From positions 116,417 through 180,416 of IMG/VR virus record IMGVR_UViG_3300036766_000678: a stretch of DNA of 64,000 bases, one strand, 5' to 3'. This document shows, piece after piece, positions 1 to 64,000 of the stretch. Each line of letters starts with the position of its first letter. Position 1 is the first letter of the stretch. The position numbers were made by a program, and so were the translations under genes. Below the pieces are notes generated by a model that had not been told where the DNA came from, made no database searches, and saw nothing but the letters and a program-made list of their open reading frames with translations. The stretch is from a virus.

Positions 1-341
1 GGAGCATTAACTGCATACGTTGTGGCTGCGTAAGGTGATCCACGACCATCATCAAACAGGACGAAATCTCCACCGTTTAAATAAACGGATTCGAGACCTC
101 CCCTATTAAAATTCGTGTAATCAAAACCTTGACCAGCTACTTCACCATTTGAGGGTTGGAGTGGGAAAAATACATTTGATTCAATTGCAAGACCATAGGG
201 CTTACCAGTTGTATTGGTTTTGACCCAAGGCTGAACTGTTCCATCTGCATTAATCTGTAATGCCATTCCACCAACAATATTCCCAGAGAGAATTTTGGCA
301 CCGCCGCTGCGGTTAACTTCCTTAATCTGACGTATTGCCAT
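1..341 (-). CDS. Probable head decoration (cement) protein, 3' end outside the window
   Basis: Hand-translated: ATG at 341 after AAGGAG; MAIRQIKEVNRSGGAKILSGNIVGGMALQINADGTVQPW...PYGLAIES... open to the window edge. Gly-rich, beta-like, and downstream of the protease/scaffold gene, where decoration or capsid genes usually lie. Confidence 0.45.
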   Translation of the reverse strand, partial: MAIRQIKEVNRSGGAKILSGNIVGGMALQINADGTVQPWVKTNTTGKPYGLAIESNVFFPLQPSNGEVAGQGFDYTNFNRGGLESVYLNGGDFVLFDDGRGSPYAATTYAVNA

Positions 342-544
342 AATAGACTCCTTGTTTTTTATTTTGTGTTTTGTAACAGGCGAGTCTAGTCTTTTCTTAG
401 TTGAGGGGTACTTATTTAAAGGCCACACAACATGTGTGGAAAATTGTTTATCTTTTATACTTTTAAACGAGGCTAAACATGAAACGAATAAGATGTTATA
501 AATTTTCCAATATAACAAATTTTGAACCTAGGTTTTATTCAAAT

Positions 545-1111
545 CTATTTTAATCCTGCTTCTTCTAACAACTTACCATACCATTCTGACACTTCAAGTA
601 AATTGCATTTATTATGCTTTCGGGCATTCTGGGTTTGTGTAAGACATTGTAAATTCCAAGAAACATGTAATCCAGATACTTTTTTACCTTGCAATGGAAT
701 ATAATGATCCCCAACCATATCATCTGGTTTATTTTTATAAAATTCAATTATATTATCCCAGTCTGTCCAAGCTACCTCTCTAAGATTTCTATTTGTCTGA
801 TTTTTGATATTGTATGCTAAACATTTTTCTCGATTATTTATAAAATATTGCCTATCAATTTCGGCCTTTTGTTCTCTATGATTATCCCACCATTCTTTTT
901 GTTTGAGTGCTAAAATAGGGCCATTTTCAGTACGATAATCTTTCATTTTAGCCAAAAGAATATCTCTATGTTCTTGAAAATATTCTTTATAATAATTAGA
1001 GTTTTCTAAACTCCATTGCCTTTTACAATCATTACAAGCATTTCTGGAATCTCTTCCATAAATATTTGTGTCATGACCATGTTTACAAAATTGAGATTTA
1101 GGTCTAGCCAT
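545..1111 (-). CDS. Free-standing HNH homing endonuclease with one CxxGHD zinc module
   Basis: C-terminal DHYIPLQGKKVSGLHVSWNLQCLTQTQNARKHN; N-terminal FCKHGHD...CNDC. Confidence 0.8.
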   Translation of the reverse strand: MARPKSQFCKHGHDTNIYGRDSRNACNDCKRQWSLENSNYYKEYFQEHRDILLAKMKDYRTENGPILALKQKEWWDNHREQKAEIDRQYFINNREKCLAYNIKNQTNRNLREVAWTDWDNIIEFYKNKPDDMVGDHYIPLQGKKVSGLHVSWNLQCLTQTQNARKHNKCNLLEVSEWYGKLLEEAGLK

Positions 1112-1113
1112 GT

Positions 1114-4100
1114 TTATTTTTTAGGTACATCATTAATTGTCTTATGTTTTAATGTGCCCATACTTCTAAAAATATTTCCAACTTCGTCATGATCACTAGG
1201 ATCATAAGTCAAATAAGGGACACGAGTGGCTTTCTTCTCATTAACTGTAGAAGAGGGCATTGGAAGTTCTTCAATAGCTTTTTCCATGGCCTTTAACGCC
1301 ATATCATCGAAGGCAAGTAATTCTTTATGCTTGGCCTTAATTGCATGAGTCATAGCTTTATGACGAGCATCTAATAGATAAGTACCAGATTTAAGTTCAC
1401 TATCTAGTACATCTGGGCTCAATTGAAGAACATTTTTGTCAACCATATTAGCAACAATTTTCTGGCATCGTTCAGAACGTGCAGAAAGAATAGCAGCAAA
1501 TTTCTTTGCTTTCTCTTCCTCTTGAGCCTTAACTTCAATAGCTTTTAGTTCGGCCTCTTTCTTAGAAATAGCTTCCTCACGAGTTTTAAGAGCAGATTCT
1601 TTCATACCCATTTCATCTTCATGAGCTTCTTCAAGTGCGGGATGCTCTTCAACTTTAGGAGCCTCTTCCATCTTAGGAGCTTCTGGCATAGCGGGAGCCA
1701 TCTCAGGCTTTTTTTCCTCAACTGGAGGAAGACCAAGAACAGCTTTCATAAGCTTAAGCACTTCACCAACTTCTTTACCAAAACCATCTGGCAATCTTTT
1801 AACTTCCTTGCCATCTTTCTCAATAATAACTTCTTTAGATTCTTTGTCCTTATGAGCAGAGTATCCTTCACCAATATCAAGTTTATCTGCTTTATCAAAT
1901 GCAGAAACTTCTTCTTTAGGAGTATCACCAGGGAGAGCTAAATTCTCAGTTTCGTGCTCAGGAACTCCAGCAGGTTTCTCTTCAACCTTAACATCATCAA
2001 CTAAAGGATCTGCGTGTTCAGGTGTAGGAGGCATTTCAGTTGCAGCAGATTTATTAACAGCCACATCTGGCTCTTTTGTAAGATTAGGAGTAGTATGTTC
2101 TGTTTTACCTTTAACAGCTTCATCAGGCTTGCTAGAGGGATTAGAAGAAGGTTCCTTTTTATCCTTTACTGCTTGATCTGGTTCCTTAGTTAAATTAGGT
2201 GTCTTATTTACTTTATCCCCATCAACACTTGTTTCAGGAGTAGCAGATTTGCCTTCTTCTGGTAAAGTTGTACCCTTAACAGATTCATCTGGTTTTGCAT
2301 CAAATTTTTTCGTACCTTCTGGTAAAGTAGATCCATCAACTGCTTCTGTTGGTTTATCAGCTGCTTTCTTTTCCATAATAGTCTCCTGAGATGATTTCTT
2401 TGGAACATCCATACCCTTTTCTCTAGCTTCAGAATAGGCTGCTGCTACCGCTTGGGCTCGTTCCATTCCATCTTCTTTAATATGTTTTTCTACATGCTTC
2501 TTAATAAATTCTTGTGCTTCGGGTGTCATTGAAGACCACTTAATTTGTGCATTAGCTTCTTTATAATTAACAGAGGCTTTCTTTTCATCAACTAATTTGC
2601 AAGGTTTACCATTCATACTATGTCGTCCATATTCCAGCATCTCACCACATTCGGGACATTTTGTTGCTGCTTCTTTTTTAGAACCCTTCTCTTCAGCTTC
2701 CATTTCCTCAGTTCCCTTAGCTACATAAGAAGTTTCAACCTCTTTCTCTGATTTCTCCAGTTTCTTCTCTTCTGGATTCTTAGGAGTAGTGGTAACTTCT
2801 TTACCTTCAGCTTCAGGCTTAGGTTCTGAATAATCTGTTTTTACTTCTTTTGCTTTAGGGGCGGCAGGTCCTGTTTGACCCTTTTCCTGCCCTGGCATTT
2901 TAAATTGTGGATCAGTCTTAGCATCTGTACCTGCTGGTGCTGCTGGACCTTTTTGAGCTTGTTCCTGTCCTGGTTTTGTTACTGGGGAATTTTTAACATT
3001 GTGTTCTTTATTATTTGTGCCAGTAGAAGGTTTTGCATAACTACCATCAGGTCCTAGTTCTGGACCTTTTGCGGTTTTATTTAATTTATGTGTTACATCC
3101 CATAAATCAGCCAATTTCTCAATTCCTTCTTTAGTATAACGAGCAACAACCTCTTTACCATATGCTTCACTGGTTGCCCATTTCTGATCATCAAAAGAAA
3201 GTGTTTCAAATGTACTACCCCAAATATCTTTAAGAGAAGCATCTAATAGGCACTTAGCATCTTCATACACTGACCAAGTAGAAGCAAGTACATTATTTTT
3301 ATCTTCATTAAATTTGGCTGAGATGGAAGATTTCTTATCTTTTTTCTTCCCATAATCACATGTTACACACGTAACTTCATCCCCCACTTTACGGGCAGCA
3401 ACACTATCACAGTTTGGACATTTGACAAATTCTGTTTTAGCTGTTTCTTTTCCCAATTCCTCTTTAGCCACTGCTTCAACTTTCTTTTCCAATAATTGAG
3501 CAGCAAAGCTATCTTTTACTTTAGCCACAATTCTAGATAGAAATGTTTCTTCTTTCTTAGTGGCATCAGCAACCACTTCTTTATTAACTACTTCGTTAGC
3601 TTTCTTGGTTTTATGCTGAATATAGCTCTCAAGTTGCTCCATTTCTAGGGCGGAAATTTTTGATAAAATCTTTTTTTGATCTTCGGATACAATATTCTTA
3701 TCTGACATGGATGACTCCTTGGATGATTCTTGTGCTTCTTTATCAGTAGTTGGGCAAATTCCGCAGAACTCAGCCTTCAAATTTTTTGCTGTCTCTGAAT
3801 CTACTTTAGTTAAAAGACCTTCAAATTGTTTTACAAAATCTTGTTGCTCATCTTTAGAAAGAGCGGCGGTTTTCGAAAGTCTGCTTCTCATATTGCTTAA
3901 AATTGTTTTCACAATCGCTTTAGGGTCTGCGGGAATTCCAACCAAAGACAATTCATTGAATGCAATCCCACTATTTAAAGACATGGCTTTAACTTTTTGA
4001 CCTTTAGAAATGTTATACTTAAGATTATCAACTTCAGCATCAAACTCATGTCCCAAAGAAAATGCTTCAAGATGTTTACAACGTGGATCAGCATCTGAAT

Positions 4101-5820
4101 GAAGAACCAAACCACACACGCTACACGCACTTTCATCAACGGAACAATTGTGAACAGCAACACCATTAACAAGATAAGAATTTTTCTCTTTAACACTAAA
4201 ATTATAGACAAGTAATTTTTGATCTTCTACTTCAATACCACTAATTGGGATCATTAAATAATTATTTACTAAAAGTTTCTGTTGTTTATTACCACCTACA
4301 GGCAAACCAGTAGGAATCTTATCACAATATTTTGCCATTTCATGTAATGATTCCCCTGAAATACAAATTCTATATGTTCTAGAGGCAGCAATTGTTTTAG
4401 TGCCACTTTTAAAATTAGCTATTTTTTCTTTATAATGCTTTTCTTCTAATGCAAAAAGAAGAGAAGCACGACAAAATAACCATGCCATCTGATAAATAAA
4501 AGCTTGGGAAGCAGTTTCCAAATAGGCACGTCTAATATGGGGATGAGCATCTTTTCTATTTATCTCTTCATAATCGCTATAGCAGCCATCCCCGCAAAGA
4601 AATGCTCCTAGAAGTTCTTTTTGGAATTCAATATTCCATAAAAGAACAGAGGGATCAAGCTTTTTAGTTTTAGCTTTTTCTCCACCTAATTGCATTAATT
4701 TTTCTGCCAGTTCTTTATCATATATAAAAATACGGCAAGCATTTAATTTTGGATATTTCTTTATAGTTACTTTCTTTTTAGTAATAGAGCTAATAAGGGT
4801 TTTAATCTCTTTAGCATATTTGGCTTCTTTTATATGCAAAGTAAACATTGCTCCACCAACTAAATTGCAACGACAAATCTTATTTACTTTTCTACATGGG
4901 TAACATTTATAATAAATAATATTGCCCTCTGCAAGATACCAACCTAAAAGACGTGCAAACTCTTTAGTTATATTATCGGGGGTTTTTTCTTCTTTAGAAA
5001 AGGGAAAAGATACATAATCCCCTGGACGAAGATTCTCAGCAGATATCCACTCAAAATATTTAGCATTACTGGCTATTTTTTCTAGGGATTGCCCAGTAAT
5101 ACTATGCCCTGCCTCAACTAAAGAGACAGAATTTAAAATATTAATTATGTTCTCTTTTTTTATGCTCCAAAAAGGATGTTCATTTGTGGCAGTAATAGGA
5201 AGTTTTGTAAATCCTAAAAGTTTTAAAGTATACATTAACCCGTCATAAGGTCTAATCATTGTTTCAATTACTTCATCAGAAAGACCTAAATGATTTAAAA
5301 CTTTATCCCCTACTTTGATATCTTCGATATTTTTAAAGGTATGATCGGATAGTAAAATTTGGGTCCCTTCTTTAAAACAACCCATACTCACCGTGTTCAA
5401 AATACCAGTTTGAACTTGCCTCGCTAGTTCAGGAAATAAATATTTATCGAGCTTCGCTAATACTTCAATATATTTCTCACCAGTCTCTGGATCTTCAACA
5501 GGATATGAGTCGATGAGTCTGCCCACGGCTTTCAAAACCGAATCAGCCGAATGGTCTATGTACAATCCCTTTCCTTGAAAAGAAGCATAACTTTTTAAAA
5601 GATCATCCCAACCAAACGCATCCCAATTGCCGTTAGCTCCATTTGTTTCATAACTTGAAATTGCACGAGCCCTCAGATACAAAAACTGTTCGTTTTTAGG
5701 TTCAATGATATGTGAAGATCCTGGAACCTTTTCTTCCATAGGACGATCAATCAATAATTCTTCCACTGCTGCGGCAGTTTTTAAAATCTTCCATGAAGAA
5801 CCAATTTTTTGTAATGACAT
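1114..5820 (-). CDS. Prohead protease (HK97-like) fused to a long scaffold region, intein-containing
   Basis: GKGLYIDH and TVSMG|CSVDESACSVCG protease-like motifs; long acidic/Pro-rich and coiled-coil C-terminus; position in the head module downstream of portal. Confidence 0.8.
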   Translation of the reverse strand: MSLQKIGSSWKILKTAAAVEELLIDRPMEEKVPGSSHIIEPKNEQFLYLRARAISSYETNGANGNWDAFGWDDLLKSYASFQGKGLYIDHSADSVLKAVGRLIDSYPVEDPETGEKYIEVLAKLDKYLFPELARQVQTGILNTVSMGCFKEGTQILLSDHTFKNIEDIKVGDKVLNHLGLSDEVIETMIRPYDGLMYTLKLLGFTKLPITATNEHPFWSIKKENIINILNSVSLVEAGHSITGQSLEKIASNAKYFEWISAENLRPGDYVSFPFSKEEKTPDNITKEFARLLGWYLAEGNIIYYKCYPCRKVNKICRCNLVGGAMFTLHIKEAKYAKEIKTLISSITKKKVTIKKYPKLNACRIFIYDKELAEKLMQLGGEKAKTKKLDPSVLLWNIEFQKELLGAFLCGDGCYSDYEEINRKDAHPHIRRAYLETASQAFIYQMAWLFCRASLLFALEEKHYKEKIANFKSGTKTIAASRTYRICISGESLHEMAKYCDKIPTGLPVGGNKQQKLLVNNYLMIPISGIEVEDQKLLVYNFSVKEKNSYLVNGVAVHNCSVDESACSVCGLVLHSDADPRCKHLEAFSLGHEFDAEVDNLKYNISKGQKVKAMSLNSGIAFNELSLVGIPADPKAIVKTILSNMRSRLSKTAALSKDEQQDFVKQFEGLLTKVDSETAKNLKAEFCGICPTTDKEAQESSKESSMSDKNIVSEDQKKILSKISALEMEQLESYIQHKTKKANEVVNKEVVADATKKEETFLSRIVAKVKDSFAAQLLEKKVEAVAKEELGKETAKTEFVKCPNCDSVAARKVGDEVTCVTCDYGKKKDKKSSISAKFNEDKNNVLASTWSVYEDAKCLLDASLKDIWGSTFETLSFDDQKWATSEAYGKEVVARYTKEGIEKLADLWDVTHKLNKTAKGPELGPDGSYAKPSTGTNNKEHNVKNSPVTKPGQEQAQKGPAAPAGTDAKTDPQFKMPGQEKGQTGPAAPKAKEVKTDYSEPKPEAEGKEVTTTPKNPEEKKLEKSEKEVETSYVAKGTEEMEAEEKGSKKEAATKCPECGEMLEYGRHSMNGKPCKLVDEKKASVNYKEANAQIKWSSMTPEAQEFIKKHVEKHIKEDGMERAQAVAAAYSEAREKGMDVPKKSSQETIMEKKAADKPTEAVDGSTLPEGTKKFDAKPDESVKGTTLPEEGKSATPETSVDGDKVNKTPNLTKEPDQAVKDKKEPSSNPSSKPDEAVKGKTEHTTPNLTKEPDVAVNKSAATEMPPTPEHADPLVDDVKVEEKPAGVPEHETENLALPGDTPKEEVSAFDKADKLDIGEGYSAHKDKESKEVIIEKDGKEVKRLPDGFGKEVGEVLKLMKAVLGLPPVEEKKPEMAPAMPEAPKMEEAPKVEEHPALEEAHEDEMGMKESALKTREEAISKKEAELKAIEVKAQEEEKAKKFAAILSARSERCQKIVANMVDKNVLQLSPDVLDSELKSGTYLLDARHKAMTHAIKAKHKELLAFDDMALKAMEKAIEELPMPSSTVNEKKATRVPYLTYDPSDHDEVGNIFRSMGTLKHKTINDVPKK
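4147..5379 (-). mobile_element. LAGLIDADG intein (411 aa) in the prohead protease
   Basis: Starts CFKEGTQILL, block B ATNEHPF, LAGLIDADG-like LLGWYLAEG and LLGAFLCGDG, ends AVHN followed by Cys(+1). Confidence 0.92.
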
Positions 5821-5822
5821 AA

Positions 5823-6473
5823 TTATTCCTCAACAATTCCCTTAAGCAAATTTCGAGCCTTATTCAAACTTGTTTCAACATTAAAATTCTTGATTTCATC
5901 CCATTCTTCATCTGTCAATTCTTTCTTAGGAGGTATTGCTTCCTCAGTAACATCGTGTAAAGAAGGCTGCTCTGGGATTTGTTCCCATTCTTTTTTAGGA
6001 ACATATTGATATTTTTTCTTTGGTTCTAAAGGAACATTAACTTGTTTTGGTTTTTGAACAGGTGCTTGCCTAACTCGTTTAGGAGCAACAGGAGTCTTTG
6101 TTTTTGGTGCATATTGTGGTGTTGAAATACTTGTGTCGGTGTTTCCATATGAATCAACACGAACATCAGACAAGTTTGGGCCAGAGACAATCAATGTACA
6201 ATTAATATCGCCTGGATGCGATTTTTCGAATAAGGGGGCCGAAAAATTTAAACCCCCTACAAAATCTTCTATATTCCACTTTTGACGATTTAGATCGACG
6301 CAACGTGAGTGCCTAGACGCGCCTGAGTCCCATTCTACAATCTGATACCCCTGGGAAGCTAAATCTTCCAATACTGGTAAGGACATATCCTGACGAGTAT
6401 TTCCTACAGCCTGTTTATTTAGCCTGTTTATTTTTTGAGCTTTTTCGGCTAGTTTTTCTTCCCAATTGGTCAT
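5823..6473 (-). CDS. MuF-like minor head protein
   Basis: W...C..L...APLFEKSHPGDINC resembles the MuF C-terminal HPxCxC region; lies between portal and protease. Confidence 0.4.
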   Translation of the reverse strand: MTNWEEKLAEKAQKINRLNKQAVGNTRQDMSLPVLEDLASQGYQIVEWDSGASRHSRCVDLNRQKWNIEDFVGGLNFSAPLFEKSHPGDINCTLIVSGPNLSDVRVDSYGNTDTSISTPQYAPKTKTPVAPKRVRQAPVQKPKQVNVPLEPKKKYQYVPKKEWEQIPEQPSLHDVTEEAIPPKKELTDEEWDEIKNFNVETSLNKARNLLKGIVEE

Positions 6474-6702
6474 ATTTTAGTTCCAAATATTCGAGATTAT
6501 CACTTGTTAAAAAATTAGGGCATTTACAATCAAAATTTGGTCTTGGATTACTTAGAATTTTTATCCACAAGCAGGGCTTCTTCCCTTTTCGTGAACAGGT
6601 AGCGTGATCAAAACGTGAATGCTTGCATGTTCGGCACCTATCTCTATTTGTTTCTTCTACTATTTGCATGTACCCTGAAAAATTATATGTTTTGCTTATC
6701 AT
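6415..6702 (-). CDS. Small Cys/His protein with DNLxYLE tag
   Basis: CRTCKHSRFDH...CKCPNFLTSDNLEYLELKY. Confidence 0.75.
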   Translation of the reverse strand: MISKTYNFSGYMQIVEETNRDRCRTCKHSRFDHATCSRKGKKPCLWIKILSNPRPNFDCKCPNFLTSDNLEYLELKYDQLGRKTSRKSSKNKQAK

Positions 6703-6895
6703 AAAGGTACTCTAAATACTTCAAGTTCTCTTTAGGTAAAAATTCTGCACATTTACAAGCTAGAGTAAAATTCTTAAAAGCCATATAAATACATTTACCT
6801 GGTTTTTTATCCACATCAGTATGACTTAAAAAATAATGTTCACAATTCCTGCACAATTCGAAATTAAAAATATTCTTAATTCGTCTAATTGGCAT
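6683..6895 (-). CDS. Small Cys/His protein with DNLxYLE tag
   Basis: CRNCEHYFLSH...CKCAEFLPKENLKYLEYLY. Confidence 0.75.
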   Translation of the reverse strand: MPIRRIKNIFNFELCRNCEHYFLSHTDVDKKPGKCIYMAFKNFTLACKCAEFLPKENLKYLEYLYDKQNI

Positions 6896-7161
6896 TATCT
6901 TCCAGGCTCATTGTACCCATGTTCAGCCAAAATCTTAGAAGCCATTTTAATTAAATTATAATTTTTATCTTTAACACTACGTTCAAATTGTTTAAATGCT
7001 TGTTCATTTTGAACAGCCATACGAGCACAATCTATAGAAAATCCCATAAGCTGTGTAAGCAAAGAACCCATTAATATCGGGATATTAAGCTCTTCTTGCC
7101 CATCAGATCCTACGATTAAATATTCATCTTCTTTTTTTGGTTTCTCTTGCATAATACCCAC
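6895..7161 (-). CDS. Hypothetical protein
   Basis: SD-like AAGGA upstream; tightly packed in the operon. Confidence 0.6.
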   Translation of the reverse strand: MGIMQEKPKKEDEYLIVGSDGQEELNIPILMGSLLTQLMGFSIDCARMAVQNEQAFKQFERSVKDKNYNLIKMASKILAEHGYNEPGR

Positions 7162-7200
7162 CTTATCTTATCCTTTTAATTAAGTTAAATGACTAAAAAA

Positions 7201-7253
7201 TCGTATATAAACAATATTCCCTATATACACCACTTTTAGTTATATTTTTACAT
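7201..7253 (-). promoter_or_regulatory. Conserved 53-bp intergenic element, copy 1 (candidate late promoter)
   Basis: 47/53 identical to 20935..20987; minus-strand core ATGTAAAAATATAACTAAAA. Confidence 0.6.
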
Positions 7254-7276
7254 CAAAAACAATATTACCTACTACG

Positions 7277-7513
7277 TTACTTTGTAACTGAAAAACCTAC
7301 TGCTTCCAACCTTCCAATTAATACAGACAAATCATCTGGCCCGTAATCCACGACCCCAATTTGCTTGATAGCAGTATGAAGATCGTCAATTGTCAGTTGT
7401 TTTTTGGGCCATTGTTTCAATAAAATCTCTGAAATATAATTAGGGTCTATAGTGAAACCACCATATTTAATTACTTTCAATTTATAGGAACTTCCAATCT
7501 TATTTAATGCCAT
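7277..7513 (-). CDS. Small protein sharing an N-terminal leader with the prohead protease
   Basis: MALNKIGSSYK versus MSLQKIGSSWK. Confidence 0.65.
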   Translation of the reverse strand: MALNKIGSSYKLKVIKYGGFTIDPNYISEILLKQWPKKQLTIDDLHTAIKQIGVVDYGPDDLSVLIGRLEAVGFSVTK

Positions 7514-7514
7514 A

Positions 7515-8180
7515 TTATTTACCTAGAAAATGTCGGACATCTTGAATAGAAACCGCTAAAGTTATTCCTGACCAACTAAAAGAACTGCCTTCAGTCATTG
7601 CATTAACTCCCACTAATTCTCCTCTATAATTAAAAACACCTCCACCAGAAGAACCTGAATTAATGGCAGCATCTGTTACTATGTATAAACTTTTATATAA
7701 TTCTATTTCAACATTTAAAGCAGATACAATACCATGAGAAACTAAAAATTCCATATTAAATGGGCTTCCAACATTTATAATCTCTTCTCCAACTTTTAAA
7801 TGTTTACCTAATTTGACATATTTATGACGTAATCCTTTTACACGAAGAAGACTTAAATCGTGGAGGGCATCTAACTTAATTACTTCTGCTGTATATGATT
7901 TTCCATTTATATCCCTAATCCAAATTTGTGAGGGAACAGTGGGTTGAAAACAATGCCCAGCAGACAGTATTTCATCCTTAGAAATAAATGTGCCAGAACA
8001 TCCGCCACGTAAAATTTGTTCTTTACCTTCTTTATTTTTAATTTTAGCTTTTATATGAATAAGTACAGAAGCTTTAAGTGCTCGATTAGTGGCTCTTTCG
8101 TAATTCATTTTTGCATTGGCACAACTAGAAGAACTTAAAACTATCGTGCTAGTTAGCAACATAGCTAGTAATTTTCTCAT
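7515..8180 (-). CDS. Trypsin-like (S1) serine protease with N-terminal signal/anchor
   Basis: Triad motifs LSAGHC, HDLSLL, INSGSSGG; hydrophobic N-terminus. Confidence 0.88.
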   Translation of the reverse strand: MRKLLAMLLTSTIVLSSSSCANAKMNYERATNRALKASVLIHIKAKIKNKEGKEQILRGGCSGTFISKDEILSAGHCFQPTVPSQIWIRDINGKSYTAEVIKLDALHDLSLLRVKGLRHKYVKLGKHLKVGEEIINVGSPFNMEFLVSHGIVSALNVEIELYKSLYIVTDAAINSGSSGGGVFNYRGELVGVNAMTEGSSFSWSGITLAVSIQDVRHFLGK

Positions 8181-8188
8181 AAAATTCC

Positions 8189-8410
8189 TTATAAATTTTT
8201 ATTATACAAATATTCGAAATACTCAAGATTGGACATTGGAGTATAGAAATCACAAGGGCATTTCCCCGTTTGTGACCAGATACACCAAGATATAGCAGGT
8301 TTATCTTCTATAAGAATTCCTTGTTGGTAAGTTTCAATACTACCTAAATCTTTATGGTCTTCATAAGAATGATAACAATTACAAAGAAGATGTACTTTCT
8401 TTTCTTTCAT
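8189..8410 (-). CDS. Small Cys/His protein with DNLxYLE tag
   Basis: CNCYHSYEDH...CPCDFYTPMSNLEYFEYLY. Confidence 0.75.
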   Translation of the reverse strand: MKEKKVHLLCNCYHSYEDHKDLGSIETYQQGILIEDKPAISWCIWSQTGKCPCDFYTPMSNLEYFEYLYNKNL

Positions 8411-8624
8411 AACACCATTCCAAATACTCTAAATTATCTGATGGGATATATCTCAAACAAATACATCTATTAGTTCGACAAATTCTCCCCAAATATTCAC
8501 TATCTCTATGTTGATAATTTAGACAAGAAGTATTTTTAGAAGTATGCCAACTAGGAGAACATTTGCACGTCTTGCAAACACTATTAAAACGCTGATGGAT
8601 CTTTACTTCTTTCTTTTTTATCAT
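8379..8624 (-). CDS. Small Cys/His protein with DNLxYLE tag
   Basis: CKTCKC...CICLRYIPSDNLEYLEWCY. Confidence 0.75.
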   Translation of the reverse strand: MIKKKEVKIHQRFNSVCKTCKCSPSWHTSKNTSCLNYQHRDSEYLGRICRTNRCICLRYIPSDNLEYLEWCYERKESTSSL

Positions 8625-8928
8625 ATAAATGTTCTAAATATTCTAGGTTATCTTTTGGTGTATATTCTTTGCATTGGCAATTTACAAACGTAACTGCCCC
8701 CCAATCGGAAAATTCAACACACTGATCATTAAGGTGGGCATGATTACAATCTCTACATCTTTTGGTAGTAGGTATAATTGTGCTAGGGCTAGTTGTAGTA
8801 GTCGTATAAGTATAAGGATAAGGATTTGTATTGGGAGAATACGAAGGATCTATTCCAGTAGTTGTATTATAATTCCAAATAGGATTATTTGTTGCTAACA
8901 CATTAGCCGTTGTAACACTATTAAACAT
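8584..8928 (-). CDS. Cys/His protein with Thr/Pro-rich N-terminus and DNLxYLE tag
   Basis: CRDCNHAH...CQCKEYTPKDNLEYLEHLY. Confidence 0.75.
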   Translation of the reverse strand: MFNSVTTANVLATNNPIWNYNTTTGIDPSYSPNTNPYPYTYTTTTTSPSTIIPTTKRCRDCNHAHLNDQCVEFSDWGAVTFVNCQCKEYTPKDNLEYLEHLYDKKERSKDPSAF

Positions 8929-9118
8929 TTATCTCTCCTTTTCGTTTCTTATCATATAAGTATTCTAGGTATTCTAAGTTATTTCTAGGTTCATAACCTA
9001 AACACTCAGAAGCACCATTTAAAAGTTTTGGGCAATAACAATGTATTGGAACATACTCACTCTCAGAATTTCCATAATAATGTAAACAATTACAATTTCT
9101 ACATGTACTTAAAAACAT
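8921..9118 (-). CDS. Small Cys/His protein with DNLxYLE tag
   Basis: CRNCNCLH...CLGYEPRNNLEYLEYLY. Confidence 0.75.
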   Translation of the reverse strand: MFLSTCRNCNCLHYYGNSESEYVPIHCYCPKLLNGASECLGYEPRNNLEYLEYLYDKKRKGEINV

Positions 9119-12100
9119 TATCTTTCAGGTGCGGCCAACTCAACAGCTCCGCCTTCGGGAGCTTCTACCATTTCTGGTGTTGCTCCAACTTCTCCTGGTA
9201 CTTCTTCACCTACTCCTTCTGCACCTTCTTCTCCAGGTTCAATTGGTTCTATAGGTTCTACTGGTTCGGGCATTTCCCCACCCATTCCACCCCCACCGGC
9301 ACCTACTTCTCCACCGCCAGAAGGTTTACTAATTTTTGCGGGTATACGATCTTTCCCACCACCCTTATCAAAAATAGTACCTCTTTCTTGTTCAAGATTT
9401 TGTCTTTCAGTTTCAAAATCAAGCTCAGGAAATTTAGCGAAAAGAGTCTTTGTAGAAATAAGGCCCTTATCATGAAGATCCATCATTCTGTCTTTTTCCG
9501 CATCTTCATCTTCAATATCCAAAGATTTATACCAAGAGATCTGTGGGAGAATTAATTCTTTTTTACCAGTAGCAGGATCAACAGTATAAAAATTATTCTT
9601 TTCTGCAATAGGTCTAAAGAAATGGTTTATCATCCAATCTTCAAATTTATCTCTTACGGTTTTATATTGCATAACAAGGGCATGTAATGCCATTGTTTTG
9701 CTATTACCAAAATTGGGGCCTTCTCCTAAGATAACGTTCTTGTTCACACCCATACCAACAAGCAATTGATCTTGAATGTAATCATATTCAGCATTAAGAG
9801 GAAATTGTTTTCCCATAACACTTAATGGTTCATATTTAACAATGGGGGGAGCAAAAATACTAAATGGGGGATTCTGAATAGATTGATTAATTAAATTTTT
9901 CCAGTTACTAATATCCTGCTCACTTGGCATAGTATTGGAAGCTAAATCTCCAATAGTCCACAACTCTTTTGGGAACACATAATTTTGTGCGTAAGCGGAT
10001 TGAGCGAGACGTATCCAGTCCTGAAGTATGAGGGCCTTAAATAAACAGTTGTGAACGAACACACCACAATCCAAAGCAAAGTTGTGAAAATTTCCAACAG
10101 ATTTAATATCATATAATTCTTCTGCTGGTAAAATTTCTATGGATAAAACCTTATGGTTAAGTCTTTTTTTCTCTGCTACTTGTTTTTGTTTTTCAGCAGC
10201 ATTTTTTCTAAATTCAGGAGAACGACGAATAGCTAATATTTTTGCAACATATTCTGGATCTTGCCAACGACGTTTCATTGACTCACCTTGTACAAGAAAA
10301 GAGCCATTCTCATTCTTTGTTTGTGCTATTTTAGCTTTTACTTCAGGACGTTGCTGCACAATTTTTTGAGTTTCAGAAGTTTTCTTTCTATATTCAGGAT
10401 CTGCTTTGCTTATACGCATGGCAGTAACAGCATTATTCCTATATTCTTCAGTTTCCCAAAGTTCTTTTAATCTTTCTGATTGAATTTCATGCCGTTCTTC
10501 TTTTTCCCACGACCTAATTACCCCAGCAGTTAGATTTTTTATAAAATCTGGATTCTGTCTAGCTTTTTCAACTAATGCTTTGTGTAATTTTATATGATCC
10601 TTTCTGGATAAGACCAATAAATTTTCAGGTGTATTATCTGTTTTATGAAAATTTTGATGATGAACAATATCCTTTTTACTAACTGCCCCATTAATAAAAT
10701 CGGCTACCACACGATGAGTATATTTCCAAGCATCATCGGCTGGATTATAGATAAGTTCATAGCCAGTAATAGTTCTGCTTTCTTCCCCAAGTTTACTAAT
10801 TTTGGAATATAAAGGCATCAAACTTTCACCCACAGAAAGAAATTCAGCATTTTTATAAGATCCATCTCTAAGCACAATAGGGTGTTCCTTAGAACATTTA
10901 ATATAATTCCCACTATCTAAAGTTATCTTATAAACTATATCTTTTTTGGTGAAAACAACTTCGTCTGCACGTCCTGGAACAATACTATTATTTTTATCAA
11001 TACTATAAACCCAAAAATTCTTTCTTTTTAGGTCAAAAAGTTCTTTCAAAGTTGGGGAAGTCCCATCCAACAAACGAATCTTTGTATCTCCCGTTAAACA
11101 CTGTATGGGACTTGTCCCCCTCGTAGCAGAGGGGTCTGTAAGATCGGCAATCATCGACGTACAATTCTCATCTAGCTTAATATTTCGATGATCATTAATT
11201 GCATTAACAAGTTCTGGAGAAGACTCTTTTAATTTTTCTACTCTCTCCTGATCTTCGGGACGAGTGGAAGATACTAATGCTTTAAGTTCTTCCGTTGGAA
11301 TTAATTCAAAAGTTTGAGTACCCGTAAGCATATCTGTTTTAATTTCAACAAGTTCTGGTTCCAATAACACAAAATTTGCCCAGCGATACAGTTTCTCTTC
11401 ACCTTTTGGATTTTCAACATCCTGAGTCATATTTCCAAAACAAATAGCTTCACCAAATTTGTTATAAGAGATACTAGCTCTTAAAATATAGGAGAGAAGA
11501 TTGAAATGCTGATTTGAACACATCTCTTCATAAAATTTCTTTACAGAAACATCTTGGACAACTAAATCAAATTTGGAAAATGGATAGGCTGCATGTAAAT
11601 TTGTAATACGTTTTACATACGGTTCCAAATTATAGAATATACGACAGTTATGAGTGGTAAATGGAACATTAATTGTATGATCTTCTGTAGTTACACAACA
11701 AAAATCTTTATCCGTATCAAATACTTCTACCCCAGTAACAGGAAAATAGAAGTATTGGTCATCTTCAAAATACATAACTTCTGTATTTTCATTTGAATAA
11801 CTCCCAGGATAAATTTTATTAACATTTTCCCCAGAAATACCTAATGTATATGCAAAAGGTGCCACAGATTTCATCTGGATTTTAGATTTCTTATTTATAT
11901 AAGCTAAATCTTGTTCTCTTTGTCTAAACCAGACAGGTACTCCAACTTGATTAAAAAGAAGATGACCTTTATAGGCTAAAGATTGAGAAACAGTACATAC
12001 GGACATAGCAGGTCGTGAAGGAGTAATATTTTTAACTGTTCCATCTCCCCTTACCCATCCTCGTAAAAAAGAAAGAACTAAATTGTTTTCTAACTCAAAC

Positions 12101-13107
12101 AACCACATAGGAATATCTTTAATATTTGATCCGGTATTAAAATACTGCACAACAAATTCAGCTAACACAGAACTATTAACAAATAAACGAATACTTCCAT
12201 TGTGTGGGCCAATATGAATTTTATGTTCTGGTATATGAAATTCTGTAATTAAAGTTTCTTTTAAAGCTTTTGCTATATTTTCCTCGTCATGAGATAGAGT
12301 TAAAGTAATAGCATTTTTATGTCCTTCGCTATCAGCAACATGACCTTCTGCAATATACCAACCCAAAAATTCTAATACCTTATTTGTAAGTGGTAAAAAT
12401 CTTGGCATACTATATGCTACATCTCTACTTACAACTTCTAAAGAATTCTCAGAAGGCGTAACAATTTTAACTCGTCCTTTATGTAACTTATAAATTGAAC
12501 GTTCTTTTAAAGTAGGAACATACAAATCAATTTTAGGTGCTTCAGTAGAAGAAAATTTAATTTTTGGACAAGCTACTAAATCCCCCTCTTGAAGAAGATT
12601 TGCATCAATCCAAGTTAATTTTTCTTTCGGAGTAACAAAACCAAAGCGTATAGCATCTCGTAACGTTCTATGTTGACCTTTAGCTTGAATCCCAAGTACA
12701 GGATGATAGGAAGCCATTTCTACAGGAGGACAATATTTAATTGTAAGTTTAACTGCGCTGGAGTCTGCTTTCTTACGTTGAATATCTAAAACTTTTTGCC
12801 AAATACCTTTTCTTGATAAAACTAAATCTCCTATCTTTACATCAGAAATTTTCTTGTATACACCATTACACAAAATTTCTTGATCTTCGAGAATGGGCCA
12901 TTTAAGGATTTCTTGACGTGATTTGGGAAGAAGCCACGATTCACTCGTCAGCTCAGGTGAATAGAAAAAACTATTTGTTTGTGTGACTTGATACTCTCCC
13001 TCTTTCAAAAGAGAAGCTTCTTTCTTCACTCCAGTTAAACTCTGAGGTGCTGTGAAATTTGCTTGTGGAGTTCCTTTCTTTGGTATGCCTTTTCCTTTTC
13101 GTGCCAT
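9118..13107 (-). CDS. Portal protein with two inteins (561 aa after splicing)
   Basis: Spliced sequence RQEILKW|CRIFYNLEP...GTSPIQ|CLFKALILQD...GEGPNFGNS; directly downstream of terL; acidic Gly/Pro tail. Confidence 0.8.
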   Translation of the reverse strand: MARKGKGIPKKGTPQANFTAPQSLTGVKKEASLLKEGEYQVTQTNSFFYSPELTSESWLLPKSRQEILKWPILEDQEILCNGVYKKISDVKIGDLVLSRKGIWQKVLDIQRKKADSSAVKLTIKYCPPVEMASYHPVLGIQAKGQHRTLRDAIRFGFVTPKEKLTWIDANLLQEGDLVACPKIKFSSTEAPKIDLYVPTLKERSIYKLHKGRVKIVTPSENSLEVVSRDVAYSMPRFLPLTNKVLEFLGWYIAEGHVADSEGHKNAITLTLSHDEENIAKALKETLITEFHIPEHKIHIGPHNGSIRLFVNSSVLAEFVVQYFNTGSNIKDIPMWLFELENNLVLSFLRGWVRGDGTVKNITPSRPAMSVCTVSQSLAYKGHLLFNQVGVPVWFRQREQDLAYINKKSKIQMKSVAPFAYTLGISGENVNKIYPGSYSNENTEVMYFEDDQYFYFPVTGVEVFDTDKDFCCVTTEDHTINVPFTTHNCRIFYNLEPYVKRITNLHAAYPFSKFDLVVQDVSVKKFYEEMCSNQHFNLLSYILRASISYNKFGEAICFGNMTQDVENPKGEEKLYRWANFVLLEPELVEIKTDMLTGTQTFELIPTEELKALVSSTRPEDQERVEKLKESSPELVNAINDHRNIKLDENCTSMIADLTDPSATRGTSPIQCLTGDTKIRLLDGTSPTLKELFDLKRKNFWVYSIDKNNSIVPGRADEVVFTKKDIVYKITLDSGNYIKCSKEHPIVLRDGSYKNAEFLSVGESLMPLYSKISKLGEESRTITGYELIYNPADDAWKYTHRVVADFINGAVSKKDIVHHQNFHKTDNTPENLLVLSRKDHIKLHKALVEKARQNPDFIKNLTAGVIRSWEKEERHEIQSERLKELWETEEYRNNAVTAMRISKADPEYRKKTSETQKIVQQRPEVKAKIAQTKNENGSFLVQGESMKRRWQDPEYVAKILAIRRSPEFRKNAAEKQKQVAEKKRLNHKVLSIEILPAEELYDIKSVGNFHNFALDCGVFVHNCLFKALILQDWIRLAQSAYAQNYVFPKELWTIGDLASNTMPSEQDISNWKNLINQSIQNPPFSIFAPPIVKYEPLSVMGKQFPLNAEYDYIQDQLLVGMGVNKNVILGEGPNFGNSKTMALHALVMQYKTVRDKFEDWMINHFFRPIAEKNNFYTVDPATGKKELILPQISWYKSLDIEDEDAEKDRMMDLHDKGLISTKTLFAKFPELDFETERQNLEQERGTIFDKGGGKDRIPAKISKPSGGGEVGAGGGGMGGEMPEPVEPIEPIEPGEEGAEGVGEEVPGEVGATPEMVEAPEGGAVELAAPER
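10048..11100 (-). mobile_element. HNH-type intein (351 aa), portal intein 2
   Basis: CLTGDTKIRLLDG...CSKEHPI; HNH core YTHRVV...VHHQNFHKTDNTPENL; ends FVHN followed by Cys(+1). Confidence 0.92.
11647..12897 (-). mobile_element. LAGLIDADG intein (417 aa) with Pro at position 1, portal intein 1
   Basis: PILEDQEIL...ASYHPV; FLGWYIAEG and FLRGWVRGDG; block F FCCVTTEDH; ends TTHN followed by Cys(+1). Confidence 0.8.
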
Positions 13108-13358
13108 TAGATCTTCTCCTTAATCTCTTCTTCTAACTCTTCTTTCTCTAACTCTTTCTTTTCCAACTCTTGTTTTGCAATCCAATTATCCTTCATACCT
13201 TCTAATTTCTTTTGAATATCCATAAGTGAATCGGCATAATGTCCAAGCATATCTCTATCTTTTTTATCAATAGAATACTTATTACTAAGCCGATAAATTT
13301 CATCTGCTACTGAAACTAAATAATCGTTCGATTCTTCTATCACTTTGGTTGGTTTCAT
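13107..13358 (-). CDS. Hypothetical protein between terL and portal
   Basis: Helical, charged ORF whose stop overlaps the portal start. Confidence 0.6.
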   Translation of the reverse strand: MKPTKVIEESNDYLVSVADEIYRLSNKYSIDKKDRDMLGHYADSLMDIQKKLEGMKDNWIAKQELEKKELEKEELEEEIKEKI

Positions 13359-13430
13359 ATTAATCGTTGTTAACTCTTTCCTTTTAACAATATTCTACCT
13401 TCTATTACTATATCAGAAAATTTCAAATTT

Positions 13431-15074
13431 TTATGGCCTATCCTTAAGGTACTTGCTCTGGAGAGGGTTCTGTTGCCCAGGCATTGGAATATGCCGCCCA
13501 TGTAAATTAGAAATCCCCGCTTGAGGGGAAGCCATAGAACTAATAGACTTAGAAATCTTATCAGAGTGTGCTTTCATTTGGTCGGCGGCCCAGATTCCTA
13601 GCACGTTGGACATCGTGAAATCGTCGTGTCCCATAGAAGTATCTACAAAAATTTGGTCATTAATTCCAGCTCTACTCTTGTGCCGTTCCAATAAGCACCA
13701 TTGAGAAAATCCTTCTCGAAATAGTTTATTATTCTCAATTTTATCCATTGTCGGATATTGAACTCTACCACTATCAAGCTCAAATATAAACTGATCTACC
13801 ATGGCATTTTTATAATTTTTCTTCGTAATAGGTTCAGAAGCATTAAAAGTTATTCCAGCTATTGGAATCTTTTCTTTCTGGAACATTTCAACAATACTTA
13901 TTGCAATATTACTATAATCAGCAAGACCAAAAACACACTTAAAAACACCTGTTTCTGGATGAATAATCTGTTTTATTTCTTCCATCTGTTCTACCACATT
14001 TCCCTGCCAAGAAAATTGAGCCACACATTGTTTAATGTTATCATGTGTCTTACGCCAAATTGAAAGAACAGTGAAGTCTAAATCTTTTTTACCAGGAAGA
14101 AGAGTACCACTAGCCGTATCCAATCCGAAATAATATTTTTCAGTAAGTTGGGGACGGCCTTCTTCAAGGACATCAAAATCGCCAGATATTAAAAGTTTTT
14201 GCTGTTCAGCAGAAAGTACAAGATTGATATCTTCCATCCATATCATCTCGTACTGAGTATTCCATTCAACTTCTGAATAACCTTCTACGCTGTCATAGTG
14301 CAGTAATGGATCGTTGGGGAAATATTTCTGTTTGACAGTACGAGGCATCAAATCTACAATACGTTTGGGGTATTCGTTACCTTCGTATAATATAGAACCC
14401 TGTTGCCAATAAATATCACATTCTCTCCAATTCTTTTTTAATACTTTATATTTTGTATTTGGGGAGTTACAACTTTGAAAAAAATTGTTCTTATAAAGAG
14501 AAATTCCAACCTTGATTGTTTTTGCAACAGAAAAACTACCAAGCATTGGAACAAGTTTCTCACGTACAACCCAGTCACTTACTCTCTGCGCTTCGTCGAT
14601 TAAAATTAGCATAAAATGCTCTGATTCCTGGGTTGCCGTTTCGGAAGCAGACAAAGCTTTTATCGTTGAACCATTCTTAAATGTGACTAGAGAATTGGAG
14701 GTTTTGTTCCAATCAATATCATTATAAACAGACGAAGAAGGAGTAAGAATACGCCCAATAATATCTTCTTTTACTAACCGTTTAGAGGTTTCACCTTTAG
14801 GACCAAAAATACCAATTCGGAAACCTGGGTTATCCAAACAAACTTTTACAAGAGCAATAGCGGCGGCATAAGTTTTTCCAGAGCCGCGAGAAGCTAAGAT
14901 AGCCAAATAGGGGAGACTTAAATTTGTTATATCATTAATAATGGAAATCTGATTGTCATACAAGTCAATATTAAGATTAGTAAGTGCCCAATAACTGGGG
15001 TCAACGGCAGCTTTATTAAGCGTAGGAAATCGGATAGAGAGTTCATTTTCTACAAGAGAGTCGAAGCGATTCAT
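13431..15074 (-). CDS. terL: Terminase large subunit
   Basis: Walker A ASRGSGKT, Walker B LILIDEAQ, RNase H-like nuclease motif YFGLDTASG and C-terminal HDD. Confidence 0.9.
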   Translation of the reverse strand: MNRFDSLVENELSIRFPTLNKAAVDPSYWALTNLNIDLYDNQISIINDITNLSLPYLAILASRGSGKTYAAAIALVKVCLDNPGFRIGIFGPKGETSKRLVKEDIIGRILTPSSSVYNDIDWNKTSNSLVTFKNGSTIKALSASETATQESEHFMLILIDEAQRVSDWVVREKLVPMLGSFSVAKTIKVGISLYKNNFFQSCNSPNTKYKVLKKNWRECDIYWQQGSILYEGNEYPKRIVDLMPRTVKQKYFPNDPLLHYDSVEGYSEVEWNTQYEMIWMEDINLVLSAEQQKLLISGDFDVLEEGRPQLTEKYYFGLDTASGTLLPGKKDLDFTVLSIWRKTHDNIKQCVAQFSWQGNVVEQMEEIKQIIHPETGVFKCVFGLADYSNIAISIVEMFQKEKIPIAGITFNASEPITKKNYKNAMVDQFIFELDSGRVQYPTMDKIENNKLFREGFSQWCLLERHKSRAGINDQIFVDTSMGHDDFTMSNVLGIWAADQMKAHSDKISKSISSMASPQAGISNLHGRHIPMPGQQNPLQSKYLKDRP

Positions 15075-15216
15075 TTATCTTACCTTTTAATTCTTGTCTG
15101 TTATTAACTTAAAACTTCCACAGGCTTTGCATTTCAAAATTTTACAATACATATCTATAGAGAACATTGATCCACATTGAAAATTATACACTTCTCTAAA
15201 TTTATTTTCTGCACAA

Positions 15217-15435
15217 TTAGTGCATACTAGGATTTTCTCCATTATCTTCATCTAACAACCCACTTTTCCAATCTTTGAGTTCGTTTTGTATCTCACGGAT
15301 ACGATCCCGAAGAACCAGACTGGATTTGACCATATTTGTATGAATATCATTAATCTCAATTTCAAGTTTTTTATTTTTACTTCCCATCGGAGCAGCCCCC
15401 ATTTCCATTTCTTTTATTACCAACAAGACGAACAA
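15217..15435 (-). CDS. Small coiled-coil protein (true start probably at MGSKNK)
   Basis: Overlaps the end of the holin-like gene. Confidence 0.45.
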   Translation of the reverse strand: MFVLLVIKEMEMGAAPMGSKNKKLEIEINDIHTNMVKSSLVLRDRIREIQNELKDWKSGLLDEDNGENPSMH

Positions 15436-15643
15436 CTAAATCAAGTGTTTTATTTACTTCGTTAGAAAGATTTATATAATCATCATTAATTTTTGTAACT
15501 TCAGTATGACGTTTTTCCTGTAAATCACTATACAATTTAAATAGTTTCCAAATTACATATGCTTCAACAACCATACATACAACGGGCAATGTAAGAATTC
15601 CAAGTACTTTAGGATCAGTCAAAAGTTGTAATAATATATCCAT
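15377..15643 (-). CDS. Holin-like small membrane protein
   Basis: Single N-terminal hydrophobic segment followed by a coiled coil. Confidence 0.4.
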   Translation of the reverse strand: MDILLQLLTDPKVLGILTLPVVCMVVEAYVIWKLFKLYSDLQEKRHTEVTKINDDYINLSNEVNKTLDLVVRLVGNKRNGNGGCSDGK

Positions 15644-16500
15644 TATTTTAATCCTAATTTTGCTCTTTTTGTTATTCCTATAGCAGTTTTCTTTTTATGT
15701 TCCTCTATTGTTAGAGGCTGATAATTCTTATAATTAACAGCTTCTAAAAATTGTTTTCTATCAGTAAGATCAAAATCTGCTAATTCTTTTATGTGATCTA
15801 ATTCCCAATAACTTCCGTAGTTACCCCATGTCATACCATCATGAAACTTTGTAGCAATATAATCTTTAAAGAACTCTATAGGACATCCAAGATCTCTAAC
15901 GGCTGAACCCAATTTTGAGTTATTTTTTAAAGCAGAATTAAGTCTAGTCCTTAAATTACAAGCTAATCTAAAATTAATATCAATGGCTTTTCTATTTTTT
16001 ACATATTTTTTCTTTTGCAACAAAATTTGTTCTAAATTATCTAAATACCATTCTTTTACTTGTGTCAAAATTTTCTCTTTATTATTTTGATAATAAATCT
16101 TATTGTAGGCTAATATTTCATCTTTATTATTTTGATAACGTTCTTTATCACGAATTTTAACACATTCTATACATGAACCGTCTTTATAAAAGCCAGTAAC
16201 AAAAGTATCATGACCATGGATACAAAATTGTTTAGTATGTTTAATTTTTCTTTTCCCCTCTTTGACTTCTTTTTGTCTTTTACAACTATCTATATTTTTA
16301 CAATCTTTACAAGCCCCACTTTTATCTCTACCACAAACAGCCGTGTCGTGCCCATGCCTACATATTTGTTTTTTAGGATGCGGAGATTTTAATCCAAGTA
16401 AAACTGGTCTAGTACAACCCATGCAATTACCTTGTTTATCTCTACCAACTACAGCTATCTCATGGCCATGTATACAAAAAGGTTTTTTAGATTTAGACAT
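15643..16500 (-). CDS. HNH-type endonuclease with three CxxGH[DE] zinc modules
   Basis: FCIHGHE, ICRHGHD, FCIHGHD repeats; C-terminal MTWGNYGSYWELDHIK...NYQPL. Confidence 0.75.
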   Translation of the reverse strand: MSKSKKPFCIHGHEIAVVGRDKQGNCMGCTRPVLLGLKSPHPKKQICRHGHDTAVCGRDKSGACKDCKNIDSCKRQKEVKEGKRKIKHTKQFCIHGHDTFVTGFYKDGSCIECVKIRDKERYQNNKDEILAYNKIYYQNNKEKILTQVKEWYLDNLEQILLQKKKYVKNRKAIDINFRLACNLRTRLNSALKNNSKLGSAVRDLGCPIEFFKDYIATKFHDGMTWGNYGSYWELDHIKELADFDLTDRKQFLEAVNYKNYQPLTIEEHKKKTAIGITKRAKLGLK

Positions 16501-16507
16501 AAATATT

Positions 16508-19261
16508 TTATGATAGTGCCTGAAGTGCCTTCAACATATCTTCATTTAACTGATTAAGATCGTCCATAACACTAGCTTCTTTCTGTACTGGTTCTAATGA
16601 GGATCTCTTAGGCCATTTAACAAGTGTTTGAGTTTGAACTTTCTTAGCTAAGGATTTAAAACCGTTAAGAACACGTTCTACGTACTCCTCGGCCCCAGCA
16701 AAGCGTTGATAGATCTTCTCAAGCAATTCTTTTGTTGAGGGCTTAGGCACGATCTCTTTTTCTTCATGTTGCATGGTATATAAATTTTCTGACCATTGCA
16801 CAATCTTACTTTCCGTTGCATCAATAAGAATACCTAATTTATCGTAAGAATCTTGTAATTCTTTCTCAAGTGCAGAACGTTCCCCACCAACATCAATTTT
16901 TTGTAGTTCAGCTAACGTTGTTGCCTTAATCTTCTCTTTGGCTTGGTCTAATACAGAAAGCTTGGATTGCAAAGACTCCATTTTTACTAGAATTTGCTCC
17001 ATATTTGGAGTGACAGGAACTGCTTTTTCTTTGTCAACAAATTTGGGGCTAATTTTGACTTCTTTATACTCTGTCTTAGGAGTTTCAGCAGGAACTGGGT
17101 CTGCTGCTTGTTTTTCAGTTCCTCTACATTCACTACACAGGCCATCTCTAACCCATTTAGACATCTCAATAAGACCTACTTCTTTACCACATTTAGAACA
17201 AACATCTTTTTCTTCTTCAGCAGTTTTTAATTGGGCTTCAAGCTTTTTTACTTCAGCTTTAATTGCTAAAAGATCTTTATATGGAGCTTCATTAGGGAAC
17301 ATTTGTTTCTTTAATGCTTCATAGGCAGCATCATATTCCTCTTGATGAATATTTCCACGCATAAGTTTCTTATCAAGCATATTTACTGCTCGTTCAAAAC
17401 GAAGTTCGTCAGAAGTCTCATCTGCCTGTTTAATAGTTCTAACTTCAGGATTTTTATCTAATTCCCATCCTGGACATTTACAAGATTCACATTTACCTTT
17501 CATGTCTTTATGATCTAACGTGCCATGACCACAAATACACTTAACTATTTTAGCTTTGATATCTTCTAAAGAAGATTCTTTCTCTGATTTCTCATATTTT
17601 TCATGTTTTTTTGTCTGTTTTTCAAAACATTTATCACACCATTTTCCAGTTCGTGGGTCATTACCACCTTGAAAGGAATGTGTAGAAGGCTTACCACAAG
17701 CATAGCAAGCATCATCTTTAGCCGCTTCTTTCAAACTAGCACTATGCAAATCTTCCATTTTAGGAGTTACTGCAATTTCAGGCTCTTCTGGTTGTGCAAG
17801 GGTAGGGGCTGATACTGGTTCTGTAGTTTGAGCACCCTCCGATTCCTTAGAAACACGGTGCATCTCTACTGTTAATAGCTCTCCATCTCTATCAACAATA
17901 CCCCACTTAGAACCATCCCCATGAGTTTCCTCACTAACAAATTTAGCTCTAAAAGAAGAAAGTTCATCATTTAAATCTGATTTAACAATAACCCAATCTT
18001 CTGGCTTTGGTGTTGGATGATCGACTCCCATTCCCATTGGAACAGTATCCTGTGTGGGAGTTTCTTGTGTTGGTTCTACTTTAATTGGTTCTTGAAGTGG
18101 ATTTAAAGCGGTTTTATCTTGGGAAGCGACCCGTCTTATTTCCGAATTGTCAGCCCTACTGATCTCATTTAAAGCAGACTCTTTTTCTTCAACTTCTTCC
18201 TCTTCAGGAATTTCCATAATATCTTTGGGCGTAAATTTAGGTTCTTTAACTTCTTTTACAAGAGGTTCAATTTTTTTTTCTTCAGTGGGTTCTTTATCAA
18301 GATCTTTGAGAAGCTTTTCATGAACTTCATCGGGAACTAGTTCTTTGGGGGGTTTTGGCATAGTAGGTAAAGACTTTTCCTTTACAACATTAATCTCTTC
18401 ACCTTGTTCATTGCCTCTAAATTGATCCAAATATGCAGCAACATCCTCTTTTTCATATTTTAGAGATTTGGTCATGAAATCACGAACTTCCTCCCACGAC
18501 CTACCAACTCCACGTAAAGCTTCTACAAGTTGTTTATCTTTATCAGTAAAAAGTGTTGCTTGTTTTTGTTCCAAACTACTCTCAATCTGTTCTTTAACTT
18601 CTGTTTCAATACGTTTTGTAATATTTTTCTCGGATTGAGCCTTTTCCTTTTCGAGCTGGTCATAACTAACCGATGGGGCTGCAAGCTCAGGAGTTTTCTC
18701 TTCTGGTTTTGCTTTGTTCATGTCCCATAAAGGTATGGAGTCTTGATCTGTTTTAGGTTGTAGTTCCTTCATCTTAGTTTGGAACTCTAAAAGTTCATCT
18801 GGATTACTAAACCACAAATTTTGCATGGTGATTTTGGCCCTCTTGAGAAGAGTCATCTCATCTTTAGCAGCCTGCGTGGTTGTTACCACTGGGACATTAG
18901 TCTCAATAGGGGTATCGGAAGTTTCTGCATATGTCTTTAAAACATTTTGCATAATACCTTTAGCTTCATCATATTTATCTTCACCAGTCAATTTTGCAAC
19001 TTGGGCTAAATCAGAACTGATAAGTTGGGCCATATGATTTGCTTCATCAGAAGAAGTTGTCTTTTCTAGAACCTTACCAGCAGAATCTTTCCAAGCAAGA
19101 CTAACAATAGAATTTCCATCATTTAAAGGAACAACATCTAACGATAATTCTTTTACTGGATTATCACCTATATGGGTTGGGTCAACAACTTTAAAAGAAG
19201 AATGTGTAGATTCTTCAGATTCTTTTATAAGACTAGCAATAAGATTGTAGAATGAATTCAT
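16508..19261 (-). CDS. Large acidic mosaic protein, probable head/internal virion protein
   Basis: Lies in the head module; many KxA/KxS sites; three Cys-rich modules. Confidence 0.55.
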   Translation of the reverse strand: MNSFYNLIASLIKESEESTHSSFKVVDPTHIGDNPVKELSLDVVPLNDGNSIVSLAWKDSAGKVLEKTTSSDEANHMAQLISSDLAQVAKLTGEDKYDEAKGIMQNVLKTYAETSDTPIETNVPVVTTTQAAKDEMTLLKRAKITMQNLWFSNPDELLEFQTKMKELQPKTDQDSIPLWDMNKAKPEEKTPELAAPSVSYDQLEKEKAQSEKNITKRIETEVKEQIESSLEQKQATLFTDKDKQLVEALRGVGRSWEEVRDFMTKSLKYEKEDVAAYLDQFRGNEQGEEINVVKEKSLPTMPKPPKELVPDEVHEKLLKDLDKEPTEEKKIEPLVKEVKEPKFTPKDIMEIPEEEEVEEKESALNEISRADNSEIRRVASQDKTALNPLQEPIKVEPTQETPTQDTVPMGMGVDHPTPKPEDWVIVKSDLNDELSSFRAKFVSEETHGDGSKWGIVDRDGELLTVEMHRVSKESEGAQTTEPVSAPTLAQPEEPEIAVTPKMEDLHSASLKEAAKDDACYACGKPSTHSFQGGNDPRTGKWCDKCFEKQTKKHEKYEKSEKESSLEDIKAKIVKCICGHGTLDHKDMKGKCESCKCPGWELDKNPEVRTIKQADETSDELRFERAVNMLDKKLMRGNIHQEEYDAAYEALKKQMFPNEAPYKDLLAIKAEVKKLEAQLKTAEEEKDVCSKCGKEVGLIEMSKWVRDGLCSECRGTEKQAADPVPAETPKTEYKEVKISPKFVDKEKAVPVTPNMEQILVKMESLQSKLSVLDQAKEKIKATTLAELQKIDVGGERSALEKELQDSYDKLGILIDATESKIVQWSENLYTMQHEEKEIVPKPSTKELLEKIYQRFAGAEEYVERVLNGFKSLAKKVQTQTLVKWPKRSSLEPVQKEASVMDDLNQLNEDMLKALQALS

Positions 19262-19287
19262 GTGTGACTCCTAAAATTTAAACTAAA

Positions 19288-20892
19288 TTACTGCGGAATA
19301 ACAGTGGTAGGTTCTTTGTCGCCTTTTGGAGCTTCACATTTAATAAACTTCCATAAACTTCCGTCGTTAGATCCCTTGGAGTTCTGCGAAGAATCTTTGC
19401 TTACAAGCTTCCAATATTGTCCATCAGCAAAAATTTCTTGCCCAATTTCCATCGACTCTGATAAATCACCTGGGAGCAAGTGTTTTTGAAGAGTCATAGT
19501 TTCAGACTCTGGCATAAATTGTGTGCCACTAGAAGCATTCTCTGTAGCTACTTTTTCAATTTTATCTTCAAGAATTGCCTTAACTTCATTGGCTTCATAG
19601 GTTACTTTCTCATCTACACTCGCAAGAGATAGCAATGCTTCTTTAGTTAATTGTTCAGTAAGTTTTTCATTTATATTTATTGCTTTCTCTACCAACTCTC
19701 GAAGTAATGGAAACTTGGGTAATTCAATTTGGGAAGATTTAATTTTAATTGGAAATGCTACAAGCTTAGTGCTAGTTTTATCTTCAAGGAAAGTCATTGC
19801 TGTAATTTCACCGTCAAATCCACTATCTGAATGAGAAAGGTTAGGTGTCACTTCTGATACTCTAGCAGAGCCAAATCCTAACGATTGAAGTGTTGGAATA
19901 AGCTGATTAACAGCTTGATTGGATAATTTATCTTTTTCAGCAGCAAGCTTCTGTTGCTCTGCTTGCATAGATTGCTGTAGTGTATCTGCCATACTAGCTC
20001 TTGGCATATTTTCAGAGATTGATACGGGATTAGATTCATTAGCAATTTCTTCTTCAGTTTTATCACATTCTACACAATGGGCTTTTCCTAATTCATCAAT
20101 GCGACCAAGATTATGCTGATGATCATTTTCCATTGGTGCCTCTAAATCACCAAGCCAAGATTTCTTTGCGGGAGAAGCTAAACCTTTATCTACACATTCT
20201 TTACAGTAAGTTTCTCCCCAAACTAGTGGAAGATCTTTTCCACATCCTTTGCATGGGCCACCAGGAAATTCTGCTGTCTTTGTAATTTTTTCTGTTGGCT
20301 TAATATCCGCATATTTTTCAATAACTGGATTTTTAAATTCCCCAGTAAACTGAATTGAATAATTATAGGACGCTGTACGAACAATAGAATCTGAAACAAT
20401 AGATTTAAGTAATTCGGCTTTATTAGGAGACGTTTCGTACTCATTACGTCCAACAATTCCAATCTCAGCATCTTCAAGAGCTGGATGAGCCACTTTAAGA
20501 TACTTATTATCTCCAGAATCAATCAGCCGAAAATCTTTTAAATTTGCTGTAACCACATCCTCACTGGGCAAATAGTCCTCTGAGGAATTTAGGGCCTTTA
20601 TAATGTTATCCCCAACGGTAGATTCACTTTCAACTGAAACATCATTATTATTCACAGTTAAATCCAAGCCTACATCAGAATACCCTTCAAGGACAGGAGT
20701 AGATGCAAAGCAACGAATCTTGCCTGTAAAGTCAAATGTGTTAGAAATAGGGCCATCTACGTGAGTTAACTCAACTTGGGACCCTTTTGTTAACTTAGCT
20801 ACTCCATACTTACTAGATAAGTATCCCATTGCTTGACGTTCAGCCTCACGAATAATTTTATTTTTTGCAGATTCAAAATTTTGATTATACAT
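19288..20892 (-). CDS. Probable virion/head-associated protein
   Basis: Acidic; VRTAS, EKYAD, TKTAE, EKVAT sites; internal zinc ribbon CKGC..CKEC; follows the 53-bp element. Confidence 0.5.
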   Translation of the reverse strand: MYNQNFESAKNKIIREAERQAMGYLSSKYGVAKLTKGSQVELTHVDGPISNTFDFTGKIRCFASTPVLEGYSDVGLDLTVNNNDVSVESESTVGDNIIKALNSSEDYLPSEDVVTANLKDFRLIDSGDNKYLKVAHPALEDAEIGIVGRNEYETSPNKAELLKSIVSDSIVRTASYNYSIQFTGEFKNPVIEKYADIKPTEKITKTAEFPGGPCKGCGKDLPLVWGETYCKECVDKGLASPAKKSWLGDLEAPMENDHQHNLGRIDELGKAHCVECDKTEEEIANESNPVSISENMPRASMADTLQQSMQAEQQKLAAEKDKLSNQAVNQLIPTLQSLGFGSARVSEVTPNLSHSDSGFDGEITAMTFLEDKTSTKLVAFPIKIKSSQIELPKFPLLRELVEKAININEKLTEQLTKEALLSLASVDEKVTYEANEVKAILEDKIEKVATENASSGTQFMPESETMTLQKHLLPGDLSESMEIGQEIFADGQYWKLVSKDSSQNSKGSNDGSLWKFIKCEAPKGDKEPTTVIPQ

Positions 20893-20934
20893 TTGTAAGC
20901 TCCTAAAGCTTCAATAGTTATTTACTACATAAAA

Positions 20935-20987
20935 TCGTATATAAACAGTATTACCTATATAGACACTTTTTAGTTATATTTTTACAT
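20935..20987 (-). promoter_or_regulatory. Conserved 53-bp intergenic element, copy 2
   Basis: 47/53 identical to 7201..7253. Confidence 0.6.
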
Positions 20988-20999
20988 TAGTTCTTAATC

Positions 21000-21884
21000 T
21001 TATTTACTACTGGTAATCTTGTTTAAAAAAGAAGACGACTTAAGATAATGATCACTATTCCACAAAGGTTGCAAGTTAGAATAATGAAAACATTTTAATC
21101 TATCTTCTCCTTTTGACAGATCAAATTCTCTACATTCTTTAATATGATCCATTGACCAAGTGCCAAGATCATTCCCACGATTTTCCCAAGTCATATTTTC
21201 TTTCCACAAAGATTCAATATATTTTTTAAATTCAAAAAGAGTACATCCATATCTTTCTTTGAATAAAGGAGTATCACAGTTATCTCTTATATAAGCGTTT
21301 ATACCACTATGTAATAGATGCTTCCAATAATTATGTGATACAAAATCTTGTGATTTAGAACTTACCCTTGTATTTTGCATTTGCTCATTTAAAGTAGCCC
21401 ATCTACAATTAGAAGGTTCATAGTTGCCCATTACGTTTGGAAAACGATCTAATGTTGTGTTCTTTTCATCAAATTCCTTTACGTGCTTTAAATAAGAAAC
21501 ATACATATCTTCTTTGAAATTAAGGAACTGCAACCATCTTTCACAAACAGTAATACCTCTACCACCATAATGTTCATATCCTGCTATACTAGGTTTAGTA
21601 CATCTAGTAATCATATTTGTCCAAGATCTATAAAATCTTTTCTGTTCCCTAGTTCCACCAGCAAATCCATGAGTTTTATTGGCTTTTCTAACTCGTTCTT
21701 TTTGTAAACACCCACAAGATTTTGTATTTCCACTTCGTAAGTTAGATCCAACAACTATTGCAAAATTACCACAAAAACATTGGCAATTCCAAAGAGCTTT
21801 TCCTTTCTTATCTTTTCCATAATAAGAAATTACTATAAGATTAGAAAATTTATTTCCTATTTCATCTTTTAATACATTTTTCAT
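21000..21884 (-). CDS. HNH-type homing endonuclease with two nuclease-like domains
   Basis: N-terminal WNCQCFCG...KSCGC, YGGRGITVC, TLDRFPNVMGNYEPSNCRWAT; C-terminal MTWENRG...WSMDHIK domain as in 15643..16500. Confidence 0.75.
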   Translation of the reverse strand: MKNVLKDEIGNKFSNLIVISYYGKDKKGKALWNCQCFCGNFAIVVGSNLRSGNTKSCGCLQKERVRKANKTHGFAGGTREQKRFYRSWTNMITRCTKPSIAGYEHYGGRGITVCERWLQFLNFKEDMYVSYLKHVKEFDEKNTTLDRFPNVMGNYEPSNCRWATLNEQMQNTRVSSKSQDFVSHNYWKHLLHSGINAYIRDNCDTPLFKERYGCTLFEFKKYIESLWKENMTWENRGNDLGTWSMDHIKECREFDLSKGEDRLKCFHYSNLQPLWNSDHYLKSSSFLNKITSSK

Positions 21885-21892
21885 AAAGTACC

Positions 21893-24800
21893 TTAGTCTG
21901 GATTAACAGACTCGATTCCCCCATCTTGAGGAAGACTGTCAAAAAGTGTCACACTGTACCATGCCATTCCACCTGGGTAAGTTCTATTGAATGGTTTATT
22001 CAAAATATCCAAGAACACGGTTTGTGGTTGCATATCCTTTTGTTGAGGGAAATCATTAGTATTTTGATTAAAATCCCATACCCCATTTCCAATTGCATCC
22101 CAATTGGTATAAGCTGTTTCTCCCCCATTATCCATATGCTGCTCATTATAAAAACTTTCGCCCTGTTGGTCAGTGTAAGTACTTGAATAATTACCCGCTA
22201 TTTTCTCTAAAGGTCTGGTAATCCTCACTATACAAGCCTTTCTCTTTTCCTGCTCTTGAAGCATCTCTATAGTTTTTCCGTCGTCTGATTGATCCCCACG
22301 AGGTCTGGATGTGAACTTGTAGGGCCAACGCCAATTTTCGTTAGCTGGATTACTAACAGCATCGTAAGTTACAGGAAGAGGTGAATAAGGTTCTCCACTT
22401 TGGGGATTTGGGTTGCTCCAATCCGTTTTTGGCTTGTTAGAATCAAGCTTATTGAGATCACGAAATCCTTTGGAGTATTCTAAAAGAGTTTCATTCTCTC
22501 CAAGTTCCTTTTGCTCGATCTGTTCTTGCTCAGTATCAGAAGCCGACTCAACTTCTTTTTTACTAAAAGGTTTTCTTATCATGTTCCAAATTTGTTTCCA
22601 AAAATCGCTGCTTCTTGGTTTTCCAACCGTACATGGAGCATAATATGTTTGTTCATCAGAGACCGAATCGGGTTCCAGCGGAATTTCAAGATCTGAGTCT
22701 GGAGTCCATTTGTTATCTGGTGCATTGACAAGAGAGGGAAGAAAAGCAGCATTCTTATCTATCTTTTCCAAAACAAACCCACCATCTTTCTCATTGCCAA
22801 TAGAAAAATATGTTTTGTTACCCACCGCAGGAGAAAATACAACTGTATCAAGTTCTATCTCTCTACCCTCAAATTCAGTAGATCCTATAAAATCTTTACC
22901 TAAACCTTTCTTCACATAAGCCAAAGTGATATGTGGGTGGTATTCATCTGACACAAGCCCTTTAGCACATTCAAGCTTTTCACACACTTCTTTATTCATA
23001 TGTTCCAAATCTTCACTGACCACTTCAACCGTTACTACATCAAATTCTGCGTATTCAACATCAGGTTCGAAATGTTTTACTTTACCCAATTTCCCTTTAA
23101 ATGGTTTGTGATCATTAAAAATCCTACGAGCTGTTTTAGGGTTATCATCTACAAGACCATACTTGATGGTGATATGAACTTCGAGTTCCCTCCCGAATTT
23201 ATCCTCATCAATATACAAAGCATCATCTGGAATATTTTTTACTCCAAACTCAACAATCTCTTGAGCAAGTTCATGTGGAACTAAGGCCATTAAGCAGCCA
23301 TATTCCCCCATTTTTACTTTCTTAGTTTGTGCTGTAATTTCTTTTTTAGAAAAAACTTTAGCTATTACTGGTTGTCTTAAAGCTCTATTTACTTGTTTCT
23401 GAATGAAAGGAAAAGGATCATTCACTTTAATATAATTACCTTCTAAATCATCAATTTCAATTCCGTTACCTGTATAATGCTGTGCAATAAAATTATCAAG
23501 ATAATTTGGAAGTCTTTTTAAATCTTGAACTTCTATAGCGAAATCAGATCCTTCTGAAGTTTCTTGACCAGAAGTGATACGAGTCCAGCCATCAGCAATA
23601 AGTTGATCAGCCATAGATTGAATTTCATCTAATGATTTAATTTGAGGAAATTTTTGTTTTATAAATCCGTAATGCCCACCAGTCCCAGAAATATCATACT
23701 CTTTGCCACTAGGGTCAATCCAATATTTGATTCCCAATGCTGCTACAATTCTTAAAGAAGCTTTCTTTTCGGGCTTTCCAATTTCATTTACAATCTCTTT
23801 CCAGTTATTTTTAAATTGAATTGCTCTATCATCCACTAAGACCTGATACAAGGGTTTTCCTATAAAAATTGAATCATAGGTAAGATTATTCTTATCTAAA
23901 AATTCTTTAACATTATCTTCATCTACATTGGAACGATATGAATAAACAACAATATTCCATCCATTTTGTTTTAATGTATTAAGAGCTTCTTTAGCTCCTT
24001 CCATTAAATTTCCAATACTTCCATCTTCATTTTCAGTAGCAAGGGTGTCATCAAGATCAATATAACATTGTCCTAAAGCTGGATTATCTTGAGAAGTAGG
24101 TTTTACTTGGGCTTTCTTCATGAAAGAAGCAAATTTAGACATAGAAGAGGTTTTATTAAATCTTTCTACTAATTGTCTAGCTCGTAACCATCCAATAGAT
24201 GAGAGATTTATAACTCCTGCACCACCATAATTATCAGATGTAGTAGGAATACCGATAGCATCCATAACAGAATAATGATCTAAATCGTAAGCATCCCAAA
24301 TATACAAATCGCCTTCAGGCGAACCAAAATATCTCATTACCCCATTTTTTGCTTTCCGATATATGTCTTCAGCCAAATCTGGAGAAGGATTTTTATATAC
24401 TCGTACCTCTTCTCCTTTTGGGGTATGAAGACGAATCACATCACCAGCTATTTTACTAATAGAAGCTGTTTGAAGTCTTTTATGAGATAGAGCTTTATTA
24501 ACTGCCTTTTGAATACCTTCTTCTATAGCATCTTCATACTGAACTACGACTGAAGAATCGCCCCCATTCATAAATCTATAGGAACTAACCAAAATTTTCG
24601 GATGTCCACTACCAACAGCAATAATAAAATTATCTATGTATGATGGTAAAGCATGTAAATCTTCAACTTCCACATTAATGTAGCTTCCTTGTGTGCTTGC
24701 CCTGATCCAATCACTATCACCAGGAGGACCATCTGGAAATTTCTTAGTCATCCACTGCGAATGTTCCCCATGTGGCTCAAAAGGATAAATCTTCCCATCA

Positions 24801-25738
24801 GGTGAAATCCAATATTTCTTATCGGAAGCTAATTTATTTACACTACCTTCACTAATAATCTTTTCAATTAAAGGAAGTTCTTCTGTAGTAACTTCTCCTC
24901 CAGTAGATTCAAGAAGTTCTTTCAAATTTTGGAGAATTGCAAAGAATCCATGACGGGCGAGATATTTAAAAAGAATCTCGTTTTCTGAAGTTGGATCTTG
25001 ATTAGAATGGCGATAGTCAACGAGATCCTGTTTAATCTTGAGATCTTTCTTAATCTCTTCTTCAATATCATTAAGCTTCTTCTCAATTTTAGTATAAAAT
25101 AATTTTTGCTTATCCTTGCCCCACGCTTTAATAACATTCTCTAACTCATCTATTCTTTGTATATCTCTTTTTACTTTGCCTAAACTGCCATCAAGTTCTT
25201 GGGCTAAAGCTTCTGCCTCTTCAACTACTTGACGTTTACTTTCTTCAATATCTAATTCAGCAGGGAAAAATATAGGATCTTTTAACCATTCATCTTTATA
25301 GAGGGAATATACTCCAACAGCTTCAGTATTACTTGGATGAAGTTCAATACTCTCAATGTAAAATTCCGTTGGGTGCTGTGTCATAGGTGCAAGAATCTTT
25401 GCTCTATCGAATTCTTTTCTTGTTTCATCGAGTTTTGCAAAAGCTGCTTCTTTAGAAGCATTCGGCATATTTGTTTTTATAAATTCATCAAGATTAACTC
25501 GAACGTGAACGTCCATATCCGATGTTAAAAGCCACTTTGCCGTTGTGAGACTACCTAGAATAACTACATCATCTACCCATTTTTCATAATCTTTTAATGA
25601 ATAAGTTTCGTACATCTTGTCAAGTAAACGAAGAATAAAGTCTCGTTGATAAGCATAAAACCTCATGTCCTGATCCCATACGGCTGGATCGAGAAATGGA
25701 TAAGAAAAATCAAGGATTGAACTAGACTTAGTTAACAT
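21893..25738 (-). CDS. 1281-aa multidomain protein: Pol-beta-family nucleotidyltransferase + duplicated YWIxPxGK domain + HAD phosphatase + 2H phosphoesterase (Acb1-like)
   Basis: GSLT...SDMDVH; YIDLDDT...VDDRAI; VHITIKYG and YHPHITLAY. Confidence 0.75.
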   Translation of the reverse strand: MLTKSSSILDFSYPFLDPAVWDQDMRFYAYQRDFILRLLDKMYETYSLKDYEKWVDDVVILGSLTTAKWLLTSDMDVHVRVNLDEFIKTNMPNASKEAAFAKLDETRKEFDRAKILAPMTQHPTEFYIESIELHPSNTEAVGVYSLYKDEWLKDPIFFPAELDIEESKRQVVEEAEALAQELDGSLGKVKRDIQRIDELENVIKAWGKDKQKLFYTKIEKKLNDIEEEIKKDLKIKQDLVDYRHSNQDPTSENEILFKYLARHGFFAILQNLKELLESTGGEVTTEELPLIEKIISEGSVNKLASDKKYWISPDGKIYPFEPHGEHSQWMTKKFPDGPPGDSDWIRASTQGSYINVEVEDLHALPSYIDNFIIAVGSGHPKILVSSYRFMNGGDSSVVVQYEDAIEEGIQKAVNKALSHKRLQTASISKIAGDVIRLHTPKGEEVRVYKNPSPDLAEDIYRKAKNGVMRYFGSPEGDLYIWDAYDLDHYSVMDAIGIPTTSDNYGGAGVINLSSIGWLRARQLVERFNKTSSMSKFASFMKKAQVKPTSQDNPALGQCYIDLDDTLATENEDGSIGNLMEGAKEALNTLKQNGWNIVVYSYRSNVDEDNVKEFLDKNNLTYDSIFIGKPLYQVLVDDRAIQFKNNWKEIVNEIGKPEKKASLRIVAALGIKYWIDPSGKEYDISGTGGHYGFIKQKFPQIKSLDEIQSMADQLIADGWTRITSGQETSEGSDFAIEVQDLKRLPNYLDNFIAQHYTGNGIEIDDLEGNYIKVNDPFPFIQKQVNRALRQPVIAKVFSKKEITAQTKKVKMGEYGCLMALVPHELAQEIVEFGVKNIPDDALYIDEDKFGRELEVHITIKYGLVDDNPKTARRIFNDHKPFKGKLGKVKHFEPDVEYAEFDVVTVEVVSEDLEHMNKEVCEKLECAKGLVSDEYHPHITLAYVKKGLGKDFIGSTEFEGREIELDTVVFSPAVGNKTYFSIGNEKDGGFVLEKIDKNAAFLPSLVNAPDNKWTPDSDLEIPLEPDSVSDEQTYYAPCTVGKPRSSDFWKQIWNMIRKPFSKKEVESASDTEQEQIEQKELGENETLLEYSKGFRDLNKLDSNKPKTDWSNPNPQSGEPYSPLPVTYDAVSNPANENWRWPYKFTSRPRGDQSDDGKTIEMLQEQEKRKACIVRITRPLEKIAGNYSSTYTDQQGESFYNEQHMDNGGETAYTNWDAIGNGVWDFNQNTNDFPQQKDMQPQTVFLDILNKPFNRTYPGGMAWYSVTLFDSLPQDGGIESVNPD

Positions 25739-25762
25739 AGGTTTGTTTTTATTTGGTACTAC

Positions 25763-25999
25763 TTATTGCGCGAAGGGATCTTCGGTAGGTACGTCAATCC
25801 ACTTTTTGGCTTCTCTTCCATTGATCTCTTTGAACTCAATGGCATGATTACAACGCTCTCTTGGGCACTTCTCCATGTAATAATATGTACCTTTCTGTTC
25901 AACCACTTGAATAAGGAATTGATTAGAGAGTTTACATATATCACAAATAATAAAATTAGGAGTAAGTTTTGGGGCCATTGGAACCTCTGTTGAGATCAT
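25763..25999 (-). CDS. Small zinc-ribbon protein
   Basis: CDIC...CPRERCNH. Confidence 0.55.
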   Translation of the reverse strand: MISTEVPMAPKLTPNFIICDICKLSNQFLIQVVEQKGTYYYMEKCPRERCNHAIEFKEINGREAKKWIDVPTEDPFAQ

Positions 26000-26193
26000 T
26001 TAGATGTAACCTCTTTACTTACCTTTTGATTATAAATCCATTCTAAATACTGAAGATTTGTCATGGGGATATAAAAATCCATTATTTCAGGTGGTTCATC
26101 ATGTTGTCCTGGGCAAAAGAAAAACTCAGTATCATAATAAGGTATATGTTCTTCAATGTTATGTTTGCACCATTTACAAGGTCTTTTCTTCAT
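25996..26193 (-). CDS. Small Cys/His protein with DNLxYLE tag
   Basis: CKWCKHNIEEH...FYIPMTNLQYLEWIY. Confidence 0.75.
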   Translation of the reverse strand: MKKRPCKWCKHNIEEHIPYYDTEFFFCPGQHDEPPEIMDFYIPMTNLQYLEWIYNQKVSKEVTSK

Positions 26194-26195
26194 AT

Positions 26196-27290
26196 TTACT
26201 TATTTCCAACCTTATCAATTGCATCTTTAATTTTAGCGTCTGTTTCTGGATCTTGAATCAAGATAAATCTAGCACAGCTAGGACAAAAGATACTAAATCT
26301 TTTAGAGGTATTTAACAATGATCCATCCTCCGCCCTATCGAAACCCATTGGTCTTTTATCAGCTTTGTCCTCTAAGAAATTTTCTCTGCACGTACTACAG
26401 TAAAAAGATTTGGGTATTAGTTTCTTATCTTTCTTACCAGGAACTTTAACTTCGTTAGCCTCTTTAACTTCTTTAAGAATCTCTGGGCTAATGGCTAAAG
26501 GACCCACTACTTCTTTTGTAGTTTCCTCTTCAATCTTAGCCATTTCTTTAAATTGTTCATCACTCATCTTAGGTATTTCATCCATCTTAGCTCTCCTTTG
26601 AAATTCTTCCATTATCTTAATACTGTTGCTAGTGCCTACTCTTGACGCTCCTGCTTCTATCATCATTTCTAGATCAATCAACGAACGAATTCCTCCACTG
26701 GCCTTAACCAATACGCCTGATCCTTTTACTTGATCGGCCATTAGTTTGACATATCGTGCTGTTTCTTTTGGCTCTAATTTTGCTAGGAAGCCAGTAGATG
26801 TTTTCACATATGAAAGACCTGTCTCTATAGCTAAATCACAACAATGTTTAATCTCATCGTCGGAGAGCAAGCCACATTCTAGTATTACTTTTAAAATAGG
26901 TTGAAACGTTGGTGCAGTTGGAATAGTTTTTCGTAATGTTTCAAACTCATGCTTTATTCGCAACCAATCACCCGTTTTTACAGCCGATATATTTAAAACA
27001 AAATCAAATTCAGTAGCCCCATCATTAAATGCTCGTTGCATCTCAGTTACTTTGGAATCTATATTAGAGATTCCATGAGGAAATCCTATTACCGAACAAA
27101 TTTTTATATTGACACTCATATCTGTATGAACATATGAATGTAACAAATTAGACACTAATGGAACATGGAAACTTGAAACACAGACACTGTGAAAATTCCA
27201 TTTAACTGCTTGACGGCACAAATCTGTATAATTTCCCAGAGGTGCGGAGGGAATAAGAAGCGTATGATCTATCAGACGATTAATTTCCAT
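26196..27290 (-). CDS. deoC: Deoxyribose-phosphate aldolase with a C-terminal zinc-ribbon extension
   Basis: IDHTLL, CSVIGFPHG, EFDFV, KVILE, YVKTSTG, VKASGGIR, GASRVGTS; extra CSTC..CPSC domain. Confidence 0.92.
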   Translation of the reverse strand: MEINRLIDHTLLIPSAPLGNYTDLCRQAVKWNFHSVCVSSFHVPLVSNLLHSYVHTDMSVNIKICSVIGFPHGISNIDSKVTEMQRAFNDGATEFDFVLNISAVKTGDWLRIKHEFETLRKTIPTAPTFQPILKVILECGLLSDDEIKHCCDLAIETGLSYVKTSTGFLAKLEPKETARYVKLMADQVKGSGVLVKASGGIRSLIDLEMMIEAGASRVGTSNSIKIMEEFQRRAKMDEIPKMSDEQFKEMAKIEEETTKEVVGPLAISPEILKEVKEANEVKVPGKKDKKLIPKSFYCSTCRENFLEDKADKRPMGFDRAEDGSLLNTSKRFSIFCPSCARFILIQDPETDAKIKDAIDKVGNK

Positions 27291-27477
27291 TATTCTTTTT
27301 ATAAATTTCCTCTAAATATTTTAAATTATCTGGAACATATTTGGGACATCGACATATCTCATCATGATAAAGTTTCCCACCACACCAATTTTCCCAGATC
27401 GGGGAACCAACTGATTCATGAAGTTTGGCTTCATGACTACACTTACAGGGGAAGTTTCTTTTCTTGATTGAATTCAT
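27280..27477 (-). CDS. Small Cys/His protein with DNLxYLE tag
   Basis: CKCSHEAKLH...CRCPKYVPDNLKYLEEIY. Confidence 0.75.
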   Translation of the reverse strand: MNSIKKRNFPCKCSHEAKLHESVGSPIWENWCGGKLYHDEICRCPKYVPDNLKYLEEIYKKNNGN

Positions 27478-27649
27478 ATAATTGTTCTAAATACAATAAA
27501 TTATCACCAGACGCAAAATTATCACAATGACAATCTACTTTTACATTTTCTAAATCATAAGAAAAAGAACATTTAATATTAGATGCTCTATTGTTAATCA
27601 AATGAAAATGTTTGCAGTTTCTGCATCTCCACTTATTTAGGTCAACCAT
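27443..27649 (-). CDS. Small Cys/His protein with DNLxYLE tag
   Basis: CRNCKHFH...CHCDNFASGDNLLYLEQLY. Confidence 0.75.
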   Translation of the reverse strand: MVDLNKWRCRNCKHFHLINNRASNIKCSFSYDLENVKVDCHCDNFASGDNLLYLEQLYEFNQEKKLPL

Positions 27650-27782
27650 TATTTAATTGCATTGCTCTCATACGAGCTTTTCCAAGTGAATTAACACCAT
27701 AAAAAACATCATAAATAATTTGGCCATAGGACATTTGCTGATACACTTCCCAGCTATTTAGATACTGTTGCACTTTAACCAT
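27642..27782 (-). CDS. 46-aa hypothetical protein (below the ORF-track cutoff)
   Basis: MVKVQQYLNSWEVYQQMSYG...; GGGGAGG SD; first gene after the sigma70 promoter. Confidence 0.55.
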   Translation of the reverse strand: MVKVQQYLNSWEVYQQMSYGQIIYDVFYGVNSLGKARMRAMQLNNG

Positions 27783-27814
27783 AAATCCTCCCCTAATTTA
27801 AACCATCTAATTTA

Positions 27815-27843
27815 AGTATATCAGACAATGAGTTACTTGTCAA
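27815..27843 (-). promoter_or_regulatory. Sigma70-type promoter with extended -10
   Basis: TTGACA-N17-TATACT, with TG upstream of the -10. Confidence 0.8.
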
Positions 27844-27849
27844 GAGGTA

Positions 27850-29898
27850 TTACAAAAGTCCTTTCAAATAGGTATTAGCTAATTCTACAAGCTTTTTAGG
27901 ATCAATTTTCTCAAGATTCTTCACACTATCTACTGCATAAGCCAAACTTCTATCTTTATCATGGCCTTTTTTAACAGCACTTGCAAAATTATTAAGGGCT
28001 ATGTTATAAGTTGGAGATCCTGTAGAAGCAGCAATTTGATCTTGTTGATCTTGTGTTAATAATTGTTCTTCTGCATTCTTAACAATATTTAATTCTTTCT
28101 TACTAAAAGCTGGCAAGCCTACTGTAATTTCTTCCATAGTTTGTAAATTAAAAATTGAACTTTGATTGTTTGCATTGGCCAACTGTAATGCTTCTTCTTT
28201 AGTTGGAACAGTATTTACAATATCTAAATAAATTTTATTTCCGTGCTTCCACGCAGCAAATGAATTATTTGGATCATTTAACAAATCTTGATTATTTATA
28301 ATATAACCCTCGATAACATCAAAATCCACACTATCTACAATTTGTTCTTTATCTTTATGTGTGCTAACTGCAAACATAGGTGTATTAATTAAATTTCCTT
28401 TTTGCAAATTATAAGTAACCCCACCAGTTTGTTCAATTAAATATAAGATATCGTTAACAACTTTACCAGAAACATCAGCTTTCTTTTTTAATTCTTTTTT
28501 AGATATCTTCTTTGATGCAGCAATATTATCCCAAGGTTCTGCATCTTTATCAGCTTGGCCACTAGGCATCCACGTATCAGAAGGCCACTGGCCATCTCTT
28601 TGTTTTCCTAAATCAGTTGGGCTATCATAAAACGAGTGGCCAGCATCGGAGTTCCGTTCTTGTTCTTCAGATTCAGCAGAACTGTATTTGCTTAAGTCTA
28701 AAGCCTTTCTTGTAGCCTCATCGAAAGATAATTTAGACTTATCCATAAACTCTATTATTTTACTTTTATAATCTACATGAACAGGTTTAAAACCTTTTTG
28801 CTCTAAAATTTGTAATACTTTATCTAGAGAAAGACCTTTCTTTTTAGAATCTATTTGTATTTTAAATTGTTCTAGTTTATATTTAGTGTCTGTCTTTAAA
28901 TTGACAATATCTTCATCAGTAAGTTGGGGGGCTTGATCTCTAATAAATTGAACAACTTGGCTCCAACGTATACCTTTTTGGAAAAAGTATTCTTGAATAA
29001 CATCTTCTCCAATAGATATTGCTAATGCATGATCTGTTTCGGGTGAAGCTTGTTTCTCTTCTGAAGCTTCAGTATTTTTCCATGATTCATAGGCTGTCTC
29101 ATTCCAAGGGCGCATACCAAAATAAGTTGTATTACGTTGGGCTGGCCATTTTTCATCTCTCAAATCCCCTTGAACTTTCTTTTCAGGTAATTTCTTAATA
29201 AGCCATTCTCGTGGGATATTATATTTTTCTGTGGCAAGAGTCCAAATCTTAGCTGCCAAATCTCCAATATCATCGACGGTAACGAAGGGGAAAGATTCTG
29301 CTAATTGCTTAATTTCGACGGGAGGCACACCAGCTTTGACCACCGTAGTTATCAATTTCATTAACCATTGGTATTCAGGTGAATATTTAGAAATCTCTTG
29401 CTGGCCTCTTCCTGGATCATAAGTAGAAATTGGCTCACCAAGCTCATCTGCTCTAAGAAGTTTCGCATTCTTAATTCGTGTAATATGCTGTTTAATTTGT
29501 TCTTTTTTGGTTGGGTCTATCTCTTTAGAAAGTTGATCTAAAAGTTCATCAAGCTTTTTCTTTTTATCTAAAATAGGCAATTGTTCTATAGAAAATTCTC
29601 CTGGAAGAGCTTCATCTCGTTTAACGGTATTAAACCAAGCATAGGCTAATTCTTTCCAATTAACAATATCATTCCCAGGAGCATCTAACCAAACTCTTCT
29701 AATATCTGGAGTATTTCTTTCTAATGTTTCTTGCATCCAAAAATAAAGCTCATCTTCATTTTTAAGAGAATTGGCAGCAAGAATTACTTCATGCATTACA
29801 TTGGGGTGAGAAACAATGTAATCATTAACTCGTTTGGTTACTTGATTTGAATATTCTTTCAAATCAGCTTTGATGTCTTTTTTGGAAAATTTATGCAT
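27850..29898 (-). CDS. Large mosaic protein, probable virion cargo
   Basis: SKKDIKA, EKQAS, SKKELKKKA, VKNAE sites; module GGVTYNL...AAW..IYLDI...EEALQLA..NQSSIFNL. Confidence 0.5.
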   Translation of the reverse strand: MHKFSKKDIKADLKEYSNQVTKRVNDYIVSHPNVMHEVILAANSLKNEDELYFWMQETLERNTPDIRRVWLDAPGNDIVNWKELAYAWFNTVKRDEALPGEFSIEQLPILDKKKKLDELLDQLSKEIDPTKKEQIKQHITRIKNAKLLRADELGEPISTYDPGRGQQEISKYSPEYQWLMKLITTVVKAGVPPVEIKQLAESFPFVTVDDIGDLAAKIWTLATEKYNIPREWLIKKLPEKKVQGDLRDEKWPAQRNTTYFGMRPWNETAYESWKNTEASEEKQASPETDHALAISIGEDVIQEYFFQKGIRWSQVVQFIRDQAPQLTDEDIVNLKTDTKYKLEQFKIQIDSKKKGLSLDKVLQILEQKGFKPVHVDYKSKIIEFMDKSKLSFDEATRKALDLSKYSSAESEEQERNSDAGHSFYDSPTDLGKQRDGQWPSDTWMPSGQADKDAEPWDNIAASKKISKKELKKKADVSGKVVNDILYLIEQTGGVTYNLQKGNLINTPMFAVSTHKDKEQIVDSVDFDVIEGYIINNQDLLNDPNNSFAAWKHGNKIYLDIVNTVPTKEEALQLANANNQSSIFNLQTMEEITVGLPAFSKKELNIVKNAEEQLLTQDQQDQIAASTGSPTYNIALNNFASAVKKGHDKDRSLAYAVDSVKNLEKIDPKKLVELANTYLKGLL

Positions 29899-29903
29899 GG
29901 GAA

Positions 29904-31751
29904 TTACATCCCGTAGGAAGATCCACTACCTGGAGTTTTAGTTTTCTTTAGCCATCTTTTTTGTGTTTCATCCCAAAAAGATTCTATATTTGGGTCGGGA
30001 TCGGGAGGAGGGGGGGTTTGCAAACTATCTGCTTTAACTTCTTTTGTTGATTCTTTCTCTACTTCTTTTTCTTCTAATTCTTTAACTAAAGAAGAGTGTT
30101 CTGGTTCAACTTTCTCTTCTTCAGAAAGTTTAGGGGTAATATTAAGCTTTTCTTCTACAGACCAAAGAAGATTTTCCATTTCTTCAATTGCGGGATGAAC
30201 ATCTTGTTCAACATCGTTACCTTGAAGTTTTGTTTCCAAGAGGTCGATGCCCATTGTAAGATCACTAAGCAGTTCTGGTATATCTAGTTCTGAATTATCT
30301 TGTTCTCCATTACCAGCTTCTTTAGGTAAAGGATTAGATTGAAGTCTTTCTTGAACTTGAGTCATTCTATCTCGTAGTCCTTGAACTTGTGTATGTAATT
30401 CTTGATAAGGATCTACAAGGACTTCAGCTTTCAACCCTAATCCAGCATCACAAGCATGTGGATTTACAAGGGCTTCTTTCTTACTGAAAGGTCGTAATGA
30501 CCCTTTCATATGCTTTATTCGCTCCACTTCTGCCAATCTTTTTTCAGCAGCAGCTCTATTGGAAAAACATCCTCCACTCCAATTTTTATTTTTAGGAGAA
30601 CGAACACACCATTTGCCATTTTCTTCTACAATAATAGCTACTTTATTTAATGAACTTTCCATCTCCATATCTTCTTGCTCTCGTTCTTTACGAGCATTTG
30701 GGCAACCTGTTTCATGGCAGAATACACCGTTAATCATAGCTGCTTCACATTGGTCACAGCCACGAGCGTTCTTTTCAGTAGCAGCATTAACATCCATTCT
30801 TTGATTGGGAAGAACTGGAGGAAGCTTAGTTGGAAGTTGCGGAGTAATTTGTTGTTTAAGAGCTTCTACACTAAATCGTCCACATGTAGGACATTTCTCA
30901 TTTTCTTTTCCTGCAAAATTTCCATGACAATCTGGGCAATCTTTTTCTGCGGTTACATCTGGATTAAGCGATTCTGGTGTAGCAGGAGGTTGAGTAGTGG
31001 AATTATCATGAGTAGGTAATATTGCATTCTTTTTTTCCCAGTGGACACCAGCCATGGGGCACTCAATCAAAACTTCAGTCTCATGCATTGCCAATACCTT
31101 GTCCGTATGACCTTCATGGGGCACAGATTGGCCTTCCTGCCCTATAATATTCACTTTTGAAGCTGGAATCCATCCACGAACTCCGTTGCTTAATTCAGCA
31201 AATTTGACTTGTTTCCTATCTTTTGAAGTAGACAAGATAACAATCTTAGAACCCTTCTCTAAGAAGGCTACTTTCTCTGTTAATTTCCCCTGTTTAAATC
31301 CATGCGTTAATTCATTCTGAATTGCAAGCTTAAGCTCAGCTTCAGACCACTGTTTACCATTGGCTGGCTTAATGTGCATTACTTTCTTACCTGTATTATC
31401 TGACACATCGTAACCAATTGAGGAATCTTTTACGATGGGGGTTACATTCCACTCACGATTAAAAGCAGATACTTTTACAGGAGCACCACCAGGTTGTTTA
31501 ACTACATCCGGTTTGTGCGTAACTCTATGAGCATTATATTCATTCCAATCATCAAATTCTTGTTGGCAAATTGCACAGGTATTTTTTGCTTCTGTTTCTA
31601 ACTCTGCCTTATTTTTGATATATTCTTGTTTTAAATTCGTTATTTGTTTTAATTCCTCTGTTAAAGAAAGATCTTTGTTAGATGCAATCTTAAGTAGTTC
31701 TGAGGTCATCCAATCTAAATTTTTTAAATAAGCTTCTTTTTTATAACTCAT
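29904..31751 (-). CDS. Large mosaic protein, probable virion cargo (start taken at MSYKKEAY)
   Basis: Short Cys modules CAIC, CPDC..CPTC, CDQCEAAMINGVFCHETGCPN, KWCVRS...GCF...AEKRL, separated by KxA sites. Confidence 0.5.
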   Translation of the reverse strand: MSYKKEAYLKNLDWMTSELLKIASNKDLSLTEELKQITNLKQEYIKNKAELETEAKNTCAICQQEFDDWNEYNAHRVTHKPDVVKQPGGAPVKVSAFNREWNVTPIVKDSSIGYDVSDNTGKKVMHIKPANGKQWSEAELKLAIQNELTHGFKQGKLTEKVAFLEKGSKIVILSTSKDRKQVKFAELSNGVRGWIPASKVNIIGQEGQSVPHEGHTDKVLAMHETEVLIECPMAGVHWEKKNAILPTHDNSTTQPPATPESLNPDVTAEKDCPDCHGNFAGKENEKCPTCGRFSVEALKQQITPQLPTKLPPVLPNQRMDVNAATEKNARGCDQCEAAMINGVFCHETGCPNARKEREQEDMEMESSLNKVAIIVEENGKWCVRSPKNKNWSGGCFSNRAAAEKRLAEVERIKHMKGSLRPFSKKEALVNPHACDAGLGLKAEVLVDPYQELHTQVQGLRDRMTQVQERLQSNPLPKEAGNGEQDNSELDIPELLSDLTMGIDLLETKLQGNDVEQDVHPAIEEMENLLWSVEEKLNITPKLSEEEKVEPEHSSLVKELEEKEVEKESTKEVKADSLQTPPPPDPDPNIESFWDETQKRWLKKTKTPGSGSSYGM

Positions 31752-32557
31752 TTTAATTGTTCCTTTAATCCTGCTTCGATCAATATTTTTTCGTAAAATT
31801 TGGTTGCTTCCATTGGTGTACATTTATTTTTCTTTGTACTATTGGCTAAATGAGTCATATACTGTAAATTCCAAATAACATGTAAACCAAATACCCCAGC
31901 AGCTTGAAGAGGAATAACATGGTCCCCAGTCATACCTTTAGGTTTATTTCTATAAAATTCCTGCATCCCTTCCTGACCCCAAGATACTTCTCTTAATTTG
32001 CGTTGTTCATCCTGTCTTAATTTAATTAAGGCTTCAATTTCGGGATGATCTTTTCTCCATTTCTTGTTTCTAATTTTAGATTCTTCTTTATGTTCTTGAT
32101 TATATTTTCTATGTTTAACTAAAAGCTCATCTCTATTATTTTCATAATGTTCTTTACTTCTTTCTTGCATTTTTTCTTTGTGTTCAATAACATAAATTTT
32201 TAAATATTCTTCTCTACAAATATTGCAACAACCATCCTTTCTTCCACAAATAAATGTGTCATGTCCATTAAGACAAATTTGTTTTAATCTAGAATCTTTA
32301 GAAGGATCTTTCCGCCTTTCAATTCCTTTTTCTTTTTTACATAGTATGCAACTACCATCACTATATGTACCGACTAGATCTTTATCATGTCCTTTAGGAC
32401 AAAATTGGACTTTAGATATTGGATGTGGAAGGTAGGTTCGTAAGTGATCTTCTAATTTACATTGTTTACAATTACCTGATTTAGTCCTACCTACTATAGA
32501 TATATCATGCCCACGAAGACAAAATTGTTTCTTAGAATGAACAATTGTTTTAGCCAT
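31748..32557 (-). CDS. HNH homing endonuclease with three CxxGHD zinc modules
   Basis: FCLRGHD, FCPKGHD, ICLNGHD; DHVIPLQAAGVFGLHVIWNLQY; paralog of 545..1111. Confidence 0.8.
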   Translation of the reverse strand: MAKTIVHSKKQFCLRGHDISIVGRTKSGNCKQCKLEDHLRTYLPHPISKVQFCPKGHDKDLVGTYSDGSCILCKKEKGIERRKDPSKDSRLKQICLNGHDTFICGRKDGCCNICREEYLKIYVIEHKEKMQERSKEHYENNRDELLVKHRKYNQEHKEESKIRNKKWRKDHPEIEALIKLRQDEQRKLREVSWGQEGMQEFYRNKPKGMTGDHVIPLQAAGVFGLHVIWNLQYMTHLANSTKKNKCTPMEATKFYEKILIEAGLKEQLK

Positions 32558-33534
32558 TATTTGTTTAAATCCCTCTTATCTGGTTCACTCCATTGACTCA
32601 TATATTCACTATTTCCAGGTTTACCATCTGAACTATAAGAAGCCCTATCATTTGGTGGAGTAAAATCCAACGCCACAAGCCTTTCAGTTCCACTTGGATG
32701 ATCTATCATGTCTGCTTCTTTACCAAATTTCTCAGCAATAGATTGTTCAAGATCTTTAATCTTTTGTTCAAGACGTGCAACCTCAACATGGTTGTGCCTA
32801 TCAAGTGCTGCTTTATGATCGTCTTTTAAATCTTTTAACATATCTATATAATTAGACTTGAGATCAGATGTTTTTTGAGGTTTACACTCAGGGCAATAAA
32901 CAGATTTATCTTCCCAACAAGGGCAATGTTCTGGTTTAGATTCTTCAGCAGAATGCTTCACTAAATCTGCCTGATAATAACCACCCGCAACATCTCTGTC
33001 TTTGAGCATTCCACTATCCCAAAACACGTACACAAGTCCAGCGGGGTTCTCCTCACTTGCGTCACAACGAATAACACGCCCAAGAGATTCAGATCCTCTT
33101 GCTGGTTTAACAACATCATCTTGTTTGAAACTTATAATAGCTGGACCTAATTTCTTTTCTACATTTTTAACAACTTCTTTTTTCTTAGTGTGGTCCATTG
33201 GTTTATATTCTTTATCCTTAAGAACTTCAGGCCAATTAGTTCCTGTTTCGGGCAATAAATCGGCAGATTCTTTATTTACTTCAGTTTCAGAAGTTTCTTT
33301 ACTACTTTCCACAGTTTCTTTAGTTTCTTCAGGTGCTGTTTCATTTTTAATCTCCTGTTTTAATTTTTTACGATCTTCTTTCTTTTTCTTGGCTTTCTCA
33401 TAATGGGCTTCGGCAGTTTCAATAGCATCTAAAGTCTCTTTATAACCTTTAGGATCTTTAGAAGGAGTAAGCTTTTTCAAACTTTTTTTAAGTTCCTGTA
33501 ATTGCGTGTAGATTCCCGAAATTTTTTCAAGCAT
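32557..33534 (-). CDS. Charged mosaic protein, probable virion protein
   Basis: MLEKISG leader; NKESA, QKTSD, GKEAD sites. Confidence 0.45.
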   Translation of the reverse strand: MLEKISGIYTQLQELKKSLKKLTPSKDPKGYKETLDAIETAEAHYEKAKKKKEDRKKLKQEIKNETAPEETKETVESSKETSETEVNKESADLLPETGTNWPEVLKDKEYKPMDHTKKKEVVKNVEKKLGPAIISFKQDDVVKPARGSESLGRVIRCDASEENPAGLVYVFWDSGMLKDRDVAGGYYQADLVKHSAEESKPEHCPCWEDKSVYCPECKPQKTSDLKSNYIDMLKDLKDDHKAALDRHNHVEVARLEQKIKDLEQSIAEKFGKEADMIDHPSGTERLVALDFTPPNDRASYSSDGKPGNSEYMSQWSEPDKRDLNK

Positions 33535-33549
33535 ATTTTTATCCTCTTA

Positions 33550-33750
33550 TTAAGAAAACTCTTTCTCCAAATCCAATATATTCACAAAAGCTGTACTACC
33601 ATCTATAAAATTTTGTAAAATAGCTTCTACTGCTACTCCATTATCTATCCAACCCATTACTATCCAATTAACTTTAATATCAAGTTCAGGATGCCCTGAT
33701 ACAGAGACCAATTCCCCTATACGAATTTCACGGCCCAAATGATCTTGCAT
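33550..33750 (-). CDS. Hypothetical protein
   Basis: Short ORF in the same operon. Confidence 0.45.
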   Translation of the reverse strand: MQDHLGREIRIGELVSVSGHPELDIKVNWIVMGWIDNGVAVEAILQNFIDGSTAFVNILDLEKEFS

Positions 33751-33768
33751 GGGAATATACCTGCTATT

Positions 33769-35034
33769 TTATAGTTGTGTCCAAGCACCACTTACTCTAG
33801 CATAAATTCCAGGGGTATTGTCTGTTTGATAAATCATCAAACCATCAGCAGGAGTAGCTATTGCATTTCTTTCTGTCATTGTCATACGAGGCGGGAGAAA
33901 TCCCTGTGTAGTTGATGTTATATCAAGAATAGCTGAGGTATTTGGAGTACTTGTGTTAATACCGATATTCCCCGCTGCTTTCATATACAATAAACCATTT
34001 GGGCCACTTCCTGAAGTTAATTGTAAATCTACTATGGAAGTCAAAGTTCCAATACTTGTGCCAAAATTATAATTAAGAGAAAGTCCTTCAATAGTAACAT
34101 CATTATTAGCAAAGGTCAGAAAAGTATTTCCTGAAGCTACACCAGTTGAAATAATAGAAATTGCAGATAAGGCTTGTACTTTACTATTAATTAAACTAAA
34201 TGTTCCAGAAGGAATAGCACCAACACCTAATTTTGAATTAGCACTATCAAAAATAAAATTAGCGGAGGCACCAAATGCTCCAGAATTATTAAATTGAACT
34301 TGAGTATTAGCTCCAGCTGCATTTATTACTGGAGTAGTCATTGAAAGCCAATTTGTAGATATACCTGTTAATGTTGCATTTGAGAAAGTAACTTGTGGTA
34401 TACCAACATTTCCACCTTGTGTATTTATTGTAACTCGAATATTTGTTGCTGTTAGTGAAATTACTCCAGCAACAGGAGTAACAGGACCCCCATTAGAAGC
34501 ACCACCAGAATAAGTATTTGTCCCATCAAACATTGTTAAACCAATAGTTGGAATAGACCCACCTGGATAAGCAACGTTAACAGTAAAACTAACGGTTTGT
34601 CCTCTATATTGAGTAGCTGGAATATCTTGGTAAAAAGCACAATTATTAAGTACAAAGGCAGTACGAGCAACAGCAAAAACTGGATTAGGACCAGCTGATG
34701 GGTAACGTGCATATTCTGGAGCACCAAACTGAGTAGGACTTGCATACCAATGATCTGCTAATTGTGTATTTGGTGCTGGACTTTGAAAATCTGTTCCTTG
34801 ATTCCAGGCAGAAAAATCTCCATTAAGAAGTCCTGCTGGAGCACCAATATATACTTCTGGCTCACCTATAGTTGTATTATAAATCTGCATACCCGCTAAA
34901 GGACTACTAATTGCGTCTCTTTGAGTTGTATCTAATCTAGGAAAAAGTAATCCACTAGATGTGGAATTTGAAGTGATTGACCCTTCTGTGGTGATACTTC
35001 CATCTGTACTATTTACTGAATAAAGTGAGCCCAT
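33769..35034 (-). CDS. Fibre/surface-type structural protein
   Basis: Gly/Ser/Thr/Asn-rich beta-like sequence; two copies of a G[LF]LxPR[LM]...R[DN]AI..P..G[ML]xIY module, at the N- and C-termini. Confidence 0.55.
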
Positions 35035-35065
35035 AATATTTTACCTTTTGATATATTTGATATGA

Positions 35066-36574
35066 TTATTTCTTTTGGAGTTCTTTTTCCAAATCTTCTT
35101 CGGACTCTTTCATGTTGGTGGGAATGTTATCTACTCTGGCGATACTTTCAATTCCTGTAGCTGGATCGGTTACAATTTTCCAGGGGCTCTGCACTTCCGC
35201 AGACTTATTTAGTTCAGCTACTTTAGCAATTACTTCTGCTTTAGAAGCATGAGATTGAATTTCTGGTTGTGCCTTTGCATAAGATATTCCACAAGCTTCA
35301 CAAGACATATTATCTTTGACTCCGTTAGAAAGATCCCGACCCTCTGATCCACATACGGGGCAACTACCACAATGAGATTCAGTTTTTAGAGAAGATTCTG
35401 CAAATTTAGAAGTAAAATGTTCAGCAATCTCAACCCAATCAACTTCTGCCAATGCCCAATTAATCATATCATCCCATAAAGATGCACCGAGATCTGGTTT
35501 AGCTTCCTCAACCAAATTCTTTAATGATTCTGCTAATTGATTTGGATCTTGAATTGTCTGGGCCATTTCAGCAGAAACTGCATTAAGTCCCTGATCATTA
35601 TCAAGCCACAATGCAACTTGCCATGTCTCAGAATTTTTCCAGCCCTGATAATCCGCTTTCTTATTTAAATTAGCATTTACGAACATTTTGGGTGTATCGA
35701 AACGACAAATTGTATAACTTTTGCCATTTGCGGTTATAATAAATCTTTCACCTTCTGTAGCAGTAATTTCATAATCTCCACCAGCACTTAAAATTGTGCC
35801 TTCTTTTGACATCACACTCCTGGCGAGAGTTATCTTGTTTCCTATTTTTAACTCGTCTGGATCTCTCACTAGAAAAGCATCTACTTTTAAAGAGGCTTTC
35901 TTATCCTGTGGTTCACCTGGTTGCTTTGTCACGTCTTGCCTTTCCTCAGCTTCACGACCATTACCTGCACCAGCTTGGGTTGTCTTCTCTTTGTCAGAGA
36001 TAACGAAATCTTTATCTTTGGCTTCTTTTCCTTCCCAATTCTGCTTACCTGTTTCTGGCTTAGCCCCAGAAAAAATATCCTTTTCTTTAGGTTCTTCTGG
36101 CTTAGCTTCTTTAGTGTACTTATCAAAAGATTTTTGCCAATCTAACTGGGCAGACATTCCAACGTGTTCGAGAACTTCCTTCTCGCACTTCTCACGACTA
36201 GAGGCCACATCACGCTTCGCCTTTTCTTTTAACTCGACAGCCATTTCTGGGAGGTTTTGAGCTTTCTCTCCCCTAATATTCATTAGCCATTCTGCGAGAG
36301 CATAATCACTCAAGATCTTAACACTTTTTTCATAATCTTTCTTAAGAGTATCTTCAACAGTATCAAAAGAGGAATATGCAGCCGTTTTCCCCAAAGCTTT
36401 TGCTTCTGCTTCTAGATTAGCATTGTATTCTTTGTCAACTTGATCTGCATCAATTTTCATTGATTCTTGAAGCCACGTACTGGCTTTAACCTTTTTATCA
36501 AATTCAGTCTGAGCATCAGTCTGCTCTGCTTCAATCTCAATCTTATTATTCAAAAATTTATTAAGCCATTCCAT
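35066..36574 (-). CDS. Mosaic protein, probable virion cargo
   Basis: GKTAAY, DKKAS, NKKAD, NKSAE sites; module YQGWKNSETWQVALWLDND; zinc ribbon. Confidence 0.5.
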   Translation of the reverse strand: MEWLNKFLNNKIEIEAEQTDAQTEFDKKVKASTWLQESMKIDADQVDKEYNANLEAEAKALGKTAAYSSFDTVEDTLKKDYEKSVKILSDYALAEWLMNIRGEKAQNLPEMAVELKEKAKRDVASSREKCEKEVLEHVGMSAQLDWQKSFDKYTKEAKPEEPKEKDIFSGAKPETGKQNWEGKEAKDKDFVISDKEKTTQAGAGNGREAEERQDVTKQPGEPQDKKASLKVDAFLVRDPDELKIGNKITLARSVMSKEGTILSAGGDYEITATEGERFIITANGKSYTICRFDTPKMFVNANLNKKADYQGWKNSETWQVALWLDNDQGLNAVSAEMAQTIQDPNQLAESLKNLVEEAKPDLGASLWDDMINWALAEVDWVEIAEHFTSKFAESSLKTESHCGSCPVCGSEGRDLSNGVKDNMSCEACGISYAKAQPEIQSHASKAEVIAKVAELNKSAEVQSPWKIVTDPATGIESIARVDNIPTNMKESEEDLEKELQKK

Positions 36575-36584
36575 AGTAATCTCC

Positions 36585-36779
36585 TTAAATTTTACTTCTA
36601 TATTTGTCTAAAATCTGTTTATTGTATTTTTCTTCGAGATACTTCAAATTATCTGGAACAAATCCAGCATTACAATTTTCCCAAGTTCCTGCTACACCAC
36701 AATACCAACAATAAATATGTGGGTTATTTTGATGTACTCTTTTGTCATGCCCACATCTACAAGGAAAGTTTTCGTTCAT
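36585..36779 (-). CDS. Small Cys/His protein with DNLxYLE tag
   Basis: CRCGHDKRVH...FVPDNLKYLEEKY. Confidence 0.75.
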   Translation of the reverse strand: MNENFPCRCGHDKRVHQNNPHIYCWYCGVAGTWENCNAGFVPDNLKYLEEKYNKQILDKYRSKI

Positions 36780-36963
36780 ATATTTGTTTGAAAAAAGCTA
36801 AGTTATCACCTTTAAACTCAACACACAAACAAAAGTTACAAAAAACATCAGAGTCTAAAAATCGTCTCGCATGTTTTTTAAATTCCTTAGAGGAGTGAAC
36901 ATGCAAATATTTCTTATGCCCACAAATACAAGGGAAGTTAGTATCCAAAATCAAGATCCCCAT
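36757..36963 (-). CDS. Small Cys/His protein with a variant tag (start reassigned to MGILIL)
   Basis: CICGHKKYLH...CLCVEFKGDNLAFFKQIY; the upstream part of the long ORF call overlaps a separate ORF at 36938..37114. Confidence 0.7.
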   Translation of the reverse strand: MGILILDTNFPCICGHKKYLHVHSSKEFKKHARRFLDSDVFCNFCLCVEFKGDNLAFFKQIYERKLSL

Positions 36964-37114
36964 TTTCCTCTTCAGCTTCTTCAAGAGCTTTTTGGATCTC
37001 AGCCTTTGTACTAGATCTTTTATAAGTATTTTTCTTTGGAATTTCGATCTTTGTAGCAGGATTGAAGTCACCTTTATTAGGCCAACTTTTTCTTATTTTT
37101 ATTTCGTCGTTCAT
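36938..37114 (-). CDS. 58-aa hypothetical protein (below the ORF-track cutoff)
   Basis: MNDEIKIRKSWPNKGDFNPATKIEIPKK...GDLDFGY; overlaps both neighbours in operon style. Confidence 0.5.
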   Translation of the reverse strand: MNDEIKIRKSWPNKGDFNPATKIEIPKKNTYKRSSTKAEIQKALEEAEEENGDLDFGY

Positions 37115-37322
37115 TTTCTAACTTTTCCTCATATTTCTTTTCTAAATATTTTAAATTATCTTTCGGTCTATATTTTTTGCACTTACAATCTCGATCAAAA
37201 TTATTCCCCGTTAAACCAGTACATTTATCATTGTGAGCTTGTTCTGAATGTAAACATTTACAAACATCTTCGCCCCAACAAAGAAGTTCTCTAAGATTAG
37301 AATTTAAAGCTCGTTCTTTCAT
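37077..37322 (-). CDS. Small Cys/His protein with DNLxYLE tag
   Basis: CKCLHSEQAH...CKCKKYRPKDNLKYLEKKY. Confidence 0.75.
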   Translation of the reverse strand: MKERALNSNLRELLCWGEDVCKCLHSEQAHNDKCTGLTGNNFDRDCKCKKYRPKDNLKYLEKKYEEKLENERRNKNKKKLA

Positions 37323-37349
37323 TATTATCTACTTATAAATGCATTGCAC

Positions 37350-37394
37350 AAACAATAATCCCTAATATAACTCATTTTAGTTATATTTTTACAT
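37350..37394 (-). promoter_or_regulatory. Conserved intergenic element, copy 3
   Basis: Same ATGTAAAAATATAACTAAAA core; here it forms a perfect inverted repeat AATATAACT-N6-AGTTATATT. Confidence 0.55.
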
Positions 37395-37573
37395 TAATAT
37401 TTAATCTTATCTACTTTACTATTATAAAGCCATTCAAGATATTCAAGGTTAGTCATGCTCTCATACCAAACACATTTACATTTTTTATCTTCACAACGAT
37501 ATTTGGGATCTTTAGGGAAATACAGCATATGGTATTGTTTATGGCCACAAGTTTTACAGGGCATTTTAAACAT
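37394..37573 (-). CDS. 59-aa Cys/His protein with DNLxYLE tag (not in the ORF track)
   Basis: MFKMPCKTCGHKQYH...CKCVWYESMTNLEYLEWLYNSKVDKIKY. Confidence 0.75.
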   Translation of the reverse strand: MFKMPCKTCGHKQYHMLYFPKDPKYRCEDKKCKCVWYESMTNLEYLEWLYNSKVDKIKY

Positions 37574-37582
37574 TGTTATTTA

Positions 37583-38245
37583 TTAGAAATTGCACTTAGA
37601 AAGATTTTTAAGATTCTTCTTAGGAATGTTAATTACTTCGTGGGCTATGCCAGTAGATAAGCACTCTTCTGGAAAGAAGTAACGATTCAAACCAGTATTT
37701 AATAATGATAGCCATTCATCTTGACTTATTTTAGTACGAGAAGCATACCAAGAACTCCACCTCTGAAAATACTGTTTGTGCAAATCTGCTTCGGCGTTAA
37801 TTTGAGGAAGTGTTTGGCGTTCTAACATAGCTGACCCCGAATGTGCCATACAAACTGTATTTGGGTATAAAATTCTATGGTCACATGAAAGATAAATATC
37901 AAATGCTGCTGACATTGCTTTCCCAAAAACAACCCCAATAACAGGGACAGGACAAGTTAAAATAGCATCAACAACAGCTTGACCAGCCTCAATAGAACCT
38001 CCCTCGCTATGAAGAAGAAGCTTAATGGGCTTATTATTCTTCTGAGCTAACGTAGTAAGAGGTAAAACAACTCTTTCAATAACATCGTCTTTAATTTCTC
38101 CTGTTAAAAGAATTGTGCGATCTTTTAAAAGAGCTTGATAACTCTCAAAACAAAATTGATCGAACGGAGAAAATTGTGGTTGTTGTTCATTATCATTATC
38201 TTGTGGTTTCATTTTTCTTCTCCAATTTCCCATATTTCCATTCAA
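37583..38245 (-). CDS. clpP: ClpP-like protease (likely start at 38212)
   Basis: DRTILLTGEI, HSEGGSI, GKAMSAA (Ser), MAHS (His), EECLSTGIAHEV. Confidence 0.85.
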   Translation of the reverse strand: MNGNMGNWRRKMKPQDNDNEQQPQFSPFDQFCFESYQALLKDRTILLTGEIKDDVIERVVLPLTTLAQKNNKPIKLLLHSEGGSIEAGQAVVDAILTCPVPVIGVVFGKAMSAAFDIYLSCDHRILYPNTVCMAHSGSAMLERQTLPQINAEADLHKQYFQRWSSWYASRTKISQDEWLSLLNTGLNRYFFPEECLSTGIAHEVINIPKKNLKNLSKCNF

Positions 38246-38477
38246 GGAATTCTAAATTGTCTGGGTACTTTGATAGTAATCTGACATATGCACATAATTC
38301 ATTAACTATTCTTAAAGCTTGGTCAGTATTAAAAGTACCTTTACCATTACGTTCCCAACATCTAGATGCGAATCCTACAGCCAAATGCATATTCTCTACA
38401 TAATTTTCAGCATTCAATATTTGTGGTTTATTTTTATCATGGTCGAAGACTTCTCTTTCTTTTCTTAAATCAAACAT
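38196..38477 (-). CDS. Non-Cys protein carrying the tag
   Basis: Ends KYPDNLEFLEWKY. Confidence 0.65.
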   Translation of the reverse strand: MFDLRKEREVFDHDKNKPQILNAENYVENMHLAVGFASRCWERNGKGTFNTDQALRIVNELCAYVRLLSKYPDNLEFLEWKYGKLEKKNETTR

Positions 38478-38718
38478 TGTTATTCCTATTATATTTCCAT
38501 TCTAAATAATGCAATGAATCTAATTTAAAATTCTCACAATCACAAGATTTTCTAGGGAATCCACCCCTTACTGAACAAGGATGTTTCTGTTCCTTATGCC
38601 CATCTAACCAACATCCAATATTATTTTCATTTTCCCACGTATCTTTAGTTAAATAACAAACATGTTCCCAAAGTGGATGTTTACAAAGGCATAGTGGTTC
38701 ATACTCTTGCTCTATCAT
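38470..38718 (-). CDS. Small Cys/His protein with a variant tag
   Basis: CLCKHPLWEH...CDCENFKLDSLHYLEWKY. Confidence 0.75.
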   Translation of the reverse strand: MIEQEYEPLCLCKHPLWEHVCYLTKDTWENENNIGCWLDGHKEQKHPCSVRGGFPRKSCDCENFKLDSLHYLEWKYNRNNNV

Positions 38719-39011
38719 TAAAATTCATTTTCAAGCTTTTTAGCAAGTTCTGGATTCTGCTTACCATAGTTCTTACCACAGTTCTGACATGCTTTATTAA
38801 CTTCATCCAATGTTATCTCTTTACCAAGAGCTTGAGAAAATTTTACTGCAATATCGTCTTTGAGGCAACTAATTTGGCAGCAATCTTTACATATAGGGTT
38901 ATTATCTAGTATGGGACAGGGATGAAATAGGATGTGATTACCTTTATCACAAACGCATAAAGTACAAACATTTTCAAAATCATACAAATCTTTATTCGTG
39001 TCTTGATTCAT
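38718..39011 (-). CDS. Cys-rich hypothetical protein
   Basis: CTLC, CPI...CKDCC..SC, CQNC; starts inside the upstream gene's tag. Confidence 0.6.
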   Translation of the reverse strand: MNQDTNKDLYDFENVCTLCVCDKGNHILFHPCPILDNNPICKDCCQISCLKDDIAVKFSQALGKEITLDEVNKACQNCGKNYGKQNPELAKKLENEF

Positions 39012-39177
39012 ATAATCGTTCTAAATATTGAAGATTATCTAATTTAAAATCATGATAAGCTACTTCTTCCCCTTTAGACTGATAACAGCCAGAACAATAC
39101 ACATATAAATATAAATTATTATGATTGTTATAGCCATGCCCACAAATACATGGAGCATTATTTCCCATCAAGTTCAC
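38992..39177 (-). CDS. Small Cys/His protein with DNLxYLE tag
   Basis: CICGHGYNNH...FKLDNLQYLERLY. Confidence 0.75.
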   Translation of the reverse strand: MNLMGNNAPCICGHGYNNHNNLYLYVYCSGCYQSKGEEVAYHDFKLDNLQYLERLYESRHE

Positions 39178-39439
39178 ACCACCTATAGCTACAATCTATA
39201 CAAAGATATTCTCCATGAGCTATATAAATAGCTATGCCTTTACAACTTAAACAACGAATGTTAGAGGTCATTTTGTTCTTTTAAAATGGCATCGTAGGTC
39301 TGCTTTCTATTTTGAAAAGAAGAATCCCCAATAATTCGAAGATCTGGATATTTATTAAATAACCAATGTGTTGCCTCTTTCCAACGAATGCTTGGTAAAA
39401 CTTCAAATTTAATTCCCTTGGTAGAAGTATAAATTTCCA

Positions 39440-39817
39440 TTATTTCTCCTTTTTTGGTAATCGAATATTATCAGCATACTTATTATTTTTTGGGTTACGA
39501 TCAAAACCTTTATAATAAAAATTGTCTCCAGTCCTTATTGCTTGTTCATTTCTAAGACATTCATCTCCTTTAGATGTTATTTGATATAAAAACATATCTG
39601 GAGAAATTACATATTGCTTTTTTAAACGATCATTAATTACTTCTGGGTTATCTACTCTTTTAATTAAACCATCCTCAAGGAATTTCTTTATATATCCTTC
39701 AATAATTTTTTGATGCTTCTTCATAGCATGTACAGAGAGAAAGATAATATTATACCAATTATGTGGGCGATTATCACCAAACAAACACAAAAAATTATAC
39801 CTTTCTAATCTTGTCAT
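39440..39817 (-). CDS. Hypothetical protein, possible winged-helix
   Basis: Y-x-IT-x-KG-type wing motif near the C-terminus. Confidence 0.4.
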   Translation of the reverse strand: MTRLERYNFLCLFGDNRPHNWYNIIFLSVHAMKKHQKIIEGYIKKFLEDGLIKRVDNPEVINDRLKKQYVISPDMFLYQITSKGDECLRNEQAIRTGDNFYYKGFDRNPKNNKYADNIRLPKKEK

Positions 39818-39828
39818 AATTTGCTTTT

Positions 39829-40443
39829 TTAAAATACGGGTTCAATATTTGCTTCATCACACCATTGCTGAAGTTTCTTTGTGCTGTACCCACGTTCCAA
39901 TTTACCTGTTTTCTTATTCAAACGGCTAAATGGAATCTTTCCCGCTGGAAATTCTATATTATAAATAGATACACCACTATCACTAAGTTTCTGAATAACT
40001 GTACCTACTCTTCCTACCCAGTTGATCTTCCCTTTACCTGCATTGGGTTGCCACGTAACTCTTACCTTGCTACCAACTCTAATCGACGTTGAAAAAGTAT
40101 TTAGGGATTCAGCTTCTTCTAATTCTTCTTTACTAACTTGATCCAAAGGAACCTCTTCAGTAATTACTTCGTCTGGAACTACTTTCGGTTCTAGGGCCAT
40201 TGCTGGCGCATCAGCTTTAGGGGGCTCAGGACGAGCAGTTATTGGTTGGTTATTTAAGGGTTCCTGAAGAGCTTTTTTAAGGACAGCTTCTGCGGAAGTG
40301 GGTACTTCTACTTGTGTTACATTGAGAAACTTAAGTACCTCTTCTTCAGTTTTACCTGTCATCTTTGCTAACGTTTGTACCATAATCGGATTAATATCAT
40401 TCATTATTGTATCTCCAATACATAATCTACAAACTTTACCCAA
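39829..40443 (-). CDS. Hypothetical protein with an SH3/KOW-like C-terminal domain
   Basis: IRVGSKVRVTW...GRVGTV. Confidence 0.4.
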   Translation of the reverse strand: MGKVCRLCIGDTIMNDINPIMVQTLAKMTGKTEEEVLKFLNVTQVEVPTSAEAVLKKALQEPLNNQPITARPEPPKADAPAMALEPKVVPDEVITEEVPLDQVSKEELEEAESLNTFSTSIRVGSKVRVTWQPNAGKGKINWVGRVGTVIQKLSDSGVSIYNIEFPAGKIPFSRLNKKTGKLERGYSTKKLQQWCDEANIEPVF

Positions 40444-41055
40444 CTACCAGCTCCTGCCGTTTCATGTTTCCAATTTTCCAAGAGAAGATTCAATTCAACA
40501 ACGAGTTGAGTAGCTTGTTCTTTCTTTAATTTGATTTCACCTTTTTCTGTTTTTATCACTATCATATTCGGTCCCCATTAAATATTCTTAGAGGCATAAT
40601 CTAATATATCTTCTTCTAATTTATTAATAAGTCTTATAAGTTCAATATTTTCTTCTAATGTAATCCTTCCAGACTTTTCTAACCAATTAACATAATCATA
40701 TACATTAGTAACTTTTTCTTTAGATTTTTTATTTTTCATTTTCTTTCTCCAATGCTTCAACATGAGAATCAAATTCTTTTTTAGAGACAAGCTTGATGAG
40801 AAGATTATTTTTCATAATTTCTTTAGCTAAATATTTGACAGCATATAACCCGTCTTTTGTATTTGGAACAACAAATACTGCATTAGTTTCCATTTTTATC
40901 TCCTATAATAACTCAATTGTAATAGCGGCAGTAAGTAGGATAGCTCCACCAAGAAGCAATCCAAAATACTTAACTATTCCAATTGCTACACAAACCATTC
41001 CCATTAACATTAGCCAATTCACAATAACTCCTTTACACTACTATATCAGATATTT

Positions 41056-41388
41056 CTAAGCCTGCGGTGGAATAACCTCTGGTATTACCAGAACTTCTAC
41101 TTGAACTGGAGTATTAGTTACTTGTTGTACCTGCTCTGTTGTTGGTTTAATAATCTCTGTTTGGGCTTTCTTTTGGGCATCTTCGGCTTGAGCTTGCATT
41201 TTAGTGATTGTAGCTCCAATCTCCGCTGTAAGTTCTTCTTGGGTAAATGTACCTTTAGTAATTAACAGAGCTTGAATAGCTGCTCCACGGATTTCTTGCC
41301 CAGTAAAAGCTAAGCGTACTGAGTTCTCTAACATTTGAATGTATTGCTTCATTTGATTCATTTCACGAATGATAGTTTCGTCACGCAT
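41056..41388 (-). CDS. Hypothetical coiled-coil protein
   Basis: Clean ORF in the operon. Confidence 0.55.
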   Translation of the reverse strand: MRDETIIREMNQMKQYIQMLENSVRLAFTGQEIRGAAIQALLITKGTFTQEELTAEIGATITKMQAQAEDAQKKAQTEIIKPTTEQVQQVTNTPVQVEVLVIPEVIPPQA

Positions 41389-41389
41389 T

Positions 41390-41863
41390 TTATTTTATCC
41401 TTTTATTCTTTTTATGTTTCTTATCATATTCATTTTCTAAATATTCGAGGTTATCACGATCTTCTGGTTTGGCACATACATTACAGCTACAGTAATACCA
41501 ACCCTGTCCACGAATTTTACCTGGGGTTCCACATGTCTCGCAAGTTGTTATTGATTTCTTTTCTGCGTCTCTTTCAATTTTGTCAAACCCTGGGGGATAC
41601 GTGGTAAAATATAAGCGGAGCCCACCAAATTTTTCCTTTATCTGTGAAAATCGTGGCATCCAATCTCTATCTGCATTTGGATTGTCTTTAAGCCATTTTT
41701 TAATCAAAGGTTCAGCTTTTTGACAGGCATCATGGATAATTTGGTACCAACCATCATTACATTCGCAACCAAATCCCATAAGAGATTGTGTTAATGGTTT
41801 ATTAACATCCCCAAAACATAGAGGAAAATCTTTAACTAATTGTTTTTCTAATTCATTCCTCAT
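41390..41863 (-). CDS. Conserved phage-type protein (QIKEKFGGLRLY...CETCG) carrying the tag
   Basis: Ends CNVCAKPEDRDNLEYLENEY. Confidence 0.7.
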   Translation of the reverse strand: MRNELEKQLVKDFPLCFGDVNKPLTQSLMGFGCECNDGWYQIIHDACQKAEPLIKKWLKDNPNADRDWMPRFSQIKEKFGGLRLYFTTYPPGFDKIERDAEKKSITTCETCGTPGKIRGQGWYYCSCNVCAKPEDRDNLEYLENEYDKKHKKNKRIK

Positions 41864-42051
41864 TTTGGTATCTTTATACAGTCAACAAGTCTTCGACCAT
41901 TTAATCCATTATATTCTGCTGAACATTCACACTCAGGACAAGATTGATACCCTGAAGGCATTTTACTTGCTTCGATTTCAAATTCTTCAAAGAAGTGCTT
42001 ACATGTAAGCTGGGTACAAAGATATAACCAGCCTTTCTTTTTCTTTTTCAT
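41860..42051 (-). CDS. Small zinc-ribbon protein
   Basis: CTQLTC...CPEC. Confidence 0.5.
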   Translation of the reverse strand: MKKKKKGWLYLCTQLTCKHFFEEFEIEASKMPSGYQSCPECECSAEYNGLNGRRLVDCIKIPK

Positions 42052-42052
42052 A

Positions 42053-42517
42053 TTATCTCCTCACAATATTCTTTACATTATCTACTATAAGTTTGCCGAG
42101 GCAGTGATCTATTTCATGTTGTACTATACGACTATCGAAGCCATCAAATCGAAATTGAACTTTTTCTCCATTAAGTAATTGACCTTCAACTTCTACAATT
42201 TTATATCTTTTCACTCTAACAGAAATACCAGGACTGCTCAAGCAGCCTTCTACTTGAGTATCCTTATCCTTCTTACTATATCTGATAATCCTTAAATTTG
42301 CAAGTATCATTTGTTTAGTTTTATTCTCAACACTAAGAATACAAAGATTCTTATTTACTCCAATCTGTGGTGCGGCCAATCCTACGCCATGATTAATTAT
42401 CATTGTTTCTAACATGTCTTGAACTAACTGATTTAGCTCTTCACTATTAAAATTAGTAACCAGTTCTGTTGGTTTATGCAATACTGGATCTGTAAAGAGC
42501 CTAATGGGTCTCAGCAT
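42053..42517 (-). CDS. def: Peptide deformylase
   Basis: GVGLAAPQIG, EGCLS, QHEIDH; compact form. Confidence 0.93.
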   Translation of the reverse strand: MLRPIRLFTDPVLHKPTELVTNFNSEELNQLVQDMLETMIINHGVGLAAPQIGVNKNLCILSVENKTKQMILANLRIIRYSKKDKDTQVEGCLSSPGISVRVKRYKIVEVEGQLLNGEKVQFRFDGFDSRIVQHEIDHCLGKLIVDNVKNIVRR

Positions 42518-42671
42518 ATAAATATTCTAAATAAGCTAAATTTCCGCAGGGACGGTAGTTATAGCAACAGCTAATGCCATCTGTTGGGCAACTTGTACAA
42601 TACATAGAAAAAGAATCATACTTTTCATGTTCTTCAAACTTACAGCCACATTCACACGGTCTTTTTATCAT
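42501..42671 (-). CDS. 56-aa Cys/His protein with tag (not in the ORF track)
   Basis: MIKRPCECGCKFEEH...CCYNYRPCGNLAYLEYLYAETH. Confidence 0.75.
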   Translation of the reverse strand: MIKRPCECGCKFEEHEKYDSFSMYCTSCPTDGISCCYNYRPCGNLAYLEYLYAETH

Positions 42672-42840
42672 ATAGATATTCTAGATATTCTAAATTAGAT
42701 AGTGGAATATAAAACATACTATCTTTTTCACAATTTGTTCCAGTGTCTGGAAAACACCAGTTTGCGGCATTGAAACTGGGACCTCCGATTAGACAGTGCT
42801 TCTTTAATAATTGGTTACAATTTTTACAAGGTCTTTCCAT
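42652..42840 (-). CDS. Small Cys/His protein with tag
   Basis: CKNCNQLLKKH...FYIPLSNLEYLEYLY. Confidence 0.75.
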   Translation of the reverse strand: MERPCKNCNQLLKKHCLIGGPSFNAANWCFPDTGTNCEKDSMFYIPLSNLEYLEYLYDKKTV

Positions 42841-43250
42841 TATAATAGATTCTGGTCCTTGAAATCAGTTATGGACTCAAGGTAGTTGAGATTGTCCAAA
42901 AATTCGAATTCAACATTAGTTAATATGATCTCTGGTAATTCTGTTGTAAGCCATTTCCCTATATTTGTTATTTTAATAAATCTCATACCATCTTTAAAAT
43001 CCACACTCAATGGATGATTTTGAATAAGCAAGGGTGTTTTAACTAAAGCATCGTAAAGTGGATTAGTATTATTTCCATCAATTGTAATTTGCCCTACTGC
43101 GCTCAATATATCTTTCTCCCCTTCTATACCGTTATGCCGCCAACCACCTACAACAAATGCCCAATCAATTGTGAAATGCCCCTGAGTAATGGGATCATGT
43201 CCTTGAACGGGTTGCTTGAAATACTTATTATCTATGTCTCTTTTGATCAT
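42840..43250 (-). CDS. Hypothetical protein with a partial tag
   Basis: Ends FLDNLNYLESIT. Confidence 0.6.
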   Translation of the reverse strand: MIKRDIDNKYFKQPVQGHDPITQGHFTIDWAFVVGGWRHNGIEGEKDILSAVGQITIDGNNTNPLYDALVKTPLLIQNHPLSVDFKDGMRFIKITNIGKWLTTELPEIILTNVEFEFLDNLNYLESITDFKDQNLL

Positions 43251-43338
43251 ACAATTCTTGCGGGAACAGTAAATTTTGGATGAAACCCAAAAGGTAATAA
43301 ATCAAAAGATATCCCACACTTACAAGGAAATCTTCCAA

Positions 43339-43941
43339 TTAGATTATCGGTTTGTTTAGTTGTATCCATTTTGTTATTTCAGGAAGCTGCTCACTTAAGT
43401 ATACATGAAGAACTTCACAATAACCATAGGTTTCTGGTGAGTCATCTTTATTTTGTTCAATAAAAGCTATTAGATCTTGAGCATTAATTGTCAATAAAAA
43501 AGTAGTAAGTAAACCTTGTGGAAGAATTAACTGGGCTTCGCTTGAACATACGCCTTTTTCAAGTAATTTGTGGTAGAAATTAACTACACTGCGATAAAAG
43601 TTACTATACTTAGAAAATAGGTCATTGCAATCCTTATCCCCCATAGACTTAAAGCCAGAGGGGTCAAATTTGTAAAAGAAGGGGGGTATGTATGCTTCAG
43701 AGACATCTGAGGTTAAGAAAGTCTCTAAGGTGCCCAAATGAGCCTTTTGGAAGGTTTGAAGTAAAAGAAGAACTGGTGCTTTAATTTCAAAAACAAATAC
43801 AATATTAGATAATAACCCACTTTCAAATACAAGTTTTGATGGGTCATCCATCTTATATACTTCAATCTGTTCATAAAGCTTTTTCTCTGACCCAATAATA
43901 TTATTTAATTTAATATAACCTGAATTTAGCACCCTCTTCAT
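43339..43941 (-). CDS. Degenerate ThyX-like protein
   Basis: VLNSGYIKL, FVFEIKAP, YIP, LLEKGV...AQLILP, TxN match the ThyX scaffold, but the RHRx7SxR signature is absent. Confidence 0.55.
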   Translation of the reverse strand: MKRVLNSGYIKLNNIIGSEKKLYEQIEVYKMDDPSKLVFESGLLSNIVFVFEIKAPVLLLLQTFQKAHLGTLETFLTSDVSEAYIPPFFYKFDPSGFKSMGDKDCNDLFSKYSNFYRSVVNFYHKLLEKGVCSSEAQLILPQGLLTTFLLTINAQDLIAFIEQNKDDSPETYGYCEVLHVYLSEQLPEITKWIQLNKPII

Positions 43942-44080
43942 TGTATTTGTTTATCCTCTTTTACAATAGTTTTTGTTTCAAGTAATTCGTAGCATCTGGC
44001 ACATCTTGCCACTATAAATATAAAATGTTCTAAATCAAATTGTTTCGCTTGCCCTATGTGTGATCCTGTTTGATTACAAA

Positions 44081-44485
44081 TTAGCATTTAAATTTTTTCT
44101 TAATTTTATGTAGAACGGCTTTTACTGCTTTTAAATATTCTTCTTTAGAAATTTCTATAAAATTTGGATGACAAAATGTCGAGGCATATTCTTTTTTATC
44201 AAAATTTATAAGTACTTTTGCATTGTAATAATTCTCTTCTTCAAAAGAATCAGCAATCAAAGATTCTTTTTCGTATTCTTTTATATAATAATAAATCCAC
44301 CGTAAAGAAGATGCGGCGGCATTTGAATTTTTGCATTTATAATATTTCCCAACACAAGCTTTTATTTTAGGGATCTCTTCTATATCCCTAATTAACTTAG
44401 ATAGTCTATATCTTTCACTATCATATTTACTGAGAACATCTTTAAGACTTTCAATATCTGGTTTCATTTTACATCTTCTCCCCAT
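44081..44485 (-). CDS. Hypothetical protein
   Basis: Clean ORF. Confidence 0.5.
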   Translation of the reverse strand: MGRRCKMKPDIESLKDVLSKYDSERYRLSKLIRDIEEIPKIKACVGKYYKCKNSNAAASSLRWIYYYIKEYEKESLIADSFEEENYYNAKVLINFDKKEYASTFCHPNFIEISKEEYLKAVKAVLHKIKKKFKC

Positions 44486-44820
44486 TCAAAAGTTCCACTA
44501 CCTTCATTATAAGTAGAATCAATTCCAGCATCTTTAAGAATTCCCTGCATCCTCATAGCACCTGCGGGATTCGCGGTGTGGAAATTTATAATTGTTGGTC
44601 TAAGTTCTTTTGGCATACAGGCAAGATAGTAAGCAACTGGTTGGTAAGTTTCTTCACCCATTCGTTGTGAACAACAAACTTTTGGGCAGGCAATTATATC
44701 GTGATCACAACTCACTTCAGTAACGTAACCACTGGCAAGCAAACGAATAGCTTCAGTAATAGTACGAGCTAAAGTCCATCCTTCGGGGCATTTTCTAAGA
44801 TCATCAATATATAAACGCAT
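44464..44820 (-). CDS. Cyclic-phosphate-processing receiver-like (cREC) domain protein
   Basis: LYIDDLR..P.GW..ART..EAI..L...EVSCDHD...HTANP.GA.RM. Confidence 0.7.
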   Translation of the reverse strand: MRLYIDDLRKCPEGWTLARTITEAIRLLASGYVTEVSCDHDIIACPKVCCSQRMGEETYQPVAYYLACMPKELRPTIINFHTANPAGAMRMQGILKDAGIDSTYNEGSGTFEWGEDVK

Positions 44821-45422
44821 TAATCTCTTACCCCGTTTCTGTAGGAAATTAATTTTATCATTACAAATTTCATTTCCTCAACAGTAAGTCTGTCTCCTCT
44901 AGTTCTATTACAAGAGCCACAACAAGGAAGGACATTATCAACAGCATAACCTTTTGAATTATCAATTCTATCTAAACCATAACCATAACCAGATTCATTT
45001 TCTAAAGACTTATTACAATAATAACATGGATTTTTTAAAATACATCCAAATTCTTCTTTTGTTAATAACATATCAAAATGTCTAAGTTTTGAGTGATATT
45101 TTAATAGAGAATATCTAGCTCCAATTGTAAAATGAGATTTTCTTGAATATTCTTTATATTGTTCTGGATGAGCCTTTCGATATTTAGCTGTTGCTCTAAC
45201 ATGTCCTTGACGTTTTTGTTTTAGAGTTAAAATACTCTCATTTAAACAACCACAAGATTTTGTTCCATCTGTTTTAATAGATTGAAGTCTAAGAACTTTA
45301 AGTTTACCACAATCACATTTACAACGAACCCATCTTTCTTTATGCCCCATTCTATTAGGTTTTGTACCCAAATCAGTCATAATAGTTAATAAATTAAATT
45401 TTAATACTATAAAAGTTTTCAT
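44820..45422 (-). CDS. HNH homing endonuclease
   Basis: CKCDCG...TKSCGC; CYYC...GLDRIDNSKGYAVDNVLPCCGSCN. Confidence 0.8.
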   Translation of the reverse strand: MKTFIVLKFNLLTIMTDLGTKPNRMGHKERWVRCKCDCGKLKVLRLQSIKTDGTKSCGCLNESILTLKQKRQGHVRATAKYRKAHPEQYKEYSRKSHFTIGARYSLLKYHSKLRHFDMLLTKEEFGCILKNPCYYCNKSLENESGYGYGLDRIDNSKGYAVDNVLPCCGSCNRTRGDRLTVEEMKFVMIKLISYRNGVRD

Positions 45423-45523
45423 TTATCCCTCAAAAATCATACCACAATATTTACATTTATATTCTATCAGATCTTCATCTGAAACCCACTCAATTACATT
45501 TTCTGATCCACATTCAGGACAAA

Positions 45524-46162
45524 TCATTTATCTTCCCCAAGCATCTGATTAAATAACAAAGGTCTCACATCTCCACCTCTCACTTCAATAAAACTAAAAT
45601 TCTCAAATATCTTAGAGGTAGCAGTAGCCCCAAAGGTTTGCTCAAACGCTTCTGGTGTCAGGTTACTTGTATAAATAGTAGGTAACATTTCCTCTCTGCG
45701 ATACATCATAAGGGCAATAAGCTCTGCCTTGTCCCTGTGAGGGCTAGAAGAGAGTGCCCAGGGTGAAACATCATCCAATAGGAGAAATGGGGCTGTTTCG
45801 ACCATTTCCTTCGCTTTCTTGGCATCCTGAGCAAAGGTATCAACACAAAACTTGAGGTAATTGAAAAAAGAAGTAGAAACGATTTGAGTTATTTTAACCT
45901 GTTCAGTATTACCTTCTCTAGTATAAGTCAGCCTGGGTCCTTTTACTTGCTTTAAAATATAGTATCCAAGGGCTGTTTTTCCTGTTCCATTCTCTTTAGA
46001 ATAAATATAAAGGTTATGGCCTTCTCTTTCTACTTTGGGAAGATTGTTAACATAAAGATTTACTTTGTCTTTAATCTCTTGAAGATTATCTGCTCCAACC
46101 ATTTCTTCAAGTTCAAAGTGCTCATACAAGGGTCTAATATTTGTTTTAACGAGATTAAGCAT
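45524..46162 (-). CDS. DnaC/IstB-like AAA+ ATPase (helicase-loader type)
   Basis: ENGTGKT, LLLDDV, RREEMLPTIYTSN, SKI. Confidence 0.75.
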   Translation of the reverse strand: MLNLVKTNIRPLYEHFELEEMVGADNLQEIKDKVNLYVNNLPKVEREGHNLYIYSKENGTGKTALGYYILKQVKGPRLTYTREGNTEQVKITQIVSTSFFNYLKFCVDTFAQDAKKAKEMVETAPFLLLDDVSPWALSSSPHRDKAELIALMMYRREEMLPTIYTSNLTPEAFEQTFGATATSKIFENFSFIEVRGGDVRPLLFNQMLGEDK

Positions 46163-46427
46163 TAGCAGATCCTATCTCTTTCAAATGTTCCAAATAAGTA
46201 AGATTGTCAATAATTCCTTCCATCAAAACAAATTCTAGATAAGTTCTTATATATTTGTCTGTATACTTACCCAATTTAAATTGTTCTATTTTATCTTTTA
46301 TCATAGATTTACTAAAAGTTTTTCTATATTCTTTTTCATATGTAACTTCTGGAGGATACCCAGGATGCCCTTTCATGTTATCCGGCAGTGGTATATTTAC
46401 TGAAGTAGCCGCACCACTATTATCCAT
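46155..46427 (-). CDS. Hypothetical protein with a partial tag
   Basis: IIDNLTYLEHLK. Confidence 0.55.
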   Translation of the reverse strand: MDNSGAATSVNIPLPDNMKGHPGYPPEVTYEKEYRKTFSKSMIKDKIEQFKLGKYTDKYIRTYLEFVLMEGIIDNLTYLEHLKEIGSANA

Positions 46428-46825
46428 TAAAATTTTCCTTTAGGAAACATTTGATTAACTATTTTCATACATTCTGGATGTTGAGACATTTCTGTTGCAA
46501 ATATGGTAAATGAATTAATATCTCCCATTTCAGCAGAAGCAATAAGCTGCTCTAAAATCTTTATACAAAACCTATGATCCTGTACAAATTTTTCAGAAGT
46601 GACTCTTAAAATATCTTCTGAAACTTCTTGTCCTATCTTATTATACACCCCCCAAGCAACAAATGCAACCCCATAATCTGTAATAGGCAATTTTTCTAAT
46701 AAAAGAATGGGAGTAATAATTACTTCGAGCTTTTGTTTTAATTCATTATTCATTTTACCATTCAATAAATAAGTATTTAACAAGGTGAGCACCCCGATCA
46801 GAAGAAACATGATATCCCCCCTCAT
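46427..46825 (-). CDS. Hypothetical protein
   Basis: Clean ORF, start uncertain. Confidence 0.45.
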   Translation of the reverse strand: MRGDIMFLLIGVLTLLNTYLLNGKMNNELKQKLEVIITPILLLEKLPITDYGVAFVAWGVYNKIGQEVSEDILRVTSEKFVQDHRFCIKILEQLIASAEMGDINSFTIFATEMSQHPECMKIVNQMFPKGKF

Positions 46826-47066
46826 TAAGAATATCTACCACTTTACTAATAACTGAAGAATTATATTCATCAATACTTATATAAATACGATAAAACCCCT
46901 GTCTGGATTGCTGATTAATATCCGCTTCTATTTCATTTAGTAGGTTAGGTAACTGATTTTTAACTGCTTCTTTATGAATTTTATCAGCAATGCCTCTAAC
47001 TTTTTTAGCTGACGTAATGGCCAATAATGGTTGGGCAAGTAACACTACAAGAATTAAATATTTCAT
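46755..47066 (-). CDS. Hypothetical secreted/membrane protein
   Basis: N-terminal signal-like segment. Confidence 0.5.
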   Translation of the reverse strand: MKYLILVVLLAQPLLAITSAKKVRGIADKIHKEAVKNQLPNLLNEIEADINQQSRQGFYRIYISIDEYNSSVISKVVDILNEGGYHVSSDRGAHLVKYLFIEW

Positions 47067-47423
47067 TTAGCACCCACATCCTTCAGAACAATTATAGATA
47101 TCTTCTTCTCCATCGTTATTAATATATTCTACTTTAGGTGTTTCCCCCTCCAAAAAATACTCATAGGTATCACAACCCCAATTGCCATTAGCTGTTTCGC
47201 TTCGAACCAATTTGGGAACAAACACACGCCCGTCAGTTAAAGTAATCTTCGTGCCTTTAACATCTTGGTACATACCATCATCAAGAATAATCTCTTCTGA
47301 GTGTTGTATAAAAATACCTCGTTGTTCTGCTGCTATTTTTAACAACTCAAGAGAAGTCTTACCAGTAAGTTGCTCTAACAACTCATTTACAGATGGTACA
47401 GAATAGTTTTGATCCCAGCTCAT
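47067..47423 (-). CDS. Hypothetical acidic protein
   Basis: Clean ORF. Confidence 0.5.
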   Translation of the reverse strand: MSWDQNYSVPSVNELLEQLTGKTSLELLKIAAEQRGIFIQHSEEIILDDGMYQDVKGTKITLTDGRVFVPKLVRSETANGNWGCDTYEYFLEGETPKVEYINNDGEEDIYNCSEGCGC

Positions 47424-47425
47424 AG

Positions 47426-47989
47426 TTATCTCCTTTTCTTTCTTAAATTCTTAATCTGTTCTTTTGTTTTCTCTTGCCAATCTTTATCTCGTTTATTTAA
47501 AACTTTTTGTTCTTCATTAAGATTCTTTTCTATTTGTTGGATAAGAATCCTATCCTCAGACCACCAACTATATTTACTCTTAACACTCCAAGTAAGATTA
47601 CCTACAACAAAGCCATTCTTTTTTACTCCACGCATAGCAACAGGAGAAAGGGATTTATCATATCCAGATTCTTTCCATTGCTTGAACAGGTCTTCATAGG
47701 TAGGATCATCTACAGTCCACTCTTTAAAATCATTCCATTCAGAATAAGGAATTTTCCATTCTTTGGCATACTTCACTACTGCCTTATGAATAGCATGGGC
47801 ATGACCAACAAACTCTGTGGAATTCTTTTTAGCTTTAGCCAAGATCATTTCTCTTAATAGTATATATCTTTTTTTAGCATATTGCAACCGTTCTTTTTTA
47901 TTATCTTGATATTTCTCACGAAAATAGATTAGTTGCTTTGTTCTACGTTTCTTGTTATACTCTTTAAAGTAATCTTTTCTATCTAACAA
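47426..47989 (-). CDS. Degenerate HNH-like endonuclease
   Basis: FKQWKESGYDKSLSPVAMRGVKKNGFVVGNLTW aligns with the PSIDRID..GY..GNxxW pattern, but the D-R residues are replaced. Confidence 0.45.
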   Translation of the reverse strand: MLDRKDYFKEYNKKRRTKQLIYFREKYQDNKKERLQYAKKRYILLREMILAKAKKNSTEFVGHAHAIHKAVVKYAKEWKIPYSEWNDFKEWTVDDPTYEDLFKQWKESGYDKSLSPVAMRGVKKNGFVVGNLTWSVKSKYSWWSEDRILIQQIEKNLNEEQKVLNKRDKDWQEKTKEQIKNLRKKRR

Positions 47990-48163
47990 CTTAAATCCTT
48001 ATATGTGCTGCAAGAAATTGAACTGTATTATAGATATGAATATATACTATATATTAATAAAAGTAAAGAAGATGCTTTATTGCAGCACACTATTGTTTCT
48101 TTCCCCATGCTTACTCCAATTAACATACCTCGTAAGAATTTCTTTATCATGTTAAACTCCTTT

Positions 48164-48433
48164 TTATAAAGCTCTTATTCTTTCTGGTTCCCTTTCAAAA
48201 AGCTCATTTAATACATCATTGCATCTTTTACAAACATCAGCCCATTCATAATAATTTGTGTCTTTGTAATATCTCCAACACCTAGAACATTTTGTTCCAA
48301 CAGCTTTTGTAATACAAATATAAAAATCTGGCTTAATTCCGTGAATCTTATCCCAAGCAACCATACGTTCTATATTGTCTCCTTCATCGAAAGATAATGA
48401 GGTTAATTTATTAATCATATTAATACCTCTCAT
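48164..48433 (-). CDS. Stand-alone IleRS/FPG-type zinc-finger protein
   Basis: ITKAVGTKCSRCWRY...VCKRCNDVL. Confidence 0.6.
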   Translation of the reverse strand: MRGINMINKLTSLSFDEGDNIERMVAWDKIHGIKPDFYICITKAVGTKCSRCWRYYKDTNYYEWADVCKRCNDVLNELFEREPERIRAL

Positions 48434-49124
48434 TATAACATTTCTCTAAATACTCAAGTTTACTAATCTTATTTTCTTTCATTAATTTTTCTTTATCTTT
48501 AAATTCTTCCTGTGTAACTTCTTGTCCGTGAAGAACATAAATACCTGTGCTATCTCTAAATTTGATTGCATAATCTGAAGCATTGTGAGTATAACCTTCA
48601 TTATCTATATGAAATTCTAATGGATGATCTATTAAAATAACTAATCCTTTAAGGATAACAAAATAAGAACATTCAAGCATATCTATCCACAAATTTAATT
48701 TATGATTATCTTCTGCTGAATACTTAAGATATAATACTTTCCTTCCATATTCATAAAACCCAACCCAAGAAGAATAAAATTGCCCTGGCCAAAGATTGTT
48801 CCAAAGATTGTTCTCAAGATTGTTCTCAAGATTGTTCCAAAGATTGTTCCAAAGATTGTTCCTAAGATTGTTCTCAAGATTGTTCCTAAGATTGTTCCAA
48901 AGATTGTTCTCAAGATTGTCCTTTTTAATTAAATTAATTAATTCGATGGGGCTATTAACCCAAACACACTTAGGTTCATTTTCATTAATTAACTTGTACA
49001 TTTCTTTGACAGCTTTTTCTGCAATAAGCCGGTTAGCGGGTTGGGTAGATAAGCCTTTCTTTAAATAAAACTGATAATATTCTTTTACTTGTTGTTCTTG
49101 TTCGATAGTTAATTTATTAATCAT
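48420..49124 (-). CDS. DUF6745-like phage protein with an NNLx repeat tract and a tag variant
   Basis: PANRLIAEKAV..MY, CVWVNSP, H.EG..HNASDYAI.FRD..GIYVLHG; ends SKLEYLEKCY. Confidence 0.6.
   Translation of the reverse strand: MINKLTIEQEQQVKEYYQFYLKKGLSTQPANRLIAEKAVKEMYKLINENEPKCVWVNSPIELINLIKKDNLENNLWNNLRNNLENNLRNNLWNNLWNNLENNLENNLWNNLWPGQFYSSWVGFYEYGRKVLYLKYSAEDNHKLNLWIDMLECSYFVILKGLVILIDHPLEFHIDNEGYTHNASDYAIKFRDSTGIYVLHGQEVTQEEFKDKEKLMKENKISKLEYLEKCYNERY
48789..48920 (-). repeat. Eleven tandem 12-bp units (AACAATCTT + TGG/AGG/GAG), in frame
   Basis: Read directly from the sequence; encodes NNLW/NNLR/NNLE. Confidence 0.95.
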
Positions 49125-49550
49125 TACTATTCACCCAATGAAGATATTGCTGCTGACTCATTTGCACATATGCAGAACAAAAGCACCCATCAACAGCGCA
49201 TTGCCCAAATTGCCCATGTAAATTAAAATGATGCCTACATTGACAAAACATTATTTATCCCCTAAATAAGAAAAGAATACCCTTTTCCACAATGACATCA
49301 AATAAGTTCTCTAAATATTTCATTTGTATCTATCTCTCCATATCAGAATAGAAATGCCAAACCACATAACTCCTATCAACATAAGGATACCACCATAAAT
49401 TATAAAGTATTCCTCTATAGTAAGTCCCGTCAATTCCATATTAAGTAAATTCATATTAGTATTTACACACTTTACAATGACCATTTTTATATCTGCCTAC
49501 AATAGCTATTTCATACCCTTGAATACAAAACTGCTTTCTTTCATCCTTTT

Positions 49551-50129
49551 TCATTCTTGTTTTGTAAATCCACTGGGATGTTTATTAATAATATCAATTA
49601 TAACATTCTCTGAAACTGGACGGAAATTCCATTTGTCCACACCCACATTTATCATACCATTTTTATATAAAGCAGGTCGAAATACCCAACTCGTATGCAC
49701 ATGCCCATTTAATAACCATCGTCCATCATCTTTCAAGTTCTTAGTTTCAAATTTAGCTTTTCCATGTGGATCTGGAGTACCTTTATAAGGATAGTGAGAA
49801 AGATTTGCTTTAATCCCATTTTCAAGGTCAATCTGCAAAGATTGATGGACTTCCTCAAATCCCCATTCCTTCATCTTTGCTCCACTTCGATCATGATTTC
49901 CTAGGATTAGTATCTTGTGGCCATTAAGACAACTCAGGATATGTTTAGCCCTATCAGGCGAAGCAAAAGCAAAATCCCCAAGATGATACACTGTATCCGT
50001 TGGTTGAACCAGCTCATTCCAATTTTGTATCAGAACAGCATCCATCTCCCCAGCAGATAGGAAGGGACGGGTGCAGTATTTTATTATATTAAAATGCGAG
50101 AAATGAGTATCTGCTGTTAGCCATCTCAT
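49551..50129 (-). CDS. Calcineurin-like metallophosphoesterase
   Basis: ADTHFSH, YHLGDF, ILGNHD, SHYP, NGHVH, NVGVD. Confidence 0.88.
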   Translation of the reverse strand: MRWLTADTHFSHFNIIKYCTRPFLSAGEMDAVLIQNWNELVQPTDTVYHLGDFAFASPDRAKHILSCLNGHKILILGNHDRSGAKMKEWGFEEVHQSLQIDLENGIKANLSHYPYKGTPDPHGKAKFETKNLKDDGRWLLNGHVHTSWVFRPALYKNGMINVGVDKWNFRPVSENVIIDIINKHPSGFTKQE

Positions 50130-50497
50130 TTAGGCATCTTTTGAAACCAATTCACAGGCCCCCACCATTTCACGAGATTTTCATCTGCATTAACATCTTT
50201 AATTGATTTAACCCATACTTCAGTTGCACCACGCACATCAATGACTACTACAATAGGTTTATCTTTATAGTGTGTACAAACAATCTTTTGCCCCTTCTTA
50301 AAAGTAGTTTTCATAAATTCCCCTTTAAACTATTCTTGCATTCACAGGTAGATTAGTTAAATAACTATACTCGATCTCAAAGATTTCTCCACTCCTATTA
50401 GGATGGTATGCCATAGAACCTATAGCTTCTTTAAGCGTCTTCACGATCCGACAAATCCTACCATTTAAAGCTACTGCGTATCTTGTTCTCATGCTTA

Positions 50498-50538
50498 AGT
50501 ATGACATACTTATCTACCTTTGTCAAGGGCTATTTTTC
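50498..50538 (-). promoter_or_regulatory. Sigma70-type promoter with an upstream block identical to that at 63570..63586
   Basis: GAAAAATAGCCC-TTGACA-N17-CATACT. Confidence 0.65.
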
Positions 50539-51424
50539 ACTTGCATTATATTATTTAATGCTGTTTTTAGATCTATTTCAGATACACCTAAATAAGCAGC
50601 TAAACGCTTTAATATCTCGTCCCCTTCGAGCTTTCTTGTTCCACAAGGATCATAAGCCATTAATGTTTACCTCCGTAGTAATGATCAATCAGTGCATAAA
50701 TCCCTACATAAATTAGCATCAAAATGAATGCACAAATACCTAAAATCTCAACAGGTGCAAAGCTGCTCATCCAAAATTGTTAAAGGGTTTACGACACTCT
50801 CGTAAAAATTCTTCTGGTAGATACACATATTCTTTGGTCAGAGTATCTTGGCATTCCCACTGTTTCTGGCCATAAAATTTATAAGGCCACATTATCATAA
50901 ATACTCTATCATGGTAAGAGTAGCACTGCCCTATCTCAATCTTATTTTTCTTTGCCATGCCAGATTCCCTTTCTATAAGAATTCATACTAGAGGTATCTA
51001 TCCTTTCCTCACTTCCAAAATTAAATAACCCATTGATATTCAAGCTGTTTAAATAATCCCAAGAAATCTTATGTATCTTCTTTATTTGGCCCTTTTGTTT
51101 AAACTTATCTACATGAAGATGTTTATTGTTCATTTCTTTTCCTCGTTGCGTCCAAGTTCAAAAGCAGCTTGTACAAGAGGACTGATTTGATTCCTATACC
51201 AAGGATTATTTGGGGTTTCCCCAGACCACGATTGCCCCTCTTTAACAATTGCTTCAACTATTGCTTCAAGCTCTTTCATAGCATCTCCCAAAAATAATGA
51301 TTGTAATGATCTTTTTGTCAAATACCTTGTCTATTTACCTATCTGTTACTTACCTGTCCTAATACAATACTTCGTTAAATCGTTACTTATTCAGTATTAT
51401 ATTGTAGCGGCCTTTACTTCTTTC

Positions 51425-51949
51425 TTATATCAGTATAACTGGTTCTTTGAAATCTTTATTAAAATGTTTTATAATTTTAAAGGAATCTAATATTGTTAAT
51501 CCTACCCAGGAATCTGTAAGGTATTCATTCTGTTTATCTCTATATTCTAGCTGAAAAATAGGATGGTCATCTAGTGCTACCCAAGTATCGGGACTATGTA
51601 GTTGATCATCTAGCCACATATGAATCTCATGCACTCTTTCAGAAGAGAATTTCTTTGGGGTTTTGCCTATAATTCTTTCTGCATCTAATCCATAGAATTG
51701 AAACAATTCTTTAAATAAATTTATTTCAAAATGGTTTCTCCAGGAAGTAGATAAAACAATCTTAAGATTTGGTACATTATCTAAAATATATTTAAGACAC
51801 CACATATTGTTTGGATTGGTGTTGGATTTCATAAATTCCAAATCAGCTTCTTTAGGGGTATCTTTTCCCTTTACTTCTTTTTCTTTCACCATAAGAAAAT
51901 GTTGTTTACTATTTAAAACACCATCGAAATCGACAAAGATAACATTCAT
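51425..51949 (-). CDS. HAD-family phosphatase of the RNA-repair (Swiss-army-knife) type
   Basis: IFVDFDGVLN, LSTSWR, IIGKTP, EIHMWL, VALDD. Confidence 0.8.
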   Translation of the reverse strand: MNVIFVDFDGVLNSKQHFLMVKEKEVKGKDTPKEADLEFMKSNTNPNNMWCLKYILDNVPNLKIVLSTSWRNHFEINLFKELFQFYGLDAERIIGKTPKKFSSERVHEIHMWLDDQLHSPDTWVALDDHPIFQLEYRDKQNEYLTDSWVGLTILDSFKIIKHFNKDFKEPVILI

Positions 51950-52234
51950 TATTTATTTTCCAACCTAATGTATTTCTTATAAAGCTTTTCCCACTTAAGA
52001 TGATACTTATGAGCTACTTTAACAAAAGGTTTTGCTGCCTGAAAAGCTTTGCTTCTCCACTTTGTTTCTTCTTTAACAAGCTTATCTAATTCTTTTTGAA
52101 CTTGTTGTCTTGTCATTTCCATACCTCCCATTTTTTACCAAAAACAAAGACATAAAGAATCCTGTCATCATTATAATAATATGACCACACACCTGGAAGT
52201 TTACTTAATAAGTTAAATATCTTATCTTTCATTA

Positions 52235-52693
52235 TTATTTCCTGTACAATTTCCCTTTGCCATCTCTTTCATAATAAGACGAACATTCTTTACCCAAAGT
52301 AGATGTTACTCCATCAGTTACATAAACAGCATTTTGAATTTGGGGATTGTTTTCATTTGAAAATCTTGCATCCATTTCTCTTAAAACATATAATTTGGCT
52401 TTAAGATGCAATGCTATCTTCTTTATTTTTTCTTCATCTCTTGTAAGGTTAATATCTCCAAACCATATTTTGTTATATCCTTCTACAATAAGATTAGCAT
52501 TCCAAACACACAAATGTTCTCCTTTACCTTTTGTTTCGGGGGCTCGTTTAGAACCTGATAACATTGTTCCTGGATAACCCATTAGTTCTTGAATGAATTT
52601 TTGGTCTTCAATGGCTAATATATTATCTTTTTTGGTAGTAGTTTTTTCTATCCACGCTTGGAAAGCTTTTTTAAATTCATTTGGATTTATCAT
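52235..52693 (-). CDS. Hypothetical protein
   Basis: Clean ORF. Confidence 0.55.
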   Translation of the reverse strand: MINPNEFKKAFQAWIEKTTTKKDNILAIEDQKFIQELMGYPGTMLSGSKRAPETKGKGEHLCVWNANLIVEGYNKIWFGDINLTRDEEKIKKIALHLKAKLYVLREMDARFSNENNPQIQNAVYVTDGVTSTLGKECSSYYERDGKGKLYRK

Positions 52694-52879
52694 TATTTAA
52701 TTCCTTTTTCAAACCATTTCTTCGCTTCAGCTAATGTCTTAAATGAAATCTTTGGGGGTACAGGATCTTGTTTATCTTTTAATACATAACAATGCCATTT
52801 ACCAGTGCTCTCCTTACAAATACCACCAAGAGGACTAAAATACCATCCAGGTTCAACCACTATCCAATTAACCATATTT

Positions 52880-53236
52880 TTAAGTATTCTCATTAAGTAT
52901 TTGACCAGTACGGTCAATTGTTAAAGCATAAACTCGTGCTGGACCATCATATTTATTGGTCTTTGTAGGACCATCATCCCCAACAGTTTGCCAATACAAA
53001 GTTTCTTGTTCCTTAACTGAATCACAAACTATAACAGCAGACCCATCTAAAATTGCTTGGGAATGATCACAAACTGTAAGATAAGGTGCAGCTTTCAAAA
53101 CTTCTGCATAATTATTATCTGGCACAAAGAAACTCACAAAAAGAACGGGTTTTTTTAAAGCCTTTGCAACTGTTTGGGCAAGTTCAATTCCACTTAACAC
53201 TCTCATTTTAATCCCCCTTATTCTTTTCTTCTTCAT
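52880..53236 (-). CDS. Hypothetical protein
   Basis: Clean ORF. Confidence 0.5.
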   Translation of the reverse strand: MKKKRIRGIKMRVLSGIELAQTVAKALKKPVLFVSFFVPDNNYAEVLKAAPYLTVCDHSQAILDGSAVIVCDSVKEQETLYWQTVGDDGPTKTNKYDGPARVYALTIDRTGQILNENT

Positions 53237-53746
53237 CTAGTAATTCTTGTGCCATTTCCCCAGTTATTTTTAATGCTGCACTTAGTTCGCCCATAATTGT
53301 AAATATACCAATAATACCTTCATGATTATAGGCCGCACGAAGAGATCTTCTCAAATCCACCTCATCCTCAATTCCGATGAATTTATTTCCCATTATATAA
53401 TTCCGCTGCCTTATCATAATATTTATCACTCACCATTGTTCCAAGCTTCTCCAAAGGATGCAATTCTTTAATATGCTTAACATATAAAGCAACACAATCA
53501 TCCATAGGTAATTCAACGGGTAATTCAATATCTTTCAAGGTGCCACATTTATTGCATTGAAGCCAAACCATTAATGCATCTCCGTTTCAGTAATTTTAGC
53601 TCTTCGATAATATTTATTTTTCTTTTGGTATTCTTTGGCTGCCTTTTCTGTTTTAAATACACCATACACTTCAGATGTGAAGAAATCTCCCCCATCTGCT
53701 TGACAGCAACCTTGGTTCTCACATTCATGAAGAACAAATACTTTCA

Positions 53747-53956
53747 TTAGCTTACTTTCTCCCATTTATAAGCATTCTTTAGCTTAGTGGCAAAGTGGCT
53801 ACCCTTGCTCTTAGAGGCTACAAATTCATCATAAGCTGCTTTGGTCATACCCTTCGCTTGATAGGTAGCACCTGATTTAAATGAAACTTCGCAGGTATCA
53901 TTCTCAAATCCGATACTGACAATGTTACTGGAAATCACTGCAATTTTATTGATCAT
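53747..53956 (-). CDS. KTSC domain protein
   Basis: SSNIVSIGF...EVSFKSGATY...YDEFVASKSKGSHF. Confidence 0.85.
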   Translation of the reverse strand: MINKIAVISSNIVSIGFENDTCEVSFKSGATYQAKGMTKAAYDEFVASKSKGSHFATKLKNAYKWEKVS

Positions 53957-53970
53957 TTAATGATCCTTTT

Positions 53971-54318
53971 CTAGTTATAAAATTCATCTTTGTAATCTTT
54001 ATCAATATCGTGATTAAGCAAACCAAAAATTTTATTAAGTAATTGTTGTTCTTTTTGGGGTGTTACTTCAGTAGTAAAGAGTTCTTTCAATGTGTTTTTA
54101 ATAGTCTTCACTCGTTTCTTTTCTCGCCCACTCCCATTTTTTTCTCTTAACTTCTTTTGGATCTCATAAACTCTTGAATGCAAATCTTTATATCTAAAAT
54201 CTCCCAACAAAGCTGCAGTTTTAACTGGAGTTGCAGAGACCGCAGCTAAAAAGTCATTATCATTTTTTATCGCCAACAACTGATTATATATTCCATCCAA
54301 CCTATCTCGTCTTTTCAT
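53971..54318 (-). CDS. Hypothetical early protein
   Basis: GGGAGG SD directly after the promoter at 54343..54371. Confidence 0.6.
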   Translation of the reverse strand: MKRRDRLDGIYNQLLAIKNDNDFLAAVSATPVKTAALLGDFRYKDLHSRVYEIQKKLREKNGSGREKKRVKTIKNTLKELFTTEVTPQKEQQLLNKIFGLLNHDIDKDYKDEFYN

Positions 54319-54342
54319 GTTTGCTACCTCCCTTTCCCTATA

Positions 54343-54371
54343 AGTATAACAGGAGAAGATAAGATTGTCAA
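54343..54371 (-). promoter_or_regulatory. Sigma70-type promoter with extended -10
   Basis: TTGACA-N17-TATACT with TG. Confidence 0.8.
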
Positions 54372-54502
54372 GGGGTAATTTTTAACCTGCCTTATGGTAC
54401 AATTACCACTCCCAGGGCCTTCAATAGTTAAACTTGTTATAGTACCATCACTTGTTGCCAAGAAATAAAAGTTAACATCCTTTGGGCATAAAAGTTTTTC
54501 AT

Positions 54503-55696
54503 TCATTTGTCAATTATCCTTAAGCCGTCACATTCCTCTGGTGTAACATTTTGTAAGGCTTTATAAAATCTCTCTACAACTGTAACAGGTACTTCCTTTT
54601 CTCTTTGAACATTTCGTTCAAGAAGAGTTTGCAAGGAAATATCAAAAAAAACTGCCCCAACAACTGCTCCATATTGTCTACCAAGCTGCCAAAGAATTTT
54701 ACGAAGTTTACGAGTTGGATTAGTAGCATCTACAATTGTACTTTGCCTATTTTTCATTGCTTCACGAAGTTCTCTTTCCTGCCAACCAAATATTTCTGAA
54801 TTTTTACTTTGGTCATTCTCATCTCCGCACAATTCTTTTCGACGTTGATCCATAGAAATAACTTTTACATCAGGAAATTGTTTTTGCAGTTGCTTACAAT
54901 AAGTTGATTTACCACTTGCTGGAGGTCCTATAAGAAGTAACAACTGAAAAATTGGCATTTTATTCATAAGTTCTTGGGCATCTTCTAAAGTTTCATTAGT
55001 TTCTGGTGCATCATTCATTAGAATATTCCATCTAGCTAGAGAATAAGCTTGATTATTTAAAGAAATTGCAAGTGGAACCCGATAAGATCTATTCCAAATT
55101 CCAATATCTTCACAATTCTGTTTAAATTGTTCTAGTAATGACATACCAGAAGACATATCATCAGCTTTACGGCCCAATGTATCAGCTTGAGATAGGAGAT
55201 AAAGCATTTTAGTATTTGTAGCCAAAGAGAGAAGTTTAAGTTTATTGACAGTAGTACCATCCTTCGCCCACATTCTTGGTTTCATATGGTTCTCTACTAG
55301 CCTAAGAATTTGTTCTCTTTTCTTATATAGAAATTCTGGGAAGTATTTTTTAAGAAATTCATTGATAACAGGAAGTCCAGCAGTTTCATGCCCATATGCT
55401 GTTATTGTACCTTTTTTAGGATGAATGGCATAAGCAGCTTTCTTTCCAAAATCATGGCACATAGCAGCAATATAAAGAGCTACTTTATCTTCTTGTTTCT
55501 CTATTTGATCTAACAGTGGAAATATCTCTTTCATGGTTAAATTGGCATGGGTAAGCACATTTCCCTCCAAATGGTGGGGGGCACTTTGATCACACGAAGA
55601 CATTAGCTGTAATTCAGGGATAACCTCTTGATATTCTAAGAGATCAATAGGTTGAATATTGATTACTGCATCATGGAATGATTGTATTGTAGGCAT
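54503..55696 (-). CDS. HD-domain phosphohydrolase fused to a P-loop polynucleotide kinase
   Basis: HHLEGNVLTH...MCHDFGK...QAD; LLIGPPASGKST, TIVDATN. Confidence 0.82.
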   Translation of the reverse strand: MPTIQSFHDAVINIQPIDLLEYQEVIPELQLMSSCDQSAPHHLEGNVLTHANLTMKEIFPLLDQIEKQEDKVALYIAAMCHDFGKKAAYAIHPKKGTITAYGHETAGLPVINEFLKKYFPEFLYKKREQILRLVENHMKPRMWAKDGTTVNKLKLLSLATNTKMLYLLSQADTLGRKADDMSSGMSLLEQFKQNCEDIGIWNRSYRVPLAISLNNQAYSLARWNILMNDAPETNETLEDAQELMNKMPIFQLLLLIGPPASGKSTYCKQLQKQFPDVKVISMDQRRKELCGDENDQSKNSEIFGWQERELREAMKNRQSTIVDATNPTRKLRKILWQLGRQYGAVVGAVFFDISLQTLLERNVQREKEVPVTVVERFYKALQNVTPEECDGLRIIDK

Positions 55697-55701
55697 ATTT
55701 A

Positions 55702-55730
55702 AATGTATCAGGAAAAGGCAGCTTTGTCAA
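55702..55730 (-). promoter_or_regulatory. Sigma70-type promoter, possibly for a leaderless transcript
   Basis: TTGACA-N17-TACATT, with TG; ATG of the HD-kinase gene 5 nt downstream. Confidence 0.65.
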
Positions 55731-55929
55731 TGGTTAATTTGATGCTAATTATCCTGCAATAATACAAATTCAGTTTCATCATGATCTTTGCCATCTGTAG
55801 TAGGCTGCGTTAAAGTAATGTTATAAATATTCCCAGACTTTACTCCTCTAGCCTTCATATGAATCTGGACTCTTGACTGTTCATTAGTACAACCAACAAA
55901 AAACAAAGGTAACAACAATAATAACTTTC

Positions 55930-56397
55930 TCATTTTCCGTCTCCTATTCTCTTTACTTCATTTGACAATTTCTTGATCTGGTCATTAATCACTTTGTATT
56001 CTTTTCTAAATCCTCGCATACTCCACCAACATGCAATTAAACGGTAAGTATGTCTTATTCCGTTTGCTAAGAATAATAACGAAGGGAGAAACCAAAAAAA
56101 CCACATAAAAGAATTCTTTGGGTATATGCCATGAACGCCAGCAAGTAGTAATCCTAATGAAACGCCCATACCAAAATTCACTAGAATATCAATGATCTCT
56201 TGTTTAATTTTAAACTTATATTCATCAAAAACAAAGTTCACGACATCAGGAGGAACCACGTTAGAAAGGTATCCAATTTCACTTAGCTTTGAAGCCATTA
56301 AGAAAGTTTGTCGCTCGACAGAGCCTTCAGGATAGCTGTTATACAATTTTCTTTTGAGCCTCAGCAAGTCTATCCTCACCAGATCCGAATCCAACAT
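55930..56397 (-). CDS. Membrane protein with two TM segments
   Basis: Two hydrophobic stretches followed by a coiled coil. Confidence 0.6.
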   Translation of the reverse strand: MLDSDLVRIDLLRLKRKLYNSYPEGSVERQTFLMASKLSEIGYLSNVVPPDVVNFVFDEYKFKIKQEIIDILVNFGMGVSLGLLLAGVHGIYPKNSFMWFFWFLPSLLFLANGIRHTYRLIACWWSMRGFRKEYKVINDQIKKLSNEVKRIGDGK

Positions 56398-56400
56398 AAC

Positions 56401-56910
56401 CTATTTTTCCTTTGGAGCTTTTCTTACAGCTAGATTAAAATATTTTTTCTGAGCATCATATTCTTTTACATATTTCCTTTTTATGAAAGAAACTGCTTTT
56501 TCAATTGTTGGAAATGTATGGGATTTAGGAAATAATATATTTGTCCATCCCATTAATTCCTCTGAATAACGTTTTGGACCAACTAAAACCACAGGTATTT
56601 CGCATCGTTGAGCAAAGTCCATCTCGCGGTAAGTTCCGTCAGAAATTATGTCAGAGGTAAGCACTAATAAAATATCAGATTTTCTCACCAATGTTTTATC
56701 TCTTTTTACCATCGTTTCCATAACTTTACGTTTCATACTTTTAGAAACCTTGGCTTTTTTTCCAGACCCCCATAAAGCTGACTGAGCCTCTGCGGGGTCA
56801 ATTCCCCTCAACCCATGCTTGGCTAATATTCTGTTTGCTTCTGCACGTTCAGCAGTTACCTCTGCTGCATAACGTCCAGCTAGACACCCAGACATGTATA
56901 CTCTTAGCAT
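56401..56910 (-). CDS. Nucleoside 2-deoxyribosyltransferase / dNMP N-glycosidase family protein
   Basis: VYMSG...IDP...RDKTLVRKSDILLV...GTYREMDFA. Confidence 0.7.
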   Translation of the reverse strand: MLRVYMSGCLAGRYAAEVTAERAEANRILAKHGLRGIDPAEAQSALWGSGKKAKVSKSMKRKVMETMVKRDKTLVRKSDILLVLTSDIISDGTYREMDFAQRCEIPVVLVGPKRYSEELMGWTNILFPKSHTFPTIEKAVSFIKRKYVKEYDAQKKYFNLAVRKAPKEK

Positions 56911-56923
56911 ACTTATCTACCTC

Positions 56924-57181
56924 CTATACTTTTCCTTCTACTATTTCTATCCACACATTTCCATGACATGCTAATGGAAAACAATAGCAACCCAGTGTTT
57001 TATCTTTTAATTCCATTTTAGCTTTTTCTATTAAGTCTGGTTGTGTTTGTACCCAATCTTTAAACTTCTGTACCACTTCTTCACGAGTACCATCTGGCCC
57101 AATAATGAACCTATTACCCCAAATAGAAGGTCTACCAATATATACATCGTATGGTTCTTTGCGAATATTTACTACCCGCAT
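56924..57181 (-). CDS. DUF4326-family protein
   Basis: YDVYIGRPSIWGNRF...LKDKTLGCYCFPLACHG. Confidence 0.85.
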   Translation of the reverse strand: MRVVNIRKEPYDVYIGRPSIWGNRFIIGPDGTREEVVQKFKDWVQTQPDLIEKAKMELKDKTLGCYCFPLACHGNVWIEIVEGKV

Positions 57182-57195
57182 AAACTCCTCCCTTA

Positions 57196-57513
57196 CTACT
57201 TTGCGGGAGAGAGTGGAACAGTTGGAGCTACAACCACTGGTGCCTCTGTTGTTACAGGAGCAGTTGCAGCCAGTGCTGGTGTTTCAACTGGAACAGGGGC
57301 TTTATCCAATGACGGGGGAAGCTCCGTATCAATAGCCTTCTCATCAATATTCGAGATCTCTTTTTTGAGATCAGGAACAACTGGAGGTGCTACTGGTGCT
57401 ACTGGAACCTTTACTTCAGGTACTACAGGGGCTGCTGGGGCAACTACAGGTCTATCTCTAACTAGGTCTTGCAACCAAGGGGCTGGCTTTAACGGATTTG
57501 GATTTTCGGGCAT
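57196..57513 (-). CDS. Pro/Ala/Val-rich low-complexity protein
   Basis: Composition; SD AGGAG upstream. Confidence 0.55.
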   Translation of the reverse strand: MPENPNPLKPAPWLQDLVRDRPVVAPAAPVVPEVKVPVAPVAPPVVPDLKKEISNIDEKAIDTELPPSLDKAPVPVETPALAATAPVTTEAPVVVAPTVPLSPAK

Positions 57514-57514
57514 T

Positions 57515-57988
57515 TTAATTCTCCTTTAAGTTTGTATTGTTAACTAGCTCATTACAGGCATTTTCATATACCTTTGATGCTTCAATTTCTGTATCAAAAT
57601 AACCTAGGCTTTGTTGTCTACCATTAATTACAATTCTAGCTTGCCATCTATTAACACGCTTATGAAAGTAACATCCAACTAACCTACCATTTCGATGATT
57701 ATTTGTATTTTGTTGATTTTTTCTATTTGTTACTATTCGTAAGTTGTTTCTCTGATTATTTAATCCATCTCCATCAATATGATCGACTTCTTGATTATCT
57801 AGAGGGTACCCTATAACAATATGATGAAGATATATTGCTCCTCTTTGACCTTTACTTTTTTGAAAATTTCTTACAGCATAGTATCTATTCTTATCTTTTC
57901 TGGCATACCACTTTAAATGCCCAATAGCTTCGTAGATATCATCATCTACTAAAGCTATTTTACCTTGTGTTAATGTTATTTGTTTCAA
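57515..57988 (-). CDS. HNH-AP2 homing endonuclease
   Basis: YLHH...VDHIDGDGLNNQRNNLR; AP2-like RWQARI...LGYFDTEIEA. Confidence 0.88.
   Translation of the reverse strand: MKQITLTQGKIALVDDDIYEAIGHLKWYARKDKNRYYAVRNFQKSKGQRGAIYLHHIVIGYPLDNQEVDHIDGDGLNNQRNNLRIVTNRKNQQNTNNHRNGRLVGCYFHKRVNRWQARIVINGRQQSLGYFDTEIEASKVYENACNELVNNTNLKEN

Positions 57989-64000: not shown

Follow-up and report, generated by a model that had tools for sequence, protein, structure and literature searches.

The window, the whole 64,000-nt stretch of DNA analysed here, derives from an uncultured, 180-kb relative of Bacillus phage G. It encodes a protease-scaffold fusion (ORF 1114), ORF 5823, a portal with two inteins, the large terminase and, just upstream of the terminase, seven large modular proteins; such multi-domain proteins span about 19 kb in this phage (Table 1). 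ORF 1114 opens with an assemblin-fold protease (His90, Ser145) made up of residues 1-147 and 559 to about 645. The remainder is a long scaffold, rich in K, E, A and P, which has zinc-ribbon modules inserted into it and ends in a conserved tail of 37 aa. An intein begins two residues past the catalytic Ser145 (VSMG/C...HN/C) and is missing from all nine relatives, which have an unbroken SMG-CSVDES there. One intein-free relative, L006, matched phrog_18299 'head maturation protease' (5.4e-13), and its AF2 model (pLDDT above 90 across residues 40-240) showed structural matches to T4 gp21 (Z 10.7) and to herpesvirus proteases, the assemblins (Z 7-9.7). The His is invariant and the Ser near-invariant across the protease family, and the domain has a conserved Cys cluster (C164, C167 and C179, L006 numbering). 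The portal matched phrog_16240 (4.7e-27), and ORF 5823 gave a weak match to phrog_11785 'minor head protein'.

No peptidase domain was detected in the seven modular ORFs. ORF 21893 comprises an unnamed N-terminal domain, a repeated KYWI-P-GK domain, a HAD-like hydrolase, a 2H phosphoesterase and a C-terminal region, with matches to Pfam 2_5_RNA_ligase2 (4.1e-9) and phrog_1238 (2.6e-17) and a weak Hydrolase match. The Pfam DUF7249 match of ORF 35066 begins at the Ala of NKKA/ (residue 307).

Table 1. Genes and candidate sites in window coordinates; the slash within a site marks the presumed cut.
Feature	Position	Strand	Sites or parts	Basis
ORF 1114, protease-scaffold fusion, 1568 aa	1114..5820	(-)		profile match, AF2 model of L006, alignment with 9 relatives
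ORF 1114 intein with homing-endonuclease region, residues 148-558	4147..5379	(-)		Pfam Intein_splicing and Hom_end_hint
ORF 1114, N-terminal candidate site of protease	5773..5781	(-)	ILKTA/AAV, K14-A16	conservation
ORF 1114, release-site analogue	3865..3873	(-)	RLSKTA/ALS, K650-A652	position after fold, conservation
ORF 1114, internal scaffold candidate sites	2044..3606	(-)	KTKKA/N 3598-3606; KLNKTA/K 3070-3078; GSKKEA/A 2668-2676; DEKKA/S 2575-2583; MEKKA/A 2362-2370; AVNKSA/A 2044-2052	conservation in relatives
ORF 1114, scaffold zinc-ribbon insert	2583-2668			
ORF 1114, C-terminal candidate site (maturation-site analogue)	1228..1236	(-)		conserved distance from C-terminus
ORF 5823, 216 aa, beside scaffold gene	5823..6473	(-)	N-terminal RLNKQA/V 6408-6416	relatives
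Trypsin-like protease with lipoprotein signal peptide	7515-8180			
Portal with two inteins	9118..13107	(-)	N-terminal GVKKEA/SLL 13015-13023	profile match
Portal inteins	about 11647-12870 and 10048-11100			intein, HNH and LAGLIDADG matches
Large terminase, negative control	13431..15074	(-)	TLNKAA/V 15012-15020 (rejected)	
ORF 16508, modular, 917 aa	16508..19261	(-)	LIKES/E 19217-19225; EQKQA/T 18557-18565; EKES/A 18176-18184; DKTA/L 18107-18115; SLKEA/A 17723-17731; IKQA/D 17423-17431; LKTA/E 17219-17227; EKQA/A 17105-17113; VQKEA/S 16574-16582	breakpoints, conserved sites
ORF 19288, 534 aa	19288..20892	(-)	ITKTA/EFPGGPCKGCG 20272-20280; IEKVA/T 19546-19554	
ORF 21893, multi-enzyme, 1281 aa	21893..25738	(-)	VNKLA/S 24827-24835; SKIA/G 24446-24454; SKFA/S 24128-24136; EKKA/SL 23759-23767; IDKNA/A 22748-22756; EKIA/G 22196-22204; FSKKE copies 23339-23353, 22553-22567	Pfam/phrog matches, breakpoints
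ORF 27850, 682 aa	27850..29898	(-)	N-terminal MHKFSKKDIKA/DLKEY 29866-29889; ISKKELKKKA/D 28477-28485; FSKKELNIVKNA/E 28072-28107	L003 homologue
ORF 29904, chain of small modules, 639 aa	29904..31823	(-)	YKKEA/Y 31731-31739; TEKNA/RGCDQC 30765-30773; SLNKVA/IIVEENGKW 30636-30644; FSKKEA/LVNPHACD 30471-30488; LPKEA/G 30315-30323	conserved sites, AF2 model
ORF 32557, 325 aa	32557..33534	(-)	MLEKIS/G 33517-33525; VNKES/A 33265-33273; FGKEA/D 32713-32721	
ORF 35066, 502 aa	35066..36574	(-)	LGKTA/A 36380-36388; DKKA/SL 35894-35902; NLNKKA/DYQGW 35654-35662; ELNKSA/E 35198-35206	Pfam DUF7249, conserved sites, breakpoints
ClpP-like protease	37583-38245			

A sequence-only reading of this DNA had proposed that K-x-A or K-x-S sites (K.A, K.S) punctuate eight ORFs, namely ORF 1114 and the seven modular ORFs, and every peptide it quoted was found in the ORF named. 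K.A occurred 74 times in these ORFs against 52.9 expected from a composition-matched control (z 3.2). The excess is not explained by a Lys-rich background, as it survived 20- or 40-residue local shuffles with the intein removed (69 versus about 50, z 3.1-3.3). The K.S half of the rule did not stand (z 0.9-1.5), and the controls A.K and K.E were likewise not enriched in the eight ORFs. The form [LIVMF].K.A, which emerged also from distant homologues of the protease, was found 29 times versus 11.3 (p 8e-6). Its excess was confined to the named ORFs, with 6 versus 5.7 in other ORFs of the region and 62 versus 50.9 in the remaining genome. An unbiased k-mer scan returned FSKKE (4 versus 0.02) and LNK.A (6 versus 0.27) as top cysteine-free motifs; 5/6 and 6/7 of their genome-wide copies, respectively, lie inside the flagged region (21% of the residues). 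Moreover, an N-terminal motif is present in 7/10 head or cargo ORFs versus 9/151 others (p 2e-6).

The K.A excess was much stronger in relatives from uncultured phages. Sixteen cargo-like proteins on five other contigs contained 190 K.A versus 103, 83 [LIVMF].K.A versus 23.4 and 63 K.A[SA] versus 14.8 (z 9-13); under local shuffles K.A gave z 9.3-9.5, and the unbiased scan ranked L.K.A (42 versus 6.9, p 2e-19) and K.AS (37 versus 6.9) as top cysteine-free motifs. Nine further homologues of ORF 16508 contained 141 K.A versus 82.5. Homologues of the terminase and DeoC showed no enrichment of [LIVMF].K.A (2 versus 4.7).

The fuller motif reads [L/I/V/M/F or S]-x-K-x-A followed by S or A, often with L; thus the presumed P5 is hydrophobic or Ser, and P1' is Ser or Ala. 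With regard to the Lys-x-Ala specificity previously suggested, Ala is indeed the conserved core at the presumed P1, yet Lys is only preferred at P3, where V-T-A, I-T-A and R-x-A variants occur. The rule is looser than first put forward, because the phage's own major capsid protein carries KLNVTA/S near its N-terminus, with no Lys at P3, and three FSKKE copies continue with I, V or L rather than Ala. Roughly half of single K-x-A instances are background, and helical K/E/A-rich scaffolds in general are mildly enriched for K.A, with K.E scoring higher. The terminase TLNKAA/V was rejected as a chance copy since its Lys is not conserved, relatives having NQAA, IQAA or AELA there.

Codons of the motif vary synonymously, Ser alternating between TCN and AGY and the Lys, Leu and Phe codons differing too; selection on the motif therefore operates on the protein sequence. 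Among relatives of about 35-55% identity the motif is conserved, and many sites are fully conserved despite a flank identity of only 0.3-0.45. Joint conservation of the pair was 0.46 for K.A versus 0.29 for K.E, 0.29 for K.S and 0.20 for K.K. Conserved copies inside folded domains (QKWATSE and EKLADLW in ORF 1114, KFA at residue 207 of ORF 29904) are probably structural.

The proposed placement at module boundaries was supported: of 53 internal homology breakpoints, 15 have a K.A no more than 6 residues away (6.7 expected, p 0.002), a test of only moderate strength in which K.A came second of 127 motifs. Comparing ORF 16508 with L013-L016, breakpoints at about 359, 513, 601, 668-688 and 713 coincide with candidate sites. 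Its N-terminal site is widely conserved, a C-terminal SSLNKEA/S stands 21-24 aa before the end in 8/9 further homologues, and in L014 a module of ~80 aa is duplicated in tandem with SSLKVA/S preceding each copy. In ORF 21893, breakpoints 304, 427, 538, 647, 797 and 995 fall at candidate sites; in ORF 35066, sites 63 and 457 are conserved and breakpoints 218, 296 and 396 adjoin sites. The site at residue 447 of ORF 19288 is kept in both relatives at a flank identity of 0.34, and the L013 and L014 homologues of this ORF carry the RGCDQC zinc-ribbon module of ORF 29904 after PVIEK[IV]A/. Sites 351, 394 and 449 of ORF 29904 are conserved in every aligned relative and lie in low-pLDDT linkers or at their borders; 8/11 of its sites are in or beside low-confidence stretches versus a 46% baseline, a weak test given the poor AF2 model. 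Its modules are reordered and differently fused in the 1003-aa L001 and 1334-aa L003 proteins, the former being fused to the homologue of ORF 32557, whose N-terminus reads MLEKFA/G in L001 and MIDKLA/G in L003. The L003 homologue of ORF 27850 begins MKFSKKA/DLKEY and also has FSKKELHKQA/R. The motif thus flanks modules whose presence, copy number or order differs between relatives, and, with sites of its own on either side, a module could be inserted, duplicated or swapped from gene to gene without upsetting the processing.

We also searched the protease-scaffold family (2164 members) for the motif. The N-terminal K-x-A/S of the protease is kept in 5/5 aligned relatives and many distant members, and falls where the model has low pLDDT (residues 1-34). 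K650-A652 stands 17-18 residues past the VPAD motif that closes the fold; the form [ST]K[KT][AG][SA]L is conserved here in relatives, and the L006 equivalent (K247-A249) lies in a low-pLDDT linker (241-251). Among 108 diverse family representatives, 73 have K.A 12-40 aa past the PAD motif, the offset being 16-18 in 49 cases. At the other end, [KR][KR]A/[STN] occurs 33-37 aa before the C-terminus in all full-length relatives, and K.A 22-50 aa from the C-terminus in 54/119 representatives, the commonest a.b motif there. Most internal scaffold sites are kept in 83-100% of relatives at a flanking identity of 0.3-0.6. The scaffold zinc-ribbon insert is flanked by KKEA/ and KKA/S, and at that position L011 and L012 have other inserts that are likewise bracketed by the motif (three different inserts in total). 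ORF 5823 has RL[NT]K[EQ][AS] in 4/4 relatives, and portal relatives carry GLGKTA/SLDKTA/G or EKTA/SIN at the same place despite differing preceding sequence. Its presence at the protease boundary, the scaffold tail and the N-termini of the portal and major capsid protein ties the motif to head maturation.

Taken together, these data suggest that the conserved hydrophobic-x-Lys-x-Ala tag most likely marks where a capsid-maturation protease cuts, both in capsid proteins and at the joints of modular proteins. Our best explanation as a whole, which we hold to be probable, is that [hydrophobic or Ser]-x-Lys-x-Ala followed by Ser or Ala (often Leu) is the site recognised and cleaved by the phage's own enzyme. 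The earlier interpretation is partly supported: the motif is real, module-bracketing and selected at the protein level, but the K-x-S half falls away. We hypothesise that the Ser/His protease, made whole by intein splicing, would release itself within the procapsid at the site just past its fold, which corresponds to the release site of herpesviruses. It would then cut the scaffold to pieces and drop the 37-residue, presumably capsid-binding tail at the analogue of the maturation site. The portal, the major capsid protein and ORF 5823 would next be trimmed, each losing a short peptide from its N-terminus. Lastly, the seven modular proteins would be split, presumably after Ala, into domains including zinc ribbons, a 2H phosphoesterase, a HAD-type hydrolase and DUF7249, and the freed domains may be retained in the head and pass into the host along with the DNA.

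This scheme resembles that of herpesvirus pUL26. The two have a common fold and the same order of parts (protease, end-of-fold site, scaffold, and a site 33-37 residues before the C-terminus), and in both the motif core is Ala followed by Ser, Thr or Ala. In pseudorabies virus (PrV) pUL26 the predicted R- and M-sites would both be cut after Ala (YLQA-T and VQA-S), the latter cut removing 37 residues (PMC4498786). However, the phage motif favours Lys at P3 and hydrophobic residues at P5, its candidate sites are far more numerous and reach separate large modular proteins, and the phage protease is intein-interrupted with a conserved Cys cluster.

The T4 head protease, gp21, whose fold is common to the phage enzyme, cuts after Glu at L/I-x-E. 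In T4, phiKZ, 201phi2-1 and SPN3US, one morphogenetic protease of this fold cuts many head proteins at a three-residue motif, after Glu (A-X-E) in SPN3US; substrates include the protease itself, portal, capsid protein and ejected internal proteins, with N-terminal propeptides removed and several sites per protein possible (PMC10052503). In contrast to those enzymes, which cut after Glu, the conserved residue here is Ala with Lys two positions upstream, and sites go beyond N-terminal propeptides to flank interchangeable modules within long chains. Similar long chains of unrelated enzymatic domains are known as polyvalent proteins of phages and conjugative elements (Iyer, Burroughs, Anand, de Souza and Aravind 2017; PMC5512222). 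Their genes sit among late or virion genes; the proteins are believed to be packaged and delivered with DNA, and a peptidase processes them into units, while the 2H phosphoesterase domain is listed as specific to phage-type members (PMC5512222). They have a built-in peptidase, usually a zincin-like MPTase and rarely a C-terminal assemblin-like domain (PMC5512222), whereas here the capsid protease would act in trans, at an explicit motif conserved in the linkers.

Alternatively, the motif could be a real linear signal that is never cut, a docking or capsid-targeting peptide or linker cap bound by scaffold, portal or inner shell, bringing each module into the procapsid or spacing domains. Enrichment, conservation and border placement would suit a binding motif equally well, the N-terminal copies look like capsid-targeting sequences, and the extra FSKKE upstream of some sites is more docking-like than scissile. 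We nonetheless think this unlikely, as the copies after the fold and 33-37 aa from the C-terminus match herpesvirus cleavage sites (PMC4498786) and Ala-then-Ser is a typical small-residue scissile pair. Moreover, targeting and cutting are not mutually exclusive, since head-targeting peptides of T4 and phiKZ-type phages terminate in the protease cleavage motif (PMC10052503).

Less likely still is cutting by another enzyme, be it the ClpP-like, the trypsin-like or a host protease. Both phage genes are kept in relatives in the same gene block, and the motif Lys could fit a trypsin-like pocket. However, it is Ala, not Lys, that is most conserved, P3 being variable as described; the trypsin-like protein should act outside the cytoplasm because of its export signal, and ClpP degrades processively with no cutting at defined sites. 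The fixed places of the motif in an assemblin-fold family of more than 2000 members suggest self-processing instead. Finally, that the pattern is a functionless by-product of Lys/Ala-rich composition, helical linkers and shared ancestry is highly improbable: Lys content is 9-13%, the K.A excess in the window is only 1.4-fold and related sequences swell conservation counts, but the excess outlasts local shuffling in window and relatives alike, is absent for reversed A.K, for K.E and in other Lys-rich ORFs of the genome, and the sites outlast flank divergence and reappear on both sides of unrelated inserts.

The closest cultured relative is Bacillus phage G (terminase 29.6% and protease domain 33.8% identical), whose gp1 terminase, gp14 portal, gp19 protease and gp7 we compared. 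Its protease, for which PMC12484599 reports no cleavage motif, differs in being a separate 300-aa protein without the long scaffold fusion. N-terminal K-x-A was not found in the phage G major capsid protein and K.A[SAG] is absent from its terminase, but the bias recurs in its other proteins compared here, K.A[SAG] being over-represented with 8 copies versus 1.5 in gp7, 4 versus 0.5 in gp19 and 3 versus 0.5 in gp14.

The window is the final 64 kb of one 180,416-bp contig and every gene in it lies on the minus strand. ORFs are named here by their start coordinate, and the flagged stretch is listed below in order of transcription. The genes for seven large modular, cargo-like proteins lie directly upstream of the terminase gene, and downstream of ORF 1114, the protease-scaffold fusion, come the gene for a 157-aa protein and then the major capsid gene (match to phrog_2522, 1e-33), which starts 231 nt past the window edge. 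The order terminase, portal, ..., ORF 1114, 157-aa protein, major capsid protein is common to the window and three contigs of other uncultured phages (L006, L008 and L010). As is expected of a prohead protease, the gene lies between those for the portal and the major capsid protein and is joined to a scaffold. Among cultured phages Bacillus phage G is the closest, at identities of 29.6% (terminase) and 33.8% (protease domain); ORF 16508 had no match among cultured phages by tblastn and ORF 21893 had none in a scan of viral contigs.

Features of the flagged stretch in order of transcription; the Lys-poor 421-aa protein, the DeoC-like protein and HNH-type endonuclease genes, four in all, are interspersed with the modular genes
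Feature	Position (nt)	Strand	Remark
ClpP-like protease	37583-38245	-	just upstream of the modular genes
Modular protein, ORF 35066	35066	-	
Lys-poor 421-aa protein	33769-35034	-	
Modular protein, ORF 32557	32557	-	
Endonuclease-like gene	31748-32557	-	
Modular protein, ORF 29904	29904-31823	-	FSKK[E/D]
Modular protein, ORF 27850	27850-29898	-	FSKK[E/D]
DeoC-like protein	26196-27290	-	
Modular protein, ORF 21893	21893-25738	-	FSKK[E/D]
Endonuclease-like gene	21000-21884	-	different HNH type
Modular protein, ORF 19288	19288	-	
Modular protein, ORF 16508	16508	-	
Endonuclease-like gene	15643-16500	-	
Large terminase	13431	-	
Portal	9118-13107	-	inteins at ~11647-12870 and 10048-11100
Small Thr/Asn-rich protein	8584-8928	-	
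Trypsin-like protease	7515-8180	-	lipoprotein-type signal
216-aa protein, ORF 5823	5823	-	
Protease-scaffold fusion, ORF 1114	1114-5820	-	1568 aa; intein at 4147-5379
Endonuclease-like gene	545-1111	-	

The sequence-only reading had proposed that K-x-[A/S] is a cleavage code in ORF 1114 and the seven modular proteins, and all of the peptides quoted for it are present. Over these eight ORFs the Ala form stood up, K.A (Lys-x-Ala) occurring 74 times against 52.9 expected from composition-preserving shuffles (z 3.2). Roughly half of the K-x-A occurrences are background, and some that are conserved lie within folded domains. The excess persists when shuffling is confined to blocks of 20 or 40 residues (z 3.1-3.3), and under the same block shuffles A.K and K.E show none. 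K.S is not enriched, and Ser was dropped from the rule, a few conserved sites with Ser (KES↓A, KIS↓G; arrows mark presumed cut positions) aside. When all short gapped patterns were scanned without bias, FSKKE (4 against 0.02) and LNK.A (6 against 0.27) headed the cysteine-free motifs, and nearly all copies of both genome-wide fall inside the flagged region.

The signal is much stronger in relatives, which were recovered from scans of viral contigs and protein libraries at identities of 35-60%. Five other contigs supplied 16 cargo-like proteins, in which K.A occurs 190 times against 103, [LIVMF].K.A 83 against 23.4 and K.A[SA] 63 against 14.8, with K.S, K.E and A.K flat in the same proteins; nine more homologues of ORF 16508 hold 141 K.A against 82.5. 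Terminase and DeoC homologues and the other ORFs of the relatives' contigs showed no excess. In an unbiased scan of the relatives L.K.A (p 2e-19), K.AS, K.A, S.K.A, K.ASL and SLK.A came next after zinc-ribbon CxxC patterns. The logo reads hydrophobic or Ser at -4, Asn/Leu at -3, Lys at -2, Gln/Thr/Val/Glu at -1, Ala at 0, Ser/Ala/Asp at +1 and Leu at +2, and a Cys often follows the motif by six residues, at the start of the next zinc ribbon. An origin at the DNA level, as a repeat or slippery A-run, was rejected, since the motif codons vary synonymously, including switches between TCN and AGY for Ser, and selection thus acts on the peptide.

The claim that the sites fall at module boundaries found moderate support in local alignments of window proteins against differently built relatives. 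Of 53 internal breakpoints, 15 lie at most 6 residues from a K.A against 6.7 expected (p 0.002), ranking the motif second among 127. Breakpoints of ORF 16508 at about 359, 513, 601, 668-688 and 713 fall on KES↓A, KEA↓, KQA↓, KTA↓ and KQA↓. At one position in the ORF 1114 scaffold, the window and two relatives (L011 and L012) carry three different inserts, each with KKEA↓ or DKKA↓ before it and KKA↓S after it. In a relative of ORF 16508 (L014:5986-10314, plus strand) an ~80-residue module is duplicated in tandem at residues ~440-620, with SSLKVA↓S before each copy, and in ORF 35066 the Pfam DUF7249 match starts at the Ala of NLNKKA↓. Joint conservation of the residue pair is 0.46 for K.A, 0.29 for K.E or K.S and 0.20 for K.K, and many sites are fully conserved despite flanks that are only 30-45% identical. 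Three fully conserved sites of ORF 29904 are placed in linkers or at domain edges by an AF2 model, which with a mean pLDDT of 54.6 is a weak test of boundaries.

The motif also recurs near the N-termini of several proteins: GVKKEA↓SLL in the portal (GLGKTA↓SLDKTA↓G in that of L006), ILKTA↓A in ORF 1114, RLNKQA↓V in ORF 5823 (RL[NT]K[EQ][AS] in all relatives) and further copies in several modular proteins. The major capsid protein of relatives reads MNDINKEA↓ALEVLSS, and that of this genome KLNVTA↓SSEVLSS, without the Lys. Hydrophobic-x-K-x-A/S occurs within the first 32 residues of 7/10 head or cargo ORFs against 9/151 other ORFs (p 2e-6, a post hoc comparison). LNKAA in the terminase was set aside as a chance copy, its Lys being conserved in no relative, which fits a protein that never enters the procapsid. 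The same K-x-A bias is found in gp7, gp14 and gp19 of phage G, which makes the cleavage hypothesis testable in a cultured phage; the published account of that phage gives no cleavage sites (PMC12484599).

We next consider the enzyme. Neither the protease domain nor its profile gave a meaningful match in sequence searches of the PDB, and only the fold search succeeded. The intein-free domain matches a PHROG head-maturation protease (5.4e-13). An AF2 model of residues 1-280 of L006, whose protease lacks the intein, has pLDDT > 90 over 40-240, and VIA-align superimposes it on T4 gp21 (5jbl) with Z 10.7 and rmsd 2.6 over 129 aligned residues and on six herpesvirus proteases with Z 7-9.7; the best Foldseek matches are all assemblins. 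The modelled domain thus has the fold characteristic of prohead proteases and assemblins (T4 gp21, HK97 gp4, herpesvirus assemblin). In an alignment of 20 sequences His99 is invariant and Ser154 nearly so (L006 numbering), corresponding to the putative catalytic His90 and Ser145 of ORF 1114. The latter protein carries an intein of 411 residues (148-558) with an endonuclease region, inserted two residues after the putative catalytic Ser (VS145MG). The intein is absent from all nine relatives found, which read SMG-CSVDES, and the ORF 1114 protease would become active only once the intein is spliced out. The portal too is interrupted, by a pair of inteins whose endonuclease signatures are LAGLIDADG in one and HNH in the other; together they add ~750 residues, and the 580-aa L006 portal has neither.

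The protease family comprises 2164 members at E < 1e-3 among 1.8 billion cluster representatives, mostly long protease-scaffold fusions. Plain tripeptide enrichment over these was rejected as unspecific, K.E and E.K scoring above K.A, and therefore a positional analysis was needed. In 73 of 108 diverse members a K.A follows the fold-closing VPAD motif by 12-40 residues, 49 of these at an offset of 16-18. These sites give the logo [L/M/I]-x-K-x-A-[S]-[L], and some exceptions read K-x-G; in the L006 model this site lies in a disordered linker (241-251). A second K/R-x-A stands 33-37 residues from the C-terminus, directly before a conserved tail, in all close full-length relatives, and across the family no a.b motif is commoner than K.A at 22-50 residues from the C-terminus. 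Variants near the C-terminus (V-T-A↓S, V-Q-A↓E) indicate that Ala is the most constant residue. In ORF 1114 the two sites are K650-T-A652, 17-18 aa past VPAD, and K1529-K-A1531, 37 aa from the end; relatives conserve both, and both are common family-wide. By sequence, then, the family has candidate release and maturation sites in the architecture of herpesvirus pUL26, where the R-site frees the protease and a predicted M-site removes 37 C-terminal residues in PrV (PMC4498786). The tail removed from PrV pUL26 holds the scaffold to the capsid protein, and the predicted sites are YLQA-T and VQA-S (PMC4498786).

The simplest reading of these sequence patterns is that this protease clade cleaves at hydrophobic-x-K-x-A↓S/A. 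Cleavage motifs of the T4/phiKZ type end in Glu (L/I-x-E, A/S/G-x-E), whereas the candidate motif here has Ala as its last residue and Lys at -2; no x-E motif was prominent in unbiased scans of window ORFs or relatives, and K.E was not enriched. Phage head proteases of known, mapped specificity (T4, phiKZ, SPN3US) cut after Glu. In the giant phages phiKZ, 201phi2-1 and SPN3US up to 19 head proteins are processed, after Glu in A-X-E (PMC10052503).

Among the domains of the modular proteins are 2H phosphoesterase, HAD-like hydrolase and DUF7249, besides many zinc ribbons, ORF 21893 alone combining 2H phosphoesterase and HAD-like domains with other regions; a low-molecular-weight phosphatase (1.7e-25) and a YacG-like zinc finger occur in relatives. 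In content they resemble polyvalent proteins, in which at least two unrelated effector-type domains share one polypeptide of a late or virion gene (Iyer et al. 2017, PMC5512222). However, a polyvalent protein contains its own processing peptidase (an MPTase, or an assemblin-like domain at the C-terminus), whereas neither the seven modular ORFs nor their relatives matched any peptidase family and the protease is N-terminal on ORF 1114. Here the capsid protease would act in trans, on an explicit linker motif.

On this reading all seven modular proteins would be substrates of the capsid protease and, if cut by it, would be inside the procapsid when it acts; cutting, packaging and injection are inferred steps. 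Tentatively, and with less than even confidence, we propose that a clade of tailed-phage capsid proteases with >2000 members, phage G and cluster-C-like mycobacteriophages among them, has in common with herpesvirus assemblin its fold, Ala↓Ser cutting and release/maturation layout, and that in the sub-lineage of this phage the site has become a general rule, by which any module bearing hydrophobic-x-K-x-A↓S on its flanks can join head-gene polyproteins, be loaded into the capsid, freed and delivered. If so, ~19 kb of cargo genes would be freely recombinable, and the shuffling of zinc-ribbon and enzyme modules among head-associated proteins without loss of processing would be explained. A Lys-x-Ala↓Ser code in the phage G lineage would give this one fold a second specificity, resembling that of herpesviruses, and the parallel between phages and herpesviruses would reach beyond the fold to the substrate rule and precursor layout. 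Mature termini and capsid cargo would then be predictable from sequence alone in many uncultured large phages.

Several further features of the region were observed. The FSKK[E/D] pentapeptide has five copies in the three ORFs marked in the table, each with an Ala within the next 1-8 residues, and one elsewhere in the genome; it may be an upstream recognition element for a subset of sites. Two further proteases are encoded in the vicinity. The ClpP-family protease (Pfam 1.6e-24) is conserved in two relatives (L001 and L003), and phage G also encodes ClpP, which is found in its particles (PMC12484599). The trypsin-like serine protease (Trypsin_2, 1e-23) is conserved in relatives, and in L006 and L010 its gene stands between those for portal and scaffold; one would not expect an exported protease within a head-assembly block. 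The small Thr/Asn-rich protein, ending in ...CKEY.P.DNLEYLE.L..., is kept at the same position in relatives (L006:3528-3833; L010:2158-2514).

Three of the four free-standing endonuclease-like genes between the head genes share repeated C-x-x-GHD zinc motifs and a common C-terminal region, and similar genes occupy other places in relatives. The 421-aa protein had no family match; it contains 0.7% Lys and 1.4% Glu, is rich in Ser/Thr/Gly/Asn/Ala among neighbours with 9-15% Lys, and resembles a fibre or surface protein. Lastly, the DeoC-like aldolase is extended at its C-terminus by ~130 residues, including a zinc ribbon, that the 237-aa homologue of L001 lacks.

Follow-up and report, generated by a model that had tools for sequence, protein, structure and literature searches.

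What would a phage gain by joining a nucleotidyltransferase, a phosphatase and a phosphoesterase in one long protein, encoded beside its DNA-packaging genes? The question is raised by an uncultured 180-kb phage, of which a window of 64,000 nucleotides (the whole stretch of DNA that was analysed) holds such a gene. The original prediction had placed one protein at positions 21893–25738, and the span is indeed an intact single ORF, open from end to end. Its product consists of eight modules in the order NT, R, X, HAD, R, 2H, CT1 and CT2. The best explanation, to which we give a probability of about 0.5, is a polyvalent-type, "beads-on-a-string" polyprotein that is processed, loaded into the head and supplies an enzyme trio for the processing of 3′ ends of RNA or nucleotides. 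The ORF and its modules are as follows.

21893–25738, minus strand: whole polyprotein ORF (1281 aa, 146 kDa, pI 4.9).
24839–25738, minus strand: NT module (nucleotidyltransferase), aa 1–300, from AlphaFold, Foldseek, BFVD and motif conservation.
24458–24823, minus strand: R module copy 1, aa 306–427 (YWIxPxGK...H..W...Q.AVN.AL), local HMM E 1e-26.
24134–24436, minus strand: X module, aa 435–535, recurrent, local HMM E 1.3e-26.
23774–24064, minus strand: HAD phosphatase, aa 559–655, of the capless BT0820/EcbF/GmhB-like type (DxDxT, S, K, DD), from profiles and motif conservation.
23348–23731, minus strand: R module copy 2, aa 670–797, local HMM E 7e-41.
22778–23326, minus strand: 2H phosphoesterase, aa 805–987 (H855-x-T857, H936-x-T938), from Pfam, Foldseek, VIA, motifs and hhalign.
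22229–22750, minus strand: CT1, aa 997–1170, conserved C-terminal region (FLPSL.NAP.N.W, PDSVSDE, GKPR), from conservation in relatives.
21896–22198, minus strand: CT2, aa 1181–1281, very acidic (pI 4.05), from conservation in relatives.

The N-terminal domain is probably a Pol-beta-type NTase, as its motifs and a set of weak matches indicate. The AlphaFold model of the NT module (pLDDT 85.7) contains the expected alpha-beta-alpha-beta-alpha-beta core at aa 29–160, followed by a four-helix bundle at aa 163–300. Pol-beta NTases are recognized by an hG[GS] x9-13 Dh[DE]h motif and a third carboxylate; G62-S63 and D74-x-D76 are intact in all 28 relatives compared, E125/E129 is retained in 28 of 29, and the motifs are nearly invariant across 30 close relatives, with GS and DxD also kept in 39 distant ones. 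The top Foldseek matches in the PDB are all Pol-beta NTases, yet weak (E 0.02–0.5), the best being AAD(9), ANT(6), CdnC, CdnE, KNTase and MNT at E 0.02–0.1. Pfam NTP_transf_2 reaches only E 0.033 in the polyprotein, with relatives at 8e-5 and 5.8e-5; a search of PDB sequences with the NT profile gave no matches, and the VIA lists for the module were swamped by the helix bundle. Among phage proteins, 11 were matched in BFVD at E 1e-8 to 1e-11, and the module is represented by 577 clusters in a library of 1.84 billion proteins, while tblastn with it against 50,697 phage records gave zero matches and found no cultured relative.

The HAD domain carries motifs I (DxDxT), II (S/T), III (K) and IV (DD) of its superfamily, conserved as D561-x-D563-x-T565, S600, K628 and D636-D637, on a predicted Rossmann-like core. 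PHROG 1238 is matched at E 2.6e-17, and the family profile matches PDB 1xpj at E 7.5e-11 and 2obb at 2e-4; Pfam and NCBIfam scores fall under their cut-offs. The 2H domain matches Pfam PF13563 at aa 847–943 (E 4e-9, 37.1 bits against a gathering cut-off of 27) and shows the two H-x-T/S motifs and duplicated beta-alpha-beta lobes of the 2H superfamily, with a Z of 14.7 to 5h7f. The AlphaFold model of aa 660–1000, which covers R copy 2 and 2H (pLDDT 84), resembles 2H enzymes in Foldseek (E 1.6e-6) and in VIA, where Z rises to 14.7. Both HxT motifs (H855-x-T857 and H936-x-T938) are present in 27 of 29 relatives. All three enzymes had been read from the letters alone, as an N-terminal Pol-beta-type GS...DxD domain, a HAD DxD domain at about 23780–24080 (aa 553–653) and a 2H domain with two HxT motifs at about 22815–23310 (aa 809–974), and the coordinates and motifs of the latter two proved correct, as did the conserved motifs of the first.

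The 2H domain had further been called Acb1-like, and here structure prediction and Foldseek upheld the fold, with 2H enzymes matched, and not a specific closeness to Acb1. Acb1, an anti-CBASS nuclease that cleaves 3′3′-cGAMP and other CBASS signals (T4 gp57B, Erwinia phage FBB1; Hobbs et al. 2022, PMC9117128; PDB 7T26/7T27), shares the 2H fold and the HxT/HxT tetrad, and its VIA Z is 12.6 (rmsd 3.4 over 136 residues), against 13.4–14.7 for cyclic phosphodiesterases, LigT or Usb1. An hhalign comparison with Aeromonas phage 31 gp57B, an Acb1 homologue, gives a probability of 93%; the alignment spans only 77 columns between both HxT motifs, so that the N-terminal and lid regions are unaligned. 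The base-stacking aromatics of FBB1 Acb1 (Y12, W74, F107 and W147) and its C-terminal lid (residues 145–152; PMC9117128) could not be placed in this alignment. Acb1 is also a stand-alone protein (gp57B has 142 aa), whereas the present domain of ~183 aa is embedded in a polyprotein. Pfam Acb1 (PF23474) is not matched by the polyprotein at E <= 1 or by the 30 relatives at E <= 0.001. The best structural matches are instead LigT/ThpR-type and Deinococcus 2′,3′-cyclic phosphodiesterases (PDB 5H7E/5H7F, 5LDJ and 1VGJ; Z 14.7, 13.5 and 13.4), stand-alone enzymes of cells that are similar in length (~180 aa) but share just 13–17% identity; the score for NCBIfam TIGR02258 is 19 bits, below its cut-off of 65.7. 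The domain is thus a generic 2H enzyme, homologous to Acb1 but not specifically Acb1-like, and the label as worded is not supported.

It is unlikely that the main role of the protein is that of an injected 2H enzyme that destroys CBASS, type III CRISPR or 2′-5′ oligonucleotide signals, with HAD and NT as accessories. Such a role for the 2H domains of phage polyvalent proteins, the degradation of defence nucleotides, was already proposed by Iyer et al. in 2017 (PMC5512222), and it agrees with the fold, the intact tetrad and the hhalign result, with a penguinpox cGAMP phosphodiesterase among the top structural matches (Z 13.0), and with more distant NT-2H fusions that do match Pfam Acb1 (P0073, 29.1 bits against a cut-off of 27). 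The polyprotein and its 29 closest relatives nevertheless have no such match, Acb1 ranks under cyclic phosphodiesterase, Usb1 and LigT-type enzymes, the aligned columns miss the N-terminal base-stacking residue and the lid (PMC9117128), and this model would leave unexplained why NT and HAD are so strictly conserved together with 2H. Other large phages repeatedly encode fusions of the kinds NT-2H, NT-2H-HAD and NT-HAD, and elsewhere NT is fused to the LigD 3′-phosphoesterase, DNA and RNA ligases, a CCA-adding-type PolyA_pol head, cREC, HD, RNase PH and NUDIX. Since NT, 2H and HAD recur together and NT is fused to ligases and end-healing enzymes, these partners favour, as far as sequence can tell, RNA or nucleotide 3′-end processing over second-messenger destruction.

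The remaining modules show no match to any Pfam family, LPD families included, in the polyprotein or its relatives. R is a module of ~125 aa without a known fold (best Z 4.9 against PDB folds), although AlphaFold models copy 2 mostly at pLDDT >90; the two copies share 36% identity (BLASTP E 3e-13), and local HMMs found 107 copies in 33 proteins. X occurs in 53 copies across the family, and CT2 forms the C-terminus of 43 analysed family proteins. A homologue search returned 30 full-length homologues, and ~60 relatives, from uncultured phages with records up to about 190 kb, retain the backbone NT-HAD-2H-CT1-CT2 while R (1–9 copies per relative) and X vary. R and X might be the working parts of a structural internal-head or ejection-apparatus polyprotein, with the enzymes as passengers, which we consider highly improbable. 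R reaches 9 copies per protein and occurs in the neighbouring p682-family protein as well, all modules are acidic, and the conserved CT1/CT2 region could serve as an anchor. Yet in all three enzymes the catalytic residues hardly vary, the NT-HAD-2H order is fixed while R and X copy number varies freely, and a search for similarity between R and known structural proteins detected none.

The processed polyprotein of the preferred reading requires sites at which it would be cut, and the modules are separated by K-x-A linkers, disordered in the AlphaFold model (pLDDT <50). All six K-x-A sites named in the original prediction exist.

24827–24835, minus strand: linker N-K302-L-A304/S (candidate cut after A304), from sequence.
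24446–24454, minus strand: linker S-K429-I-A431/G (candidate cut after A431), from sequence.
24110–24136, minus strand: double linker S-K535-F-A/S-F-M-K541-K-A543/Q; relatives: SLKEAFLKEAFE; at site 541, K in 24/27 and A in 26/27 relatives.
23759–23767, minus strand: linker E-K658-K-A660/S; K in 27/29, A in 28/28 and S in 25/28 relatives; pLDDT <50.
23330–23350, minus strand: variant linker S-K-K-E-I-T-A, aa 797–803, before 2H; FSKKEI[TI]A in relatives; pLDDT <50 for aa 790–810.
22748–22756, minus strand: linker D-K995-N-A997/A; K in 19/21 relatives; pLDDT <50.
22196–22204, minus strand: linker E-K1179-I-A1181/G; K in 19/22, A in 24/25 and G in 24/25 relatives.

In the polyprotein alone, K-x-A is in modest excess (10 against 5.9 expected), and K-x-A followed by S, A, G, Y or F occurs 7 times against 1.58 expected (P 0.0012). 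Across 63 family proteins, short linkers hold 283 K-x-A sites where shuffles give 84 ± 8.5, a 3.4-fold enrichment, and module cores are depleted (146 sites, with 223 ± 13.5 in shuffles). Because the sequences are related, the proteins do not count as independent cases, and a linker may have been copied together with its module. Among gapped dipeptides of the linkers that are no part of a module, K-x-A ranks first (z 21.9), it lies within 14 residues upstream of R in 76 of 107 copies against 7.9% of background windows, and the family motif is K-x-A-[S/A/G/Y]. The claim that K-x-A sites flank the domains is thereby extended to the family, and the conserved linkers carry, at the level of sequence, the statistical signature of a cleavage site. 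Other head proteins of the same genome contain K-x-A without clear enrichment, and a general prohead-protease code is unsupported.

A candidate processing enzyme is encoded in the same window:

7515–8180, minus strand: PDZ-less HtrA/DegP-type serine protease, 221 aa, from Pfam and PDB.

The protein matches Pfam Trypsin_2 at E 1e-23 and PDB DegP/HtrA1 at E 6e-17, with GHC and GSSGG motifs present. At P1, proteases of the HtrA, DegP and DegS types favour a small aliphatic residue, for example Val or Ala, and DegS cuts RseA at V148|S149; this preference fits a cut after Ala in K-x-A. The protease is found in this genome and in all five related polyprotein phage records, and in three loci (L013, L014 and L016) from two distinct lineages its gene is the immediate upstream neighbour of the polyprotein gene; it is absent from 4 records/two complete phages whose NT protein lacks R, X and CT. 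This co-occurrence could be mere shared ancestry.

The genomic setting bears on where the protein would act. The gene belongs to a conserved block (p639, p682, DeoC-like, polyprotein, p534, p917, TerL, portal), upstream of terminase and portal, whose synteny is kept over 10 loci. In related phages, the p682-family neighbour bears R and X modules too. Family members also carry inserts of PF18760 ART-PolyVal (2), PF18823 InPase (1) and PF02195 ParBc (2). From the genomic context only, we infer both virion packaging and linker cleavage. The protein could instead be a cytoplasmic, non-packaged multi-enzyme for RNA repair or nucleotide processing, with linkers that are flexible or cut in the cytoplasm and a terminase adjacency that reflects gene order only, a view that we regard as doubtful. 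In other large phages, shorter proteins of the NT-2H(-HAD) kind adjoin DnaJ, RNR, peptidase M15 and tubulin-like genes rather than head genes, so the enzymes need no packaging to function; the other RNA-repair genes of this phage sit outside the head module, and all window genes lie on one strand, so that gene position says little on timing. Against this stand the conserved block from polyprotein to TerL and portal, the avoidance of K-x-A within domains, which is hard to explain without a protease, and the ART-PolyVal, InPase and ParB domains of relatives, which are typical of virion-delivered proteins (PMC5512222).

The closest known class is that of the phage polyvalent proteins (Iyer et al. 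2017, PMC5512222), in which a single polypeptide of a phage or conjugative element combines two to 15 domains with disparate activities, with ART-PolyVal, InPase, DdrB-ParB, MuF, portal and MPTase as hallmark domains and 2H among the phage-type domains. These proteins are likewise large combinations of unrelated enzymatic domains whose genes neighbour those for head and portal, and for them, as here, it is proposed that they are processed into units and delivered along with the DNA. The present protein combines NTase, HAD and 2H domains with five further modules, hallmark-domain links and a packaging-gene neighbourhood, and the joining of its modules by cleavage-site-like linkers indicates polyvalent cargo rather than specifically an Acb1-like enzyme. 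The original interpretation stands as far as it concerns a multi-enzyme protein with cleavage-like linkers beside terminase and portal genes and with polyvalent domains in its relatives; its Acb1-like part does not. The hub domain of polyvalent proteins is a self-processing, zincin-like metallopeptidase (about 36% of members; PMC5512222), which is thus not obligatory; Pfam scans found no zincin or other peptidase family in the polyprotein and 30 relatives, and in its place are K-x-A linkers and a candidate protease of the HtrA type encoded by its own gene. In the 2017 survey, Pol-beta NTases are confined to conjugative-element proteins, HAD is unlisted and "phosphatase" appears nowhere (PMC5512222). 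New here are the R module, the NT-HAD-2H-CT1-CT2 backbone, the linker enrichment and core depletion of K-x-A, the disordered linkers, the link to an HtrA-type protease and the conserved block.

In the giant phages phiKZ and SPN3US, many internal head and ejection proteins also undergo trimming at a motif of three residues, which in SPN3US is A-x-E, and reach the cell by ejection (PMC10052503, PMC5694885). The motif here is K-x-A, with a presumed cut after Ala, and the candidate protease resembles HtrA, not T4 gp21. Whereas cutting in SPN3US mostly removes N-terminal propeptides, the candidate sites here separate whole modules of one polyprotein.

In the preferred reading of a processed, head-loaded polyprotein, the PDZ-less HtrA-type protease that the phage itself encodes would cut the linkers, probably after Ala, which would release products of ~11–35 kDa. 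The polyprotein or its pieces would be packaged in the head and accompany the DNA into the cell, where 2H may open 2′,3′-cyclic phosphates (or cleave cyclic or 2′-5′ oligonucleotides), HAD would then take off the remaining phosphate, and NT would add nucleotides back. T4 Pnkp has a HAD-type phosphatase and fungal Trl1 a 2H cyclic phosphodiesterase, and in T4 Pnkp/Rnl1 and Trl1 the removal of cyclic or 3′-phosphates and nucleotidyl transfer are likewise combined on one polypeptide, reversing RNA cleavage. Unlike these systems, the polyprotein has no kinase or ligase domain, and the Pol-beta type of its NT sets it apart from covalent nucleotidyltransferase ligases. The same phage encodes a T4 Rnl1-like ligase and an HD-plus-PNK-like kinase, which the NT-HAD-2H trio would complement, as well as a second RNA ligase.

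The polyprotein gene is a single unbroken ORF of 1281 amino acids (window 21893-25738, minus strand), in which the modules follow the order NT, R, X, HAD, R, 2H, CT1, and CT2. It lies in a same-strand run of genes in an IMG/VR record of 180,416 bp, estimated to be 94% complete. When all modules were mapped across the family, the backbone order NT-HAD-2H-CT1-CT2 was invariant, with varying numbers of R, X, and other inserts between the backbone modules; in a small number of members ART-PolyVal, InPase, or ParB is present. The gene order p639, p682, DeoC-like, small ORFs, polyprotein, (HNH), p534, (HNH), p917, TerL, and portal, in which the p-numbers name families of neighbouring proteins, is conserved in 10 loci, and NT identity across these syntenic loci is 31-75%. 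The placed neighbours are as follows.

Window 9118-13107, minus strand: portal gene with two inteins, of which one contains a LAGLIDADG domain and the other an HNH domain (Pfam)
Window 13431-15074: TerL
Window 26196-27290, minus strand: DeoC/LacD-type aldolase-like gene

Several HNH endonucleases also lie near the polyprotein gene. Among cultured phages, Bacillus phage G has the closest terminase (30% identity). No match to the NT module was found by tblastn among 50,697 phage records, so that no cultured phage there has a detectable homologue, and megablast of the locus likewise returned no match. A search of the ESM Atlas with the neighbour p534 gave nothing usable, every TM score being below 0.25.

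The original prediction placed an Acb1-like 2H phosphoesterase within this protein. The 2H domain itself is borne out by Pfam PF13563, which matches residues 847-943 above the cut-off (E 4e-9). Because a phmmer search of the domain against PDB sequences gave no match, a fold search was needed; the AlphaFold model of residues 660-1000 (pLDDT 84) matches a Deinococcus cyclic phosphodiesterase best (Foldseek E 1.6e-6, Z 14.7), followed by Usb1 (Z 13.8), LigT-type enzymes (13.4-13.5), the penguinpox cGAMP phosphodiesterase (13.0), and Acb1 (12.6). Since all of these scores fall within about two Z units, the domain is to be regarded as a generic 2H enzyme. The proposed structural check thus recovers the 2H fold, with Acb1 among the matches but below the other 2H enzymes, and the "Acb1-like" label is not specific; Pfam Acb1 (PF23474) gave no match in the polyprotein or in the 29 relatives nearest to it. 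Homology of the 2H domain to Acb1 is confirmed by profile-to-sequence comparison against Aeromonas phage 31 gp57B (probability 93%), but the alignment spans only the 77 columns between the two HxT motifs. The presence of a 2H domain in a phage does not in itself constitute evidence of Acb1-type anti-CBASS activity, and an easy over-reading is hereby corrected.

The predicted HAD domain matches PHROG 1238 (E 2.6e-17) and, by profile, PDB 1xpj (E 7.5e-11), and all four HAD motifs are present; it is of the small capless BT0820/EcbF/GmhB-like type. The model of the NT module (residues 1-300; pLDDT 85.7) has an alpha/beta core and, after it, a bundle of four helices. G62-S63 and D74-x-D76 are kept in 28 of the 28 relatives aligned there and E125/E129 in 28 of 29, and the GS and DxD motifs are also found in 39 distant NT members. 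The leading Foldseek matches, namely AAD(9), ANT(6), CdnC, CdnE, KNTase, and MNT, are weak (E 0.02-0.1), and Pfam NTP_transf_2 is matched in relatives at 5.8e-5 to 8e-5. A profile of 39 diverse NT members found nothing significant among PDB sequences, the best NTase being 2rff (E 1.7), and VIA-align with the NT model returned helix-bundle look-alikes only (Z up to 9.2), which are uninformative on the NTase core. The predicted N-terminal Pol-beta NTase therefore stands as far as its motifs and modelled core are concerned, but the matches to characterised NTases, although consistent, are weak, and NT is taken to be probably a Pol-beta-type NTase, in a family that is uncharacterised. A cGAS/CD-NTase reading is not claimed, because CdnC and CdnE do not outrank the aminoglycoside NTases.

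In a library of 1.84 billion proteins, NT accounts for 577 clusters, mostly from phages, either as a stand-alone protein of about 300 residues or fused; a search for short NT forms returned only fragments of the same family. Other large phages repeatedly show fusions of the types NT-2H, NT-2H-HAD, and NT-HAD, away from head modules, and further partners include LigD 3'-phosphoesterase, DNA and RNA ligases, a CCA-adding-type head domain, cREC, HD, RNase PH, NUDIX, SLT, and, in two proteins, Pfam Acb1. The NT/2H/HAD trio remains linked even when unfused, as seen in L015, a locus from another phage, where NT-2H forms a 633-residue protein and a separate 555-residue protein about 0.9 kb upstream ends in a HAD module.

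L015:7176-8843 and L015:9716-11617: the two proteins of the linked trio

The K-x-A sites that had been noted as flanking the domains do exist. In the polyprotein by itself the excess is mild, although across 63 family proteins short linkers hold 283 K-x-A against 84 +/- 8.5 in shuffles and module cores 146 against 223 +/- 13.5, counts that come from related sequences whose linkers may have been copied with their modules. In the family alignment, four of the sites (541, 658, 995, and 1179) belong to the best-conserved positions outside domains, and the K-x-A sites coincide exactly with model stretches of pLDDT below 50. When all gapped dipeptides were scanned without bias, K.A was the strongest non-module linker motif, with K..S and AS next. 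A motif that is enriched between domains and avoided within them has the pattern of a protease site in a polyprotein.

The extended form K.A[SAGYF] is enriched only in the polyprotein (P 0.0012), and weakly in the 639-residue ORF at 29904-31823 (P 0.01); other head proteins show no clear K-x-A enrichment. A genome-wide head-protein code is not supported, as a PSSM trained on relatives found 2 sites elsewhere against 0-3 in shuffles at a threshold of 12. The pattern [LIVMAS][QNSEDT]K[ILFV][AG][SGQAT] gives 15 sites against 4.4 +/- 2.0, and is given little weight because it was built after the sites had been seen and one match lies inside an intein.

Two candidate processing enzymes are encoded in the window.

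Window 7515-8180: PDZ-less HtrA/DegP-type protease of 221 residues, catalytic motifs intact, with the catalytic Ser in GSSGG
Window 1114-5820, minus strand: 1568-residue ORF with an N-terminus similar to that of a head-maturation protease (phrog_18299, E 1.5e-5)

Each of the five related records that were checked carries the HtrA-type protease. Its gene is directly upstream of the one for the polyprotein in L013, L014, and L016 (two more distant lineages), and it is absent from two complete phages in which the NT protein is without R, X, and CT modules. HtrA-family enzymes favour small aliphatic residues at P1, a preference consistent with cleavage after Ala, and we infer that this protease is a candidate processing enzyme of the K-x-A linkers. 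The intein-bearing head-maturation protease is the second candidate; its N-terminus is split by an intein (Hint, Intein_splicing) and followed by a long Lys/Ala-rich tail. A third protease, of the ClpP family, is found among small genes away from the head module (window 37583-38245, minus strand; PF00574, E 1.6e-24).

The R module, of about 125 residues, is present in two copies (residues 306-427 and 670-797; 36% identity, E 3e-13), and X (residues 435-535) is a second recurrent module. By an iterated local HMM, 33 family proteins together hold 107 R copies (between 1 and 9 each), and a wider protein set holds 189. The R model is confident (pLDDT mostly above 90), with no match among solved structures (best Z 4.9) and no usable match in the ESM Atlas; no stand-alone R-module protein emerged from a dedicated search. 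Head-proximal placement and the ART-PolyVal, InPase, and ParB inserts assign the family to the polyvalent-protein class (Iyer et al. 2017, PMC5512222), in which 2H is listed as a phage-type domain and proposed to act as an RNase or a degrader of defence nucleotides. Unlike the proteins of that survey, the polyprotein is without a zincin peptidase; it contains a HAD domain, which is absent from the list, and a Pol-beta NTase, a type that the survey records in conjugative elements only. The original observation thus holds and is extended, and its interpretation is borne out in part. As regards the predicted processed multi-enzyme virion cargo, the multi-enzyme content and cargo-class context are upheld, and the linker enrichment indicates that the protein is probably processed.

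The partner domains of NT suggest work on nucleic-acid or nucleotide 3' ends, and the phage also encodes RNA-repair proteins elsewhere in its genome.

Window 59974-61122 and 54503-55696, and genome 52212-54224, minus strand: RNA-repair set, comprising a T4 Rnl1-like ligase, an HD-plus-PNK-like (AAA_33) kinase protein, and a second RNA ligase split by a LAGLIDADG intein

On these two grounds, an end-healing sequence is favoured over a purely Acb1-like role: the 2H domain would open a cyclic phosphate, HAD would then remove the phosphate, and NT would subsequently add nucleotides. In the full proposal, which is given a probability of roughly one in five, a dedicated PDZ-less HtrA-type protease would cut between A and S of K-x-A-S linkers, so that one or two giant precursors, with genes beside the packaging genes, would each or together yield from about 8 to more than 15 small modules. 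Among the products, a fixed trio of 2H cyclic phosphodiesterase, HAD phosphatase, and an NTase of a new Pol-beta family would, upon DNA entry, heal and re-extend the 3' ends of RNAs that host defence nucleases had damaged, and R would act as a packaging or spacing unit. If true, this would be a polyprotein strategy not described before, in a lineage of uncultured phages with records up to about 190 kb. Should the inferences hold, two abundant new modules (R and X) are defined, the NT family, repeatedly coupled to 2H, HAD, and ligases, becomes a candidate new RNA/nucleotide counter-defence activity, and cargo processing would follow a route other than zincin peptidases or T4-type prohead proteases, at a simple site that can be searched for in sequence.

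The conserved block may hold a second polyprotein, as R and X modules are present in the p682-family neighbour of relatives; the window copy gave no R or X match at E 0.01. This family lies two genes upstream of the polyprotein (window 27850-29898, minus strand), with homologues at, for example, L013:3418-7857 and L009:3234-6950. The DeoC/LacD-type gene is kept 2-5 genes upstream of the polyprotein, in the head-proximal block, in 10 of the 10 syntenic loci. Sequences resembling the linkers also occur near other N-termini: the first exon of the capsid gene (genome about 116218 downward, immediately ahead of the start of the window) contains GGLQKIAQQ near residue 33, the 1568-residue protease ORF starts with MSLQKIGSS, and a 78-residue ORF starts with MALNKIGSS (window 5790-5820 and 7483-7513, respectively). 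These could be related K-I-[A/G] sites, a pattern that was chosen post hoc.
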